Below, in pieces: positions 1-64,000 of a DNA stretch of 64,000 bases. Made by a program: the position numbers and the translations under genes. Within the stretch, counting starts at the first letter, position 1; each line of letters begins with the position of its first letter. The stretch is from Nitrospiraceae bacterium (GTDB lineage Bacteria; Nitrospirota; Nitrospiria; Nitrospirales; Nitrospiraceae). Where the stretch lies: contig JBFWWG010000005.1 of assembly GCA_050246315.1 (NCBI GenBank), positions 242,359-306,358 of the forward strand, in the 5' to 3' direction. The notes beneath the pieces are model-generated. The model saw only the letters and a list, made by a program, of their open reading frames with translations. It was not told where the DNA came from and did no database searches.

Positions 1-1
1 G

Positions 2-124
2 AAGTTTGTTCCGGTCTATGTAACCGAAAATATGGTCGGACACAAACTGGGAGAGTTCTCTCCGACGCGATTTTTCAAAGGACACGGACAGGCCAAGACG
101 GAGAAGGCCGTTCCGCTAAAGTAG
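2..124 (+). CDS. rpsS: 30S ribosomal protein S19, 3' part (truncated by window start)
   Basis: Manual translation [23 protein letters not shown]...* carries the S19 signature; precedes rplV. Confidence 0.97.
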
Positions 125-135
125 GGATTGTCGAG

Positions 136-489
136 ATGGCTGAAGCAAAAGCAGTGCTCCGGTACGTGCGGGTTTCACCTCGGAAGGCTAGGCCGGTCGT
201 GGATCTGATTCGCGGCCAACAAGTGCCGAAGGCGCTGGCATTATTGGGTCACACGCCGCGAGCCGCAGCCAAAGTCGTGGAAAAGCTGTTGCGCTCGGCC
301 GTGTCGAATGCCGAACAGAAGAATATCGACGATGCGGAGAACCTTTGGGTATCCCGCGCGTTTGTCAATGGGGGACCCATTCTGAAGCGATTTCGTTCAC
401 GTTCGATGGGTCGCGCGAATTCGATTCATAAGCGAACCAGCCACATTACGATTGTCGTCGGCCCCAAGGGGAAAACGGTACCGGCCTGA
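136..489 (+). CDS. rplV: 50S ribosomal protein L22
   Basis: [14 protein letters not shown] and [10 protein letters not shown] motifs; S10 operon order. Confidence 0.98.
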
Positions 490-548
490 CCGGATTGCAG
501 GCGCGAGTCTTGGGCTGCGCCGCCATGCTTTAACGTAGAGAAGGGTGT

Positions 549-1235
549 ATGGGACAGAAATCTCATCCGTACGGATTGCGCCTGGGCTATAGCACCAACT
601 GGACGTCTCGCTGGTATGCCTCGAAGGAGTATGCGCGGCTGCTGCATCAGGACATCCGGATCAAGCGAATGGTCAAGGACCGGCTGTACCACGCCGGTGT
701 GGCAAGGGTCGAGATCGAACGGTCGGGAGACCAAACTCGTGTCATTATCCACACGGCTCGCCCTGGCATTATCATCGGTCGCAAGGGGGCAGAGGTCGAC
801 AAGCTCAAGGCGGCGATCGAAAAGCAATACGGCGGGCAGGTCTATATCAATGTGAAGGAGATCAAGAAGCCGGAGCTTGACGCCCAACTGGTCAGTGAAA
901 ATATCGCCACACAATTGGAAAAGCGGGTGGCGTTTCGACGGGCCATGAAGCGCAGCGTCGCTGCGGCGCTTCGCCTGGGCGCGCAAGGGATCAAGATTTC
1001 CTGTGCCGGTCGTCTGGCCGGCGCTGAAATCGCCAGGACCGAATGGTATCGAGAAGGGCGCGTGCCGTTGCATACGCTGCGAGCCGACATCGAATACGGC
1101 TTTGCCGAGGCAAAAACCACCATGGGGCAGATTGGCGTCAAGACGTGGATTTATAAGGGGGAGGTCGTTCCATCGCAGCAAGGTAAGGCTGAGCTCGGAC
1201 TGGCTCGTCCAGATGGTCGGGCGGTGACGCTGTAG
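549..1235 (+). CDS. rpsC: 30S ribosomal protein S3
   Basis: [27 protein letters not shown]. Confidence 0.98.
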
Positions 1236-1278
1236 CACGGGGTATTGATCGTCGTGGTCGTGTGAGATCGGGGGGATC

Positions 1279-1698
<420 letters not shown>

Positions 1699-1712
1699 GG
1701 GGACGCGACGCC

Positions 1713-1916
1713 ATGGAAGCCAAGGATATACGCGGACTGACCGACGAAGAGCTGCGGGAAAAGGAAGGCCAGTTGCAGCAGGAACTGTTCAACTATCGGT
1801 TCCAGATGGCCACGGGGCGATTGGAAAATCTGATGCTGGTCCGGAAGACCAGGAGGGACTTGGCACGCGTCAAGGGTATTCGCCGTGAGGCGGCGTTAGC
1901 CAAGAAGGCGCCGTAG
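1713..1916 (+). CDS. rpmC: 50S ribosomal protein L29
   Basis: ELFNYRFQMATGRLEN; operon position. Confidence 0.95.
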   Translation: MEAKDIRGLTDEELREKEGQLQQELFNYRFQMATGRLENLMLVRKTRRDLARVKGIRREAALAKKAP

Positions 1917-1942
1917 TCGTGAATACCGAATCGAGAAGGACG

Positions 1943-2212
1943 ATGGACACAACGGAGAAGGACACATCCGGGCGGCGCGAGTGTATCGGGCACGTCATCA
2001 GCAACAAAATGATGAAGACCGTCGTGGTGGGAGTGCAGCGAACCGTCACGCACCCCAAGTATCACAAGGTTATGCGACGGGTGACTAAGCTGAAGGCCCA
2101 TGACGAACAGGGAGAATGCCAGGTCGGCGACATCGTACGATTGGTGGAAACGCGACCGATCAGCAAGCATAAACACTGGCGTGTGATCGGGGTCGTGTCC
2201 AGGCGAGGATAA
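1943..2212 (+). CDS. rpsQ: 30S ribosomal protein S17
   Basis: HPKYHKVM...AHDE...GDIVRLVETRPISK; ATG 1943 follows AGAAGGA. Confidence 0.96.
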   Translation: MDTTEKDTSGRRECIGHVISNKMMKTVVVGVQRTVTHPKYHKVMRRVTKLKAHDEQGECQVGDIVRLVETRPISKHKHWRVIGVVSRRG

Positions 2213-2254
2213 GCGAGGCGTATTGATGTCGGTGAATCGGGGATCGAGCGCGAG

Positions 2255-2623
2255 ATGATTCAGAATTATACATATATGGATGTGGCGGATAATTCCGGCG
2301 CCAGGCAGGTAATGTGTTTTCACGTCCTGGGCGGCTCCGGCCGACGATACGGATCGCTGGGGGATGTCGTTGTGGTAGCCGTCAAGGAGGCTATTCCGCA
2401 GGCCTCAGTGAAGAAGGGTGATGTTAGTCGAGCGGTCATTGTGCGGACGACCAAGGGCGTACGCCGGGAGGATGGCTCCTACATCAAATTTGATCGGAAC
2501 GCCTGTGTGCTGATCAATGCCCAGGGCGAGCCGATCGGGACGCGCATCTTCGGGCCGGTTGCTCGCGAGCTGCGCTGGAAGAAATTCATGAAGATCATTT
2601 CGTTGGCTCCGGAAGTGTTGTAA
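2255..2623 (+). CDS. rplN: 50S ribosomal protein L14
   Basis: MIQ...[19 protein letters not shown]. Confidence 0.98.
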
Positions 2624-2646
2624 TGCTCGGGAGAGGACGGCTCGGG

Positions 2647-2976
2647 ATGCAGGCGTTGAAGAAATCTCGGATCAGAAAAGGGGATACCGTCGTGGTGGTC
2701 TCCGGTCGTGAACGGGGCAAGAGCGGCAAGGTTCTCTCGGTTCACCCGGGAACGGCCAAGGTCTTGGTGGAGAAGCTCAACATGATTAAGCGGCACACGA
2801 AGCCGAACCCGAAGGTGCGCCAGGGCGGGATTGTCGAACGTGAAGCGCCGCTGCCGATTTCGAACGTCATGTTGCTCTGTCCGGTGACGCAGAAGCCGAC
2901 GCGCGTGGGTCTTAAGGTCATGGATGACGGCCGACGCGTGCGGGTGAGCAAGCAATCTAAGCAGGCGATTGAATAG
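2647..2976 (+). CDS. rplX: 50S ribosomal protein L24
   Basis: [20 protein letters not shown] motif; start may be 2623. Confidence 0.96.
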
Positions 2977-2978
2977 CC

Positions 2979-3662
2979 ATGAACCCGAAAGATACTCAAA
3001 AAGGCAAGTCGACAAAGCCCGCGGGGGGAAAACCGGTGGCTGGGAAGCCGTCGGCTGGTCGTAAGAAGGAGCCGGCTATAGCGCCGGCAGAGACCGAATC
3101 CACCCCGGATAGCCAAGCCGCGCGATCGCGAGTGGTGGAGCGTTACAAGGAACAGGTCGTGCCGGCACTGATCAAGGAGTTCAGCTATACGAATCCCATG
3201 CAGGTGCCCCGCCTGAGTCGGATTGTCCTCAATGTCGGAATGGGGGAGGCGATCCAGAACGTCAAGCTGCTGGAGAGCGCCGCCACCGAGTTGGGAATCA
3301 TCACCGGACAGCGGCCAGTGATCACTCGGGCCAAGAAGGCCATCGCCGGATTCAAGCTTAGACAGGGCATGCCGATCGGCGTCAAGGTCACGCTGCGCGC
3401 CAAGCGCATGTACGAATTCTTCGACCGCTTGGTCAGCGTCGCCCTTCCACGTATTCGTGATTTTCGCGGAGTGTCGACCAAGGCCTTCGACGGTCGTGGA
3501 AATTATACGCTTGGGTTGAAGGAGCAATTGATATTCCCCGAGATCCAATATGACTCGGTGGCTTCAATCCACGGTATGGATATCACGTTCGTGACGACGG
3601 CCAAGACCAACGACGAAGGGAAGGCCTTGCTCAGGCAGATGGGAATCCCGTTCCGTACGTAG
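2979..3662 (+). CDS. rplE: 50S ribosomal protein L5 with Lys/Pro/Ala-rich N-terminal extension
   Basis: [19 protein letters not shown]. Confidence 0.97.
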
Positions 3663-3731
3663 GGAGCGGGTGCGGGTGGAATCATGGGGGCGAGGGACGA
3701 TAGTCGCTCCCGGTGAACGGAGGACAAGGGC

Positions 3732-3917
3732 GTGGCGAGACTAGCGCTGAAATTGAAGGCGGCGAGAGACCCCAAGTTCAAGGTGCGGTCGTATCACCGC
3801 TGTCCCCTCTGCGGCCGAGTGCGGGGCTATTTGAATCGGTTTGAAATGTGCCGCATTTGCTTCCGATTTCTGAGTCTGAGGGGAGAGGTCCCCGGCGTCC
3901 GAAAGTCAAGTTGGTGA
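3732..3917 (+). CDS. rpsN: 30S ribosomal protein S14, short zinc-binding type
   Basis: 61 aa; CPLCGR...CRICFR; ends KSSW. Confidence 0.96.
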
Positions 3918-3960
3918 GCGGGGGATCGCGAACCACATTCATGCGAGGTGAGAGCTTCTG

Positions 3961-4356
3961 ATGGTCACAGACCCAATTGCAGATCTATTGAATCGAATAC
4001 GAAACGCGGCTCAGCGGGGTCATGATGCAGTGGTGATTCCTGCTTCGAGGATGAAGGGCGAGATTTTGCGAATCCTCAAAGAAGAGGGATTCATCGGTCC
4101 GTTTGAAAAATCCGAAGCGGGCGGACATCCGGCCTTCAAGATCGAGTTGCGCTATGTCGAGCAGGGTCGACCCGTCATCGCGGGCACCACGCGCATCAGC
4201 CGGCCGGGCCGAAGGGTGTACGTTGGCAAACTGGAGGTTCCCAGGACCCGCGGAGGTTTGGGTGTGACCATTCTGTCGACATCCAAAGGGGTCATGACGG
4301 AGCGAGAGTGTCGTCGTGCGGGGCTGGGTGGAGAGGTACTCTGCTCGGTGTGGTAG
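3961..4356 (+). CDS. rpsH: 30S ribosomal protein S8
   Basis: DPIADLLNRIRNA, ISRPGRRVY, STSKGVMT. Confidence 0.98.
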   Translation: MVTDPIADLLNRIRNAAQRGHDAVVIPASRMKGEILRILKEEGFIGPFEKSEAGGHPAFKIELRYVEQGRPVIAGTTRISRPGRRVYVGKLEVPRTRGGLGVTILSTSKGVMTERECRRAGLGGEVLCSVW

Positions 4357-4401
4357 TGAGTCAGCGTGTCGCACCAGGTCGTGGAGTAGAAAGAGATCCT
4401 T

Positions 4402-4938
4402 ATGTCACGAATCGGGAAAAAGATTCTACAGATTCCAACCGGCGTTGATGTGAAGGTTGCCGGCAACGCGGTCACCGTAAAGGGGCCGTTGGGACAATTG
4501 ACCTGGCCGCTTGCCCAGGGTCTCTCTGTGGCTGTACAGGACAACAAGCTCAACGTGAGTCGGCAGAGCGACGAACGAAATATTCGAGCGATGCACGGGC
4601 TGACCAGGGCGGAGTTGGGCAATATGGTGACCGGGGTGACCAAAGGATATGAGAAAACCCTGGAGATCAACGGCGTGGGGTACAAAGCTCAGTTGCAAGG
4701 CAAGACGATGAGCTTCAACGTGGGATATATCAATCCGGTTGAATTTCCGCTTCCGACGGGGATCGACGCGAAAATCGATAAGCAGACGGTGATCACCCTT
4801 CGTGGAATCGACAAGCGGCTGGTCGGGCAGGTGGCGGCGAAATTGCGCGCGATCAAGCCGCCAGACGTGTATAAGCAGAAGGGAATTAAATACGCTGGTG
4901 AAGCGCTTCGCAAGAAGGAAGGCAAGACCGGAAAGTAG
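4402..4938 (+). CDS. rplF: 50S ribosomal protein L6
   Basis: [18 protein letters not shown]. Confidence 0.98.
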
Positions 4939-4949
4939 GAGAGCGTCCC

Positions 4950-5315
4950 ATGTTCAGCGCAAAGAAGACCGAGACTCTTGAGCGCCGTCGTCAGCGCATT
5001 CGCAAGCGGATCTTTGGGACGGAGGCAAGGCCTCGGCTCAGTGTGTATCGAAGCCGAAGCCATATCTACGCTCAGATCATCAATGATATGACGGGGCGAA
5101 CGCTGGTGTCAGCCTCAACGGTGGACGCGACATTGAAACAATCACTTAAGTCCACGGGGACCATCGAGGCAGCAAGGGCGGTCGGGCTCTTGCTGGCAGA
5201 ACGGGCGAAGGCCGCTCAACTCGGAATGGTGGTATTTGACCGCGGCGGACGACCGTACCATGGACGCATCAAGGCACTGGCCGATGCATCTCGCGAGGGT
5301 GGGCTCCAATTTTAG
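4950..5315 (+). CDS. rplR: 50S ribosomal protein L18
   Basis: [27 protein letters not shown]. Confidence 0.98.
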
Positions 5316-5401
5316 GGGTTCAAAGTCCGTGACGACGGACCATCATGAAAACCGGCCAGACCACCGACTCTCTGACTGCGTACTGAGAAGGGGAATCACA
5401 C

Positions 5402-5914
5402 TTGGCACGAATTAATGCCGACGAATTGAGCCTGAAGGATAAGGTCATTTTTATCAACCGTGTCGCTAAGGTCGTCAAAGGCGGGAAGCGCTTCAACTTT
5501 TGTGCGCTTGTGGCGGTTGGTGATGGGCAGGGATGGGTGGGAATTGGCAAGGGAAAGGCTGCAGAGGTGCCGGCAGCCATTTCCAAGGCCGTTGAGCAGG
5601 CCAAGAAGCACCTCGTACGAATTCCCGTTTTGAAAGACACGATTCCGCATGAAGTGGAAGGACGATTCGGCGCGGAACATATTATCTTCAAGCCGGCCGC
5701 CCCCGGGACCGGCATCATCGCGGGCGGCGCCGTGCGTATCATCGTCGAGCTCGCCGGTGTGCGTAATATCATCGCCAAGACATTGGGAAGAGGCAATCCC
5801 TTTAATGCGGTTCGGGCGGCGCTAAATGGACTGACGCAGTTGCGCAATCCAGACGAAGTGTTCCGAATTCGCCGCGGTCAGACAGAAGCCCACGCGGCCG
5901 TGACCGTTGGCTGA
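5402..5914 (+). CDS. rpsE: 30S ribosomal protein S5
   Basis: INRVAKVVKGGKRF, GTGIIAGGAVR; TTG start. Confidence 0.98.
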   Translation: MARINADELSLKDKVIFINRVAKVVKGGKRFNFCALVAVGDGQGWVGIGKGKAAEVPAAISKAVEQAKKHLVRIPVLKDTIPHEVEGRFGAEHIIFKPAAPGTGIIAGGAVRIIVELAGVRNIIAKTLGRGNPFNAVRAALNGLTQLRNPDEVFRIRRGQTEAHAAVTVG

Positions 5915-5928
5915 GACGAGGTGAGAAC

Positions 5929-6135
5929 GTGGCAGAACCGAAGAGTTCGGCGCAGAAACAGAAATTGGTCATCACGCTGAAGCGAAGCATGATCGGTACG
6001 CCTCTGCGTCATCGCCTGGTTCTGCGCGGGTTGCGCTTACGGCGGCCGAATCAGTCGGTGACACTTCCGGACACGGCGCAGGTGAGAGGTATGATCCAGA
6101 AGGTCAATTACCTTCTTGAGGTGACGCATCAATGA
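5929..6135 (+). CDS. rpmD: 50S ribosomal protein L30
   Basis: ITLKRSMIG...VRGMIQKV; between rpsE and rplO. Confidence 0.94.
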   Translation: MAEPKSSAQKQKLVITLKRSMIGTPLRHRLVLRGLRLRRPNQSVTLPDTAQVRGMIQKVNYLLEVTHQ

Positions 6136-6581
6136 AGCTTTTTGAACTAGCTCCGGCAGCAGGAGCGACCAAACGACGGAAGCGTATTGGACGAGGGCCG
6201 GGCTCAGGTCATGGGAAGACCTCCACGAAAGGACATAAGGGCTTGCTCGCCCGTTCGGGAGGAGGGAAGCAACCGGGATTCGAAGGCGGGCAAATGCCGC
6301 TCATTCGCCGGGTGCCGAAGTTCGGATTCCGGAATCCCACGCGCATCGAGTACGCGGTGGTGAATTTGGATGTCTTATCTCGGCTGTCGGCTGGGGATCC
6401 AGTCACGCCGCAGATGTTGGTTGAGGTTGGGCTGGTCAAACAGAAGACCTGGCCGATCAAGATCTTGGGTAACGGTGAACTCACTCGGCCTCTTGTGATT
6501 CAGGCGCACAAGTTCAGCAAGTCCGCCGAAGCAAAGATCCAGGCGGCTGGTGGGAGGGCTGAGGTCATCCGAGGTGTTTGA
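6132..6581 (+). CDS. rplO: 50S ribosomal protein L15
   Basis: [22 protein letters not shown]. Confidence 0.98.
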
Positions 6582-7887
6582 GCGACTTCTCACAAGCTTC
6601 CACAACATTCTCAAGATTCCCGAGCTACGGACGCGTATCCTGTTTACGCTGGGGATGCTCGTCGTCTATCGCATCGGGGCCCATATCCCGACGCCGGGGA
6701 TCAACAATGACGAACTCGCCAAGTTCCTGATTGAGAAGGGAGGCTCACTACTCGGATTTCTCGATATCTTTTCCGGGGGCGCCCTCTCGAGGCTGACGAT
6801 CTTTGCGCTGGGGATCATGCCCTACATCAGCGCATCGATCATACTACAGTTGCTGACGGTGGTGATTCCCCATCTGGCAAAATTGGCGAAAGAAGGAGAG
6901 CGAGGGCGGAAGAAAATCATCCAATACACGCGGTTCGGCACAATCGGCATTGCTCTGATCCAGGGGTTCGGCATCGCCATCGGGTTGGAGGGCATGAACC
7001 AGGGTGCTTTCGTGCTCAATCCCGGGTGGAGCTTTCGGTTGATGACGGTGATTACGCTCACTGCCGGCACAGGCTTTCTGATGTGGCTGGGTGAACAGAT
7101 TACCGAGCGAGGCATTGGGAACGGGATCTCCCTAATCATTTTCGCGGGGATTGTGGCGCGTCTCCCGAGCGCTGTGGCCCAGACATACGACTTGTATCAG
7201 GTCGGCCAGTTGAACTTCTTCGTCCTGCTATTGCTCGGCCTGATCATGTTGGCCGTCGTCGGTGCGATTGTGTTCTTGGAAAGCGGGCGACGGAAAATCC
7301 CCGTGCAATACGCCAAAAGGGTGGTCGGCCGTCGGGTGTATGGCGGGCAGAGCACACATATTCCGTTGAAGATCAATACGGCAGGAGTGATTCCGCCGAT
7401 TTTTGCGTCCTCCTTGATTGCGTTTCCAGCGACTATTGCCGGATTCATTCAGGTGCCGTGGGTGCAATCGATTGGGGGGCAATTGGCTCCCGGGTCCGTG
7501 CTGTACACGCTGCTCTATGTGGGGTTGATCGTGTTCTTCTGTTTCTTTTATACGGCGGTGGTGCTCAACCCCGTCGATATGGCGGACAACATGAAGAAGT
7601 ATGGCGGGTTTATCCCCGGCATTCGGCCCGGGCAGAACACTTCGGACTTCATTTACAAGGTATTGACACGGATCACGTTCGCGGGCGCCATTTATCTGGC
7701 GGTGGTGTGCGTGATCCCCGAGATCCTGATTTACCGGTTGAACGTACCGTTTTATTTCGGTGGCACGTCGTTGCTGATTGTCATTGGTGTCGGCCTGGAT
7801 ACCGCTCAGCAAATCGAGTCGCACATGCTCATGAGAAATTATGAAGGGTTTCTCGGCGGTCATAAACCGTTGCCGGGACGGCGATAG
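6574..7887 (+). CDS. secY: Preprotein translocase subunit SecY
   Basis: [37 protein letters not shown] 6574 overlaps the rplO stop. Confidence 0.98.
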
Positions 7888-7919
7888 ACGGATCGGTAGG
7901 GACGGACGGACACGAAATC

Positions 7920-8576
7920 ATGCGAGTCGTCTTCTTGGGTGCGCCGGGGGTCGGGAAGGGAACGCAGGCCGATCGGATCGCGGCGCAATCCAATCAACCA
8001 AAGATTTCAACCGGGGATCTCCTGCGCGAGGCAGTGAAGAAGCAGACGGCGCTGGGAGTTCAAGCCAAGTCGTACATGGATCGGGGTGCCCTGGTTCCCG
8101 ATGACGTGGTCATCGGCATGGTGCGGGAGAAGCTCGGCGAGCCGGTCTGCGCGAGTGGCTTCATTTTGGACGGCTTCCCGCGCACGGTGGCTCAAGGAGA
8201 AGCGTTACACCGGTTGCTGGAGGACAAGGGGATGGCGCTCGATCGGGTGGTAAACTTCTCCGTCCCGGTTGGCGAGATCGTCAAGCGGTTGAGTGGGCGC
8301 CGCAGTTGCGGCAAGTGTCAAGCGGTGTACCACGTGGATTTTTCACCGCCTCGGGTCGCGGAGATCTGTGATCGTTGCGGGGCCGCCCTGATCCAGCGTA
8401 ATGATGACAAGCCGGAAACCGTCGATGCGCGACTGCGTGTGTATGAGGAGCAGACGGCGCCATTGATTCAGTATTATCAGGGGAAGCATCTTCTGGCGGG
8501 TCTTGATGGTTCCGGTTCCGTCGAGGTTGTGAGTGAGCGCCTCCAGCGCGTGCTGGGTCCGCTGATGCATACATGA
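7920..8576 (+). CDS. adk: Adenylate kinase with Cys4 LID
   Basis: GAPGVGKGTQ, LDGFPRT, CGKC...CDRC. Confidence 0.98.
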   Translation: MRVVFLGAPGVGKGTQADRIAAQSNQPKISTGDLLREAVKKQTALGVQAKSYMDRGALVPDDVVIGMVREKLGEPVCASGFILDGFPRTVAQGEALHRLLEDKGMALDRVVNFSVPVGEIVKRLSGRRSCGKCQAVYHVDFSPPRVAEICDRCGAALIQRNDDKPETVDARLRVYEEQTAPLIQYYQGKHLLAGLDGSGSVEVVSERLQRVLGPLMHT

Positions 8577-9349
8577 TCATCTTAAAGACCGCCGGTGAAA
8601 TCGAAACCATGGCAGAGGCATCTCGGGTGGTGGCTGAAACGCTTGAGGTGCTCAAACAAGAGGTCAGGCCGGGTATCACCACCGAGCATCTTGATCGGAT
8701 CGCCGAAGAGAATATCCGGGTGAGGGGGGCGCGCCCTGCGTTCAAGGGATATCGCAACTATCCAAGGACGCTGTGCGCGTCCGTGAATCATGAGGTGGTA
8801 CACGGGATTCCGTCGAAGCGGATGCTCAAGGATGGGGACATCATCGGGTTGGATCTTGGCGCGATCGTGGAGGGATTTTACGGCGATTCGGCGGTGACGG
8901 TCGCAGTGGGAGTCGTCGATCCGGCCGTCGAACGGCTGATCCGCGTGACCGAGGCGGCGCTGTACGCCGGGATCGAGCATGCACTGGTTGGCAACCGCTT
9001 GTCGGATATTTCCCACGCCGTGCAAGCTTGTGTCGAGTCTGCGGGATATTCCGTCGTGACGGATTTCGTGGGACACGGGATTGGTCGGCAATTACATGAG
9101 GAGCCGCAGGTGCCGAACTACGGACAGCCTGGGCAAGGTCTCCGATTGAAATGGGGCATGGTGCTGGCAATCGAGCCGATGGTTAATGCGGGCGGCAGCG
9201 CGGTGCGGGTACTGGACGATCAATGGACCGCCGTCACGGTGGATGGAAGCCTGTCTGCTCACTTCGAGCACACCATTGCCATTCAGCCGAGCGGTCCAGC
9301 CCGCGTGCTTTCACAGGTGTCAGGAGATCGGGTGCACAGCAAGGCCTGA
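8573..9349 (+). CDS. map: Methionine aminopeptidase type I
   Basis: [28 protein letters not shown]. Confidence 0.98.
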
Positions 9350-9365
9350 AGGAGGCATCACGAGC

Positions 9366-9584
9366 GTGTCCAAAGAAGATGTCATCGAGGTGCAGGGCAC
9401 GGTCTCCGAGACCCTTCCGAATGCGATGTTCCGTGTGGAGCTGGAGAACGGACACAAGATTTTGGCTCATATTTCAGGAAAGATGCGGATGCACTTCATC
9501 CGGATTCTACCGGGAGACAAGGTCACCGTGCAGCTCTCGCCGTACGACCTGACGCGCGGACGAATTACGTATCGCTTCAAATGA
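9366..9584 (+). CDS. infA: Translation initiation factor IF-1
   Basis: GTG start after [15 protein letters not shown]...[13 protein letters not shown]. Confidence 0.98.
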
Positions 9585-9637
9585 CGAGAATCGAGCCGGT
9601 GTCAAGAAGCCAGGCTGGATCAGGAAAGTAGGGTGGT

Positions 9638-9751
9638 ATGAAGGTGAAGTCGTCGGTGAAACCCATCTGTTCCAAGTGTAAAGTCGTGCGTCGGCGCGGG
9701 GTGGTACGTGTCCTGTGTGAGAATCCCCGGCACAAACAACGGCAAGGTTAA
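9638..9751 (+). CDS. rpmJ: 50S ribosomal protein L36 (absent from the ORF track)
   Basis: Manual translation [37 protein letters not shown]. Confidence 0.97.
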
Positions 9752-9757
9752 CATGAA

Positions 9758-9831
9758 GTGCTGAGCGATGAGTGCTGAGTTCTGGTAGAGCCAAGCCGGC
9801 GACACAGAACACCCTCTCAACACTCAGCCCT
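9758..9831. repeat. Heptamer tandem repeats (GTGCTGA-like) with an inverted arm (CTCARCA-like)
   Basis: gtgctga-gcgatga-gtgctga-gttctgg ... ctcaaca-ctcagcc between rpmJ and rpsM; same unit as 59475-59565. Confidence 0.55.
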
Positions 9832-9840
9832 GGAGGAAGT

Positions 9841-10230
9841 ATGGCTCGAATCGCTGGAGTGGATCTACCGCGCGAAAAGCGCACGGATGTCGGGTTGACC
9901 TATATTTACGGAATCGGCCGCGCGGCCTCCCGGGCGATACTCGCCAAGGCGGGCGTCGACGGGACCATTCGAGTCAAGGATCTCACGGAAGACAAGATTA
10001 TCAAGTTACGCGAGGTTATTGAGCGCGAGCAGAAGGTCGAGGGCGATCTCCGCAAGGAGGTTGCGATGAATATCAAGCGGTTGGTCGATACCGGAACCTA
10101 TCGAGGCCTGCGTCATCGGAAGGGGTTGCCGGTTCGCGGCCAACGGACCAAGACCAATGCAAGAACCCGTAAGGGGCGGCGCTCGTCCGCAGGCAGTAAA
10201 CCCAAAAAGCTGACTCCTGCCGGTGCGTAG
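9841..10230 (+). CDS. rpsM: 30S ribosomal protein S13
   Basis: [28 protein letters not shown]. Confidence 0.98.
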
Positions 10231-10263
10231 CCGGGCGGCGTGAGCGATGACAAGGATTGATCA

Positions 10264-10647
10264 ATGAGCGTCAAGAAGGGCAAAAAGAAAGAGCGCAAGG
10301 TCGTACAGAGCGGCGTGGCGCATATTCAAGCTTCCTTCAATAACACCATCGTGACCATAACCGACATGACGGGCAACACGGTCGTGTGGTCCAGCGCCGG
10401 GAATCAAGGGTTCAAGGGGTCGCGGAAGAGCACCCCGTTCGCCGCGCAGCGAGCCGGCGAGGCGGCAGCCCGGAAGGCGATGGAAAACGGCATGCGTCAG
10501 GTGGATGTCTATGTGAACGGACCAGGAGCCGGACGTGAGTCGGCTATCCGAGCGCTTCAGGGTGCCGGCATGCGGATTAACCTGATTCGGGATGTGACGC
10601 CAATCCCTCACAATGGGTGCCGGCCGCCGAAGCGCAGACGCGTGTAA
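10264..10647 (+). CDS. rpsK: 30S ribosomal protein S11
   Basis: [28 protein letters not shown]. Confidence 0.98.
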
Positions 10648-10726
10648 CCGGCGAAGAGCCGGAGGCCCCGGACGGAGAGAAGTCCACTGCGGATGAGTGT
10701 TCATTCTCAAGCAACGAGGTGATGTC

Positions 10727-11353
10727 GTGGCAAGGTATCGAGGTCCTGTCTGCCGATTGTGTCGTCGAGAGGGAGAAAAGCTATTTCTGAAGGGCTCTCG
10801 GTGCATGACCGAGAAGTGCGCCATCGAGCGACGGAGCTATCCGCCAGGGCAGCATGGACAAGGACGACAGCGAACGACGGACTATAGCACTCAGCTTCGA
10901 GAGAAACAAAAGCTGCGGCGCATTTACGGTCTTCAGGAGCGGCAATTCCGAGGGGTCTTCCAACGTGCCGAACGGCGGACCGGCGTCACCGGCGAAATCC
11001 TGCTGGCGTTGCTCGAAAGCCGGCTCGACAACGTCGTGTATCGCCTCGGGTTCGCTGTTTCGCGCAAACAAGCCCGCCAGTTGGTCGGTCATGGCCATGT
11101 GTCGGTGAACGGCCGCAAGGTGGACATCCCCTCACAGGTCTTGAAGACGGGGGACGTGGTGGAGGTTCGTCCAGGCAGCCGGGAAATCACCACCGTGCTA
11201 TCCGCCATGGACGCGGTCGATTCGCGCGGCGTGCCGGCCTGGTTGGAGTTGGAGCGGGCGGCCTTTCGCGGCACGGTCAAAGCGACGCCCACGAAACAAG
11301 ATGCCGCCGTCCCGGTAAATGAACAACTCGTGGTCGAATTGTATTCGCGATAA
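10727..11353 (+). CDS. rpsD: 30S ribosomal protein S4 (Cys-containing type)
   Basis: [31 protein letters not shown] start. Confidence 0.98.
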
Positions 11354-11435
11354 CATCGCGGGCTCGGAATTCCGCGGCCTTCCGCACCTGATGCGAAAAG
11401 GCGGCGTCTAACATTGGTGAGATGAAGGGGGACCC

Positions 11436-12455
11436 ATGATCAAGCTCATGAAGGACTTTCAGATCCCGTTGCGGGTCGAAGTCGATAAAGACACGCTCTC
11501 CCCGGTCTATGGGAAGTTTATGGCGGAGGCGTTTGAGCGAGGTTTTGGTACCACCGTGGGCAATGCCTTGCGGCGCGTGCTGTTGTCGTCATTGACCGGC
11601 GCGGCGGTGACAAGTGTCCGCATCGAGAGCGTGTTGCATGAGTTCTCCACGATTCCTGGGGTGACCGAGGATGTGACGACGATCCTCCTTAACATCAAGA
11701 GCCTGCGTCTTGCCCTTCAGGGGGAAAAGCCGAAGACGATCCGTCTCCGTAAGAAGGGACCAGGGGAAGCCAAGGGGGTCGACATCGTTCATGATGGGGA
11801 CTTGACCGTCCTCACCCCGGAGCTGCACATCGCCACGTTGGACAAGGATGCTACGATTGACATCGAAATGGTCGTGAAGCACGGACGCGGCTATGTTCCG
11901 GCCGAGCGCAATAAGGAAGAAGGGTTGCCGATCGGGGTGATTGCGGTCGATTCGATATTTTCACCGGTCAAGCGTGTCAATTTCCAGGTCGAAAATGCAC
12001 GCGTCGGACGGATGACCGACTACGATAAGCTCACCCTTGAAATTTGGACCGACGGCACCATTTCCCCGCGAGACGCGCTGTCGACGGCCGCGGCGATCCT
12101 GCGCGACCATTTGGACATCTTCGTGAGCCCGGAGGATCGGCTGGAGGCGAAGCCGGAGGCGGGCGCCGAGGAACAGCTTCAGGCCGTGAACCGCAATCTG
12201 TACCGCAATGTTAGCGAGCTCGAACTCTCCGTCCGTGCAGCGAATTGTTTGAAGAATGCCAATATCAAGACTATCGCTGATTTGGTGCAGAAGACCGAAT
12301 TGGAGATGCTGAAGACGAAGAATTTTGGAAAGAAATCCTTGAACGAGATCAAGGAGATCTTGACGGAGATGGGGCTGGGCCTCGGGATGAAGCTCGAGTC
12401 GACGGCGATGTCAGGCACGAGCGATCCCAACAGCAAAACGGACGTCTCCACATAG
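11436..12455 (+). CDS. rpoA: RNA polymerase alpha subunit
   Basis: [30 protein letters not shown]. Confidence 0.98.
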
Positions 12456-12473
12456 GAGAAAAGGAAGGCTACT

Positions 12474-12947
12474 GTGCGACACGGTAAACGCGGCAGACAA
12501 CTCGGACGGCAAACCAAGCATCGATGGGCGTTGTTTCGTAGTCTCGTCACGTCGCTCTTGGATCATGAGCGGATCGAAACCACGGAGGCGAAGGCGAAGG
12601 AGGTCCGTGGGTTCACCGATCGTATGATCACACTCGGTAAGGAAGGGACGTTGGCGGCGCGGCGACGGGCTCTGGGGTTTATTCGTCGGAAGGAAGTGGT
12701 ATCTAAACTATTTGGCGAGATGGCGGATCGTTTTCGGAGCCGACCTGGAGGGTACACCCGAATTATCAGGACCCGACGGCGCGTGGGGGATGCGGCGCAT
12801 CTGGTGGCCATCGAATTGGTAGCCCAGGCGGCGCAGGTTTCGAAGAAGGAGGCGCCTGCGTCCAAGAAGTCCAAGCCAAAATCTGAAGAACCACACGGTC
12901 AAGCTACCGGTACGGATGCGCCGACTGCTCCGGCCGGCAACACCTAA
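12474..12947 (+). CDS. rplQ: 50S ribosomal protein L17 with low-complexity C-terminal tail
   Basis: [23 protein letters not shown]. Confidence 0.98.
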
Positions 12948-12970
12948 TCGATTCACCGGTCCACTTTCTT

Positions 12971-13012
12971 GGCGGCGTATCCGGATGATAACCGGATACG
13001 CCGCTCTTCCTT
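12971..13012 (+). terminator. Probable terminator hairpin ending the alpha operon
   Basis: 14-bp stem GGCGGCGTATCCGG/CCGGATACGCCGCT followed by a pyrimidine run (weak U-tract). Confidence 0.65.
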
Positions 13013-13127
13013 CGTGTCTCGTCTCCGCTTCGTATTTCCCAACCCGCGACTTATTTACTTGGACTAACCTCCATGCTACTATCATGCCAGTTATGGATTG
13101 TGTTGTGTCGTGACCTTCGCTTCAGTG

Positions 13128-13703
13128 ATGGGCTGGCAACAGTGGGCTCGTGGATTTCTGCTCGCGCTTGCGGTAGTCTCTAGCACCTTTCTCGCGTACC
13201 TCTTACTGACTCGCACTGAGTCGACGTCTCCACGGACCCCTGCGCTCAAGCCGTTACATGACCAAGCCGACGCTGGGATGGAGCAGTTTACCTTCACACA
13301 GACTAAAGACGGTGTGGTTCAATGGGAGGTGAAGGCCAAGCAAGCGAGCCTCTATGAAGACCAGAACCACGCGCTGTTGAAGACGGTCGAGGTGACATTG
13401 TTCGGCGAGCGCGGCCGTGAGTTGACGGTTCATGGCGATGAGGCGCGGCTCAATACCTCCAATAATAACTTCGAAATCGCAAACCGAGAGCGGGACCTTG
13501 TCATCCATCTCCAAGGAGGATATACGGTGTACACGAACCATGTGCAGTGGACCGACGAGCGTCAGGAAATGGAGACGCAGGATCCTGTGGTGATTGAAGG
13601 AAAGGGCATGCGGATCACAGGACGAGGGTTATTGGGAAAGGTGGAGCGTGAAGAGTTTCAGGTATTGGACGACGTGCGTGTGGACCTTGAGTCGGCTCAG
13701 TAG
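13128..13703 (+). CDS. lptC: LPS export ABC transporter periplasmic protein LptC
   Basis: N-terminal TM helix then beta-rich domain (WEVKAKQA, TQDPVVIEG); upstream of lptAB. Confidence 0.85.
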   Translation: MGWQQWARGFLLALAVVSSTFLAYLLLTRTESTSPRTPALKPLHDQADAGMEQFTFTQTKDGVVQWEVKAKQASLYEDQNHALLKTVEVTLFGERGRELTVHGDEARLNTSNNNFEIANRERDLVIHLQGGYTVYTNHVQWTDERQEMETQDPVVIEGKGMRITGRGLLGKVEREEFQVLDDVRVDLESAQ

Positions 13704-14295
13704 CATCCTCCTCCTGGCCGTCCTCCACTGCGCATCCTTGGCGCTAGCCCAGGAACAAGGAGCAAATCCTGATGAAAAAACGACCATCACCGCGAAAAGG
13801 ATGACGGTCCGAAATCAGGAAAACAAGGTGATCTTTGAGGGAGCGGTGGTCCTCACTCGAGGACCGCTTGTGGTTCATTCAGATACGATGGTGATGCTCT
13901 ATCACGGAAGGCCAGACGGTGGGTCACCTCCTGGCGACCATCTGAGCTCATGCGGGTCCGGAGAAGCAAGTTCACGCGGGAAGGCTGCAGCTGGACGTGA
14001 TCAGCGGCCGAATGGCGGCCAGGCGATGCCGACGGTATCGGACCGGAAGGTCTGCCTGATCGAGGCCAGCGGGAACGTCACAATCGAGAAAGATGAAGGT
14101 CGCGCTATTTGCCGCAAGGCGGTGTTCTATCAGGAGGCAGAAAAAATCGTGCTCACGGGTGATCCAGTCGTGTGGCAACGTGGAACTCGTGTTACGGGAC
14201 AGAAGATCACCATGTTCTTGGCGGAAGATCGCAGTGTCGTCGAGGGTGGGTCCCAGGTCACCATCGTTCCTGAAGGAGAACGGCGGTCACCATGA
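13678..14295 (+). CDS. lptA: LPS transport periplasmic protein LptA (OstA family)
   Basis: Signal peptide; [31 protein letters not shown]; start approximate. Confidence 0.85.
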
Positions 14296-15083
14296 GCATA
14301 GGAAAGGCCGCGAATCTTGCGGCTGCTGCGGACAGTGCCGAGCGGGGTCAGGTTCGCTTCGAAGACCGACTTGCCGGCGAGGGGTTGGTCAAGAGTTTCA
14401 AAGGTCGGACGGTCGTGAAAGGAGTCCGGCTCGATGTCACGGCGGGGGAGATCGTTGGGTTGCTGGGGCCCAATGGCGCCGGCAAGACAACCATCTTCGA
14501 TATGATGGTGGGACTTTGTCAGCCGGACGCGGGCACCATCAGACTCGGTGACCAGGTCGTGACCGCACTGCCCATGTACCAGCGGGCTCGCCTCGGCCTT
14601 GGGTATCTCCCACAGGAGTCTTCGGTATTCCGGCGGTTGTCCGTGGAAGACAATATTCTGGCGATCCTTGAAATGCTCGCGCTGTCGGATGAAGAACGTG
14701 AACAGCGGCTGGAAGGTCTGCTGAAGGAACTGGATCTAACGCCGCTCCGGAAGAGCAAAGCCTATGCGCTTTCGGGCGGCGAGCGACGACGTCTGGAAAT
14801 CACGCGCGCGCTCGCCACGCGTCCGCGGTTCCTATTGCTCGACGAACCGTTTGCGGGTATCGATCCCATCGCGGTGGGGGAGATTCAGCACATCATCACC
14901 CGCATGAAACATCGACGCATTGGGATTCTGATTACTGACCACAATGTCCAGGAAACCTTGTCGATTACCGATCGCGCGTACATCATCAACGAGGGCACGA
15001 TCCTCGAGGCTGGAACGCCGGAGGTGATCGTGAATAGTGCGGTGGCACGCGCGGTATACTTGGGAGACCGCTTCCAACTGTAG
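14292..15083 (+). CDS. lptB: LPS export ABC ATPase LptB
   Basis: [39 protein letters not shown]. Confidence 0.96.
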
Positions 15084-15107
15084 CGAGGGTATCACGGAAT
15101 ACTCACC

Positions 15108-16616
15108 ATGAAACTCAGGCTTGATCTCAGACTCAGTCAGAAGCTGATCATGACCCCGCAGCTCCAGCAGGCGATCAAGCTATTGCAATTGTCTCGCCTC
15201 GAACTGCAACAAACATTGGAGCAACATCTGCTTGAGAACCCGGTTCTCGAAGAAATGCAGTCTGAGCTGGAAGATGCTGAGACGACGACGAGCGAGGACG
15301 GCGCCTCGACGGTAGAGCCTTCCGGCGACACTACTGCCACCGCTGAATCTGTCGGGACTGCGAACGATCGAGATAATCCAGAAGAACTGTCGGCTTCCGG
15401 ATGGGAAGACTATTTCGATAGCGATCGCCGTGCTGGTGATGTGGAGTATCCCTCCGGTGGTCAGGACGAAATGCCGTCCTTCGAGCAGACACTCACCACA
15501 GCCACGTCGTTGGAGGAGCATTTACGGTGGCAGCTTTCCCTGTGCGGATTATCGGAGCGAGAAAAGGTGATCGGACGGCTGATTATCGGCAATCTTGATG
15601 ATGACGGGTATCTCCGGATTGCGCTGGATGAGGTGGTGGCGGACACCGATTTCACAGCGGTCGAGGCGGAGAATGTGTTGAGCGAAATACAGAAATTCGA
15701 TCCAGCCGGGGTCGGCGCGCGCAACCTGCCGGAATGCTTGTTGCTGCAATTGGGGTATCTCGGCCGCAGCCCGATCGGGTCTATCGGCGCCAGGCCTGGT
15801 GCGTTACGAGGAGCGGTTGTAGAATCCATCATTCTCCACCATCTAAAGGATCTCGAAAAAAAGCAGTATGCCAGGATTGCCAAGGCTCTGGACGTAAGCT
15901 GCGAGGAGGTGTTTGAAGCCACACGCGTCATCGAAGGTCTGGAGCCCAAACCCGGCCGTCCCTTCTCCTCGACGGACAACCACGTCATCGTGCCGGATGT
16001 GTTCGTGATGAAACATGAAGGCCAATGGGTTGTGCTGCTGAACGATGAAGGGTTGCCGCGCATGCGGATCAGCCCCTACTGCAAGCAACTCCTGGCCACG
16101 CAGGGAGCCTCGAGAGAAACCAAAGCCTACCTCGATGAAAAGATGCGCGCGGCCCAATGGGTGTTGCGCAGTATTGAACAACGCAATAAAACCATCGTGA
16201 AGGTCGTCGGCAGCATCGTGAAATTCCAGGAGGCGTTCTTCGAGCAGGGTGTCGAACACTTGCGCCCGCTGGTATTGAAGCAGGTGGCTGATGATGTCGG
16301 GATGCATGAGTCAACCATCAGCCGCGTTACTGCGAACAAATATTTGTATTGTCCACAAGGAATGGTGGAGTTGAAATATTTCTTCAACGCAGGGCTCCAG
16401 CGGACAGATCTTCAGGGTGAGATGCTCTCGTCAGTGACGGTACGAGAAATGATTCGCCGAATGGTAGCGGAGGAAGACAGCGCTCGTCCACTCAAGGACG
16501 AGGAGATCGCTACCCGGTTGCGCGGTCAACAGATCATGATTGCACGACGAACGGTTGCCAAGTATCGAGCCGAAGAGAATATCCCTTCTGCCAGCCAGCG
16601 GAAGCGTTTTTTCTGA
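15108..16616 (+). CDS. rpoN: RNA polymerase sigma-54 factor
   Basis: MTPQLQQAIKLLQL, HESTISR, RpoN box ARRTVAKYR. Confidence 0.98.
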   Translation: MKLRLDLRLSQKLIMTPQLQQAIKLLQLSRLELQQTLEQHLLENPVLEEMQSELEDAETTTSEDGASTVEPSGDTTATAESVGTANDRDNPEELSASGWEDYFDSDRRAGDVEYPSGGQDEMPSFEQTLTTATSLEEHLRWQLSLCGLSEREKVIGRLIIGNLDDDGYLRIALDEVVADTDFTAVEAENVLSEIQKFDPAGVGARNLPECLLLQLGYLGRSPIGSIGARPGALRGAVVESIILHHLKDLEKKQYARIAKALDVSCEEVFEATRVIEGLEPKPGRPFSSTDNHVIVPDVFVMKHEGQWVVLLNDEGLPRMRISPYCKQLLATQGASRETKAYLDEKMRAAQWVLRSIEQRNKTIVKVVGSIVKFQEAFFEQGVEHLRPLVLKQVADDVGMHESTISRVTANKYLYCPQGMVELKYFFNAGLQRTDLQGEMLSSVTVREMIRRMVAEEDSARPLKDEEIATRLRGQQIMIARRTVAKYRAEENIPSASQRKRFF

Positions 16617-16754
16617 CCACCAACCGATCTCATTCCGGTTCACTCCTCGGTGAGGGGAGGGGAGATCATGTCCCGCTGCTGACCCGGCACGCGTGAACGT
16701 CGGGATGTTGAAGTGTTAATGCAGTCGGGTATTCCATATGAAACGGAGCGAGCA

Positions 16755-17288
16755 ATGAACATTGTCATGACTGGGCGCCACATTCGCATTACGAATGCTT
16801 TGCGGGAGTATGTGCAGCAGAAAGTCGAGCGGTTGGGACGATACAGTCTGCCGCTCAGTAGCGTGCAGATGATTCTATCCGTGGAAAAATTTCGCCATCA
16901 AGCAGAGATCGTCTGTGTCTTCAATGGGAAGCAATATCGTGCTAAATCCTCGTCGCCTGAAATGTATGCATCGATCGACAACGTGACCGATAAGATCGAT
17001 CGGCAAATGCGGAAAACAAAAGACAAGCTTGTCAGTCATAAAGGGACGAGACGTCGGCAGACCCTTGCTCGCATGCCCTCCAAGGATGGCGAGAGGCCAG
17101 GCGTCTCGGTTGGCCGGACTCGGGCAGAAACCTTGACCATTCACGAGGCGATCGGACGGTTGCCGGTGGAGGCGGCCTCGTTGTTCTTTTTCAAAGAAGC
17201 TGCATCAGGATCGGTCTTGGCGTTGCGTCGGGGAGCCGGTGGAACGGTCGAGGTGATTGTGCCGCAGGGGGAGCCGGAGCTTGCATGA
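16755..17288 (+). CDS. hpf: Ribosome hibernation promoting factor (RaiA/HPF)
   Basis: TGRHIRITNALREYV, MYASIDNVTDKIDRQ; follows rpoN. Confidence 0.9.
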   Translation: MNIVMTGRHIRITNALREYVQQKVERLGRYSLPLSSVQMILSVEKFRHQAEIVCVFNGKQYRAKSSSPEMYASIDNVTDKIDRQMRKTKDKLVSHKGTRRRQTLARMPSKDGERPGVSVGRTRAETLTIHEAIGRLPVEAASLFFFKEAASGSVLALRRGAGGTVEVIVPQGEPELA

Positions 17289-17532
17289 TTCATGAAAGCT
17301 TCCGCTGTCTTGGGCCATTGCAATAGAAGAGCAGCGGACGCCCTGATTCGACCCTGCGACAAGCTGGCATGCGGATTCTTGGCATGCCAGCGGCCGGACT
17401 GGTCGTTCGGTCGGGTCGACGTACTGGTTGCCGCACGCCTCACTTCCTCGCCGCTCCATGTGCCCACCTGGCTTGGCGAGTGCATGATTTTGTGTCGAAC
17501 TGTCATGAATATTGAAGGCTAGGGCTGGTCCG

Positions 17533-18399
17533 ATGGCAGATTTTCAGTTGGTCATCATCAGCGGTTTGTCCGGGTCTGGGAAAACGCATGCCCTGAAATG
17601 CTTTGAGGACGAGGGATATTTTTGCGTGGATAATCTCCCTCCCGCGTTGCTCCCAACCTTTGTCGAGCTATGTCGGCAACAGGGTGAAGAGGTCAGAAAT
17701 GTTGCCTTGGGAATCGATATTCGTGAACGTGCCTTTCTGGGTGATCTGAGGACGAATCTGGAGAGCATCAAGCGGAGAGACTACAAGCTACGCCTGCTCT
17801 TTTTCGAGGCGAAGGAGGATGTGCTGGTTAGGAGGTTTTCTGAATCACGACGACCTCACCCGGTCATGCCTCACGCTCCCCTCCTCGACGCGGTTCGCGT
17901 CGAGAAAGAACGCTTGCAGGACCTCCGCGACATCGCAGACCGGATTATCGATACCTCAGACCTGACCGTTCACGATCTCAAGGGAGTGCTGAGTCGATAC
18001 ATCCACAAAGAGGCGGCGGGTCGCCGCATGACGATCTCGCTTATCACCTTTGGGTTCAAGTTCGGAGTTCCGTATGACATTGACCTCCTCTTCGACGTGC
18101 GGTTTCTGAAGAACCCGTATTTTCATCAGGAGATGAAAGGCCTCACGGGAGAGGATGAAAGGGTCCAAGTGTATGTGCTGGAGGATGACGCCGCTCGAGA
18201 GTTCGTCGAAAAGCTCCTCGACCTGTTGAGGTTTCTGATTCCTCTGTTCGAGCGGGAACACCGCAGCTACCTGAATATCGGCATCGGATGCACGGGAGGC
18301 CGTCACCGTTCGATTGCCGTAGCCTGCCATATCCGGGACCTTCTGGCCAGCCAAGGTTTCGAACCCATCCTGTTTCATCGCGACATTCATAAAGCCTGA
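17533..18399 (+). CDS. rapZ: RNase adapter RapZ / YvcJ family P-loop protein
   Basis: GLSGSGKT, CVDNLP, FGFKFG, GCTGGRHRS. Confidence 0.95.
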   Translation: MADFQLVIISGLSGSGKTHALKCFEDEGYFCVDNLPPALLPTFVELCRQQGEEVRNVALGIDIRERAFLGDLRTNLESIKRRDYKLRLLFFEAKEDVLVRRFSESRRPHPVMPHAPLLDAVRVEKERLQDLRDIADRIIDTSDLTVHDLKGVLSRYIHKEAAGRRMTISLITFGFKFGVPYDIDLLFDVRFLKNPYFHQEMKGLTGEDERVQVYVLEDDAAREFVEKLLDLLRFLIPLFEREHRSYLNIGIGCTGGRHRSIAVACHIRDLLASQGFEPILFHRDIHKA

Positions 18400-18443
18400 T
18401 CGTTCGCTTCGTGCCTCCACGCGCGCATTGAACGGCGCATTGC

Positions 18444-18471
18444 TTGACACATGTAGGACATGGACTATACT
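18444..18471 (+). promoter_or_regulatory. Candidate sigma70-type promoter for pilMNOPQ
   Basis: TTGACA-N16-TATACT in an AT-rich intergenic region. Confidence 0.5.
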
Positions 18472-18608
18472 TGGCAATGTCCCACACTGCACATGAGCTA
18501 AAACGCAAAAGTCAAGTATTAATAAGTCAATGCTAAGAAGTAGGCATAATGGCCTGTATTCCAAATGGTCTCTGGAATATCGGCCGGTCGAATAGGGACG
18601 ATTGATCT

Positions 18609-19715
18609 ATGTTCGCACAACTGCGCAACGTCCTCTCAATTGAGTTCTCGACGATTCTCTCCTCCAGGCGGCCGCTTATCGGACTCGACATTGGATCCAG
18701 TGCGATCAAATTGATCCAATTGAAAGAAGCGAAAGGACGGTACGTCTTGCAAAAGTGCGCTGTGAAACCACTCGAGCCGGAAGTCATCGTCGATGGCACC
18801 GTCATGGATGAGGGTCGTGTTGTTTCGACAATTCAAGAACTCATGACGGAGCAAGGCATCAAGAACAAGCAAGTCGCCATATCGATCTCAGGACATGCAG
18901 TGATCGTGAAGAAGATCAGCTTGCCTCCCATGCCGGATAATGAGCTGGCGGAACAGGTGAAGCTTGCCGCGGAACAATACATTCCTTTCGATATCAATGA
19001 AGTCAATCTGGATTTTCACGTGTTAAACGGGCCGGGAGCCGGAGAAGACAGTGATGGGCAGATGGCGATCTTGTTGGTGGCGGCGAAGAAGGACAAGGTG
19101 AATGAACTGTGCGAGTTGGTGAAAGCCGCGGGTCTGAATCCCAGTGTGATGGACGTTGATGCATTTGCCATCCAAAATATGCATGAGATCAATTACCCGA
19201 TGACCAAAGGAGATGTCACGACCATCGTCAATATCGGCGCCAGTGTGATGAACGTGAATATCGTGCAGAACGGTGCGTCCCTCTTTACTCGCGATATTCC
19301 CCTCGGAGGGAATCGCTATACGGAAGCCATTCAGCGAGAATTAGGCATGTCCTTTGAAGAGGCGGAGGAAGTGAAAAAGAGCGAGCGACCGAGCGGCGGC
19401 CATGAAGAGATCGTGCGGAGCGTTATTGAGAATCTTAATGCGGAGGTGGCGTCAGAGATCGGGCGTACCATTGACTATTACAAGAGTACAGCCGGCGATG
19501 GCGATGTGGAACGTCTCCTCTTATGTGGAGGCGGGGCCAAAGCAAGTGGCTTGCTGGAGCACCTTCGTGATCGTATGCGGGTCAAAGTGGAATTGGCAAA
19601 TCCCTTCCAGGAGATTGATTGCACCTCGGCCGATATGGATCCCTCCACGCTCGATGAAATAAGTGCGGTGGCTGCGGTGGGTGTTGGCCTTGCGTTGCGC
19701 GCAATGGGGGACTGA
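18609..19715 (+). CDS. pilM: Type IV pilus assembly protein PilM
   Basis: GLDIGSSAIK actin-like motif, EQYIPFDINEV, VGLALR. Confidence 0.95.
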   Translation: MFAQLRNVLSIEFSTILSSRRPLIGLDIGSSAIKLIQLKEAKGRYVLQKCAVKPLEPEVIVDGTVMDEGRVVSTIQELMTEQGIKNKQVAISISGHAVIVKKISLPPMPDNELAEQVKLAAEQYIPFDINEVNLDFHVLNGPGAGEDSDGQMAILLVAAKKDKVNELCELVKAAGLNPSVMDVDAFAIQNMHEINYPMTKGDVTTIVNIGASVMNVNIVQNGASLFTRDIPLGGNRYTEAIQRELGMSFEEAEEVKKSERPSGGHEEIVRSVIENLNAEVASEIGRTIDYYKSTAGDGDVERLLLCGGGAKASGLLEHLRDRMRVKVELANPFQEIDCTSADMDPSTLDEISAVAAVGVGLALRAMGD

Positions 19716-20269
19716 TGATTCGGATCAACCTGATCGCCGGACCTCGATCCAAGAAAGCTCAACCCGCGCAGTGGGGAGCGCGAGCGGAGGCCTTGGCCGG
19801 TATCGCCGTCGTTGTGCTGACTCTACTGATTGCCTGGTTGTACGTCGATGCGCTTCAAGAAGAGCGTGTAGCTAAAGAGCAGGAGAAGCAGGAGAAGGAG
19901 CGGCAAATCGTTGCCCTGAAGGAGCAGGTAAAGCAGGTCGACGGATTTGAGCAAAAGAAGAAGGCGCTCGAGGACAAGAATCGAATTATCGATCAGCTCG
20001 AAAAGTCTCGGTCCGGTCCGGTGAAGGTGATGGACCATCTCAGCCGGAGTCTCGATCCGCTCAAATTATGGCTGCTGAAGATGTCGATGAAAGAGGGGCG
20101 AGTTGAGGTGGAAGGGCGGGCACTCACCAACGATGATATTGTGGAATTCGTGAACAACCTGCGACGCACAGAATATTTCACTGCCATTCAACTGATGGAG
20201 TCTCGCGCGGCGACAGAAGGTAAGGCAGGGGTATTCAGCTTCAAGATCACTTTCTCTTTAAGGATCTAA
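19715..20269 (+). CDS. pilN: Type IV pilus assembly protein PilN
   Basis: MIRINLI N-terminus, TM helix, coiled coil. Confidence 0.93.
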   Translation: MIRINLIAGPRSKKAQPAQWGARAEALAGIAVVVLTLLIAWLYVDALQEERVAKEQEKQEKERQIVALKEQVKQVDGFEQKKKALEDKNRIIDQLEKSRSGPVKVMDHLSRSLDPLKLWLLKMSMKEGRVEVEGRALTNDDIVEFVNNLRRTEYFTAIQLMESRAATEGKAGVFSFKITFSLRI

Positions 20270-20272
20270 CCA

Positions 20273-20923
20273 GTGGACATGCCTAAACTGAACCTGGATG
20301 TGCTTCATAACGTGCCGCTTTCCCAAAAGCTGGCGCTGTTGGGGCTCCTCATAGGAGGGATCGTGGCTGGTGTGTATTACTACTATGTTGAGCCGGAAAA
20401 CGAGCAGATTACTCATCTCCAAACCCAGATTGGTCAGCTCGATTCGGAAGTTCAGAATCTTACGCTCAAGGTGAAGCATCTCGATGAGTTGATCGCGGCG
20501 ACGAAGCAATTGGAGGTTGAACTTGCCAAGAAGAAGGAACGGCTGCCGCCTTCTGAAGAGGCCGTGATGCTGTTGAAGCAACTATCGGACCTTGGATCTC
20601 GACTTGGATTGGATATCAAACTGTGGAAGCCTGCTCCTCCGTCTGAAGACCCCTCCAAGCTCTTCGTCCGAATGCCGGTCAACGTCGAAGTGGCCGGTGG
20701 ATACCATACAGCGGCCATTTTCTTCGACCGTGTCAACCGCTTGCCCCGTATTATCAATGTTTCTGACTTAAGGATGGGAAATCCGCAAGTCGAGAAGGGA
20801 CGGGTCGTCACCCAAACCGTATTTGATTTGGTAGCCTTTGCAGCCCCGGAAGAGCGGGTGGCATCGGCCAATGCGCCAGGCTCTGCAGCTCCTAGCCTGG
20901 TTCCTGGACCTATCAAGCGATGA
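20273..20923 (+). CDS. pilO: Type IV pilus assembly protein PilO
   Basis: TM plus coiled coil, GGYHTAAIFFDRVNRLPRII. Confidence 0.92.
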   Translation: MDMPKLNLDVLHNVPLSQKLALLGLLIGGIVAGVYYYYVEPENEQITHLQTQIGQLDSEVQNLTLKVKHLDELIAATKQLEVELAKKKERLPPSEEAVMLLKQLSDLGSRLGLDIKLWKPAPPSEDPSKLFVRMPVNVEVAGGYHTAAIFFDRVNRLPRIINVSDLRMGNPQVEKGRVVTQTVFDLVAFAAPEERVASANAPGSAAPSLVPGPIKR

Positions 20924-21546
20924 AGAGGAGCGATGTGAATCCATTGTCTGTCAGTTCCAACCTGCCATGGATGATTGCTCCGGTCGTCCTGATCGCCTTC
21001 ATCGTGCCTGCTGTCGGGCTTGCACAACCGACTTCCGAAGCCAAGCAATCCGGAGGTAGCGTTTCTGCGCCGCCGGCCTCAATCCCAACACCGAACGCTG
21101 GTGAGGCGACGTCCATCCTGTTGACTCCAGGAAACGCACCAGGTCAACCAGAGAACATGACCAGAACCGTGGCGGTGCCCGGGATGATCGAAGCCGAGGT
21201 GCCGGTATATGATCCTGCGGGACGTCGTGACCCATTCATTGCAATTGTTCAACTCGATGACAGAAAAGCAGATGAAGCCATGCCTCCGCTGCAACGTGTT
21301 GCGGTGACGGAGATCAATCTCATTGCCGTAGTGTGGGGAGGGTATGGATATACGGGGATGGTCCAAACTCCTGATGGGAAAGGGTATGTCATTCGGAGAG
21401 GGACGCGACTCGGAACCAATAATGGTCTTGTGACTTCGATTACAGAGCGGGGCGTGATCGTCGTGGAACGATTTTCAGACGTCTACGGGAATAAACAGGA
21501 GCGGGAATACGTCAAGCTCCTCCATCCAAAAGAGGCGGCAGAATGA
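20920..21546 (+). CDS. pilP: Type IV pilus assembly protein PilP
   Basis: YDPAGRRDPF, MVQTPDGKGY..RRG..LG.N.G. Confidence 0.9.
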   Translation: MKRSDVNPLSVSSNLPWMIAPVVLIAFIVPAVGLAQPTSEAKQSGGSVSAPPASIPTPNAGEATSILLTPGNAPGQPENMTRTVAVPGMIEAEVPVYDPAGRRDPFIAIVQLDDRKADEAMPPLQRVAVTEINLIAVVWGGYGYTGMVQTPDGKGYVIRRGTRLGTNNGLVTSITERGVIVVERFSDVYGNKQEREYVKLLHPKEAAE

Positions 21547-23765
21547 AACGGCATAATTGGCTCAGGGGTGCGACGGTCCTGGTGATGGTGGCAGGTGGCG
21601 CATCCTTGGCCCCAGGTGAAACGAGCCATGCGCAGACACAGGCCGAGGAACGGTCGCTCCCCTCCGACCTGAACATCACGTCATATCCAGACCGAGTGCG
21701 TGTCACGATAGCGGGGGTAATGAGGGACGAGGTCTACCAAGTTCGCAAGAGTTTGGTGCCCCCCGTAGTGTCCGTGGTTCTTCCCGGACATTCCTGGGGA
21801 GCCTCGGGCACGGAAGCCGTGGTGAATCAACGTCCCTTGGTCAAACTGATCCGCGAGGATATGGCCGCACCCATCAAGGGGGCGCGCATTGTTTTTCAAC
21901 TTTCCGAACCGACGGAGCCGGACGTGACCCGTGAGGGAGACAGGCTGCATGTGGATTTCCCGGTCAACAAGACGTCCACCATGAAAGCGAGCGTGATTAA
22001 ATCCGTCGAGGTGCGTCCTGACGATTCGGGGGCCCAAATCGTAGTGTCGGCCGATGGACGGGTCTCTCACGACGTACATCTCATTGATGGGAACCGGCTG
22101 GTCATTGATCTGCTGCACGTTGTGTCGGAGGCGGTCGCCCCGGTGGTCGAAAGCAAGGATCAGTTGATTCAGAAGGTCCGTCTCGGTCGGCACACGGAGA
22201 AGGTGCGACTGGTCGTAGATCTGGCAGAGCCAGTGGCGTACTCCGTGGAGCCCGTACCGAGCGGGCTGATCGTGCATGTTGCAGGAACGGCGATGAAGGC
22301 CGGCCTTCCTAAACCTCCATCACAAGAACCGGAACGAATTTCAGTATCCGGTGTATCCCCGGATACGGCCGTCCGGTCCGCTGCGACACTCAGCGCTGCG
22401 GTGCGAGCCGTTCCCGCCGTTCAGCAGCAGAGCAAGGGGATGACCGTAAAGCCTCAACTGGCGCAATTGACCACCGGGCTCGATCCAAAAACTCAGGATG
22501 AGGTGGTGGTTGACCAGCCGCGCTTTGTGGGACGGCGGATCTCCCTCGATTTTCAAGCGGCCGAAATCAGCAACGTCCTGCGACTGATTGCAGAGGTCAG
22601 TGGCTTCAATATTGTGGTCGGTGAAGGGGTCAAATCAAAAGTGACGATGAAGCTGGCCAACGTGCCATGGGATCAAGCATTGGACATGTTGCTTCGTATG
22701 AACGGGCTCGGGATGATGAAGCAGGGCAACATCGTCTGGGTGGATAGCTTGCTGAATTTGTCCAAACAACAGGAAGAAGAGGCGAAGGCCAAGGAGGCCA
22801 AGAGCAAGGCGGAAGAAATTGTCACCCGCATTTTTTATCTGCGGAATATTCCTGCACAGGAGGTGGTGACCTCGTTGCGGCAATATCTGAGTCCCCGGGG
22901 GCAGATGCAATTCAACAATGCGAGCAATGCGGTCATTGTCCGAGACATCGAGTCTAGAATTGGAATGTTCCGGCAGCTTGTCGATGGCATCGATCTGCAA
23001 CTGCCGCAGGTAGAGATCGAAGCGCGGGTGGTTCAGGCCAATACGAACTACACCCGTTCCCTCGGCATTCAGTGGGGATTTCAAAATGTGAACACCCTCG
23101 GATCCTCGAACGGAGTCGCCAACTTTAGAGCGGGCACCACGGGGTCCTTCGGTCAGCCGGTGAGCGATTTCCTGGTGAATCTGCCGGCGACGGTGGCCGG
23201 TCTCCAGCCCATCCCGGCGGTCGGATTTCAATTCGGCAAGACCGACGGTGCCTTGTTGGATCTTCGTCTCTCCGCGGGCGAGGCCCTGGGATTGACCAAG
23301 GTCATCGCCTCCCCGAAGATCACGACGTTGGATAACCGGGAGGCTAAGATTTCGCAGGGCGAGTCAATACCCTTTCAAACCGTCTCGTTGCAGGGCACCC
23401 AGACCACCTTCGTGGACGCGAACCTCGAGTTACAGGTGACGCCGCAGATCACCTCGCGCGATCCGAACGAGGTGACCAAGCGGATCATGCTCAAGGTTCG
23501 AGCCACCAGGAATGCGGTCGGCGCGCGCAGCAATCCTGCGGGTCCCAGCATCGACAAGCGGGAGGCTCAAACTCAGGTCTTGGTTCGCGACGGTGAGACG
23601 ATGGTGATCGGCGGTGTCTACGTCGATCAACAACAGAATAACGTCAACGGCGTGCCCTATCTCTCGCGAATCCCAGTGCTCGGCTGGCTATTCAAGAATA
23701 AAGTGGAAGACATTGCAAGACAGGAGCTGCTGATCTTTCTTACGCCGAACATCGTGAAAAGCTGA
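21543..23765 (+). CDS. pilQ: Type IV pilus secretin PilQ with AMIN-like domains
   Basis: GRRISLDFQ, VPWDQALD, VPYLSRIPVLGWLFK, ELLIFLTP. Confidence 0.96.
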   Translation: MKRHNWLRGATVLVMVAGGASLAPGETSHAQTQAEERSLPSDLNITSYPDRVRVTIAGVMRDEVYQVRKSLVPPVVSVVLPGHSWGASGTEAVVNQRPLVKLIREDMAAPIKGARIVFQLSEPTEPDVTREGDRLHVDFPVNKTSTMKASVIKSVEVRPDDSGAQIVVSADGRVSHDVHLIDGNRLVIDLLHVVSEAVAPVVESKDQLIQKVRLGRHTEKVRLVVDLAEPVAYSVEPVPSGLIVHVAGTAMKAGLPKPPSQEPERISVSGVSPDTAVRSAATLSAAVRAVPAVQQQSKGMTVKPQLAQLTTGLDPKTQDEVVVDQPRFVGRRISLDFQAAEISNVLRLIAEVSGFNIVVGEGVKSKVTMKLANVPWDQALDMLLRMNGLGMMKQGNIVWVDSLLNLSKQQEEEAKAKEAKSKAEEIVTRIFYLRNIPAQEVVTSLRQYLSPRGQMQFNNASNAVIVRDIESRIGMFRQLVDGIDLQLPQVEIEARVVQANTNYTRSLGIQWGFQNVNTLGSSNGVANFRAGTTGSFGQPVSDFLVNLPATVAGLQPIPAVGFQFGKTDGALLDLRLSAGEALGLTKVIASPKITTLDNREAKISQGESIPFQTVSLQGTQTTFVDANLELQVTPQITSRDPNEVTKRIMLKVRATRNAVGARSNPAGPSIDKREAQTQVLVRDGETMVIGGVYVDQQQNNVNGVPYLSRIPVLGWLFKNKVEDIARQELLIFLTPNIVKS

Positions 23766-24057
23766 TGCGAACAAGCACAGACGTCGGCCTGCCTTCACGC
23801 GAATCCGCCTCATCCACGCGACCGATCTAATACACCCTCTCCAGTCCGAACCGTTTGTGTCTCTACCTTGAGATTCGGTGTGTGCCGAGACCCGCCCTTA
23901 CAGCGGTATCGGCCTTTTAGTTGTCCGCGATCCTATGGTACTATCGCGCTATCTCGCCTGCCCGGCGGCCGGATGGCATTTCCGAAGCGTCCCACAAACA
24001 GAGCGTGTGCTTCTCGACCAGGGTGGTTGGGTGTATCTGGCGAGCGCGGTCATTGAT

Positions 24058-25173
24058 ATGTCGGCTAGAACACCATCATGTTCCGAGCAACTCACCGTCT
24101 CCCTTGGGGAGCGGACCTATCCGATAGTGATCCAACCCGGATTGTTGGATGAGATAGGCCGTCGCCTCAATGAGCTGGGTGCAACGGGAAAGGTGGGGTT
24201 GGTTAGCGATCAGACCGTCGCGCGCCTATATGCACGCCGGGTGACCGCGGCGCTCCGGAGAGAAGGGTACCCTGTGCGCCTCATCACAGTTCCGTCCGGC
24301 GAACGGGCAAAGTCGCTTAACTGGATGGGGAAAGTGTTGGATATTCTGGTCAAGGAGCGATTTGAGCGTGGATCCTATCTTGTCGCATTGGGCGGCGGGG
24401 TGGTCGGCGATCTCACAGGCTTCGCCGCCTCAGCCTATCTGCGGGGAGTGCCGTTTGTCCAGGTTCCGACCACGGTCATTGCGCAGGTTGATTCAAGCGT
24501 CGGCGGCAAGACCGGGGTCAATCATCGATTGGGGAAAAACCTTATCGGCTCGTTCTATCAACCGCGGGCGGTCCTGATCGATCCGACGACCCTTCAGACT
24601 CTTCCAGCCCGAGAGGTCCGAGCGGGCCTTGCCGAGGTCATTAAGTACGGGGTGATTGCCGATGCGGATTTCTTTTGCTACTTAGAGGAGCAGGTCGCGG
24701 CCGTCCGGACGTTGGATCAGGCGGCGATCGCCTGGGTCATTCGGAGATCGTGTGAAATCAAAGCAGAGGTGGTCGGGGCGGATGAACGGGAAGGGGGTCG
24801 TCGGAGGATACTCAACTACGGCCATACCGTCGGCCATGCGCTGGAAGCGCTTGGAGCCTATCGATCGCTGGTGCATGGAGAGGCGGTGGCGATTGGGATG
24901 GTGGCGGAAGCCTCGCTCGCGGTCCAGTTGGGACATTGTCAGCCGAATGTGCCCGAGCGGCTGCGTGCGCTGGTGCAGGCGGCAGGCCTGCCGTATCGTC
25001 TTCCACGGATTGCGATAGCGAAAATGTGGACTGCGATGCAGCACGACAAGAAGGTGCACCAAGGAACGGTCTATGGCGTGTGGCCAGTTCGCATCGGGGA
25101 AGTTCGGATCGCGCCCTTGCGGCGGGAGCAGTTTCGACGATGGTTCGGTCTCGTGGAGAAGGTGCATGCGTAA
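24058..25173 (+). CDS. aroB: 3-dehydroquinate synthase
   Basis: ALGGGVVGDLTGF, DSSVGGKTGVN, LNYGHTVGHALE; start set at ATG 24058. Confidence 0.96.
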   Translation: MSARTPSCSEQLTVSLGERTYPIVIQPGLLDEIGRRLNELGATGKVGLVSDQTVARLYARRVTAALRREGYPVRLITVPSGERAKSLNWMGKVLDILVKERFERGSYLVALGGGVVGDLTGFAASAYLRGVPFVQVPTTVIAQVDSSVGGKTGVNHRLGKNLIGSFYQPRAVLIDPTTLQTLPAREVRAGLAEVIKYGVIADADFFCYLEEQVAAVRTLDQAAIAWVIRRSCEIKAEVVGADEREGGRRRILNYGHTVGHALEALGAYRSLVHGEAVAIGMVAEASLAVQLGHCQPNVPERLRALVQAAGLPYRLPRIAIAKMWTAMQHDKKVHQGTVYGVWPVRIGEVRIAPLRREQFRRWFGLVEKVHA

Positions 25174-25226
25174 CATCCGACCATTGCGGTCCCACCGTAT
25201 CAGAAGCATGTGTCGCCGCTGCTCAT

Positions 25227-26498
25227 ATGAATAGAACCTCGCAGAACTCCACAGATCGCCTCCGGCAGGCTTTGCGGGAGAAATCGCGTGAAGTGGAGGT
25301 GCTTCATCGCATCAGTGATTCCATCAGCAACACGCTGGATCTCGAATCCGTCCTGAAACACATCGTGGATGTGGTGGTGGAAGTCACGAACGCCGACGCC
25401 TGCCTCCTGTATTTGTTGTCGACCGGCAAGGATGAACTGGTGCTTCGCGCGTCCAAGAATCCCCACCCGAGGTTGATCGGCCGCATTACCCTCGGTTTGG
25501 GCGAAGGCATCACGGGCTGGGTGGCTCGGGAGCGCACGAGCGTGGTGATCCCCAACAACGCAAGCGACGACACCCGGTTCAAGGTATTTCACAACCTACC
25601 TGAAGATCGGTACCAGGCGTTCGTGTCGGTGCCGATACTGACGAAGAAGGAAGTGGTGGGTGTCATCAATGTCCAACACAAGCGTCCCCGCCGCTATCAG
25701 GCGGACGAGTTGGCGCTCCTGACGACGATCGCCAACCAAGTGGGCGGGGCCATCGAGAACGCGCGGCTCTATGATGAAATGCGGAGGAAAGTCCTGCAGG
25801 TGGATACCCTCTCTCAGGTCTCGGAAACGGTGACGTCCAACCGGTTGATTGAGGATATCTTTCAGTTGATCGTTGCCATGGTCGCGCAATTGATGAACTC
25901 CAAGATTTGCTCGATCATGCTCTTAGACCACGGCAAAGGTGAACTGCGCATCGTGGCCACACAGAGTTTGAGCGAGGCCTACCGCCGGAAGCCGAACCTG
26001 AAGATCGGCCAAAGTATCAGTGGCCGGGCCGTGCAGGAACGCCGTCCCATCATCGTGCCGGACGTAACCAAAGAACACGACTATATGTTCCCGGATATCG
26101 CCAAGAAGGAAGGGCTCTGCTCACTGCTGTCCGTGCCCATGCTGGTAAGGGAGAAGGCGCTTGGTGTGATCAATACCTACACGTCGGTCCCCCACCACTT
26201 CACAGTTGAAGAAACCAAAGTTGTGCAAGCCATTGCCAATCAAGCCGCGATCGCCATCGAGCATACAACGTTGCTCGACAAGTCGTTTGAAATGCAAGAA
26301 GCGTTGGCGGTGCGGAAGGTTGTGGAGCGTGCCAAGGGTTACCTGATGCGAACGCGAAGATTGAGCGAGGAGGAAGCCTTCCGCCTGATTCAGCGTCAAA
26401 GCATGACCTTGCGTAAATCGATGCGCGAAGTCGCCGAGGCGATTCTTCTCGCCGGGGAGATCGAGGAACAGGCTGCCGGAGGACGCAAGCTCCCATAA
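25227..26498 (+). CDS. GAF-GAF-ANTAR transcription antitermination regulator
   Basis: Two GAF repeats (LGEGITGWVA...SVPI...VGVINV; IGQSISGRAV...SVPM...LGVINTY) and a C-terminal ANTAR domain RKVVERAKGYLM...SEEEAFRLIQRQSM..RKSMREVAEAIL. Confidence 0.92.
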   Translation: MNRTSQNSTDRLRQALREKSREVEVLHRISDSISNTLDLESVLKHIVDVVVEVTNADACLLYLLSTGKDELVLRASKNPHPRLIGRITLGLGEGITGWVARERTSVVIPNNASDDTRFKVFHNLPEDRYQAFVSVPILTKKEVVGVINVQHKRPRRYQADELALLTTIANQVGGAIENARLYDEMRRKVLQVDTLSQVSETVTSNRLIEDIFQLIVAMVAQLMNSKICSIMLLDHGKGELRIVATQSLSEAYRRKPNLKIGQSISGRAVQERRPIIVPDVTKEHDYMFPDIAKKEGLCSLLSVPMLVREKALGVINTYTSVPHHFTVEETKVVQAIANQAAIAIEHTTLLDKSFEMQEALAVRKVVERAKGYLMRTRRLSEEEAFRLIQRQSMTLRKSMREVAEAILLAGEIEEQAAGGRKLP

Positions 26499-26505
26499 CC
26501 CACAT

Positions 26506-27412
26506 CTATGCTTCTCCGGTTTCCTCCACAGGCTCCAATAGGTAGTATGCCGGCCATGCCGTGACCGGACTTTCCGGGGACATTCGGAGAGTTTCAGAGG
26601 CGTCTTGCCGACGAGAATACCTGCCGACTCTATCTGGTCGAGTCGCGCTGGCCCGATGGCTTCCGGTGTCCCCCGTGCGGCTCTGCGGCAGCGCTTGAGC
26701 TGCCAGCGTGGCTGCTGTGGTGCTGCCAGAGGTGCGGTCGGGAGACGTCGGTGACGGCCGATACGGTGCTACACCGAACGCGACTCCCGCTGACCCAGTG
26801 ATTCTGGGGCAGCTACCTGGTCATGACCCACAGGACGGATTTGTCGGCACTCCATCTGCTACGACAACTGGGGATCGGCCGTTACGAGACGGCCTGGGTG
26901 ATGCTCCAGAAACTCGGGCAGGCCATGGTGTGGCTCCACCGCGAGCGTTTCGACAAGGCGTTCGTGGTCGGGGCTGTGGATGTGCACGGACTCGCTTCTG
27001 GCTGGGTCCGCCTCCAGGTCATTCCTGACGCCTTGGCGCCGTCCCTGACCGGCTTCGTCACGCGGGACATGGAGCCGGGCATCATCGTCGTTACCGATGG
27101 ATGATCAGGATACGCGCCGCTCTCCGAGCTAGGATACCGGCATCGTCCACGCCCTCAGCGGGAGCCGGAACTCGCCGAAAAGATCCACCCACGAGCTCAC
27201 CGTGTCTTCGGGAATCTGAAAACTCAGCTGCGCGGGACTCACAACGCGGTCGGACACCAACATCTCCAGGCGTACCTGGACGAATTCACCTTCCGCTTCA
27301 ATCGGCGCCGGACTCCGGCGGCCGCCTTTCAATCCCTGCTCGGCCTCGGGCGCCAGCGATCAGCCACGACCTGCGACCAGTTGTATGCGGTGGAGTCAAC
27401 CGGATAAGCATG
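26506..27412 (+). mobile_element. Degenerate IS1595-family (ISXO2-like) insertion sequence
   Basis: Imperfect terminal IRs (ATGCTTCTCCGGTTTCCTCCAC vs reverse complement of 27390-27411, 19/22 match); 8-bp direct repeat ACCCACAT at 26498-26505 and 27413-27420. Confidence 0.88.
26556..27407 (+). pseudogene. IS1595-family transposase pseudogene
   Basis: RWPDGFRCPPCG zinc ribbon, YETAWVMLQKL, HLQAYLDEFTFRFNRR; several in-frame stops and an apparent internal deletion. Confidence 0.88.
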
Positions 27413-27513
27413 ACCCACATGAATCATGACGGTTCGTGACGTTTCACCCGTTGCTCTTCGAGCGCAACGTGCTGCACGGCGGCTGCATTGGAAGCGGTCA
27501 TGAATAATACGGA

Positions 27514-28560
27514 CTAGCGCTTCGTGGATTCCTGTCCGGATGCAGGGGGCGCGGTTCGCGGCGACTGTTTTCGGGATCCGGAGGACCCGCGCTGTTGGAT
27601 CGTCAGCTCTTTCAGCTCTTGCTTCAGCTGGCTGATCTCACTCCGCATCCGTTCAAGTTCCAGATCTTTCCTCACCACCAAGTCCTTCAGTTCGCGGACC
27701 TCTTCGACCGTGGGGGCCGCCGCCGAGGGGAGTGATTCCGAGAGGCCGGCCGTGGGAACTGGGGCGGAGACTGGTGGGTCCGCCACTCGAGGAAGGGCTT
27801 GGTAGTCCACGGCCACCGATGGCAGATCGGCCGGCAACGGTAACACCACCGGACGAGACAGATCCGTCCGTAGGGCGGAGGCCGGCGAGAATAGCAGCGT
27901 CCGGCCGGCGAGGTCTTTTGAGTAGGCCTGAGTAGAGTCAATCGCACGGAGCGGGTCGGGGCGGCCGCGGTATATGGTTAAGATGATGTGCAGGGTCCGC
28001 GAACGCACGTACAGGGCGCCTGCGGTTTCTTCCGCTGTCGGGCCGATCCGTGATTGCGCTGCATCGATGTCTGCGGAAGATCCCCGGCTGGATGAAGAAT
28101 TGACGGATGAGGTCAAGATCCGAAAGCTGACAAACTGATCGGCTGTGGCCGAGGAGAGGGCGGTGCTGATCAGCGGAGCAAGAAACTGCGCATCGTCGGG
28201 AGAAAGGACCGGAATGACGGGTTGCCGGTCGTTTGTAGTGCCAGGCGTGGTGTTCGATCTCTGCTGCCCAAGCGAAAGGCCGCTCAAACTGGCCTGAATG
28301 ACCGAGGATTCCAGAATGATCGGGTGAGAAGCCTGGAGGCCGGTCACCGATCGAAATCCGGCGGTGGAGCCCCGTTGGGGAACAGTTTCAAGGATGATGG
28401 ATCCTCTTGGTCCGTCGTACAGCATGATTGGCTTCGGCGACAACAGTCCGCAGCCGGTCATGTGGGCGACGAGGCAGGTCATCACCATCAGGATGGCCCG
28501 AGGGAGAAGAGGATGATCCTTCTGTGAGCGGGTTTGAGTGCGGATACCCAACTGATTCAT
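27514..28560 (-). CDS. Hypothetical lipoprotein with C-terminal coiled coil
   Basis: Long ORF, lipobox-like MTGC, paralogous to the adjacent ORF (ASHPIILE / AAHPIRLD); start uncertain. Confidence 0.7.
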   Translation of the reverse strand: MNQLGIRTQTRSQKDHPLLPRAILMVMTCLVAHMTGCGLLSPKPIMLYDGPRGSIILETVPQRGSTAGFRSVTGLQASHPIILESSVIQASLSGLSLGQQRSNTTPGTTNDRQPVIPVLSPDDAQFLAPLISTALSSATADQFVSFRILTSSVNSSSSRGSSADIDAAQSRIGPTAEETAGALYVRSRTLHIILTIYRGRPDPLRAIDSTQAYSKDLAGRTLLFSPASALRTDLSRPVVLPLPADLPSVAVDYQALPRVADPPVSAPVPTAGLSESLPSAAAPTVEEVRELKDLVVRKDLELERMRSEISQLKQELKELTIQQRGSSGSRKQSPRTAPPASGQESTKR

Positions 28561-28688
28561 AGCGTTCCGAGAATCGACGGTGCAAACCGACGTCCGAACG
28601 CAGGCTCTCTTCGGATGAAGGACCGAGGTGCCTTCACAGGAGGCAAGGGCAAACAGACGGTTGCAGGAAGGGAGCTGATGCCGGATCA

Positions 28689-29630
28689 TCATTCACGCGG
28701 CCTCGATGTGGGTTGTTTCAACTCTTGCCGGATCGATTCCACCTCCTTTTTCAAGGCGTCGATCTCTTCGTTCTTCTTGTTCAGGTCGGTACGAATCTGT
28801 TGCAACTCCTGTTCGTCGTCGGCTGTCGGCTGGCGCTGGTCCTTCAACTCTCCTGCTCTGTCGGACGCTGGTCCCCCGGCTGTCGCCGATCCGGCAGCGG
28901 CCGATCCATCGGTGCCCGGCAGTGTGGCGAGCATTTCGTAATCAATCACAAACGTTGTGTCGGGTGTCGCACCGAACAGTCTGTGCTTTTTCTGGTGGTT
29001 CGGTTTCAATGCTGCGTCAGGCACAAAAGCCAAGACCTTATCCCCTAGGCCGGATGTATCCGGCACACGGCGATTAGCCATGTTGATGGAATCGGCTCGC
29101 TCAGCTCGCTTCCGATAACGGGACACCGTGAGGCGCAGGGCACCATCAGTAACCAACAGATGGCCGGATGTGGTTTCGAGCAGGGTTGATTCGGCGAGCG
29201 GTGGTTCGGAGGAGCCAACTCCCGCTCCTCCCCGGCTGGCATAGGACAGGGTTGCAGGATAGTTGTGCACCCGAAATCCGACTTGCTGATCAGGAGCAGC
29301 CTGAGCCAACGCGCTCGAAATATAGGGGGCGATAAATCGGATGTCCTCGTCAGAGAAGGCCCGTTGTCCCGGAGGGGTCTTGGCAAACACCCGCTGCATC
29401 GTCGTCGATTCTTCTCGCGCGATGACCCCCTGAAGAGCCCGCGTAATCAACTCCGCATCCAGCCGGATCGGATGAGCGGCTTGAAATGAACGGTCGGGAT
29501 TGCGCTCCAGATAGACCGCCCCCTTAGGGGCCTCGTGAATCATGAAATCGATATCCGAGGTTGTGGCGCACCCGAATGTGAGCAGGCATGAGACGACCAA
29601 GGTTGCAACGGGGATTGATCGCGGCGTCAT
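28689..29630 (-). CDS. Hypothetical lipoprotein with C-terminal coiled coil
   Basis: Signal peptide ending LTFGC; paralog of 27514-28560; start may be 29669. Confidence 0.75.
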   Translation of the reverse strand: MTPRSIPVATLVVSCLLTFGCATTSDIDFMIHEAPKGAVYLERNPDRSFQAAHPIRLDAELITRALQGVIAREESTTMQRVFAKTPPGQRAFSDEDIRFIAPYISSALAQAAPDQQVGFRVHNYPATLSYASRGGAGVGSSEPPLAESTLLETTSGHLLVTDGALRLTVSRYRKRAERADSINMANRRVPDTSGLGDKVLAFVPDAALKPNHQKKHRLFGATPDTTFVIDYEMLATLPGTDGSAAAGSATAGGPASDRAGELKDQRQPTADDEQELQQIRTDLNKKNEEIDALKKEVESIRQELKQPTSRPRE

Positions 29631-29756
29631 GGATGCCAGTCCTTTATGGCGGTTTTTCGGTGGCCACATGGTGATGGGCGGCAGTGTAGCACAGGACCTG
29701 CGTCCCTCCTACTGGGTCGAGACGGGGCCGGCCTCGATACATTGGGAGAAAGACTC

Positions 29757-29786
29757 TTGACAGATTTCTCTCAAAACGCCTATAAA
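29757..29786 (+). promoter_or_regulatory. Candidate sigma70-type promoter of the urea operon
   Basis: TTGACA-N18-TATAAA just upstream of leader 1. Confidence 0.65.
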
Positions 29787-29811
29787 CCTTCTCCAGATCA
29801 TTGTGGGGTCT

Positions 29812-29910
29812 TAGAACAACGAAGTTCTACGGTCCCTCAGCCTTAGTGAGCGAAGGACAATGGCGTCCTTTTGGTCCATGACAATAATGGACCGGAAGGG
29901 CGTTTTTTTT
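29812..29910 (+). promoter_or_regulatory. ANTAR-type dual-hairpin attenuator (leader 1)
   Basis: TAGAAC-AACGAA-GTTCTA and AAGGAC-AATGGC-GTCCTT; the second overlaps a 17-bp terminator stem (29863-29903) with a T8 run. Confidence 0.85.
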
Positions 29911-29972
29911 GTCCTACGCCCCTCCGGTCTTCTCACATCCGCCGGTGAGATGAGCAGACGAGGAGGGATGAC

Positions 29973-31364
29973 ATGAGATGGGCACTGAAGTCTGGGGTGT
30001 GGGTCGGGATCGTCGGGCTGGTGCTTGCCGTGACCGCACCGGCGGCGTTTGCCGAGGAACCGGCCGGACAGTCGACCGGAGGGGGACGCCTAACCCGTGA
30101 GCAGGAGCAACCAATTGCGCATCTCTGTGCGGGGTGCGTGGCGCCGATGTTTACCGACGGCAGTCAGGGGAAGATCGTACCGTACGGACGAATCGAATTG
30201 GACGGCATCTACAGCACCAGAAACACCAACCCTCTGGATCCCCAGCAGTTCAACGGCTATGGGACGGCGGCAGGTCGCCAAGAGAACAGTAGCTCGACCT
30301 TGAATCCTCGCTACAGCGTGTTCGGCCTTCGTGCCGACCGGACCGACGGGACGAATTCCCTCACCGGCGTGGTCGAGGTGGATTTTTACGGGCAGAGCGA
30401 CAGCGGCAATAACTTGCTGCCCCGCCTGCGGCTCGCCTATGTGAAGTACTCTCCCAACAACAACCGGACTCTCTTCACCATCGGTCAGGATTGGAATCCG
30501 ATCATGGGGTTGCTGACAGATAATATTGACTTTTCCATCATGGGCTACACGGGCAATCTTTGGCAGCGTATTCCGCAAATCACCGTCAAGCACAACTTCA
30601 CGGAAAACTTTGAAGGGCTGTTCACGGTCATGCGCTTCGAGCGCGGCCTGTCCAACTGTTGCGGCAACACGCAGATCCGGCCGACGGATGCCGGTTTTCA
30701 GGGCGGCGGGCCGGGCAGCACCGCTTCGTTCAACGATCCCGTGCAGATGCCGTACTTCGGCACCAGGTTCGCGTATCATGGAACGGACAATCTCGCCGGG
30801 ACCATGGTGGCCGCCAACGTGGCCTATCGCTGGTACCGATCTGCGCCCATTCCGTTCAATCCGCTGGTCGGGGCTGCCTTCCAATCGGGGCAGAACATCA
30901 ATTCGTATCTTGTCGGGGTTGAAGCCGTGCATCAGATCACCAAGCAACTGAGATTCTCGAGCGAGATCTCATACGGGCAAGCGCTCGGCAACGAGTGGTT
31001 CAGGTGGAACCAGGATCTGAACTGGTTCACCGGAGAGGAGGTTCGGACTCTAACCGGGTGGGTCCAATTGAGCTACGCCCATGCGTGGGACTATACCTTT
31101 CTCGCCGGGTATGGATGGGACAATCCGGTCGATTCGGATCTGCGCGGCAGCATCAATGCCTATGGGGCGGGCGGCGTGAACTCGAACATACAATACCAGT
31201 CCAACCAGCGGACGTATCTGACCGTGATCCATCCCGTGTGGGCGGATCTGATCATGGGCTTCGAATGGCAACACTTCTGGACGAATTGGGCCCAGCCGAC
31301 GGGGTTGGCGTCCCAGCGCTTTCAGGCGGACATGTTCACGCTGTCGGCCTGGTACAACTTCTAG
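29973..31364 (+). CDS. Putative outer-membrane beta-barrel porin (urea operon)
   Basis: Signal peptide, VEVDFYG and RLRLAYV porin-like strands, C-terminal WYNF. Confidence 0.75.
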   Translation: MRWALKSGVWVGIVGLVLAVTAPAAFAEEPAGQSTGGGRLTREQEQPIAHLCAGCVAPMFTDGSQGKIVPYGRIELDGIYSTRNTNPLDPQQFNGYGTAAGRQENSSSTLNPRYSVFGLRADRTDGTNSLTGVVEVDFYGQSDSGNNLLPRLRLAYVKYSPNNNRTLFTIGQDWNPIMGLLTDNIDFSIMGYTGNLWQRIPQITVKHNFTENFEGLFTVMRFERGLSNCCGNTQIRPTDAGFQGGGPGSTASFNDPVQMPYFGTRFAYHGTDNLAGTMVAANVAYRWYRSAPIPFNPLVGAAFQSGQNINSYLVGVEAVHQITKQLRFSSEISYGQALGNEWFRWNQDLNWFTGEEVRTLTGWVQLSYAHAWDYTFLAGYGWDNPVDSDLRGSINAYGAGGVNSNIQYQSNQRTYLTVIHPVWADLIMGFEWQHFWTNWAQPTGLASQRFQADMFTLSAWYNF

Positions 31365-31395
31365 CTGCGCTTACAGAGAGAAAAGGAGTCTGACG

Positions 31396-32763
31396 ATGGA
31401 TGTGACGCCTCATGATGAGATGAAGGGCACTGAGACCAGCAACACGGGTCATGACCACGAACCGTCTCGGCGGGATCTGCTGGCGCAGGGGGTCAAGGCG
31501 ACGGCCAGTCTGGGCGTCGCGGCGCTGCTCGGGAATCTCGGCCACTGGGCGCTGTCCTATGCCGCCGACCAGGAACCGATCAAGATCGGGGTGCTGCATT
31601 CGCTGAGCGGGACGATGGCTATCAGCGAGGTCTCGCTGCGGGATGTCGTTCTGATGGCGGTCGGAGAGATCAACGCCAAGGGCGGGGTTCATGGCCGTAA
31701 GGTCGTGCCCGTCGTGGTCGATCCGGCTTCGAACTGGGATCTCTTTGCAGAAAAGGCCAAGCAACTGCTCCTCCAGGACAAGGTGGCGGTGGTGTTCGGT
31801 TGTTGGACCTCCGTGAGCCGAAAATCCGTGCTGCCGGTCTTCGAGAAGAACAACGGGCTGCTGTTCTATCCGGTGCAGTACGAGGGGGAAGAATGTTCCC
31901 GCAACGTGTTCTACACGGGGGCGGCGGTGAACCAGCAGGCCGTGCCGGCCGTGGAATTTCTGATGAGCAAAGAGGGAGGCGGCTACAAGAAGTTCTATCT
32001 GTTGGGGACAGATTACGTGTATCCTCGCACGACGAACAAGATCCTGCGGGCGATGCTGTTGGCCAAGAAGGTTCCGCCAGCCAATATTATGGAGGAGTAC
32101 ACGCCCTTTCACCACCAGGATTATCAAACGATTGTCGGCAAGATCAAGAAATTCTCAGCCGGCGGAGGTGCCTGCGTCATCAGCACGATCAATGGTGACA
32201 GCAACGTGCCCTTTTACAAGGAATTTGCCAATCAGGGCTTGCGGGCTGAGGATGCGCCGATCATGGCATTCAGCGTGGCGGAAGACGAACTGCGGGGGAT
32301 GGATACGACGGCACTGGTCGGGCACCTGGCGGCCTGGAACTACTACCAGAGCGTGGATGCGCCGGAGAACAAGAAATTCGTCTCCGATTTCAGGACCTAC
32401 TGCAAGCAGAGCAATCTGCCGGACGGCGACAAACGAGTGACGGACGATCCCATCGAAGCCGCGTATTTCGGGGTGCACGTCTGGAAACAAGCGGTCGAGA
32501 AGGCCGGCTCCACCGAGGTGGACAAGGTACGCAAAGCGGTCTATGGGCTGGAGTTTGACGCGCCGGGCGGCAGAAAAAAAATGGATGAAGCCAATCATCA
32601 CACGCACAAACCCGTCCTGATCGGGGAGATCAGAAAGGACGGACAGTTCAACATCGTCTGGCACTCGAAGGGTTTGGTCAAACCGGAACCGTGGAGCGAA
32701 TACACGAACCCGGACAAGGGTTGCGATTGGGTGGCGCACCAAGGCACCTATCAGAAGAAGTAA
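31396..32763 (+). CDS. urtA: Urea ABC transporter substrate-binding protein
   Basis: Tat signal SRRDLL; IKIGVLHSLSGTMAISE, GCWTSVSRKSVLP, YPVQYEG. Confidence 0.95.
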   Translation: MDVTPHDEMKGTETSNTGHDHEPSRRDLLAQGVKATASLGVAALLGNLGHWALSYAADQEPIKIGVLHSLSGTMAISEVSLRDVVLMAVGEINAKGGVHGRKVVPVVVDPASNWDLFAEKAKQLLLQDKVAVVFGCWTSVSRKSVLPVFEKNNGLLFYPVQYEGEECSRNVFYTGAAVNQQAVPAVEFLMSKEGGGYKKFYLLGTDYVYPRTTNKILRAMLLAKKVPPANIMEEYTPFHHQDYQTIVGKIKKFSAGGGACVISTINGDSNVPFYKEFANQGLRAEDAPIMAFSVAEDELRGMDTTALVGHLAAWNYYQSVDAPENKKFVSDFRTYCKQSNLPDGDKRVTDDPIEAAYFGVHVWKQAVEKAGSTEVDKVRKAVYGLEFDAPGGRKKMDEANHHTHKPVLIGEIRKDGQFNIVWHSKGLVKPEPWSEYTNPDKGCDWVAHQGTYQKK

Positions 32764-32769
32764 GTCCGC

Positions 32770-34347
32770 ATGCACCCCAGGACCAGGCGCCACTCCGATC
32801 GACTCAAATGGATGCGACGCGGGCTGCTCCTCTGCTTCGTCTTGTTGACGCAGGGCTTGGCATGGGGGGAAGAGCGGCCGGTTGGATTCGTGTCCGATTC
32901 CGTCGAACAGCAGGTGCGCGCGTTGATGAGCGATGACCCCGCCATTCAGCAGGCGTCGTTTGCCGCGCTGGTTGAATCGACGGACCCAGCGCTCCTGCAT
33001 CGGCTGCAGGAGATTCGCGACGATGCCGATCGGTCCACCAGACTGGCTCTGAAACCGGTCATGGATCTGGTCAAGAATCGGGTGAATTTGGCCAACGCCG
33101 ATCCGGATCAGCGGCGTTCCGCGGCGTCGGATCTCGGAGGGCTGGGGTACCCTGTCGCCATCCCATGGCTGCAAGCGGCGCTCACCGACGAATCCCATCG
33201 GTGGGTGCGGTACGCGATTCAGGAAGCCCTGGCATTGATCCAATTGCAGAATCCGGATAGCCGAGTCCGATTGGCTGCGGTGCAACAACTGGGCGATCTG
33301 GCCAGCCAGCACGGCCTGTCGAAGCTCAAAGACATGGTTGCCTTGACAGAACAGGCCGAGGCGCCCCCGGGCACGACGGTGGATGCGGCGGTCGTCCAGT
33401 CGGCGAAGCAGGCCATTGAGAAGATCGAACGGTGGGCGGTCTGGTCCAGCGCGTTCGAGACGGTGTTTCATGGGATCAGCTTGAGCTCGATCCTCCTGCT
33501 GATGGCCCTGGGATTGGCTATCGTATTCGGCTTGATGGGGGTCATCAATATGGCCCACGGCGAGCTGATGATGGTAGGCGCCTATGCCACGTTCATGACG
33601 CAGGAGTTCTTCAAAGCCTATGCGCCGCCGGATATCTTCGACTGGTATTTCTGGACGGCCTTGCCGGTATCATTTTGTGCATCGGCGGTACTGGGCTTGG
33701 TCCTGGAAGCGACGCTCATCCGATTTCTCTACGGCAGGCCGCTGGAAACGATGTTGGCAACCTGGGGGGTCAGTCTGGTCCTGATTCAAGCGGCGCGGGT
33801 GACGTTCGGTGACCTGACGGCCGTGACCGCCCCCTCCTGGTTCAGCGGCGGGGCGCAGGTCATGGTGGGTCTGTACCTGCCGTTTAACCGGCTGTTCATT
33901 ATCGGACTCTCGGTGATCTCCGTCATCGGCATTTACCTGTTGCTGTTTCGGTCAGGCCTGGGCCTGCGCGTGCGGGCGGTGATGCAAAACCGCCCTATGA
34001 GCGCTTGTCTGGGGATTCCGACGAGAACCGTGGATGCCTATACGTTCGCCTTCGGGTCCGGGTTGGCGGGGCTGGCCGGTTGGGCGTTGACGCTGGTCGG
34101 CAATGTCGATCCTGGGCTGGGCCAAAACTACATCGTGGACTCATTCATGGTCGTGGTCACCGGAGGGGTGGGAAAGCTGGCCGGAACCGTCGTGGCCGCG
34201 CTCGGGATCGGAAGTTTGAATAAGCTGTTCGAACCGAGTTTTGGGGCCGTGTATGCCAAGGTGTTGATTCTGTTGTTGGTTGTGCTCTTCCTTCAACGTC
34301 GGCCTTCGGGATTGTTTGCCATCAAGGGACGTCATGCCGACGCCTGA
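32770..34347 (+). CDS. urtB: Urea ABC transporter permease with HEAT-like N-terminal domain
   Basis: GVINMAHGELMM.GAY, LYGRPLETMLATWG, YIVDSFMVVV.GGVG. Confidence 0.95.
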   Translation: MHPRTRRHSDRLKWMRRGLLLCFVLLTQGLAWGEERPVGFVSDSVEQQVRALMSDDPAIQQASFAALVESTDPALLHRLQEIRDDADRSTRLALKPVMDLVKNRVNLANADPDQRRSAASDLGGLGYPVAIPWLQAALTDESHRWVRYAIQEALALIQLQNPDSRVRLAAVQQLGDLASQHGLSKLKDMVALTEQAEAPPGTTVDAAVVQSAKQAIEKIERWAVWSSAFETVFHGISLSSILLLMALGLAIVFGLMGVINMAHGELMMVGAYATFMTQEFFKAYAPPDIFDWYFWTALPVSFCASAVLGLVLEATLIRFLYGRPLETMLATWGVSLVLIQAARVTFGDLTAVTAPSWFSGGAQVMVGLYLPFNRLFIIGLSVISVIGIYLLLFRSGLGLRVRAVMQNRPMSACLGIPTRTVDAYTFAFGSGLAGLAGWALTLVGNVDPGLGQNYIVDSFMVVVTGGVGKLAGTVVAALGIGSLNKLFEPSFGAVYAKVLILLLVVLFLQRRPSGLFAIKGRHADA

Positions 34348-34410
34348 GAAGTGTCAATCGTCATGGGTCAATCGTGATTGGAAAGAGAAATGTCCCTTGG
34401 CTGAGACCCG

Positions 34411-35598
34411 ATGAGGATTGACCGTTCGTCGAGTAACGAGGAGTGTGTGGGGAAATCGGCTGACGGCGATCGTCTCGGTGAACGCCGAGAGGGGCTTCTC
34501 TACTGGTTGACTGCCTTCCTCTTGCTGGTCTTCGTTCCCCTGCTGAATCTGCTGCCGGGTCAGGATTCGTGGCTGCATGTTTCGGACTTTGCACTGAATC
34601 GCTTCGGGAAGTTTCTCGCCTTCGGGATACTGGCACTCGGGCTTGATTTGATTTGGGGCTATACCGGCATTCTGAGCCTCGGCCACGGCGTGTTCTTCGG
34701 CCTGGGTGCCTATGCGATGGGGATGCATTTGGCGCTGGCGATCGGAACGGAAAGTGTTTACGGAAGCGCACTCCCCGACTTCATGGTCTGGAACCAAGTG
34801 AAGGAACTGCCGCTGTTCTGGAAGCCGTTTTACAGCTTTCCGATCGCGTTGCTCGCTGCGATTGTCGTCCCAATCCTCTGTGCTTGGCTGTTCGGCGCGC
34901 TCGCCTTCCGTAGCCGGATCAAGGGCGTGTACTTCGCCATCATCACCCAGGCCCTGGCTCTGTCCGCCTGGCTCGTGTTCAACCGCAATGAAACCAACCT
35001 GGGAGGTACCAACGGCCTGACGGATTTCAAGACCTTGCTGGGATTTCGACTGAGCGACCCCCACACGCAGCTTCTGTTGTACGTGATCACGGTCCTTTGT
35101 CTGGGTGGGGCCTATCTCCTTTGTCGGTGGATCGTGCAGTCACGAACTGGCAAAGTGCTGGTGGCCATCAGGGACAGTGAACAACGGGTGCTGTTCTCCG
35201 GGTACTCGCCGGCCCAGTACAAGCTCTTTGTGTTTGTCGTATCGGCAGGTCTGGCCGGCTTGGCCGGCGCGCTCTATGTTCCGCAAGTTGGGATTATCAC
35301 GCCCGCTCAAATGGGTGTGCTTCCCTCGCTCGAAATGGTCATTTGGGTGGCGGTCGGCGGACGGGGTACGTTGGCGGGTGCCGTCATCGGCGCGGTCGGG
35401 GTCAATTGGGCCAGGAGTTTGCTCACCAACCATTTTCCGGATCTCTGGCCCTTCTTCCTGGGCGGACTGTTCGTCGCGGTGGTCCTGTTCTTTCCCGAGG
35501 GGCTGGTCGGTGTGACGAATCGGATCCACGCCCGATTCGCCCATCGACGGACTCCGGTGAGCAAAGCGACTTCAGACCGGAGTCTCATGATGACATGA
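34411..35598 (+). CDS. urtC: Urea ABC transporter permease
   Basis: LDLIWGYTGILSLGHG, RSRIKGVYFAIITQA; true start may be GTG 34447. Confidence 0.94.
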   Translation: MRIDRSSSNEECVGKSADGDRLGERREGLLYWLTAFLLLVFVPLLNLLPGQDSWLHVSDFALNRFGKFLAFGILALGLDLIWGYTGILSLGHGVFFGLGAYAMGMHLALAIGTESVYGSALPDFMVWNQVKELPLFWKPFYSFPIALLAAIVVPILCAWLFGALAFRSRIKGVYFAIITQALALSAWLVFNRNETNLGGTNGLTDFKTLLGFRLSDPHTQLLLYVITVLCLGGAYLLCRWIVQSRTGKVLVAIRDSEQRVLFSGYSPAQYKLFVFVVSAGLAGLAGALYVPQVGIITPAQMGVLPSLEMVIWVAVGGRGTLAGAVIGAVGVNWARSLLTNHFPDLWPFFLGGLFVAVVLFFPEGLVGVTNRIHARFAHRRTPVSKATSDRSLMMT

Positions 35599-36362
35599 CG
35601 GACCGGGGATCGATCATCTATCTCGAAGGCGTCACCGTTGACTACGACGGGTTCAAAGCCTTGAATGGGCTTAACTTCATCGTGGGCCATCACGAGCTTC
35701 GCGTCGTGATCGGACCGAACGGGGCCGGCAAGACGACGTTGTTGGATGTGATTTCCGGGAAAACCAAACCGGTCGCCGGTCGCGTCATCTACGGCCGCGA
35801 TACGGATCTGCTGCCGCTTCGCGAGCATGAGATTGCCGGTCTTGGAATCGGACGCAAGTTTCAAGCACCCTCGATCTTTGCCAATCTGACCCTGTGGGAG
35901 AACTTGGATGTGTCGCTGAAGCGGCAGAGCAAGGGTGTGATGGCGACCCTGATGAGCCGGCCGACGCAAGCCGAACGGGCACGCATCGAGGACATGTTGG
36001 AAACCGTCGGGCTCCGAGACAAGGCCCAGCTCCGAGCGGGATCGTTGTCGCATGGGGAGAAACAGTGGCTTGAAATCGGGATGGTCCTGTTGCAAGACCC
36101 GCAACTGCTGCTCGTGGATGAGCCGGTGGCCGGCATGACCGATCGCGAAACAGAGCAGACAGGCCTGTTGCTGCAATCCCTGGCGGAAGCCCATGCCATT
36201 GTGGTGATCGAGCACGATATGGAATTCGTGAGGCAGATCGCCCGTACCGTGACGGTCATGCATGAAGGCGCGGTGATCTGCGAAGGCTCAGTGGAGGCGG
36301 TTCAGGCGGACGCCCGCGTCCGCGAAATCTACCTCGGCCGGCAGAAGGTGGCGCATGCTTGA
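35595..36362 (+). CDS. urtD: Urea ABC transporter ATPase
   Basis: [30 protein letters not shown]. Confidence 0.95.
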   Translation: MTDRGSIIYLEGVTVDYDGFKALNGLNFIVGHHELRVVIGPNGAGKTTLLDVISGKTKPVAGRVIYGRDTDLLPLREHEIAGLGIGRKFQAPSIFANLTLWENLDVSLKRQSKGVMATLMSRPTQAERARIEDMLETVGLRDKAQLRAGSLSHGEKQWLEIGMVLLQDPQLLLVDEPVAGMTDRETEQTGLLLQSLAEAHAIVVIEHDMEFVRQIARTVTVMHEGAVICEGSVEAVQADARVREIYLGRQKVAHA

Positions 36363-37065
36363 ACTCCGCCGAGTGAATGCCTCGTACGGCGAGAGCCATA
36401 TCCTGCGCGATGTCTCGATGACCGTTGAAACGGGCGAGGTGCTCTGCCTCATGGGACGAAACGGCGTTGGCAAGACCACCACCTTGAAGACCATCATGGG
36501 GCTCATGCCGGTGCAGAGTGGAGAAGTCCGGTTCGAGGGGGTGGACCTCACAAAGACCCCGCCGGACCGGCGGGTGCGGGCGGGCCTCGGATTTGTGCCG
36601 CAGGGTCGGGAGATTTTGCCCCATTTGACCGTCCGTGAGAATCTCCGGCTTGGGTTCTGGGCCAGACCCAGGACCGCTCCGGCGATTTCAGAAGAGGCGG
36701 CGTTTAAGGAGGTCTATGCCCTCTTCCCCAAGCTCTATCAAATTCTCGATCGTCCGGGAGGGGTGTTGAGCGGGGGGGAGCAGCAACAACTGGCCATTGC
36801 CAGGGCTCTGCTGGCCGATCCAAAAGTCTTGCTGCTGGATGAGCCGACAGAAGGGATCCAACCATCCGTGGTGGATCAGATCGAAGACGTGATCCTCGGC
36901 TTCAAAGCGCAGCGCCGGTTCGCGATCTTGCTGGTAGAACAGGGCCTTCACTTCGCCGCACGGCTTGCGGACCGGTACGTCATTATGGCAAAAGGGGCCG
37001 TTGTTGCTTCGGGGAAGGCCTCCGAGTTGGGAGAGGAGCAGGTAAAGCAGCATTTGGTGGTGTGA
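36355..37065 (+). CDS. urtE: Urea ABC transporter ATPase
   Basis: GRNGVGKTT, LSGGEQQQLAIAR, DEPTEGIQPS. Confidence 0.95.
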   Translation: MLELRRVNASYGESHILRDVSMTVETGEVLCLMGRNGVGKTTTLKTIMGLMPVQSGEVRFEGVDLTKTPPDRRVRAGLGFVPQGREILPHLTVRENLRLGFWARPRTAPAISEEAAFKEVYALFPKLYQILDRPGGVLSGGEQQQLAIARALLADPKVLLLDEPTEGIQPSVVDQIEDVILGFKAQRRFAILLVEQGLHFAARLADRYVIMAKGAVVASGKASELGEEQVKQHLVV

Positions 37066-37463
37066 TGGTCCAGCGAAGATTGAGCAAGATTGTGAGCATG
37101 GCAGGCTCTGTGCTGCTGCTGAGTCTCTCTGCCTGTGCGACAACCAGCTACAAGCCTTTGGAACAGACGACGGGCCAGGACGTAGCGCAAGTCGCCGAGA
37201 ATGAATTTCGGGTGGAGTATCGAGCCGGACTGTTTACCCCGCAGAAACGGATGGACGACTATATCAAGCTGCGCTGCGCCGAGGTGACGCTCCAGCGAGG
37301 GTATGACTATTTCGAATTGGGTGAACGATTCGACAACGTGATCTTTTCCCGGACCACTTCGGTGTTGCTCCGCGTGCATAAGGGCAAGATCCCCGAGGGG
37401 GCCACTCTGTTCCACGATGCCAGGCAGGTCATGACGGACCTCCGAGACCTTCCGAGGGAGTGA
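37065..37463 (+). CDS. Small lipoprotein of unknown function inside the urt-ure operon
   Basis: Lipobox [19 protein letters not shown]; fills the urtE-ureA gap. Confidence 0.75.
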
Positions 37464-37498
37464 TTCGGTCACCAGGTTCGACCCGATGGAATGATACA

Positions 37499-37801
37499 AT
37501 GCATCTGACGCCGCGTGAACAAGAGAAACTCCTGATCTATGTCGCGGCCAAGCTCGCTCAGGAACGGAAGGCTCGCGGGCTGAAGTTAAACCATCCGGAG
37601 GCGGTGGCCTATCTCACGGCCGGGATCTTAGAAGGCGTCAGAGACGGACAGTCCGTGGCGGATCTCATGAGCTATGGAGCGACCTTGCTCACACGCGAGG
37701 ACGTCATGCCGGGTATTGCGGAGATGATCCCTGAGCTGCAAGTGGAAGGGACCTTTCCCGACGGCACCAAGTTGGTGACGGTTCATCAACCGATTCGATA
37801 A
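37499..37801 (+). CDS. ureA: Urease gamma subunit
   Basis: [29 protein letters not shown]. Confidence 0.97.
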
Positions 37802-37809
37802 CGGACGCC

Positions 37810-38286
37810 ATGGCGACGAAGGCGACAAGATCAAGAGCTCGGAAGAAGGCGGTGACCAGGAAACGACCGATCCTCGTGCCTTCGGCCGGTCAGCGGTCGG
37901 TGGCCGTCGTTCCGGGAGAGATCTTACTGGCCGAAGGAGACATCATTGCCTTGCACGGAAAGCAGACGATCGAGATAACCGTCGCCAACCAGGCGGATCG
38001 GCCGATCCAGGTGGGCTCGCATTGCCACTTTTTTGAAGTCAATCGCGCGCTCAAGTTTGATCGCGAACAGACCTATGGCTTTCGGCTGCAAGTGCCGGCC
38101 GGGACCGCGGTCCGCTTCGAGCCGGGCGAAGAGAAACGGGTGACGCTGGTCGCATGCGGAGGCAAGCGGGTCGCTTACGGCATCAACGGGCTCACCAATG
38201 GAAGGCTCGACGATCCGGAGGTGCGGGCGAGGGCGCTAGCCAAGGCGCGGGAATTGGGATTTCTGGGAGATCAGGTCTCACGATGA
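37810..38286 (+). CDS. ureB: Urease beta subunit
   Basis: [25 protein letters not shown]. Confidence 0.97.
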
Positions 38287-40010
38287 AGCTCTCCCGCCGT
38301 CAGTATGCCGATCTCTACGGCCCGACAACAGGAGACCGGATCAGACTGGCCGATACCGAGCTGGTGATCGAAATCACCCGCGATCTCACGATGCCGGGGG
38401 AAGAAGCCAAGTTCGGTGGAGGGAAAGTCATCCGTGACGGAATGGGGCAATCGCCTGCTGCCACGCGTGCCTCCGGTGCTTTGGATTTGGTCATCACCAA
38501 TGCCGTCATTCTCGACTATTGGGGGATCGTCAAGGCGGACATCGGGGTGCGCGACGGGCGCATCGCCGGAATCGGGAAGGCCGGCAATCCGGATCTCATG
38601 GACGGGGTGACTCCCGGCATGGAGATTGGTCCTGGGACGGAGGTCCTTTCCGCTGAGGGAAAGATCGTCACAGCCGGCGGCATCGATACCCACATCCACT
38701 TCATTTGTCCTCAGATCATCCATGAAGCGCTGGCGAACGGACTGACAACCCTGATCGGAGGCGGAACCGGTCCTGCGACCGGAACCAACGCCACCACCTG
38801 CACGCCGGGAGCGTGGAACATTCATCGGATGCTGGAAGCGGCAGACGGTTTCCCCATCAATCTTGGCTTTCTGGGCAAGGGCAATGCGTCGCTTCCGGAA
38901 GGGTTGCGCGAACAGATCGAGGCGGGGGCCATCGGGTTGAAGCTGCATGAGGATTGGGGAACGACTCCGGCCACCATCTCGACCTGTTTGGATGTGGCAG
39001 AGGAGTACGACGTCCAGGTGGCGATCCACACGGATACCCTGAACGAAGCCGGTTTCGTCGAGGATACGATCAAATCGTTCAAGGGGCGCACGATCCATTC
39101 GTTCCATACGGAAGGAGCCGGCGGTGGGCATGCGCCGGATATCATCAAGGTCTGCGGCGAAGCCAACGTGCTCCCGTCGTCAACCAATCCCACCATGCCC
39201 TTCACCGTGAACACGATGGACGAGCATCTCGACATGCTGATGGTCTGCCATCATCTGAATCCGAGAGTGCCGGAGGATATTGCCTTTGCCGAATCGCGCA
39301 TCAGACGAGAAACCATCGCGGCCGAGGACATCCTGCACGACATGGGAGCGATCAGCATGATGTCGTCGGATTCGCAGGCGATGGGACGGGTCGGTGAGGT
39401 GATCATTCGGACCTGGCAGACCGCGCATAAGATGAAAGTCCAGCGAGGGGGGCTCGCGCCGAACGGTGCCGCTGGTGGCACGGAACGGCATGATAACTTC
39501 CGAGCTCGCCGCTATGTCGCCAAGTACACGATGAATCCTGCCATCACTCATGGCATCGCGGATGAAGTGGGGTCGATTGAAAAGGGCAAGCTGGCCGATC
39601 TTGTTCTGTGGAAACCGGCCTTCTTCGGCGTGAAACCGGAAATCGTGATCAAGGGCGGTTTTCCGATGTCGGCCGCGATGGGCGATCCCAACGCCTCGAT
39701 CCCGACTCCGCAACCGGTCCTGACCAGACCCATGTTCGGGAGCTTCGGCCGGGCGCCCTATACGACCAGCGTCACCTTCCTCTCCGCGCGCGCGTTGGAA
39801 CGGGAGGTGCCGCAATCATTAGGACTTCAGAAACGGGTCGCGGCCGTGCGGGGTTGCCGAGGGATCAGCAAACGAGACATGAAGCTCAACGATGCCCTGC
39901 CTCGGATCGAAGTGGATGCGGAGACGTACGAGGTCCGCGCGGACGGTCAATTGCTCTCTTGCGATCCGTTGGCGGTGTTGCCGATGGCGCAACGGTATTT
40001 CTTGTTTTGA
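38283..40010 (+). CDS. ureC: Urease alpha subunit
   Basis: [38 protein letters not shown]. Confidence 0.98.
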
Positions 40011-40017
40011 GTCCATC

Positions 40018-40704
40018 ATGGAGACGCTCGCGCTCGTCAACGGACTCCGCTTCATCGACAGCCTCTTTCCTACGGGTGGATTCGCCTATTCGTCTGGACT
40101 TGAAGCAGCTGTACAGGCCGGGCTGGTCCGCACGTCGGGCGATCTAGCCCGCTATGTCGAAGATTCCTTGCAGTTTGGGCTTGGACCCAGGGAGGCCGTT
40201 GCAGCCGCACGTGCCCATCAGGCGGTCGTTCTGGGGCAACTCGCACCGGCGCTCGACGCCGATCGCGAACTCGACGCAATGAAACTGGTCAAGGAGGCGC
40301 GCCTGGCGAGCCGTCAAATGGGCCGACAGGTGATGCGGATCGCTGGGGCGCAGTCCGGCGCCGCACCGCTGTTGCTGCAATATCGTGAAGCGGTTGAGGA
40401 GGGGCGGACGCCCGGCCATTTCCCCGTGTGTCTCGGCTTGACGCTCGGGACCATCGGGTGGACTCGATCGGCGACGGTCGCAGCCTTTCTCTATCATTCC
40501 ATCGCAGGCTACCTCTCCGCTGCCCTCAAATTGCTTCCGATCGGCCAGCAGGAAGGGCAGCGATTGATCGAACGGTGGCTCCCGTTGGTGAGCCGGGTAA
40601 GCGAACATACTGATCCGGCCTCGTCATTGATCTCCTGGACACCGATCCAAGATCTGTACGCCATGCGGCACCGCCGGTTGGCGTCACGATTGTTCCGGTC
40701 CTGA
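40018..40704 (+). CDS. ureF: Urease accessory protein UreF
   Basis: [17 protein letters not shown]-terminal RLFRS. Confidence 0.95.
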
Positions 40705-40718
40705 GCGAGTGGCGGCAA

Positions 40719-41399
40719 ATGGGCATGGGCCACGACCATCATCACCATCACGAGGGCGGCGGGAGGCCGACGCTGGCGCGCGGGCGCGGCATCCCGGTCA
40801 TCGGGATCGGCGGGCCTGTGGGTTCAGGCAAAACGGCGTTGGTCGAAACGCTCTGTCACCGGTTGCGCCAGCGTGTCAGCCTGGCGGTGGTGACCAACGA
40901 CATTTTCACCAAGGAGGATGCGGAGTTCCTCGCCCGGCGCGGCGCACTCCCGGCGGACCGAATCCTCGGGGTGGAGACCGGCGGGTGTCCTCACACGGCG
41001 ATCCGCGAAGACGCATCCCACAATCAGGAGGCGTTGGACGAGCTGCTGAAACGACATCCCGATGTCGAATTGATGTTCGTCGAAAGCGGCGGCGACAATC
41101 TTGCCGCGACCTTCAGCCCAGAGCTCGTCGATGGCGTGATCTATGTGATCGATGTGGCGGCGGGAGACAAGATCCCCCGGAAGGGTGGTCCCGGCATCAC
41201 GCGATCCGACCTGCTCGTCATCAACAAGATCGATCTGGCCTCTTCGGTGGGCGCGGACCTCGGCGTGATGGAACGAGACAGCCGTCGCATGCGCAGCATG
41301 CTTCCCTTCATCTTTACGAACCTCCTGACCGGTCAAGGCACTCCAGAAGTCGTCCAATGGGTCGAGCAATGGCTGCCGCAACGAACCGCGAAGCCGTAG
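40719..41399 (+). CDS. ureG: Urease accessory GTPase UreG with His-rich N-terminus
   Basis: [31 protein letters not shown]. Confidence 0.97.
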
Positions 41400-42283
41400 T
41401 CTCCCCACACTCGCCCCACGTCTCGACTGGGTGGGACAGCTTGGTCGAAACGGTCGGCCGATGCGGGGATCTCGTCCTTTCGTTCGAACAGCGCCGCGGG
41501 CGTACCAAACTCAACAGGGTCCATTGCCGGAGCCCTTGGCACTTCATGCCACCCATGGCGCTGGAAGGCGGTCGCTGCGCCTATACGATGCTGGTTAATC
41601 CGTCGGGGGGGCTGGTCGGCGGCGATCGCTTGTCGCTGACCGCCTCTATCGGACCGGATGCGCACGTACTATTCTCGACGCCATCGGCCACACGCATCTA
41701 CCGTACAATCGGCCCAGAGGCGGCGCAGGAAATCACGTTGCGAGTCGGTGAGAACGCCAGGCTTGAGTGGCTACCGGACGTCACCATTCCCTATGCCGGG
41801 TCGTGTTTTCGCCAGTCGATCGACGTATCGCTCGCTCCCGGTGCGGCGCTGTTACTCTGGGACGCCTTAGCCTGTGGCCGCGTTGCCTGTGACGAGCGGT
41901 GGGCCTGTGCACAGTACCGGAACGAGATTCGAATCAGGGCTATTTCGGGTGGAGAAGTCCTCGAACGTGTGGCGCTGACCCCGCATTTGAACGGTGTTGG
42001 GTTGGCGGACCCATGGAACTATGTGGCTTCGCTATTTATCGTTTCCGACACGGTCGCCTCATCTGCTTGGGAGGATCTCGAACGGGATCTGGATGATTGC
42101 ATCGAGCAGCATTTCACCGAGGGAGAACTCCTGGCGGCCGTGTCGGAGCTGCCGGTTCCAGGTCTCGTGATGAAAGTGCTGACACGGACCGCGCCATCGC
42201 TGCACGAGCTCTATGGACGAGCTTGGGCGGTAATTCGAAAGCGCCTCTGGAATCGCGATTGTCCTGCCCTGAGGCGATATTGA
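41369..42283 (+). CDS. ureD: Urease accessory protein UreD
   Basis: [28 protein letters not shown]; start approximate. Confidence 0.92.
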
Positions 42284-42333
42284 TTCTCCACGTTAGGGGA
42301 GGATGCCTACGAGGTCATGATGTCATGAAGTGA

Positions 42334-42363
42334 TTGACAGATTCTTAGGGAGGCTGTTATAAG
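42334..42363 (+). promoter_or_regulatory. Candidate sigma70-type promoter of the nadE block
   Basis: TTGACA-N18-TATAAG with an extended -10 TG. Confidence 0.65.
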
Positions 42364-42379
42364 TGCGTCGAACATCCGA

Positions 42380-42475
42380 AGACAACGGCGTCTGACTGGA
42401 TGATCTGACACCATATCAATGAAGGACAACGACGTCCTCTTTCCCCAGCGATGGGGATTGAGGGCGTTTTTTTTT
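42380..42475 (+). promoter_or_regulatory. ANTAR-type dual-hairpin attenuator (leader 2)
   Basis: AGAC-AACGGC-GTCT and AGGAC-AACGAC-GTCCT; the second overlaps a terminator stem (42432-42467) with a T9 run. Confidence 0.85.
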
Positions 42476-42545
42476 GCCCGCGGGGTGCTGACCGGATTGC
42501 CGGAGCGTCCGGCGTGGATGACGAAGGCGGCGAAGAGTACGACTG

Positions 42546-44321
42546 ATGCGCACGTTTCGAATCGCCATGGCCCAGATGAATCCCACCGTGGGGGATCTTG
42601 ACGGGAATCTGCGGGCGATCATCTCTCGGGTGAAGGACGCCCGCAAGGCCAAGGCCGACCTCGTGGCCTTTCCCGAGCTGGCGCTCACCGGGTACCCTCC
42701 GGAGGATCTCCTGCTCAAGCCACGGTTCGTCGAGGACACCCGTCGTGCCCTGGAGACGATTATCCCGGAATGTCGTGGACTGGCGGTCGTCGTCGGCTAC
42801 GTGGCCCAAGGAATCGGCGCCGAGCCGAAAAGGATGAAGCCGACCGCCGTGCCGGCGGGACGGGACGAACTTTACAATGCCGCCGCGGTCATCGCGGATA
42901 CCCGCCTGGTCACCACCTACGCCAAGCAGTACCTCCCGAACTACGGCGTCTTCGATGAGAGTCGCTACTTTCATCCCGGGCAGCGCAATCCCGTCATTGT
43001 CCTGAACGGGACGACGATCGGCGTGAATATCTGCGAGGACATCTGGCTGCCCGAAGGACCGACCAAGTTCCAGGCGGCGGCCGGGGCGGAAATCATCGTG
43101 AACATCAATGCCTCGCCTTTTCACATCGCCAAAAGCCGCCAGCGCGAACAGATGCTGGCCACGCGCGCGCGAGACAACCACGTCATTGTGACCTACACCA
43201 ATACGGTGGGAGGACAGGATGAACTGGTCTTCGACGGGAACAGCCTGGTGTTGGACCAGACGGGTGAGGTGATTGCCCGGGCCAAGGCGTTTGATGAGGA
43301 CTTCCTTGTGACGGATCTCTTTCCGACCGCGGTCGGACGGGGCCGCCTCGTCCAAGGAAGGAGAAGAGCCGCAACGAATCGGCCGCCTGGTTCGGTCGAG
43401 CGCATGACCGTCCCGGTGTATGAGGCCCCGGCGCATCCGGAGAGGATCGTACCGAGTCTTGTCGCACCGATGGACCAACTTGAAGAGGTCTACCGGGCGC
43501 TGGTGCTCGGCGTGCGGGATTATGTGACAAAGAACGGATTTCAACGGACGGTGATCGGCCTGAGCGGCGGGATCGATTCCGCGTTGACTGCCGCCATTGC
43601 AGTGGATGCGCTGGGAGCCACGAATGTGCTGGGTCTCTTCATGCCCTCCCCCTTTACATCGAGAGAAAGCCACGAGGACGCGGCCGATCTGGCCAGGCGG
43701 CTCGACATCGAGTGCCGGACCGTCCCGATCGCCGGTCTTTTCGACTCATACCAAAGTGTCCTGGCTCCCACGTTTGCTGGACGTCCGTCCGACGTCTCCG
43801 AAGAAAACCTCCAGGCCCGCATCCGCGGCAATCTCCTCATGGCCATCTCGAACAAGTTCGGGCATCTCGTGCTCACAACCGGAAACAAGAGCGAGCTAAG
43901 CGTCGGCTACGCGACGCTTTACGGGGACATGGCCGGCGGATTCGCGGTGATCAAGGATGTGCCGAAGACGATGGTGTATGAGCTGGCGCGACACCGGAAC
44001 GGCCTCGGCAACGCGGTCGTCATTCCCAAGCGGGTGTTGGAACGCGCCCCGACCGCCGAATTGAGGCCGAATCAGCGCGATGAAGATTCGCTGCCTCCTT
44101 ATCCCGTACTGGATCCGATCCTCAAGGCCTATGTCGAGGACGACCGATCTCCCGACGAAATTGCCGCCATGGGATTCGAGCGTGCGACCGTCGAGCGCGT
44201 CATCACGCTGGTGGACCGCAGCGAATACAAACGCCGGCAGGCGCCGGTGGGCATCAAGATCACACATCGCGGGCTGGGAAAGGACCGCCGGATGCCGATC
44301 ACCAATCGGTATCGAGGCTGA
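42546..44321 (+). CDS. nadE: Glutamine-dependent NAD+ synthetase
   Basis: Nitrilase domain (FPELALTGYPPEDLL, ICEDIW) plus synthetase domain (GLSGGIDS, ENLQARIRG, TGNKSE). Confidence 0.96.
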   Translation: MRTFRIAMAQMNPTVGDLDGNLRAIISRVKDARKAKADLVAFPELALTGYPPEDLLLKPRFVEDTRRALETIIPECRGLAVVVGYVAQGIGAEPKRMKPTAVPAGRDELYNAAAVIADTRLVTTYAKQYLPNYGVFDESRYFHPGQRNPVIVLNGTTIGVNICEDIWLPEGPTKFQAAAGAEIIVNINASPFHIAKSRQREQMLATRARDNHVIVTYTNTVGGQDELVFDGNSLVLDQTGEVIARAKAFDEDFLVTDLFPTAVGRGRLVQGRRRAATNRPPGSVERMTVPVYEAPAHPERIVPSLVAPMDQLEEVYRALVLGVRDYVTKNGFQRTVIGLSGGIDSALTAAIAVDALGATNVLGLFMPSPFTSRESHEDAADLARRLDIECRTVPIAGLFDSYQSVLAPTFAGRPSDVSEENLQARIRGNLLMAISNKFGHLVLTTGNKSELSVGYATLYGDMAGGFAVIKDVPKTMVYELARHRNGLGNAVVIPKRVLERAPTAELRPNQRDEDSLPPYPVLDPILKAYVEDDRSPDEIAAMGFERATVERVITLVDRSEYKRRQAPVGIKITHRGLGKDRRMPITNRYRG

Positions 44322-44431
44322 ACGGGGAAAGCGAGAGCGGACGTTCAAGAGCCATGAACGAAGCGGTGAATCGCGGCATGGCAGGCGATCACCGGTTCCA
44401 TGCAGTTGACATTCACCGACAAGGAGGGAGG

Positions 44432-45331
44432 ATGGCGCACCGGCTTCGATGGACAAAGGGTCTTTTGATCTGGCTCATGATGGCGGCCACGCTGTCGGTC
44501 GGCTCGACCGGTCAGGCGCAGGACGTTGAGGTGGTGAAACCGAAAGCGACGGACGAGTCGATGGACACAACCAAGCATCCGGTCGCGGTGACGATGGCCC
44601 TGCAGGCGGACAGTTTCTTCGGCTTCAATCCATCCGTATACGGCACCTATGGGCTGACCGACAATCTGGCCTTGGCCTTCAACTTCACCTACTGGACCAT
44701 GATCTCCGGCGTCGGGGTCCACGACAACAATCCTTGGCTGGAGACCGACGTGGGGATCAATCTGACCCTCCTCGACAAGCGCCTCTCGATCACGCCGATG
44801 ATCGGCTTCGTGCACGGACAACTGCTCTCCTCTCGCGGCGGCTTCTTTCCGAACGGCGGCGGCAGCGTCAACGAGCGCACGACCGCGTTTGAAGGGGCCG
44901 TGCCGAACATCACCGTGAATTACCTCGATCGGCTATTCGAAGCGGAATTTTACCTGGGCTATTACAAGGCGATCCGTAGCGAGGGGGGAAGCCCCAGTGA
45001 CGGCGGCCCTGTTTGTCCACCGGTCGGGACGGGGGGCGGGAATTGTCTCGGCTCGATCCCAGGCGGTGGCCGCGGCACCTGGGACTTTCTGCACTATTGG
45101 GTGAACGCGGGCTACCGGTTGAACAGCATGTGGTCGATGGGGATCCATTATGAGCAACTCCTGAGCACGCGAGACAACAGTGCTTTCGGCGCGCAACAGG
45201 ATTACTACCGGTGGCTCGGTCCCTACGCAGAGATGAAGCTGGCGGGCGGGATGGCGTTCCGGTTCACGGCGGGCCACGATTTCACCGACAACCAGGATTT
45301 CTACAAGGTGAAGTTCACGAAGACGTTCTAG
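44432..45331 (+). CDS. Putative outer-membrane beta-barrel protein
   Basis: Signal peptide, alternating aromatic beta-strands, C-terminal F (VKFTKTF); strong SD. Confidence 0.7.
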   Translation: MAHRLRWTKGLLIWLMMAATLSVGSTGQAQDVEVVKPKATDESMDTTKHPVAVTMALQADSFFGFNPSVYGTYGLTDNLALAFNFTYWTMISGVGVHDNNPWLETDVGINLTLLDKRLSITPMIGFVHGQLLSSRGGFFPNGGGSVNERTTAFEGAVPNITVNYLDRLFEAEFYLGYYKAIRSEGGSPSDGGPVCPPVGTGGGNCLGSIPGGGRGTWDFLHYWVNAGYRLNSMWSMGIHYEQLLSTRDNSAFGAQQDYYRWLGPYAEMKLAGGMAFRFTAGHDFTDNQDFYKVKFTKTF

Positions 45332-45343
45332 TCGTAAGAGACA

Positions 45344-45373
45344 GCAGGCGGCGCGGGTGTCCGCGCCGCCTGC
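45344..45373. other. Perfect 13-bp GC-rich intergenic hairpin
   Basis: GCAGGCGGCGCGG-GTGT-CCGCGCCGCCTGC with no U-tract on the + strand. Confidence 0.6.
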
Positions 45374-45424
45374 AAGAGACGAGCGGGGAAGCGTGCGACC
45401 TCAGTGACGACAAGGGAGGGACGA

Positions 45425-46768
45425 GTGAGGACATATCCTGGAGGTTCCGGAACCGTGGGGCCGGTTCTCGCGATAGCCGCCGTGCAACTGATGGTGGCCG
45501 TCGTGAGCGGCGACCTCTGTTTCGCGCAAGGAGCGGAGCCGCCGCTGAAAGCCGATACGGGCGACACGGCATGGGTCTTGGCTTCCTCGGCGTTGGTGTT
45601 GGCCATGACCGTGCCGGGCCTGGCCCTGTTTTACGGCGGCCTGGTCCGGAAGAAGAATACACTTGCGACGGTGCTCCACAGTTTCTGTATTTTGAGCGTG
45701 ATCAGCTTGCTGTGGATACTCATGGGCTACAGTTTGGCTTTCGGCCCGGACAAGGGCGGGGTCATCGGCGGGCTTGATTGGATCGGGCTGTCGGGAGTCG
45801 GTATGGAACCGCATCCGGTCTATGGGCCGACGATTCCGCACCAGGCCTTTATGGTCTTCCAACTCATGTTCGCGGCGATCACACCCGCGTTAATCACAGG
45901 AGCCTACGCGGAGCGGATCAAGTTCAGCGCCATGCTGTTCTTCAGCATCCTCTGGTCGCTGATGGTCTATGCGCCGGTTGCCCATTGGTTATGGGGCGGT
46001 GGGTGGCTTGCGAAGATGGGAGCCTTGGACTTTGCCGGCGGGGCGGTGGTGCACATCACCTCGGGCATTAGCGCCCTGGTTTGTGCGCTGGTCCTTGGCC
46101 AACGGCGCGGTTATGGGACGGACTATATGGCGCCTCATAACTTGCCCTTGACGTTGCTTGGGACGGGACTGTTGTGGTTCGGGTGGTTCGGATTCAACGC
46201 GGGCAGTGCGCTCGGGGCCAACGGGGTCGCCGTAGGCGCCTTCGTGGCCACCCACACGGCCGCTGCCAGCGGAGGGCTCGTCTGGATGTCGGTGGAATGG
46301 ATGCACCGGGGCAAGCCGACCGTGCTGGGCATGGCCAGCGGCGTCATTGCGGGACTGGCGACCGTGACGCCGGGAGCCGGGTTTGTCGGACCGCTTTCGG
46401 CCTTAATGATCGGCGCGATCGCCGGATTTCTCTGCTACTTCGCAATTGTGTGGAAGGGGAAGTTCGGCTATGATGACGCCCTCGATGTCGTGGGAATTCA
46501 CGGTGTAGGCGGGATCGTCGGGATTCTGGCCACGGGTCTGTTCGCTTCCAAAGCGGTTAATGCCGGAGGAGCCGACGGGTTGCTTTTCGGCAACCCGGGA
46601 TTCTTCGGTGTCCAGGCGCTGACGGTTCTCGTTGTCTCCGGGTTTTCGCTGGCCATGACCTATGTGCTGCTGAAGGTCCTGGATGTCCTGACAGGACTGC
46701 GGGTGACGCCGGACGAGGAGGCGAGTGGCCTTGATCTGGCGCAGCACAACGAGCGTGCCTATTCGTAA
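45425..46768 (+). CDS. amtB: Ammonium transporter AmtB (copy 1)
   Basis: FQLMFAAIT, DFAGGAVVH, GWFGFNAGS, GIHG; start approximate. Confidence 0.96.
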   Translation: MRTYPGGSGTVGPVLAIAAVQLMVAVVSGDLCFAQGAEPPLKADTGDTAWVLASSALVLAMTVPGLALFYGGLVRKKNTLATVLHSFCILSVISLLWILMGYSLAFGPDKGGVIGGLDWIGLSGVGMEPHPVYGPTIPHQAFMVFQLMFAAITPALITGAYAERIKFSAMLFFSILWSLMVYAPVAHWLWGGGWLAKMGALDFAGGAVVHITSGISALVCALVLGQRRGYGTDYMAPHNLPLTLLGTGLLWFGWFGFNAGSALGANGVAVGAFVATHTAAASGGLVWMSVEWMHRGKPTVLGMASGVIAGLATVTPGAGFVGPLSALMIGAIAGFLCYFAIVWKGKFGYDDALDVVGIHGVGGIVGILATGLFASKAVNAGGADGLLFGNPGFFGVQALTVLVVSGFSLAMTYVLLKVLDVLTGLRVTPDEEASGLDLAQHNERAYS

Positions 46769-46810
46769 GCGATCTGGGTCAAGTTCAACGCATCGCAGCC
46801 TGTTCGATGA

Positions 46811-49866
<3,056 letters not shown>

Positions 49867-50244
49867 CAGAATGTTGAAAACGTGCACGCGAAGCGGCGCG
49901 GCTCTGAAACAATTGTTCCGATCGCCGAGAGCCAATCGAGGCGTGATCGGTCCACACGACGTGAGATAGGTACCCCCCTGCCTCCTTGCTTGCCGCGGCC
50001 GCGCCTGTGGAGAGCCAGGTCCCGAGTGATCGATGGCGAAGTCATCGGAGTGTGGGCGGGTGGGACGGATACGTCGGGGTCGGGCGACGGAGGTGGCGGC
50101 GTTTTCGAACGTCCTGCAACCGGACGGCAACATTTGCGGGAGCCACGGCGGCGTTTTCTGCCAGCAGCGAGTGACCAACGTTTCTTAACCACCGAGCAGT
50201 TCTGGCAACACCGTTTCAGCCAGTGACCTGAAAGGAGGAAGGGG

Positions 50245-51654
50245 ATGACAGCGAAGGAAGTATTGGAATTTGCAAAGAAGAATAAGGTGGCCGTGGTCGA
50301 TCTGAAGTTCATCGACCTGATCGGCACCTGGCAGCATTTCTCCATTCCGGTGGAGGAAATGACCGATGGGCTGTTCAAGGATGGTTCGGGATTCGACGGC
50401 TCGTCGATTCGTGGGTGGAGAGCCATTAACAATAGCGACATGCTGGCGATCCCCGATCCCAAGACGGCCTGCATGGACCCCTTTGCGGCCGTGCCGACCT
50501 TGAGCTTGATCTGTAATGTGTTCGATCCGGTCACCCGCGAGAACTACGATCGCGATCCCCGCTATATCGCGCAAAAGGCCGAGCAGCACCTGAAGAGCAC
50601 AAAGATCGGCGACGTATCCTACTGGGGACCCGAGGCGGAGTTCTTCATATTCGACCAGGCGCGCTACGACCAGACCAGCCACAGCTCGTACTATTTCATT
50701 GATTCGGAGGAGGGGATCTGGAATGCCGGGCACGAAGGCGTCAATCTGGGGTCCAAGATCCGCCATAAGGAGGGCTACTTCCCGGTCGCCCCGACGGATA
50801 CCCAGCAGGACATCCGCAGCGAAATGATTCTGGAGATGCAAAAGGTCGGCATGATGGTCGAAAAGCATCACCACGAAGTCGCGACGGCCGGCCAGGCGGA
50901 AATCGACATCCGGTTCGACACGTTGCTGTCCACGGCCGACAAGATGATGATGTACAAGTACATCGTCAAGAACGTTGCCAAACGCCATAACAAGACCGTC
51001 ACCTTCATGCCGAAACCGATTTTCGGCGACAACGGTTCCGGCATGCATACCCATCAGAGCATTTGGAAAGAAGGAAAGCCGCTGTTCGCCGGAAAGGAAT
51101 ATGCCGGGATCTCCCAGATGTGTCTGTATTATATCGGGGGCATCCTGAAGCACGCCAAATCCTTGGCGGCGCTCACGAACCCGACGACGAACTCGTACAA
51201 GCGGCTGACACCCGGATTCGAAGCCCCGGTGCTGCTGGCCTATTCGAGCCGAAACCGATCGGCTGGGATTCGAATTCCCATGTACTCGCCGAGCCCGAAG
51301 GCCAAGCGGATCGAGGTGCGGTTTCCCGATCCGACGGCCAACCCATACCTGGCCTTCTCGGCCATGCTGATGGCTGGACTAGACGGGATCGAGAATAAGA
51401 TCAATCCCGGAGAGCCGGCGGACAAGGATCTCTACGACCTGGAGCCGGAGGAGGCGGCAAAAATTCCAACCATGCCGGGCAGTTTGGATGAGGCGCTGGC
51501 TTCGCTCGAACGGGACCATGAGTTCTTGTTGAAGGGCGGGGTGTTCAGCGAAGACCTGATTGAATCCTGGATCGCCTACAAGCGGGCGAAGGAAGTCGAT
51601 GCGATGCGGCTCAGGCCCCATCCATACGAGTACTTCCTGTATTACGACGCGTAG
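50245..51654 (+). CDS. glnA: Glutamine synthetase type I
   Basis: [32 protein letters not shown], adenylylation-site DLYDL. Confidence 0.98.
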
Positions 51655-51689
51655 GGAACGACCCGTCGAGGACCGTTCTTACGTGGTGG

Positions 51690-51719
51690 TTGACGGTTGG
51701 CTCGAGTGCGTGGTATAAG
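51690..51719 (+). promoter_or_regulatory. Candidate sigma70-type promoter of the cyanate operon
   Basis: TTGACG-N18-TATAAG with an extended -10 TG. Confidence 0.65.
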
Positions 51720-51741
51720 CCGATCTTAAGAGTCGAACTAG

Positions 51742-51939
51742 GACAACGGCGTCGCTGGGACGACTCTCATAAATGGGTTAACGGACAACGGCGTCCGTCA
51801 TTCTGGAAAGAGTGGCGGACGCCGTTCGATTTAGGGGTTACGACGAGACGGGGCGGTCTCGGACGAGTGTCAGACAGCATCTGGTAGGACAATGGCGTCC
51901 TCCGTTCCCGTGAATGGGAATCGAGGACGCTTTTTTTTT
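51742..51939 (+). promoter_or_regulatory. Tandem double ANTAR-type attenuator (leader 3)
   Basis: Four hexaloop hairpins (AACGGC, AACGGC, GGGGCG, AATGGC); competing 18-bp stem at 51787-51826; terminator 51895-51930 plus T9. Confidence 0.85.
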
Positions 51940-52005
51940 ATCGGGACGAACGATGATCGACGGCGAGCCGGTGGACAGCGGATGGCCGGCAAAGAGGAGC
52001 CGAAC

Positions 52006-53331
52006 ATGAGCGATGACAGGGGAGGGTCAGGTCAATCCGAAGCAAGCCGGTCCGGTGTGCCACGACTCTCATCCGAGGAGTATTTCGAGCGAACCGTGAC
52101 GGCATCGGTGGCCGATGCCGTCCTCAAGAGCGCCGGTCCGTCGCGGCGCGGGCTCCTTGCGGCGCTGGGAGCGACGGCGCTGATCGCGTTCATTGAAAAT
52201 GTCTTGCCGCTGCGAGAGATCGTCGCGCTGGCCGCAGATCCGATCGGGAAACCGGAGAAGAAGGATGTGAGCGTGGGCTTTATTCCGATCACCTGCGGGA
52301 CGCCCATCATCATGGCCGAGCCGCTTGGCTTCTACAAGAGGCATGGTCTCAACGCCTCGGTGAAGCGAGCTGCCGGCTGGGCCATGATCCGCGACTGGGC
52401 GATCAACGGGGAGGTGGACGCCGCCCATATGCTGACTCCGATGCCGCTGGCCATCACCTTGGGGGCCGGCTCCGTTCCGACGCCCTTCTATATGCCGGCC
52501 GTGGAGAATATCAACGGGCAGGCGATTACGCTGCATATCAAACATAAGAACGTGAAGACGGCGGCCGACATGAAGGGCTTCCGGTTCTGTGTGCCGTTCG
52601 ATTTCTCGATGCACAATTACCTCCTGCGTTATTTCTTGGCCGAAGGAGGTCTGCATCCGGATAAGGATGTGCAAATTCGAATCGTGCCTCCTGCCGAGAT
52701 GGTGGCGAACCTGAAGGCCGGGAACGTGGACGGCTACCTGGGGCCGGACCCCTTCAATCAACGGGCGGTATACGAAAATGTCGGCTACATCTTCAAACTC
52801 TCCAAGGAGATTTGGGACAGGCACCCCTGTTGCGCCTTTACGGTGTCGCAAGAGTTCGCCGTACGCCATCCCAACACCTTCGGGGCGCTCTTGCGCGCGA
52901 TCATCGATGCGACGCACTATGCCTCGAACCCCGCACATCGTAAAGAAATCGCCGCGGCGCTCGCGCCGACCAACTATTTGAATCAGCCCGTCACCGTCCT
53001 GGAACAGGTCCTGACCGGTACCTACGCGGACGGATTGGGCGCGATCAAGAAGGAGCCGAACCGCATCGACTTCGATCCCTACCCCTGGCATTCGATGGCC
53101 GTTTGGATTCTCACCCAGATGAAGCGATGGGGCCATCTGAAAGCGGACGTCAACTACAAGGCCGTGGCCGAACAAGTCTATCGAGCCGCCGACTGCGATC
53201 GGGTTGCCAAGGAGTTGGGCTATCCCACGCATGCGAGCACGACGACGAAACACATGATCATGGGCCGTGAGTTCGATCCGCAGCAGGCGGACGCGTATGT
53301 GAAGAGCTTCAAAATCCACGGGATGGCGTGA
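52006..53331 (+). CDS. cynA: NrtA/CmpA-family ABC substrate-binding protein, probably cyanate (CynA)
   Basis: Tat-like SRRGLL; GFIPITCGTP, ENINGQAI, FSMHNYLLRY; upstream of cyanase. Confidence 0.85.
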   Translation: MSDDRGGSGQSEASRSGVPRLSSEEYFERTVTASVADAVLKSAGPSRRGLLAALGATALIAFIENVLPLREIVALAADPIGKPEKKDVSVGFIPITCGTPIIMAEPLGFYKRHGLNASVKRAAGWAMIRDWAINGEVDAAHMLTPMPLAITLGAGSVPTPFYMPAVENINGQAITLHIKHKNVKTAADMKGFRFCVPFDFSMHNYLLRYFLAEGGLHPDKDVQIRIVPPAEMVANLKAGNVDGYLGPDPFNQRAVYENVGYIFKLSKEIWDRHPCCAFTVSQEFAVRHPNTFGALLRAIIDATHYASNPAHRKEIAAALAPTNYLNQPVTVLEQVLTGTYADGLGAIKKEPNRIDFDPYPWHSMAVWILTQMKRWGHLKADVNYKAVAEQVYRAADCDRVAKELGYPTHASTTTKHMIMGREFDPQQADAYVKSFKIHGMA

Positions 53332-53376
53332 TCCAAGCGTGAGCAGGACGTGACGGTTGGAGGAGGCGACCAAGAG

Positions 53377-54360
53377 ATGCTGACGGAAACAGCGGTGGCA
53401 AGCGGCGAATCGGTCAGTGTCGATACCCCGGGACGGCCCGCCCCGGCAGCCAACGGCAAGAAGGTCCGTTCCATGGCCGGGCAGACGGGCGGCAATCCGT
53501 GGGTAATTTCAGGGTTCCTCCTCTTTCTGTTCCTTCTGGGGTGGCAGTTCTTCACGCTGCGAGCCCCGTTTGATCCGAAAGGGATGACGGAGGAGCAGCT
53601 TCTATTGATGGAGTTTAATGGGGATATCGTTCGCACGGAGAACAACACGTATCAATGGAACCCTGAAAAGGAAAAAGTCAAAGGGGTGCCGGGGCCCTTG
53701 GCCGTGCTGGAGAAGGCACGGACCGAGCTGAGCGAGGCCTTCGTGAAGAAAGGGACGAACGATCACGGGATCGGCTACCTCGTGCTCTACACCGTCGCGC
53801 GGTTCGGGGCCGGATTCCTTGCCGCGTCCGTCGTGGCGATCATCCTGGGCGTGCTGCTGGGGATGAACAAGGTGCTCTTCAAGGCCGTGAATCCCTATAT
53901 CCAGATACTCAAACCGATCTCGCCGCTGGCCTGGATGCCGCTGCTGCTCTATACCGTGAAAGACCCGAAGATGACGGCGGTATTGGTGGTCTTCATGGCG
54001 GCGTTGTGGCCCACGTTGGCAACGACGGCCTTCGGCGTGAACGGCCTGCGCAAGGACTACTTGCATGTGGCGGCGATCCTTCAGTTGTCCTGGGTCAAAC
54101 GACTGTACAAAGTGATCCTGCCCGGCGCGGCCCCGACGATCGTCAACGGCCTGCGAATCTCCTTTGGCAGCGCGCTGGTCGCGGTGGTTCCTGCGGAGAT
54201 GCTGCTTGGAGAACTGGGTGTCGGGTATTTGAGCTGGATCGAGTGGAACAACCTCGATATTTCCGGCGTCATTTTCGCGATTCTCGTGGTGGGCTGTGTG
54301 GGAGTGATCTTGGATTCGGGGTTCAACAAGTTGGCCGGCCTCGTCACCTATCAGGAGTGA
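53377..54360 (+). CDS. cynB: NrtB-family ABC permease (CynB)
   Basis: QILKPISPLAWMP, AEML, WIEWNNL. Confidence 0.85.
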   Translation: MLTETAVASGESVSVDTPGRPAPAANGKKVRSMAGQTGGNPWVISGFLLFLFLLGWQFFTLRAPFDPKGMTEEQLLLMEFNGDIVRTENNTYQWNPEKEKVKGVPGPLAVLEKARTELSEAFVKKGTNDHGIGYLVLYTVARFGAGFLAASVVAIILGVLLGMNKVLFKAVNPYIQILKPISPLAWMPLLLYTVKDPKMTAVLVVFMAALWPTLATTAFGVNGLRKDYLHVAAILQLSWVKRLYKVILPGAAPTIVNGLRISFGSALVAVVPAEMLLGELGVGYLSWIEWNNLDISGVIFAILVVGCVGVILDSGFNKLAGLVTYQE

Positions 54361-54363
54361 GCC

Positions 54364-55209
54364 ATGGCCTTTCTGCAAATCGACAACGTCAGCAAATATT
54401 TTCCTAACGCGTCGGGCGAGGGACGGGTCTGCGTGTTCAAGGATGTCACGATCAAGATCGACAAAGGCGAGTTCGTGACGGTCATCGGCCATTCCGGATG
54501 CGGCAAGAGCACCCTGCTGAACATCATCGCCGGACTGGACGAAGCCTCCGAGGGAGGGGTGTTGCTGGGGGGGCGAGAAGTCACGGGTCCGGGCTTGGAC
54601 CGCATGGTGGTCTTTCAGAATTTTTCCCTGATGCCCTGGATGACGGTGTTCGAGAACATCGCCTTGGCGGTACGATCGGCCTATCCGGACTGGGACCCAT
54701 CGCAAGTGGCGGCCCATGTGAACAAGTACATCGCGCTGGTCGGATTGAAGGGAGCAGAGACCAAGCGGCCGGCTGCCTTGTCGGGAGGTATGAAGCAGCG
54801 GGTCGGGCTGGCACGCGCCTTTTCCATTGAACCCAAAGTTCTGTTGCTCGATGAGCCGTTTGCTCAGATCGACGCGCTGACCCGCGGCGTGATCCAGGAG
54901 GAGCTGATTCAAATGTGGACCGGCTCGAAGAACACGGTGTTTATGGTCACCCATGACGTGGATGAGGCCATCCTATTGTCCGATCGGATCATGCTGATGA
55001 CCAACGGACCGTCCTCGCGGATTGGCGAGATCGTGGACGTCACGATCCCTCGGCCTCGATCGCGAGAGACGATCATCGACCACCCCCACTACTACAAGAT
55101 CAGGAATCATGTGATTCATTTCCTGGTCCGGCATGCAGCCCATGCCGGCGGGGCCGGACCGATCCCCGGCGGCAAGTCTGTCGAGGAGCCGGTTCTGGTT
55201 CGGTTCTGA
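54364..55209 (+). CDS. cynD: NrtD-family ABC ATPase (CynD)
   Basis: GHSGCGKST, LSGGMKQRV, MVTHDVDEAILLSDRIMLMTNGP. Confidence 0.87.
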   Translation: MAFLQIDNVSKYFPNASGEGRVCVFKDVTIKIDKGEFVTVIGHSGCGKSTLLNIIAGLDEASEGGVLLGGREVTGPGLDRMVVFQNFSLMPWMTVFENIALAVRSAYPDWDPSQVAAHVNKYIALVGLKGAETKRPAALSGGMKQRVGLARAFSIEPKVLLLDEPFAQIDALTRGVIQEELIQMWTGSKNTVFMVTHDVDEAILLSDRIMLMTNGPSSRIGEIVDVTIPRPRSRETIIDHPHYYKIRNHVIHFLVRHAAHAGGAGPIPGGKSVEEPVLVRF

Positions 55210-55266
55210 TTGAGGCGGGCGAACAACGCCGTTCCGGCGATGGGCGGCGGAACTGAGGAGGGGCAC

Positions 55267-55707
55267 ATGGATAGGGAGGCGGTACGCAAGACGGTCAGAG
55301 AGAAGCGGATGAAGAAACAGGTCACGATCGCCGACATCGCGAAAACCGTCGGGAAGAATCCCACCTTTGTGGCGGCGGCGCTGAACGGCAATCACCGATT
55401 GACGACGGACGAGGCCAAAAAGGTTGGCGCGCTGTTGGAATTGGACGGCGCTACGACGGAGGCCCTGAGCAAATTTCCCGTCCGAACCGACTATCCGAAC
55501 GCGGCGGATCCCTTCAAGTACCGATTGATGGAAATCATCGGTGTCTACGGTGATTCGCTGCGCGAACAGGCCAACGAAATATTCGGCGACGGGATCATGA
55601 GCGCGATCGACTTCACGATCGACATGGAAAAGGTCACCGGCAGCCAGGGCGAGGCCCGGTGCAAGATTACGCTCAACGGCAAGTGGCTGGAGTACAAGAC
55701 GTTCTGA
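55267..55707 (+). CDS. cynS: Cyanase (cyanate hydratase)
   Basis: DPFKYRLME, FGDGIMSAIDF, TLNGKWL. Confidence 0.95.
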   Translation: MDREAVRKTVREKRMKKQVTIADIAKTVGKNPTFVAAALNGNHRLTTDEAKKVGALLELDGATTEALSKFPVRTDYPNAADPFKYRLMEIIGVYGDSLREQANEIFGDGIMSAIDFTIDMEKVTGSQGEARCKITLNGKWLEYKTF

Positions 55708-55755
55708 TTCTGCGGAGCCGGAACCGTGCGACCTGTTGATCGAGGATCGAGAGCG

Positions 55756-57153
55756 ATGCGAGAGCCGTCGAACGCACCATCCAGTATTGTGACGAGTCGG
55801 GGGTGTCCCGTGGGCCTTGGAACGAGTATCAGGCGTCAACCAGGTGCCGTGCTGGTTAGTCTGGCGGCGATCTGTTGTGTGGTGCCGCCGGGGTTGGCCA
55901 TGGCCCAAGTGCCGGTTCAAGCCGTGACACCGGTCATCAACGAGGCTGACACTGCGTGGGTCCTGGTGTCGTCCGCCTTCGTGCTGGCCATGACCATGCC
56001 GGGCCTGGCGCTGTTCTACGGTGGACTGGTCCGCAGTAAGAACGTGCTGGGGACGATCATGCAGACCTTCGCGGTCGTGTGCCTGGTGAGCCTGTTGTGG
56101 ATGGTTGTCGGCTACAGCCTGGCATTTGGTCCCGATACTCAAGGCCTCGTCGGCAATCTGGACTGGGTCGGTTTGAACGGCGTGGGACTGGCACCGCACG
56201 CGGCCTATGGCCCCACCATCCCGCATCAGGCCTTCATGATTTTTCAGATGATGTTCGCCGCGATCACGCCGGCCTTGATCACCGGAGCCTTTGCGGAACG
56301 GATGAAGTTCAGCGCCCTTGTCCTCTTTACGGGACTCTGGTCGTTGGCGATCTATTGTCCGATTGCACATTGGCTGTGGGGAGGCGGGTGGTTAGCCAAA
56401 TTGGGAGCGCTGGACTTTGCCGGAGGGGCGGTGGTTCATCTCAGTTCCGGCGTGAGTGCGCTGGTGTGCGCGCTCGTTCTCGGCGCGCGTCAGGGATACG
56501 GAACGGATTACCTCGCGCCGCACAATCTCCCGATGGTGCTGCTCGCGACCGGCCTTCTGTGGTTCGGATGGTTCGGTTTCAACGCGGGGAGCGCTCTGGG
56601 CGCGAACGAGACGGCGGTCATCGCTTTCACGGCGACCCATATCGGAGCCGCTGCCGGTGCGCTGGCCTGGTTGGCAGTGGAATGGGTGCATCGCGGGACA
56701 CCAACGGTGCTGGGGATCGCAAGCGGTGCGGTGGCCGGGTTGGCGATGGTGACACCTGGCGCGGGCTATGTGGGCCCAGTTGCGGCCCTGCTGATCGGGA
56801 CGATGGCCGGAGTGCTGTCGTATTGGGCCGTCATGAGCAAGAGCAAGTTGGGTTACGACGATGCGCTCGACGTGGTCGGCATCCATGGGGTGGCCGGGGT
56901 GGTCGGGATGGTGATGACGGGGTTGTTGGCGTCCAAGGCCGTGAACGTCGCCGGGGCGGACGGGCTCTGGACCGGCAACGTGCGCCTCTTCGGGGTCCAG
57001 ATCCTGGCAGTGGTGGCGGTCAGCCTCTTTTCCGCCGTCGGGACGCTGGTCATCTTGAAATTTGTCGATCGTGTCGTCGGCTTGCGCGTGACGCCGGAGG
57101 AAGAGCGGATGGGGTTGGACTTGAGTCAGCACAACGAGCGCGCATATTCCTGA
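55756..57153 (+). CDS. amtB: Ammonium transporter AmtB (copy 2)
   Basis: FQMMFAAIT, DFAGGAVVH, GWFGFNAGS, GIHG; start uncertain. Confidence 0.95.
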   Translation: MREPSNAPSSIVTSRGCPVGLGTSIRRQPGAVLVSLAAICCVVPPGLAMAQVPVQAVTPVINEADTAWVLVSSAFVLAMTMPGLALFYGGLVRSKNVLGTIMQTFAVVCLVSLLWMVVGYSLAFGPDTQGLVGNLDWVGLNGVGLAPHAAYGPTIPHQAFMIFQMMFAAITPALITGAFAERMKFSALVLFTGLWSLAIYCPIAHWLWGGGWLAKLGALDFAGGAVVHLSSGVSALVCALVLGARQGYGTDYLAPHNLPMVLLATGLLWFGWFGFNAGSALGANETAVIAFTATHIGAAAGALAWLAVEWVHRGTPTVLGIASGAVAGLAMVTPGAGYVGPVAALLIGTMAGVLSYWAVMSKSKLGYDDALDVVGIHGVAGVVGMVMTGLLASKAVNVAGADGLWTGNVRLFGVQILAVVAVSLFSAVGTLVILKFVDRVVGLRVTPEEERMGLDLSQHNERAYS

Positions 57154-57270
57154 TGGGGAAAGCGGAGCCCCACTGTGTTCTCGCTTCGCGAACATCCGCA
57201 ATGCACTCCAGAGGGTACGCCCGCGGTTCGCGGTCGACTGTGGCCTTGTGGGATCCACGTATTGAGCATC
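57151..57270. repeat. Possible decayed copy of a ~120-bp Nitrospira intergenic repeat
   Basis: Blocks GTTCTCGCTTCGC, GGGTACGCC, GGCCTTG, TTGAGCATC resemble a repeat I recall from Nitrospira genomes; single copy here. Confidence 0.4.
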
Positions 57271-57315
57271 GGGTTCGGCCAGGACGAACTGGCTCCGAGG
57301 GTCAGCTAGTCGTGT

Positions 57316-57456
57316 TCCTCACAACGGAGTGAGGATGTAACAGCGGTTCGACACTACAGATCCGGCAGCGCTGTCGGATTGGCTGGCAAAGGCGCCGGCG
57401 GTGAACGAGAAGGGTGATGGTCCACCCTCCCTCGCATCGCGGCGCCTTTTTTGTTT
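57316..57456 (+). promoter_or_regulatory. ANTAR-type attenuator (leader 4)
   Basis: TCCTCAC-AACGGA-GTGAGGA, ATCCGGC-AGCGCT-GTCGGAT, GCTGGC-AAAGGC-GCCGGC; the last overlaps a long terminator stem (57388-57449) ending TTTTTTGTTT. Confidence 0.82.
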
Positions 57457-57483
57457 GGCGACATGAGTGGGGCTGGAATGGAA

Positions 57484-57673
57484 GAGGACAAACACGAGCG
57501 GGGTTTCTCGCGGGCGCCAATGAAGAGGGCTACGCCTGAAGGGCGGCCGGCTCAACCGAAGGTTGGTATGGAGAGTCTGAGGACAATCATGAGAGGGGTT
57601 TCTCGCGGGCGCCAATGAAGAGGGCTACGCCCGATGAGCCGCCGGTTCTAGCAAAGCTTGGTATGGAGGTGAA
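57484..57673 (+). repeat. Tandem direct repeat, 2 x 95 bp
   Basis: 37-bp identical core at 57500-57536 and 57595-57631; flanks align with mismatches. Confidence 0.9.
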
Positions 57674-57674
57674 T

Positions 57675-57878
57675 ATGGCTATGACAACGACAGAAACCAT
57701 GGTCATCGACATCCTACGCCAAGAGGGAACACAAACGATGGAAAGTCTCTGGCAGCGCTCCGGTTTGGATTGGGTGCAAGTGTTTGGCGCGATCGACCAC
57801 CTCAGCCGATCGGGAGAAGTCTCGCTGCGGCGCGCGCCGGAACGCCATTATCAGGTCTCGCTGATGGGAATGCGATGA
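57675..57878 (+). CDS. Small hypothetical protein, possible winged helix
   Basis: GGAGGTGA SD; 67 aa; W.QVFGAIDHLSRSGEV.L; stop overlaps the next ATG. Confidence 0.7.
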   Translation: MAMTTTETMVIDILRQEGTQTMESLWQRSGLDWVQVFGAIDHLSRSGEVSLRRAPERHYQVSLMGMR

Positions 57879-59011
57879 CGCAGATCGCCGCACAGACCCT
57901 CTGGTTGCTGATCGCGACGAGCCTCGCGACCCTGGTCGTCCCGGGCGTGGCCCTGTTCTATGGCGGGATGGTGCGCAGGAAGAATGTGCTCAACACGATC
58001 GGCATGCCCTTCAGTGCCCTGGCGGTCGTCTCGCTTGCGTGGCTGTGCGTCGGCGATGGTCTGATTTATGGACGAGAGGGGGGAGCCTCGCTGCGTCCGC
58101 TCCTTCATGCCGTCATGGCCTCGCTGGCGTTGGCCTTGGTGGCCGGGGCCATCGTGGAGCGAGTCCGCTTTCTCTTCTTCCTCCTGTTCGGCCTGCTCTG
58201 GAGCCTCCTGGTCTATGGACCGGTTGTCTCTTGGCTGTGGGCCGGAGGGTGGCTCGCAAATCTGGCTACTCTTGATTTTGCCGGGGGTGCGGTGATCCAT
58301 CTCAGTGCCGGCGTGACCGCCCTGGTGGCGGCCCTCGTCATGGGAAAACGGCGGGGCTATGGCCGGGTTGAAATTCTCCCCAACCACCTGCCGTTTTCGT
58401 TCTTGGGGGCCGGCTTGATCTGGGTCGGCTGGTTCGGATTGTCCGCCGGAGCCGGGCCGACCTCGATGGCGACCGTGACGACTGCCTTTGTCGCGATCCA
58501 ACTGTCCGGCGCAGCGGCCGCCCTGGTCTGGATGACGGCGGAATGGCTGCAGCGGGACAAGCCGACGGCGTTGGGCATGGCCAGCGGGGTCGTCGCCGGT
58601 CTGGTGGCCATTTCGCCGGGAGCTGCCTACGTGAGTCCCTTGTCCGCCGTGGTGATCGGGATCGGAGCGGGGGGCCTCTGCTACATGGCGGTGAATTACG
58701 TCAAGCTCATTCTGGGCTATGACGACTCCCTGGACGTGTTCGGTATGCACGGAGTCGGCGGCGCCTGGGGCATGGTGGCGACAGGCTTGTTTGCGTCGAC
58801 CAAGGTCAATCCGGACGGGAGTGACGGATTGTTCTATGGCTATCCGTATCAGTTCTTCGCACAGATCGTCGCCGCCATGGCTATTGCGGCCTTTGCCGCG
58901 GGAATGAGCCTGCTTCTGTTGAAGGGCCTGACCTTCGTTGTCTCGCCACGTGTGGACGAATCAGCCGAGGCGATGGGATTGGATCTGTCACAACATGGAG
59001 AGAAGGGATAG
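57875..59011 (+). CDS. Divergent Amt-family transporter (copy 3)
   Basis: PGVALFYGGMVR, DFAGGAVIH, YDDSLDVFGMHG; gate and binding-site residues substituted. Confidence 0.9.
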   Translation: MTQIAAQTLWLLIATSLATLVVPGVALFYGGMVRRKNVLNTIGMPFSALAVVSLAWLCVGDGLIYGREGGASLRPLLHAVMASLALALVAGAIVERVRFLFFLLFGLLWSLLVYGPVVSWLWAGGWLANLATLDFAGGAVIHLSAGVTALVAALVMGKRRGYGRVEILPNHLPFSFLGAGLIWVGWFGLSAGAGPTSMATVTTAFVAIQLSGAAAALVWMTAEWLQRDKPTALGMASGVVAGLVAISPGAAYVSPLSAVVIGIGAGGLCYMAVNYVKLILGYDDSLDVFGMHGVGGAWGMVATGLFASTKVNPDGSDGLFYGYPYQFFAQIVAAMAIAAFAAGMSLLLLKGLTFVVSPRVDESAEAMGLDLSQHGEKG

Positions 59012-59017
59012 GAGCGT

Positions 59018-59464
59018 ATGGCCATCATTCACGATGATATGGGACGACGGAGATTCCTGAGCCAGGCGGTGATGGGCTTCGGCCTGTTGTTTGGGATCGG
59101 TCTGCTGGGTCTGAGGTTCTTTCAGTTTCTCGTGCCGGCGACCAAGCCGAAACGGATCGAGTCGGTCCTGTTGGGAACCGAGGAGAGCCTGCCGCTGGAC
59201 GATGCCGTCGCGATGGAGTTCGGGGGCCATAAGCTGCTGGTGCTGAAAACCGGCGAGGGAATCGCCGCCTTCTCCCGTCGCTGTACCGATCTTGGTTGTC
59301 TGGTGTCGTGGGACAGGCAGCGCGAGGAGTTTGTCTGTCCTTGCCATCAGGGCATTTACGACAAGCGGGGAGCCAACATCGCGGGCCCGCCGCCGCGCCC
59401 GTTGGACCGCTTCGACATCGTCAAACGGGGCGGACAGTTGTACGTCAACATTCGGACCACCTAG
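59018..59464 (+). CDS. Tat-anchored Rieske-type iron-sulfur protein
   Basis: GRRRFL Tat motif plus TM; CTDLGC...CPCHQG...GPPPRPL. Confidence 0.88.
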   Translation: MAIIHDDMGRRRFLSQAVMGFGLLFGIGLLGLRFFQFLVPATKPKRIESVLLGTEESLPLDDAVAMEFGGHKLLVLKTGEGIAAFSRRCTDLGCLVSWDRQREEFVCPCHQGIYDKRGANIAGPPPRPLDRFDIVKRGGQLYVNIRTT

Positions 59465-59474
59465 CGCCTCGGGC

Positions 59475-59565
59475 AGTGCTGAGTCCCGAGTTCTGAGTGC
59501 TGAGGTCACACAGGAGCGGATTTCAATCGTCCTAACTCAGGACTCAGCACCCGGCGCTCAGCACT
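59475..59565. repeat. Inverted heptamer repeat array (GTGCTGA x4 / CTCAGCA x4)
   Basis: gtgctga-gtcccga-gttctga-gtgctga ... ctcagga-ctcagca-cccggcg-ctcagca. Confidence 0.75.
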
Positions 59566-59594
59566 TTACGAAAAGGACGAGTAAGGCACCTGCG

Positions 59595-60617
59595 ATGGCA
59601 ACGCAAGCGGCACAGACCGAACAAGCTGGAAAATCGAAGGGCTGGATCGACTATATCCAGAAGGACCTCCCCGAGCACCTCGATTGGTGGCCGTACACGC
59701 TGGGAGCGATTCCCCTGACGTTGTTCGGCTTCCTCGTCACGACCGGGTTGTTGTTGACCTTCTACTATGTGCCGTCTCCGGGGAAGGCGTATGAGAGCGT
59801 CGAGCACATTACGCATGAGGTGTACCTGGGGTGGTTCGTGCGGGGCGTCCATAAGTTTTCCGTGGATCTGATGATCCTGTTTTTGCTGTTCCACGTTATC
59901 CGCGTGTTTCTCACACGCGCCTACCGGACGCCGGGAGAATTGAAATGGGTGAGTGGCTCGATCGTCCTGTTCATCACCTTGGCCATGGGGTTCACCGGCT
60001 ATTCATTGATTTATGACAACGTCTCTTATTGGGGCATGACGGTCGTGACCAACATGGTGGGTTCGTTGCCGATCGTCGGCACGCCGCTGTTGTACTTGCT
60101 GCGCGGAGGGGAAGAAGTTTCGGACATCACGCTGTTGCGGCTCTACGACCTGCACACGAAGTTGCTCCCGGTGCTGCTCGTCATGCTAGTGGGTGGGCAC
60201 GTCATCGCCGTGCGGCTGATCGGCTTTGCGGAGGTGGCCGGGAGTCGGCGCTTCCATGCGTTCTATCCGGTGCACACCTTGTACATGGGGGCTGTCGCCG
60301 TGGGACTGCTCTTGTTGATTGTGGATCTGGTCATGATCTTTCCGCCGACCTTGGGGCCGCCCGCCAATTTGCAGGAGGTTGCGGCCGACGTGTCGCCGCC
60401 CTGGTATTTCTCCGCACCCTTCATGGTGATTTCCTTGCTCCCGGGACCGGTTGCGCTGTGGGGCTTGCTCGGCGGTGCCGGGTTGTTTGTTGTGTATCCG
60501 TTCGTGGACCGTGCGCTGACGCAGCGGGGCTGGCCGATGGGGCTGGTCAATGGAGCGGTGGGAGCGATCGCCGTGGGGACGATGATCGCCCTGATGTATC
60601 TGGATACGAGAATGTGA
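59595..60617 (+). CDS. Cytochrome b/b6 subunit
   Basis: GWFVRGVH...FHVIRVF, GFTGYSL, SYWG, DLH...GHV (four heme His), PPWYF. Confidence 0.92.
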   Translation: MATQAAQTEQAGKSKGWIDYIQKDLPEHLDWWPYTLGAIPLTLFGFLVTTGLLLTFYYVPSPGKAYESVEHITHEVYLGWFVRGVHKFSVDLMILFLLFHVIRVFLTRAYRTPGELKWVSGSIVLFITLAMGFTGYSLIYDNVSYWGMTVVTNMVGSLPIVGTPLLYLLRGGEEVSDITLLRLYDLHTKLLPVLLVMLVGGHVIAVRLIGFAEVAGSRRFHAFYPVHTLYMGAVAVGLLLLIVDLVMIFPPTLGPPANLQEVAADVSPPWYFSAPFMVISLLPGPVALWGLLGGAGLFVVYPFVDRALTQRGWPMGLVNGAVGAIAVGTMIALMYLDTRM

Positions 60618-60666
60618 TCGCAACCGGAAGGGAGTGGGCGAACGGAACCGTTCAGGAGGGCAAGCG

Positions 60667-62076
60667 ATGGACGATTTGGATAACAAGGCAGAACCGGCGC
60701 ACGACAACAAGGCTGCGATGAATTTTACTCGCTACATGATCGGAGGGCTGTGCCTGATTCTATTTCTGGCCCTGACCGGAGTCGGATACGTGCAGGTGGA
60801 AGAGCGGCGCGAGGGCGGCATCAGGCCGTTTGTGTCAGCCGACAACAAGCGATGCATCGATTGTCATATGGCCAAAGATGTCGGCGTCGGCGGCATCAAC
60901 GACTGGAAGGTCAGCCGCCATGCCCCGAAGGGAATCGGCTGCGTCGAATGCCATCGGGCGGAAAAAGGTGACGCCGATGCCTACGACCATGAAGGCTTCC
61001 TCATCTCCACGCTGGTGACCCCGAAGGATTGCATGCGCTGTCACGATAAGGAGGCAAAGGAATTTGCAAGGTCCCACCATGCCAAGGGTGCGCAGTTTAC
61101 CGGTTCGCTGGACAACTTTCTCGGGAACGTTGTGGAAGGTCCGGAGGTCGTGACGACCGGGTGCGCCGGCTGTCATGGGAGCATCGTCAAGGTGATGGAA
61201 AAGGGGAAACTCCATCCGGCCACCTGGCCGAACTCGGGTATCGGTCGGGTGAATCCGGATGGATCGAAGGGGACCTGTTCCGCCTGCCATGCGCGACACA
61301 GTTTCTCCGTCGCCCAGGCGCGGCAGCCGGAAAGCTGCGGCCGCTGCCACATGGGGCCCGATCATCCGCAGATCGAAGCCTACTACGAGAGCAAACACGG
61401 CGTCATGTACGAGGCCAACAAGGACAAGATGAAGTTGGCCGATCCGTCGGAGAAGTGGCATCCGGGGAAGGATTATCTCTACCCCACCTGCGCCACCTGC
61501 CACATGAGCGCGACCGGCACGCAGGAGGTGACGCACGATGTGGGAGACCGCATCAGTTGGACGCTTCGTCCGGTGATCTCCACGCGGCTGGAAAATTACG
61601 AAGATCGGAGAAAGGCCATGAGACAAGTCTGCTCCTCCTGCCACAGCGAGCAGATTGTGGACCGGTTCTTTACATCAATGGACCAGGGCATCAACCTCTA
61701 TAACGATAAATTCGGCCAGCCGGCGAAGACGGCGATGGACCAACTCCTCGCAATGAAGAAGATTACGCCGACCCCGTATGACGAAAAAATCGAGTGGATC
61801 TTTTATGAACTCTGGCACCATGAGGGACGACGAGCCAGACACGGGCTTTCCAAGGTGGCGCCCGACTATGTCCATTGGCAAGGGTTTTACGAAGTCGCCA
61901 AGAGTTTCTATACCAAGTTCCTGCCGTTGGTGCGCGAGCTGTCGCCGGCGGTGGCGGAAGAGATGCTCCGCCAGGAAGGCCACAAATGGGTCAAGAAGGG
62001 CCTGACCGAGGAGGAGATTGCCGACATGGTTCAGTTCTATGAAAAGGAGATGCAGGGGAAACGCGGAGGCACATGA
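60667..62076 (+). CDS. Octaheme cytochrome c, HAO family (putative nitrite reductase)
   Basis: N-terminal TM; eight CxxCH (CIDCH, CVECH, CMRCH, CAGCH, CSACH, CGRCH, CATCH, CSSCH); HMGPDHPQ.E.Y.ESKHG. Confidence 0.88.
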   Translation: MDDLDNKAEPAHDNKAAMNFTRYMIGGLCLILFLALTGVGYVQVEERREGGIRPFVSADNKRCIDCHMAKDVGVGGINDWKVSRHAPKGIGCVECHRAEKGDADAYDHEGFLISTLVTPKDCMRCHDKEAKEFARSHHAKGAQFTGSLDNFLGNVVEGPEVVTTGCAGCHGSIVKVMEKGKLHPATWPNSGIGRVNPDGSKGTCSACHARHSFSVAQARQPESCGRCHMGPDHPQIEAYYESKHGVMYEANKDKMKLADPSEKWHPGKDYLYPTCATCHMSATGTQEVTHDVGDRISWTLRPVISTRLENYEDRRKAMRQVCSSCHSEQIVDRFFTSMDQGINLYNDKFGQPAKTAMDQLLAMKKITPTPYDEKIEWIFYELWHHEGRRARHGLSKVAPDYVHWQGFYEVAKSFYTKFLPLVRELSPAVAEEMLRQEGHKWVKKGLTEEEIADMVQFYEKEMQGKRGGT

Positions 62077-62108
62077 AGGAACATGATGGGACAATGGAAG
62101 GGAACCCC

Positions 62109-63683
62109 ATGAACAAGATTGAGGCGATCAAACGCGAACGAGACGGACTGTTGGTTCGGGACCTAATTGCCCACTATGCGGTGGCCGGGTGGGAAACGAT
62201 TCCGGAGGCTGACGTCCAGCGGTTGAAGTGGCATGGCCTCTTCTTGCGCAACCCGACGCCGGGGTTCTTCATGGTCCGCGTCCGCGTTCCCGGGGGGGTG
62301 ACCACCACCGCCCAATTGCGAACCTTGGCGGACCTTGCGGCGACCTACGGGAACGGTCTGTTGGATATCACGACGCGGCAACAGATCCAACTCCGGCACC
62401 TCCGGATCAACGATGTCCCGGCGGTGTTTGCTCGGATGGAAGGAGTCGGACTGACCTCGCTGCAAACCGGCATGGACAACGTGCGGAACGTGATGACCTG
62501 TCCGGTCTCAGGGCTTAGCCCCGACGAAATCGTGGAAAGCATGGGAATTGTGCGGGCGCTCCACGAGGAGGTCATCGGAAACGCGGCCTTTTCCAATCTA
62601 CCCCGGAAAGTGAATGTGGCCGTGACCGGCTGTCCGCACAACTGCCTGCACATGGAAACGCAAGACCTGGCCTTGGTCCCCGCGTACTACGATCTGGGCC
62701 ATGACCGTTGCGTGGGCTTCAACGTGCTGGTAGGTGGCAAACTTGGCTCAGGCGGGTATCGCATTGCCACACCTTTGGATGTTTTTGTGAATCCGGAGGA
62801 GGCGCTGGAGGTCTGTCGGGCGATCCTTGAGGTCTATCGCGACCATGGGCCAAGGGAGAATCGCACGCAGGCGAGATTGGCCTTCTTGATCGACGCCTGG
62901 GGAGAGGGCCGGTTCCGAGCGGAGGTGGAAGCTCGGGTTGGCAAGCGACTACTGCCGGCCGGCATCGATGCCCGGAAGCCGGGCGAACAGGACCATGTCG
63001 GCATTTTTCGACAACGGCAACGGGGCATGAACTACGTCGGATTGAAAGTCCTTGTCGGACGGATCACGGCGGAAGATCTCATCAACGTCCTTGACCTGGC
63101 CGATCAGTATGGCACCGGAGAGGTGCGCCTGACCTCCAACCAAGCGCTGATCATTCCCAATGTCGGCGATCGGAAGGTCGGGGAGCTGGCCGAGGAGCCC
63201 TTGCTCAAACAATTCACGTACAATCCCGATCCGCTCTATCGCGGACTTGTGAGTTGTGTCGGGAGCGACTACTGCAACCTGGCGGTGATCGAAACCAAGT
63301 CGCGGGCGGTCCAGACCGCGAAGGCTCTAGAGGCGAAGCTGGGAACGACCTTAAAGCCGATCACCATGCACTGGTCCGGCTGTCCCGCCGGTTGCGGCAA
63401 CCATCTGGTGGCGGATGTAGGGTTGCTGGGGAAAAAAGCCAAGGTCGACGGCAAAGTGGTCGATGCGGTGGATATCTACGTCGGCGGGCGGTCCGGGCTG
63501 GACCCCAAGCCGGCGATCAAGATCATGGAGGACGTGCCCTGCGAGAGGTTGCCGACCGTCCTCGAAGGTCTGCTCCCGTATCACACGCGGCAGAAGATGC
63601 ATCGGGTTCGCGGTCGCGAGATAAAGAAGCCGGTTGCGCCTTCGGCCTCAGCGAGTGAACGGTCGGCTTCTCGGGTAGCGTGA
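62109..63683 (+). CDS. nirA: Ferredoxin-nitrite reductase (siroheme)
   Basis: NKIEAIK, ITTRQQIQL, DNVRN, NLPRK, CVGSDYC and GCPAGC cluster ligands; start may be 62073. Confidence 0.9.
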   Translation: MNKIEAIKRERDGLLVRDLIAHYAVAGWETIPEADVQRLKWHGLFLRNPTPGFFMVRVRVPGGVTTTAQLRTLADLAATYGNGLLDITTRQQIQLRHLRINDVPAVFARMEGVGLTSLQTGMDNVRNVMTCPVSGLSPDEIVESMGIVRALHEEVIGNAAFSNLPRKVNVAVTGCPHNCLHMETQDLALVPAYYDLGHDRCVGFNVLVGGKLGSGGYRIATPLDVFVNPEEALEVCRAILEVYRDHGPRENRTQARLAFLIDAWGEGRFRAEVEARVGKRLLPAGIDARKPGEQDHVGIFRQRQRGMNYVGLKVLVGRITAEDLINVLDLADQYGTGEVRLTSNQALIIPNVGDRKVGELAEEPLLKQFTYNPDPLYRGLVSCVGSDYCNLAVIETKSRAVQTAKALEAKLGTTLKPITMHWSGCPAGCGNHLVADVGLLGKKAKVDGKVVDAVDIYVGGRSGLDPKPAIKIMEDVPCERLPTVLEGLLPYHTRQKMHRVRGREIKKPVAPSASASERSASRVA

Positions 63684-63726
63684 GGAGAAAATCTGACGAA
63701 TCCTCGCATCCAGATGTAGAGTAGTG

Positions 63727-63874
63727 ATGTCACTACAATTTGAAGGTCAAAAGGCGCAGATCAGTCTTCGTGAGTCCAATCAGCAATTCTCTCGACTGAT
63801 GAAGGCTGTCAGAGGAGGACGCGAAGAGTTGTTAACGGAGCGTGGCAGGCCACTCGCGGTGATTAGACCTATTC
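63727..63874 (+). pseudogene. Phd/YefM-like antitoxin fragment interrupted by an IS
   Basis: ISLRESNQQFSRLMKAVRGG.E.LLTERGRPLAVIRP; the frame then runs into the IS end. Confidence 0.65.
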
Positions 63875-64000
63875 TGACCTTCCCCCGATTTCACAGACAC
63901 CTGTATAAGGAGGAGTTTGATGAAATTGGAGGACGGTATGAGCACCAAGACCAGACGGCAGTACACAGAAGAGTTTAAGGCGGAAGCAGTTCGATTGGTC
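63875..64000 (+). mobile_element. IS3-family element, left end and start of OrfA (truncated by window end)
   Basis: End begins TGACCTTCCCCCG; SD GGAGG; ATG 63938 MSTKTRRQYTEEFKAEAVRLV is typical of IS3 OrfA HTH. Confidence 0.85.

Follow-up and report, generated by a model that had tools for sequence, protein, structure and literature searches.

The window (the whole stretch of 64,000 nucleotides of Nitrospiraceae DNA that was analysed) contains a gene for a GAF-GAF-ANTAR regulator and four blocks of nitrogen-acquisition genes, each with a non-coding leader in front of it. The genes, with the sources of their annotation, are as follows.

25227..26498, + strand: GAF-GAF-ANTAR one-component regulator gene, immediately 3' of aroB (Pfam)
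29973..42283, + strand: block 1, a 463-aa first gene, urtABCDE, lipoprotein, ureABC, ureF and UreD region (Pfam, NCBIfam)
42546..49866, + strand: block 2, nadE, DUF6733, amt, P-II and glnD (Pfam)
52006..57153, + strand: block 3, NMT1_2-type binding protein (cynA-like), permease, ATPase, cynS and amt (Pfam)
57770..63683, + strand: block 4, amt, Rieske protein, cytochrome b, multihaem cytochrome and ferredoxin-nitrite reductase nirA (Pfam, NCBIfam)

The 463-aa first gene of block 1 is unannotated and is a putative porin. The start of block 3 at 52006 is the probable one, judged from the ribosome-binding site AAGAGGAG. No leader of its own was detected for glnA (50245-51654).

The regulator and its domains

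An earlier note on this DNA had placed a GAF-GAF-ANTAR gene at 25227-26498, and this was borne out: the translation of this interval on the + strand is free of stops (423 aa), and a Pfam search, for which the longer ORF 24936-26498 was used, found two GAF domains and one ANTAR domain (ANTAR 69.7 bits, cut-off 27.3). By Pfam the architecture is GAF-GAF-ANTAR and not a NIT sensor domain or a REC domain with a NasS partner. In a PF03861 profile search of the 4.39-Mb genome it was the sole ANTAR gene (75.1 bits).

The ANTAR region aligns to Rv1626 (5e-8) and EutV (8.5e-8), with the ANTAR domain of NasR a weaker match (1.8e-4). We compared it with the RNA-contact residues listed from the EutV-RNA structure (PMC8934654), using our own count of the chain numbering, which is offset by 2. 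Among the listed contacts Lys143, Met172 and Arg175 are kept in the alignment and Tyr164 is replaced by Phe, while Arg168 is changed to Gln (with an Arg adjacent), Asn173 to Thr and Arg177 to Ser. Rv1626 likewise has Gln then Arg at the Arg168 position; at the Asn173 and Arg177 positions it is unlike both EutV and the regulator.

For GAF1 (residues about 20-185) the top NCBIfam matches were PtsP (3.7e-38) and NifA (2.3e-26), all far below equivalog cut-offs, and it also matches the solved PtsP GAF domains 3ci6 and 3trc. The PtsP GAF domain is described as binding glutamine (PMC4848567). Because GAF1 resembles those of PtsP and NifA, the tandem GAF domains may sense nitrogen status, in the form of glutamine or 2-oxoglutarate. 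The outputs differ, being a phosphotransferase in PtsP (EI-Ntr), an AAA+ activator in NifA and an RNA-binding ANTAR domain here.

Hairpins and terminators in the leaders

The features of the leaders are listed below; the promoter-like sites were read from the sequence.

29757..29786, + strand: leader 1 promoter-like TTGACA-N18-TATAAA
29812..29829, + strand: leader 1 hairpin 1, TAGAAC-AACGAA-GTTCTA
29852..29871, + strand: leader 1 hairpin 2 (candidate antiterminator), GAAGGAC-AATGGC-GTCCTTT, -7.8 kcal/mol
29862..29910, + strand: leader 1 terminator, 18 bp and T8 (29903-29910), -28.5 kcal/mol
42334..42363, + strand: leader 2 promoter-like TTGACA-N18-TATAAG
42380..42393, + strand: leader 2 hairpin 1, AGAC-AACGGC-GTCT
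42423..42438, + strand: leader 2 hairpin 2, AGGAC-AACGAC-GTCCT, -5.6 kcal/mol
42431..42475, + strand: leader 2 terminator and T9 (42467-42475), -27.4 kcal/mol
51690..51719, + strand: leader 3 promoter-like TTGACG-N18-TATAAG
51738..51826, + strand: leader 3 unit 3a, two AACGGC hairpins and a competing stem
51738-51758, + strand: unit 3a hairpin 1, bulged, CTAGGAC-AACGGC-GTC(G)CTGG
51781-51798, + strand: unit 3a hairpin 2, ACGGAC-AACGGC-GTCCGT
51787-51826, + strand: unit 3a competing stem, 18 bp, weak U tract, -32.9 kcal/mol
51844..51939, + strand: leader 3 unit 3b, two hairpins and a terminator
51844-51861, + strand: unit 3b hairpin 1, degenerate loop GGGGCG
51886-51901, + strand: unit 3b hairpin 2, AGGAC-AATGGC-GTCCT
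51895-51930, + strand: unit 3b terminator, then T9 (51931-39)
57316..57335, + strand: leader 4 hairpin 1, TCCTCAC-AACGGA-GTGAGGA, -10.1 kcal/mol
57359..57380, + strand: leader 4 intervening tetraloop hairpin (fold)
57382..57399, + strand: leader 4 hairpin 2, GCTGGC-AAAGGC-GCCGGC, of the divergent class CTGGC-AAAGGC-GCCRG
57389..57452, + strand: leader 4 terminator and T6 (57447-52), -38.2 kcal/mol

The arrangement TTGACA..TATAAG was also found 5' of leaders in relatives. The promoter-like site of leader 1 was not in the output of a consensus scanner, and no promoter was visible for leader 4.

The earlier note had described four leaders, each with C-G-closed six-base-loop hairpins carrying A1 and G4 and with the last hairpin sharing its sequence with a U-tailed terminator. 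The four leader regions stand, but leader 3 is a tandem of 3a and 3b, so there are five attenuator units. A1 and G4 are present in 9 of their 10 hairpins, all nine C-G closed and found in all four leaders, with hairpin 1 of unit 3b the exception. Folding and energies agree with the sharing in every leader: the final hairpin overlaps a terminator tailed by T8, T9, T9 and T6 in leaders 1 to 4 (in leader 1, positions 29862-29871 are common to both). In four units the second hairpin and an intrinsic terminator with a U6-U9 tail exclude each other; in 3a the structure excluded by the second hairpin is a strong stem followed by a weak U tract. In all leaders the structure of minimum free energy is that of the terminator (z -3.4 to -6.0). 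By itself the second hairpin has -5.6 to -9.7 kcal/mol as opposed to -24 to -38 for the terminator, and since the terminator is far stronger the default state is expected to be OFF.

It had also been claimed that the stem sequences differ while the pairing is kept. This is true in part only, as leaders 1-3 share a GGAC/GTCC second hairpin, and both closing pairs (A-U and C-G) are identical across all hairpins.

We built a covariance model, R1, from window leaders 1 and 2 and 22 leaders of relatives, with 3a and 3b held out. In the 4.4-Mb genome the only four matches at E < 0.03 were leader 1 (77.3 bits), leader 2 (74.8 bits) and the held-out 3b (56.6 bits) and 3a (30.1 bits), with no further match in the rest of the genome. 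Leader 4 is weak under this model (13.7 bits, with an E of 0.86 when the window is searched). Across the 24 leaders, with hairpin 1 and the terminator taken as the structure, 91% of cells pair, compared with 41-53% in slid controls; both partners have changed in 11 pairs, and the covariation score was reached by 0/500 shuffles. The two closing pairs of hairpin 1, which lay outside the selection made by the search pattern, are invariant in 24/24 leaders.

The earlier note had named an equal frequency of such motifs in shuffled DNA as counting against it. Single hairpins of the leader type are indeed about as common in shuffles (235 in the genome, 177-211 in five shuffles), but the composite of hairpins and terminator is rarer there: a generic scan for two A..G.. 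hexaloop hairpins with an overlapping terminator gave 5 matches in the genome, among them leaders 1, 2 and 4, and gave 1, 3 and 0 in three shuffles. The leaders matched no ANTAR-type or riboswitch family in Rfam at gathering or E-value thresholds, although Rfam 15 may hold no ANTAR-type family.

By its sequence, leader 4 is tied to the predicted regulon through a separate, divergent hairpin class which is also used by relatives, where it precedes cynA-like genes, cynS, nirA, amt and a sigma-54 activator. This class has a different stem sequence and retains pairing and loop.

Occurrence of regulator and leaders in relatives

R1 matches were found in 131 of 150 family genomes. The co-occurrence of RNA and regulator ortholog proposed in the earlier note was seen in 141 of the 150, with 126 genomes having both and 15 neither; the discordant 9 comprised 4 with the protein only and 5 with the RNA only. 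Each of the five RNA-only genomes is a draft assembly (about 30-260 contigs), and in two of them (G029 and G148), 98-99% complete by marker genes, PF03861 was not found. Fisher's p for the co-occurrence (3e-13) is overstated, because most of the signal comes from one lineage.

Within genus g10, protein and RNA occur in the same five genomes and in no others; these 5 are all amoA-negative, while all 13 amoA-positive (comammox) genomes are without protein and RNA. In three of these comammox genomes aroB abuts nadE, at the site where relatives have the ANTAR gene, and the leader is absent from both nadE and urtA. One of the amoA-negative genomes (G145) has full leaders at nadE and the porin gene.

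In a 150-genome sample of the phylum, R1 matches were found in two families, f1 (our own genome and 10/18) and f2 (7/7), and in 0/124 genomes of other families, outside the order. Regulator orthologs at 44-62% identity (f3, f13; Manganitrophaceae-type loci) had no R1 matches, and the pairing of gene and leader is traceable only within the order so far. In 80 public loci, all 46 R1 matches lay 3' of the ANTAR gene and on the same strand as it, and 36 of them begin no more than about 350 nt beyond its stop codon.

The leaders are also conserved 5' of orthologous operons, as the earlier note had predicted, and R1, the kind of model it had proposed, recovered them there as well as in the held-out units. 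Of the first ORFs after relatives' leaders, 27/47 match the 463-aa porin gene (one being the window's own), and others are nadE (8), cynS (1) and an FNT nitrite/formate transporter. Paired R1 matches 6-47 nt apart, like 3a/3b, occur in at least 8 relatives.

A predicted antitermination switch and its alternatives

We consider that the locus probably encodes an ANTAR-type transcription-attenuation regulon with the GAF-GAF-ANTAR protein as its predicted antiterminator (probability about 0.85), given the anatomy, conservation and covariation of the leaders and their co-occurrence and co-location with the regulator gene. Leaders 1-3 would be transcribed from their own sigma-70-like promoters, and transcription of leader 4 probably continues from the cyn-amt genes that precede it. 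In the default state the nascent leader would form the strong intrinsic terminator and transcription would end ahead of the operon. Under nitrogen limitation, the predicted ON state, the active protein would bind the hexaloop hairpins (core AC-AAYGRN-GU) and keep the weak second hairpin closed, so that the 5' arm of the terminator would be unavailable; binding would thus prevent termination and the polymerase would read through. The genes under this control would be the urea porin, urt and ure; nadE, amt, P-II and glnD; the cyanate transporter, cynS and amt; and amt, the haem-cytochrome module and nirA.

It is improbable that the attenuators are real but operated directly by a metabolite or by another RNA-binding protein, with the ANTAR protein regulating something else. 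Five genomes with leaders and no detected ANTAR gene, and four with the gene and no R1 match, would fit this explanation, but the five are drafts, the hairpins follow the published target rule (PMC3369931, PMC8934654), no Rfam riboswitch family was matched, the window's gene is the sole ANTAR gene of its genome, gene and leaders are jointly missing in comammox genomes, and 46/46 matches in public loci lie downstream of the ANTAR gene. We give even less weight to the GGAC-N6-GTCC elements being DNA operators of a transcription factor with unrelated terminators. In its favour, the sequence of the second hairpin is an almost invariant inverted repeat (GGACAAYGRCGTCC); however, the elements lie 3' of the promoter-like sites within the transcribed leader, the loop is asymmetric, all 46 matches beside the ANTAR gene in public loci are on one strand, the 3' arm is always within the terminator stem, and hairpin 1 and the terminator carry compensatory changes. 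The leader-4 class, moreover, retains pairing and loop despite its different stem. Least probable of all is that these are ordinary operon-end or constitutive attenuators with hexaloop hairpins arising by chance: although single hairpins are near their shuffled frequency (235 vs 177-211) and 0-3 generic composites are expected per genome by chance, R1 has no other match in 4.4 Mb and matches 0/124 genomes outside the order, and the leaders are conserved 5' of orthologous genes in many genera and vanish jointly with the regulator.

ANTAR antitermination is a known type of switch, and it is well supported that what is new is a member of it in this Nitrospira nitrite oxidiser; our literature search found no paper linking ANTAR to Nitrospira. 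The published target consists of two six-base-loop hairpins with A1 and G4, of which the second is part of a terminator (PMC3369931, PMC8934654), and the dual hexaloops and embedded terminators found here support the architecture of the EutV, NasR and AmiR type which had been claimed. NasR (NIT-ANTAR, Klebsiella nasF) and NasS/NasT are described as one-component or partner-controlled ANTAR antiterminators of nitrite/nitrate assimilation genes (PMC7496416, PMC3795266, PMC10783516). The predicted window regulon likewise includes nirA, but its protein has neither a NIT domain nor a NasS partner and its targets range much more widely (urea, cyanate, ammonium transport, P-II, glnD and nadE). GnfK/GnfR of Geobacter sulfurreducens (REC-ANTAR; PMC2995071, as described there) and the ANTAR nitrogen regulons predicted by Ramesh et al. 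2012 also cover several nitrogen operons; these regulators are response regulators, in contrast to GAF-GAF. According to Ramesh et al. 2012, no ANTAR joined to PAS or GAF had been characterised at that time, and Nitrospira is absent from its text and from the 7 supplementary files searched.

Like the window, EutV/EutW and the eut leaders of Enterococcus faecalis (REC-ANTAR), as presented in PMC3369931 and PMC8934654, have several leaders per regulon. The sensor of EutV is a phosphorylated receiver instead of tandem GAF domains, and the eut targets are ethanolamine genes rather than nitrogen-assimilation genes. Compared with the eut leaders, there is less freedom here in the loop and at the top of the stem (AC-AAYGRN-GU), and linkers are 11-46 nt. 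The linkers between the paired hairpins are 22, 29, 22, 24 and 46 nt in the window, the 46 nt of leader 4 including a hairpin, and 11-37 nt in relatives. Antitermination by EutV is reported to be lost when the linker is made 20 nt longer (PMC8934654). It should be noted that the window linkers of 22-46 nt are long, which we counted against the ANTAR reading. In leaders of relatives too (L114, L120-L122) a hairpin-forming stretch, read by eye, lies between the two hexaloop hairpins.

The nitrogen operons and their leaders

We annotated the gene content of the window with Pfam and NCBIfam. It includes four nitrogen operons (blocks 1 to 4), each with a non-coding leader, and a GAF-GAF-ANTAR regulator gene (the ANTAR gene) directly after aroB.

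Genes and leader elements in the window

23878-25173 (+): aroB
25227-26498 (+): GAF-GAF-ANTAR gene
29757-86 (+): promoter-like site, leader 1
29903-10: terminator U tract of leader 1, predicted 3' end
29973-42283 (+): block 1, with a 463-aa gene, urtABCDE, a lipoprotein, ureA/B/C, ureF and a UreD region
42334-63 (+): promoter-like site, leader 2
42467-75: terminator U tract of leader 2, predicted 3' end
42546-49866 (+): block 2, with nadE, DUF6733, amt, P-II and glnD
50245-51654 (+): glnA, after block 2
51690-719 (+): promoter-like site, leader 3
51738-51826 (+): leader 3 unit 3a, with an 18-bp stem at its end and a weak U tract
51844-51939 (+): leader 3 unit 3b, with a degenerate first-hairpin loop (GGGGCG), a canonical second hairpin and a T9 terminator
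51931-39: terminator U tract of unit 3b, predicted 3' end
~52006-57153 (+): block 3, with an NMT1_2-type binding protein, permease, ATPase, cynS and amt
57447-52: terminator U tract of leader 4, predicted 3' end
57770-63683 (+): block 4, with amt, Rieske, cytochrome b, multihaem cytochrome and ferredoxin-nitrite reductase

The ANTAR gene is the single PF03861 match in its own genome (4.39 Mb, 30 contigs), in which no amoA was found. The 463-aa first gene of the urea operon (29973-31364) had no Pfam or NCBIfam match, and it is present at 40-75% identity in many genera as the first gene behind a leader.

The earlier note had described four leaders, each with at least two hexaloop hairpins (A1 and G4 in the loop), the last of which shares bases with a terminator. 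All of the hairpins it listed were found where it had placed them and every leader carries them, but leader 3 is not a single leader; it is a tandem of units 3a and 3b. The stems also differ less freely than had been supposed: leaders 1-3 have a GGAC/GTCC second hairpin, and A-U and C-G closure was found in all hairpins. The promoter-like sites, of the form TTGAC[AG]-N18-TATAA[AG], were read by eye, and the same layout lies ahead of relatives' leaders. It should be noted that a consensus promoter scanner, whose rule demands that the second hexamer end in T, listed none of the three sites. No such site was seen for leader 4 and the upstream amt ends at 57153, so this leader may be an intra-operon attenuator.

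The terminator form is the minimum-free-energy fold in every leader (z -3.4 to -6.0). The second hairpin alone folds at -5.6 to -9.7 kcal/mol, and the terminator that uses its loop and 3' arm at -24 to -38 kcal/mol. Because the hairpin is weak and the terminator strong, the default would be termination and the antiterminator hairpin would need outside stabilisation, which is the logic of ANTAR systems in the available text of PMC3369931 and PMC8934654. The 18 RNA runs found are available as contigs alone, and two contigs over 41500-58500 span the leader-3b terminator: X3 record 21 (51830-52382) and X5 record 27 (50938-52868), the latter from a relative as it is ~96% alike to the window. These were set aside as evidence of read-through, since contigs show neither ends, strand nor level and the libraries may contain DNA.

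Between the leader 4 terminator and amt lies a 95-nt tandem direct repeat (57467-57656; two copies, 80% identical), one copy of which is omitted from an RNA contig of a related strain (joint 57509 to 57608). It was rejected as part of the switch, its folding being no better than that of shuffles (z 0.0 and 0.69). A small ORF (57675-57878; 67 aa, ATG at 57675), which has a GGAGG ribosome-binding site, starts just upstream of the called amt start and overlaps it; it had a weak MarR-like match only (E 0.0023, under cut-off). In block 1, a 95.6-bit match to the Rfam family 5_ureB_sRNA lies on the minus strand (38429-38724), antisense to the gene for the urease alpha subunit; conserved urease coding sequence may be the whole explanation.

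Covariation, specificity and targets of the leaders

The 13-mer GGACAAYGRCGTC led to 30 loci in relatives, and loci fetched via protein orthologs added more. Many of these relatives have the full layout of promoter, first hairpin with a variable lower stem, second hairpin, terminator and U7-10. We aligned 24 leaders (alignment A1), comprising leaders 1 and 2 of the window and 22 from relatives. Taking the first hairpin plus the terminator as the structure, we found pairing in 91% of cells (slid controls 41-53%) and changes on both sides in 11 of 20 pairs, and the covariation score was reached by 0 of 500 shuffles. Most compensatory changes fall within the terminator or in the lower stem of the first hairpin, whose top four pairs were a prerequisite of the hairpin finder used; the second hairpin is invariant in A1 because most rows were found through it.

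R1, the covariance model from A1, scored leader 1 at 77.3 bits and leader 2 at 74.8 bits in the own genome and recovered the held-out units 3b (56.6 bits) and 3a (30.1 bits), beyond which there was no match at E < 0.03. Leader 4 scored 13.7 bits. Within the family 131 of 150 genomes matched at E ≤ 0.001, and in a sample of the phylum matches were confined to family f1 (the own genome and 10/18) and its sister family f2 (7/7), with 0 of 124 genomes of other families. Three unpublished genomes (G006, G053 and G076) count towards the ortholog tallies (151 genomes), and unpublished genomes also occur in the family R1 scan and the CTGGCAAAGGCGCC count below. G006 and G076 are also among the 13-mer loci, and G076 supplies the loci L033 (one row of A1 and R1, also a protein locus), L122 (a sigma-54 example) and L075. 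Dropping these genomes would shift each count by ≤ 3 and no claim depends on them alone.

Equal frequency in shuffled DNA had been named in the earlier note as an argument against the leaders. Single hexaloop hairpins do come near the shuffle level (235 in the own genome, 177-211 in five shuffles) and are thus not informative, but a generic composite rule, requiring two A..G.. hexaloop hairpins ≤ 60 nt apart, of which the second must overlap a terminator at least as strong as -12 kcal/mol ahead of a T5 run, gave 5 matches against 1, 3 and 0 in three shuffles. Three of these are leaders 1, 2 and 4; the others (C2:453436 and C3:138215), with G-U-rich stems of 4 bp, do not rise above the shuffle background. 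GGACAAYGRCGTC has 8 copies in the own genome and its reversed control 0. Five are in leaders, and the rest were rejected: C1:206550 and C14:77555 are apparently coding and pair over 3 bp only, and C13:13997 is apparently intergenic but has a 3-bp stem and no R1 match. A search of Rfam matched no ANTAR-like family, and its ncS54 (17 bits) and NrsZ (15.4 bits) matches were rejected as far under their gathering scores.

Elsewhere in the genome, at ~13890-14090 of contig C13, an apparently intergenic GGACAATGGCGTC copy is close to the perfect palindrome TACGAATATTCGTA (hairpin 3 bp, no R1 match). Contig C12 has CRISPR-array-like copies of CCACGGC-ATTGCT-GCCGTGG evenly spaced at ~72 nt (~49190-50250).

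We surveyed 47 first ORFs behind 50 distinct leaders, one being the window's own. The 463-aa porin-like gene was found in 27 cases, nadE in 8, cynS in 1 and no window protein in 11, including an FNT nitrite/formate transporter; some of these ORFs were chosen short and are probably spurious.

The second hairpin of leader 4 defines a separate class: CTGGCAAAGGCGCC has 43 copies in 39 of 151 genomes vs 8 for the reversed control. Leaders were recognised at 23 of 30 inspected loci, each with a terminator (...GGCGCC and a T-rich tail behind it), in most cases with a canonical GAC/GTC-type first hairpin and sometimes with an intervening hairpin, like leader 4 of the window. The other 7 loci, including both comammox matches in genus g10, were rejected as apparently due to chance in coding sequence. 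The genes behind the 23 leaders were cynA-like (6), cynS (3), amt (3), nirA (1) and a sigma-54 activator (6), with four others left unassigned. In genus g5 this class fills the glnA-cynA gap, the site of leader 3 in the window, and leader 4 is thereby tied to the same system. The sigma-54 activator (~400-420 aa; L107, L108, L109, L114, L120 and L122) had no Pfam receiver-domain match and no clear ortholog in the own genome, where 28 stretches matched at 38-55% identity. The position of the leader ahead of it hints at a regulatory cascade.

Co-occurrence with the ANTAR protein and the comammox contrast

Orthologs of the ANTAR protein (74-98% identity) were found in 131 of 151 family genomes. 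We compared the ortholog search with the R1 scan across the 150 family genomes common to both.

Presence of the ANTAR protein and of R1 matches (RNA)

Protein yes, RNA yes: 126 genomes
Protein yes, RNA no: 4 genomes (G034, G122, G130, G146)
Protein no, RNA yes: 5 genomes (G015, G029, G071, G094, G148)
Protein no, RNA no: 15 genomes, 13 in genus g10

The co-occurrence that the earlier note had proposed as a check was thus found, with 9 discordant genomes (Fisher's test: P = 3e-13, which overstates the case because relatives are not independent). The five RNA-only genomes are all drafts (~30-260 contigs, 72-99% complete), and a PF03861 search in them found none.

A co-location scan using one genome per species returned 80 loci. 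R1 matched at 46 of 56 loci with ≥ 70% identity, at 0 of 10 with 59-61% and at 0 of 14 non-orthologs with 22-37%. All 46 matches were downstream of the ANTAR gene on the same strand, 36 of them within ~350 nt of its stop codon; in the genus of the window the nearest leader is instead 3.3 kb away. In the distant family f13 (orthologs 44-47% identical; L157-L159, L161 and L162) the aroB-ANTAR pair is kept in 5/5 loci, with no R1 match downstream and no convincing leader by eye, and at one locus in family f3 with an ortholog neither aroB nor a leader was detected.

Among nitrite oxidisers, Nitrospira are the main group in soils, waters and treatment plants, and their use of urea and cyanate connects them with ammonia oxidisers. 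On the regulation of their urea and cyanate genes we found nothing in the literature searched for ANTAR or antiterminator. The telling comparison is the one within genus g10, where the protein and R1 matches occur in precisely the same five genomes, all amoA-negative. The 13 genomes without protein and RNA all carry amoA and so are comammox. In three of them (G081, G113 and G141) aroB directly adjoins nadE, neither a hexaloop pair nor a T run was seen in front of nadE or of urtA, and no porin gene was detected next to urtA. The amoA-negative congener G145 has full leaders ahead of nadE and the porin gene, and in G009 the ANTAR gene is directly upstream of nadE. With regulator and leaders jointly absent, these amoA-positive genomes amount to a natural knockout, which could be a reason why comammox and canonical Nitrospira differ in nitrogen physiology. 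In a second comammox lineage, genus g19, the regulon appears smaller: 10/10 amoA-positive genomes keep the protein with 0-2 R1 matches, vs 2-6 in seven amoA-negative members.

The ANTAR protein and its possible signal

The dual-hairpin ANTAR target was defined by Ramesh et al. 2012, whose available text predicts ANTAR regulons before P-II, ammonium/urea transporters and nitrite reductase in diverse bacteria and reports no characterised combination of ANTAR with PAS or GAF. Nitrospira is absent from that text and from 7 supplementary files. A 2020 NasR paper gives PAL and NasR as the only characterised one-component ANTAR proteins, the available part of a 2025 review has GAF only among its listed architectures, and the GAF-ANTAR sensor class is uncharacterised according to the accessible sections of reviews (PMC3369931, PMC7496416). 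Judged by title or abstract, none of the Nitrospira papers found for ANTAR or antiterminator describes such a regulon. The proposed mechanism is known, being textbook ANTAR antitermination and not a new kind of system.

The ANTAR region aligned to Rv1626 (5e-8), EutV (8.5e-8) and NasR (1.8e-4). Among the EutV RNA-contact residues in the available text of PMC8934654, Lys143, Met172 and Arg175 are retained and Tyr164 is Phe, while Arg168, Asn173 and Arg177 are changed to Gln, Thr and Ser. The first GAF domain most resembles a Geobacter GAF domain (3e0y) and the solved PtsP and Nlh1 GAF domains, and its best NCBIfam matches were PtsP and NifA. Since the PtsP GAF domain binds glutamine (PMC4848567, available text) and published titles and abstracts link the NifA GAF domain to 2-oxoglutarate, the GAF domains might sense nitrogen status directly.

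Taking these observations together, we give a probability of roughly 0.4 to the tentative joint reading that nitrite-oxidising Nitrospirales have this protein as their master nitrogen-status regulator, that it would sense glutamine/2-oxoglutarate directly via its PtsP/NifA-like GAF domains and would read an extended RNA signature AC-AAYGRN-GU including the stem top, a part not read by EutV, and that in comammox of one genus the gene has disappeared from the aroB-nadE interval along with every leader examined. If true, urea and ammonium assimilation in complete ammonia oxidisers would be under a control fundamentally unlike that of their nitrite-oxidising sisters. The regulon also provides an experimental handle, with one protein, five RNA switches whose 3' ends are predicted, and a ligand hypothesis for GAF-ANTAR sensors. 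In public records the protein has no name beyond 'GAF and ANTAR domain-containing protein' or 'signal transduction protein with GAF and PtsI domain', and proteins named from Nitrospira tepida fall in its 90% cluster.

Follow-up and report, generated by a model that had tools for sequence, protein, structure and literature searches.

Genomic setting of the leader

The nitrogen-assimilation cluster of this Nitrospiraceae bacterium fills part of the window, as the whole 64,000-nt stretch of DNA analyzed is called here. NCBIfam and Pfam matches give the gene order urtABCDE and urease, nadE, amt, PII, glnD, glnA, an ABC transporter of the NrtA/CynA type, and cynS; 3' of cynS lie two further amt genes, a Rieske/cytochrome b/multiheme set, and nirA. 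A double leader lies within the 351-nt intergenic region flanked by the glnA stop (51654) and the start of the transporter genes (52006). The genes on either side of it are as follows:

50245..51654, + strand: glnA, type I glutamine synthetase (TIGR00653 above cut-off)
52006..57153, + strand: predicted regulated operon, whole (NCBIfam, Pfam)
52006-53331, + strand: NrtA/CynA-type ABC binding protein, first gene of the operon, followed by permease and ATPase
55210-55707, + strand: cyanase gene cynS, within the operon and followed by an amt gene ending at 57153

From the neighboring cynS we infer that cyanate may be the substrate of the transporter; the corresponding transporter of Nitrospira moscoviensis is annotated as a nitrate ABC transporter in the supplement rows covered (PMC6606698).

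Three open reading frames in or beside the nitrogen cluster (49882-50226, 29973-31364, and 27514-29669) gave no hit to Pfam or NCBIfam under the thresholds applied; for the 463-amino-acid gene among them, which follows the urea leader, relatives are present in 10 of the 18 family genomes searched. An Rfam match to 5_ureB_sRNA lies above threshold at 38429-38724 on the minus strand, antisense inside the urease alpha-subunit gene, and likely reflects coding conservation.

Two hairpin-terminator modules in series

The leader is composed of a promoter-like site followed by modules A (H1, H2, and T1) and B (H3, H4, and T2):

51690..51719, + strand: predicted sigma70-type promoter (TTGACG, 18-nt spacer, extended −10 TG-n-TATAAG)
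51742-51753, + strand: H1, recruiting hairpin GAC-AACGGC-GTC, with loop AACGGC at 51745-51750
51781-51798, + strand: H2, antiterminator hairpin ACGGAC-AACGGC-GTCCGT, with loop AACGGC at 51787-51792
51787..51833, + strand: T1, terminator overlapping H2, with an 18-bp stem at 51787-51826 and a weak, interrupted U tail
51844-51861, + strand: H3, recruiting hairpin CGAGAC-GGGGCG-GTCTCG, whose loop GGGGCG has G at positions 1 and 4 (G1, G4)
51886-51901, + strand: H4, antiterminator hairpin AGGAC-AATGGC-GTCCT, with loop AATGGC at 51891-51896
51894..51939, + strand: T2, terminator overlapping H4, with a stem at 51894-51931 (−25.5 kcal/mol) and T9 at 51931-51939

The four hairpins, the 18-bp stem, and the T9 terminator had been described in the initial annotation, and all of them were recovered where it had placed them; the present analysis adds a stalk below H1, the promoter-like site, and the lack of a terminator between glnA and the leader. 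The 221-nt leader region folds at a z score of −6.9 against 200 shuffles. A generic promoter and terminator scan called none of the promoter, T1, and T2, its rules being too strict for bulged stems and for a −10 element without the last T, so that confirmation of these features rests on folding and conservation. Conservation was assessed in 80 loci, the best of 449 that encode a relative of the transporter binding protein, with dereplication at 80% spacer identity giving 37 leaders.

The promoter elements TTGACG and TGnTA are unchanged in 20 of 20 aligned leaders, and TTGAC is found at the matching distance in 35 of the 37. H1 caps a longer, bulged stalk (51729-51766), from which 14 nt remain to H2; its loop has A1, A2, G4, and C6 fixed in all 20 aligned leaders, and the stalk presents compensatory changes at 10 of 12 consensus pairs (18 sequences). 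The H2 pattern GGAC-AAnGGC-GTC is fixed in 37/37 dereplicated leaders, with variation at loop position 3 only. The T1 stem, with 16 Watson-Crick and two G-U pairs (−32.9 kcal/mol), takes up the loop and 3' arm of H2, and its tail has four T in the 8 nt after a G+C-rich stem, which bears out the proposed capture of H2 by a long stem with a weak U tail. This tail is the poorest of the 37 leaders (mean, 6.1) and no better than background in a loose genome-wide hairpin-plus-terminator scan. In the 37 leaders, 98.4% of T1 cells are paired, and the variation is almost exclusively G-U wobble on the 3' side; covariation in T1 is not above that of shuffles, because the 5' arm hardly varies. The part of this arm beyond H2 (51793-51803) is nearly constant in the 37 leaders, whereas the same part of T2 varies with compensation. 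A pause signal, a protein contact, or a second pairing are candidate causes of such an extra sequence constraint.

In module B, H3 and H4 of the window are separated by a 24-nt linker (41 nt from loop to loop). The GGAC arm, loop positions A2, G4, and C6, and the GTCC arm of H4 are fixed in 37/37 dereplicated leaders, including the 5' arm GGAC, which is paired in the antiterminator form only. The T2 stem takes up the end of the loop and the 3' arm of H4 and covaries, with compensatory changes at 8 of 14 consensus pairs; the strong T9 terminator that had been described as overlapping the module B hairpin is thus confirmed. A long open reading frame from an ATG in the H4 loop (51892) was rejected as a real start, since the ATG occurs in 13 of 51 double leaders and is in frame and open in the window only.

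A G4-hexaloop hairpin of at least 5 bp is found in the spacer between the modules in 33 of the 37 dereplicated leaders. The corresponding figures are 12 for the reverse strand and, for 100 dinucleotide shuffles, a mean of 6.7 ± 2.1 (maximum, 13). These recruiting hairpins occur in two forms, X and Y, which are mutually exclusive across the 51 double leaders. They were searched for by stem motif alone with any loop of 4 to 8 nt, so that loop size and G4 were not imposed, the motifs themselves being read off the same sequences. Form X, the type of the window, is present in 15 of the 51, 39 to 47 nt before H4, with a hexaloop and G4 in 15/15 and often a further hairpin in the linker to H4. Form Y is present in 33, 23 to 28 nt before H4, with a hexaloop in 35 of 36 motif matches and G4 in 33 of these 35, the two exceptions lying about 60 nt away; its stem covaries, with 33 cells showing double changes, a value reached in 0 of 500 shuffles. 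Three double leaders, that of N. moscoviensis (L026) among them, have neither form. Loop positions 2, 3, 5, and 6 are variable in X and Y. Position 1 of the module B recruiting loop is G in 42 of 50 motif-defined hexaloops and A in six, and A1 is found in 32/35 H1, 37/37 H2, and 33/37 H4 loops. By these alignments, the recruiting hairpin of module B is conserved but relaxed. A quick CynA tree suggests that X and Y are interspersed among relatives.

Conservation of the tandem arrangement

By scripted count, two modules are present in 50 of the best 80 of the 449 loci, and also in the window; 14 loci have one module, and 16 have none. Inspection by eye shows that two of the 14 are double (L037 and L065), one ends with its contig (L028), four keep module A only (L020, L042, L043, and L044), one has H1 joined to a T2-type terminator (L015), and the remainder have a different single module. 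Among the 16 loci with none, eight carry a different single module before a sigma54-activator gene inserted upstream of the transporter, one carries a different single module directly before the transporter, and the remaining seven are truncated or lack a glnA gene at the locus. Relatives with one module only show that the tandem pair is dispensable, and the relatives are not independent, so that these counts overstate the number of events. Both terminators, the four hairpins, and G4 of H3 are conserved, which disposes of the concern raised beforehand that one module might lack conservation. Double leaders also occur without glnA nearby (L065, L079, and L080); glnA is therefore not the whole reason for the doubling.

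Some loci depart from these patterns in their own ways. In L015, a T2-type terminator comes immediately after H1, as would be the case if the sequence between the H2 and H4 repeats had been lost, and L044 has module A and a remnant X hairpin, with H4 absent. The inserted activator gene (L007, L010, L018, L035, L040, L047, L049, and L063) lies between glnA and the transporter, and its product combines AAA+ and Fis helix-turn-helix domains with no Pfam sensor domain (two checked by Pfam). This arrangement suggests a possible ANTAR-to-sigma54 cascade at these loci. In L018 and L035, whole hairpins are inserted in the linker of the single modules.

Other ANTAR-type leaders

The GAC-AAYGRC-GTC hairpin also marks the urea-cluster and nadE leaders of the window and a fourth leader, which lies 3' of cynS:

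29757-29910, + strand: single-module ANTAR-type leader before the urea cluster, with a TTGACA promoter-like site
42345-42475, + strand: single-module ANTAR-type leader before nadE-amt-glnB-glnD-glnA, with a TTGACA promoter-like site
57317-57456, + strand: fourth ANTAR-type leader, after the first post-cynS amt, with three G4 hexaloops (AACGGA, AGCGCT, and AAAGGC)

The fourth leader has one strong terminator with a U tail and precedes a small open reading frame, amt, and the Rieske/cytochrome b/multiheme/nirA genes. The loose genome-wide scan returned 21 matches, and the four with long U tails all lie inside the window. A direct repeat of about 37 to 40 nt, in two copies, is located just past the fourth leader (~57500-57640) and overlaps short open reading frames.

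Within the family, the script found one module in 12 of 17 nadE loci and two in none, and one module in 8 of 12 urea-cluster loci and two in none, an extra call at L117 being due to a first hairpin that pairs into the second. No tandem was flagged among the post-cynS leaders. In other families, two terminators are present in 2 of 11 nadE loci (L099 and L103). These two leaders, from a different family, lie about 180 nt before nadE; no more than three hexaloop hairpins were recognized in them by eye, and the first U tract leads directly into the second antiterminator hairpin.

The predicted regulator

The source genome has exactly one ANTAR match, and it lies inside the window:

25227..26498, + strand: GAF-GAF-ANTAR protein, 423 amino acids from the given ATG (two Pfam GAF domains; ANTAR, E = 4e-20)

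This protein is the predicted cognate antiterminator of both modules of the leader. An ANTAR match is present in 128 of 151 family genomes and the H2/T1 motif in 74, and 72 of the 74 genomes that carry the motif also have the ANTAR match; the two without it (G025 and G122) are drafts of 110 and 260 contigs. In genus g10, the ANTAR match and the leader motif are both present in the identical 7 of 25 genomes. Both are absent from the other 18 genomes of this genus. An ANTAR protein is thus encoded and tracks with the RNA motif, in counts that the relatedness of the genomes inflates. The best PDB matches of the first GAF domain include the conserved-domain protein 3e0y and the GAF domain of PtsP/EI-Ntr (E = 2e-22), which is reported to bind glutamine (PMC4848567, consulted in part). 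This resemblance makes a nitrogen-status signal plausible, and by analogy with EI-Ntr a glutamine-type ligand may be guessed at.

A probable two-step attenuator and its alternatives

We consider it probable that the leader is a two-step attenuator in which each terminator is held open by the single GAF-GAF-ANTAR protein. The conservation of both modules and the single leaders of the urea and nadE genes support the original proposal of two ANTAR-type attenuators in series. Transcripts would reach the leader from its own promoter and by read-through from glnA. With the regulator inactive, likely under nitrogen sufficiency, T1 and then T2 would form, and little RNA would extend into the transporter and cyanase genes. 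With the regulator active, H1 would recruit it to clamp H2, and H3 would then recruit it to clamp H4, so that the polymerase would pass both terminators. The likely role of such a leader would be to keep the operon tightly off while ammonium is plentiful. In constrained folds, T1 no longer forms once H2 is clamped, nor T2 once H4 is clamped; the costs are about 13 and 6.5 kcal/mol, respectively. The terminators are, in this folding model, the default state of the leader.

In the double leaders that adjoin glnA, no terminator-like hairpin separates the glnA stop from H2 (0 of 47). In N. moscoviensis grown on nitrite, the portion of PMC6606698 consulted gives 2,324 RPKM for glnA and 367 to 562 for the next three genes. 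Without a terminator after this highly transcribed gene, the leader must stop the upstream transcript besides its own, and blocking glnA read-through is a likely purpose of the leader. Assembled transcriptome sequencing (RNA-seq) contains one X2 contig that runs from glnA past its stop to 51784 and X6 contigs that cross the leader at flat depth; such contigs show no ends, strand, or level, may hold DNA, and support no conclusion.

In a toy model of two independent and equal switches, the effective Hill coefficient increases from 1.0 to 1.19, the midpoint becomes 2.4-fold higher, and the off/on range is squared. Serial attenuators had been expected to sharpen the response or raise its threshold; in this model the sharpening is slight. 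By the model, doubling would mainly reduce leak and widen the off/on range downstream of a very active glnA and would sharpen the response only mildly. The further suggestion that a higher threshold would rank cyanate use differently from urea use is so far unsupported: the first gene behind the tandem leader of N. moscoviensis on nitrite has 431 RPKM (cynS, 1,731) versus 73 for urtA in the same part of PMC6606698, a comparison that covers one condition and different promoters and does not refute the ranking idea.

The weak T1 tail, the covariation of T1 within the range of shuffles, and N. moscoviensis, which has both terminators and no clear equivalent of H3, stand against the two-step attenuator, as do G1 in H3, linkers longer than those of eut, relatives reduced to one module, and the two motif-bearing genomes that lack an ANTAR match. 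With the poorest T1 tail of the 37 leaders, T2 is probably the main stop in the source genome, where T1 is probably leaky. Taken further, the weak tail would fit a leader in which module B is the only working switch in the source genome, T1 being reduced by decay to a hairpin that causes pausing or shields the 3' end of the glnA mRNA and module A at most concentrating the regulator. The T2 tail is the best possible, and in seven cases an AAC in the H2 loop has its counterpart in a GTT after the T1 stem, which costs the tail one U. The tail strengths of T1 and T2 also trend inversely (rho, −0.25; P = 0.14), a compensation that is not significant. However, the promoter, the T1 stem, H1, and H2 show no defect and agree with the family consensus, the T1 tails of the two nearest relatives (L002 and L003) are richer in U, and a stem of −33 kcal/mol can plausibly terminate in part despite a poor tail, and we regard the loss of T1 as quite improbable.

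The contrast between the A1 loops of H1, H2, and H4 and the mostly G1 recruiting loop of module B raises another reading, which we hold to be unlikely: a coupled, processive track of four hairpins, in which an ANTAR dimer loaded on the A1 hairpins is handed to the weak G1 hairpin H3 and then to H4. Module B would work well only once module A is bound, with true cooperativity in place of independent checkpoints. Successive hand-over between hairpins is proposed in the part consulted of the EutV structure paper (PMC8934654), and the nadE leaders L099 and L103 pair two terminators with only three hexaloops by eye. Against this, the distance from H2 to H4 ranges from 91 to 170 nt, which is loose for hand-over when H3-H4 spacing is tight, and G1 loops are also seen in other families (L100 and L101), in modules that appear to be single. 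If true, the coupled track would be a protein-gated attenuator with true cooperativity and a natural test of the ANTAR successive-binding model, its two interchangeable natural spacings (24 and 42 nt) serving as built-in rulers. A relay through the RNA itself, in which the T1 3' arm freed by clamping of H2 pairs with the loop and arm of H4 and blocks T2 with no second binding event, appears highly improbable. Such pairing is the predicted fold in early transcript snapshots of the window and of 36 of 37 leaders, but it is automatic because H2 and H4 are repeats: cognate and swapped duplexes have −19.5 versus −19.7 kcal/mol (permutation P = 0.68), giving no sign of co-evolution, complete T2 wins in 35 of 37 full folds, and conservation of H3-type hairpins and of the H4 5' arm would be unneeded. 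Finally, T1 is the first terminator downstream of glnA, as it would be if the hairpins were nothing more than common terminators of glnA and random stems unrelated to ANTAR. This is hardly credible given the hexaloop size, the invariance of G4, the fixed spacing, the co-occurrence with ANTAR, the same motif in three other leaders of the window, and the double leaders away from glnA.

Relation to known ANTAR and tandem systems

At the gathering level, Rfam has no match in the leader, and no riboswitch family matches. Module A aligns to the whole P11 model (RF00625) with an E value of 8.9e-5 and 29.4 bits, below the gathering threshold of 70. P11 corresponds to NalA, a leader antiterminated by NasT (PMC11387622 and PMC10783516, consulted in part). 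As in the NalA/P11 leader of Pseudomonas nirBD, the first hexaloop is carried on a long stalk about 42 to 44 nt from the second, loop to loop, the second hairpin (GGAC-AAnGGC-GUCC) overlaps the terminator, and nitrogen assimilation genes are controlled. In contrast, the P11 model starts with a GG/GC sigma54-type promoter, whereas the promoter here is sigma70-like; NalA has one terminator, and this leader has two; and NasT is a REC-ANTAR protein that acts with NasS, as opposed to GAF-GAF-ANTAR.

The eut leaders bound by EutV of Enterococcus faecalis share two hexaloops, each with G4, the second of which overlaps an intrinsic terminator (parts of PMC3369931 and PMC8934654). They differ in that several single modules precede different genes, instead of two in one leader, in having A1 in both loops where the first loop of module B is mostly G1, and in that EutV is kinase activated. 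The linkers of 14 nt (H1 stalk to H2) and 24 nt (H3 to H4) are beyond the 5 to 12 nt of eut and within the 2 to 25 nt accepted in actinobacteria; they resemble NalA spacing. In the part available of the EutV-RNA structure paper, G4 is the sole base-specific contact (PMC8934654), which the relaxed hairpin of module B fits, while the A1/G4 rule, as given in the sections consulted of PMC3369931, has E. faecalis EutV needing A1, and H3 departs from it. The leader has the hexaloops on stems of at least 3 bp, the G4 in all four loops, and the terminator exclusion of the ANTAR dual-hexaloop class, and A1 is found in both loops of module A but not of module B. Given G1 in H3 and in most recruiting loops of module B, this module is a variant and not a strict member of the class.

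The GnfK/GnfR system of Geobacter sulfurreducens also serves a nitrogen regulon with amtB and PII (targets nifH, glnK, and amtB), and its reported site, CAGGCAANGGCGCC, is nearly the H1 consensus; it differs in two-component activation and sigma54 promoters, and the part consulted of PMC2995071 describes no tandem terminators. The closest likeness in layout is to tandem "pseudo-cooperative" riboswitches, such as tandem TPP, in which two complete terminator switches answer one signal and a steeper response is expected (PMC9481103, in part). With an antiterminator hairpin for each of them, T1 and T2 likewise make two complete expression platforms, but the switch is a pair of predicted protein-bound hairpins and no metabolite aptamer.

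We found no published account of two ANTAR terminator modules in one leader, although incompletely visible supplements may list such sites, and no publication on ANTAR control in Nitrospira in a search by title and abstract of a collection with few subscription papers. In the parts seen of two reviews, "tandem" does not occur in PMC12591593 nor "ANTAR" in PMC9481103. Nitrospira gave no match in the visible supplements of PMC3369931, whose hit tables are perhaps incomplete, so that an earlier listing is possible. The ANTAR type of switch is known, and its serial use in one leader, together with the G1 recruiting loop, would be the new aspect.

Significance

Nitrospira are major nitrite oxidizers, and few studies deal with how their nitrogen uptake is regulated. 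The leader suggests that one GAF-GAF-ANTAR protein governs a nitrogen regulon at the RNA level, with at least four predicted target leaders in the window. With their tandem layout and G1 loop, such leaders extend the ANTAR target motif beyond what was known, so that searches for A1/G4 only would miss such sites. The natural single and double versions, with two spacings of the recruiting hairpin, offer a test system for how an ANTAR dimer uses two hairpins, and these versions may also show what doubling a protein-gated terminator buys.
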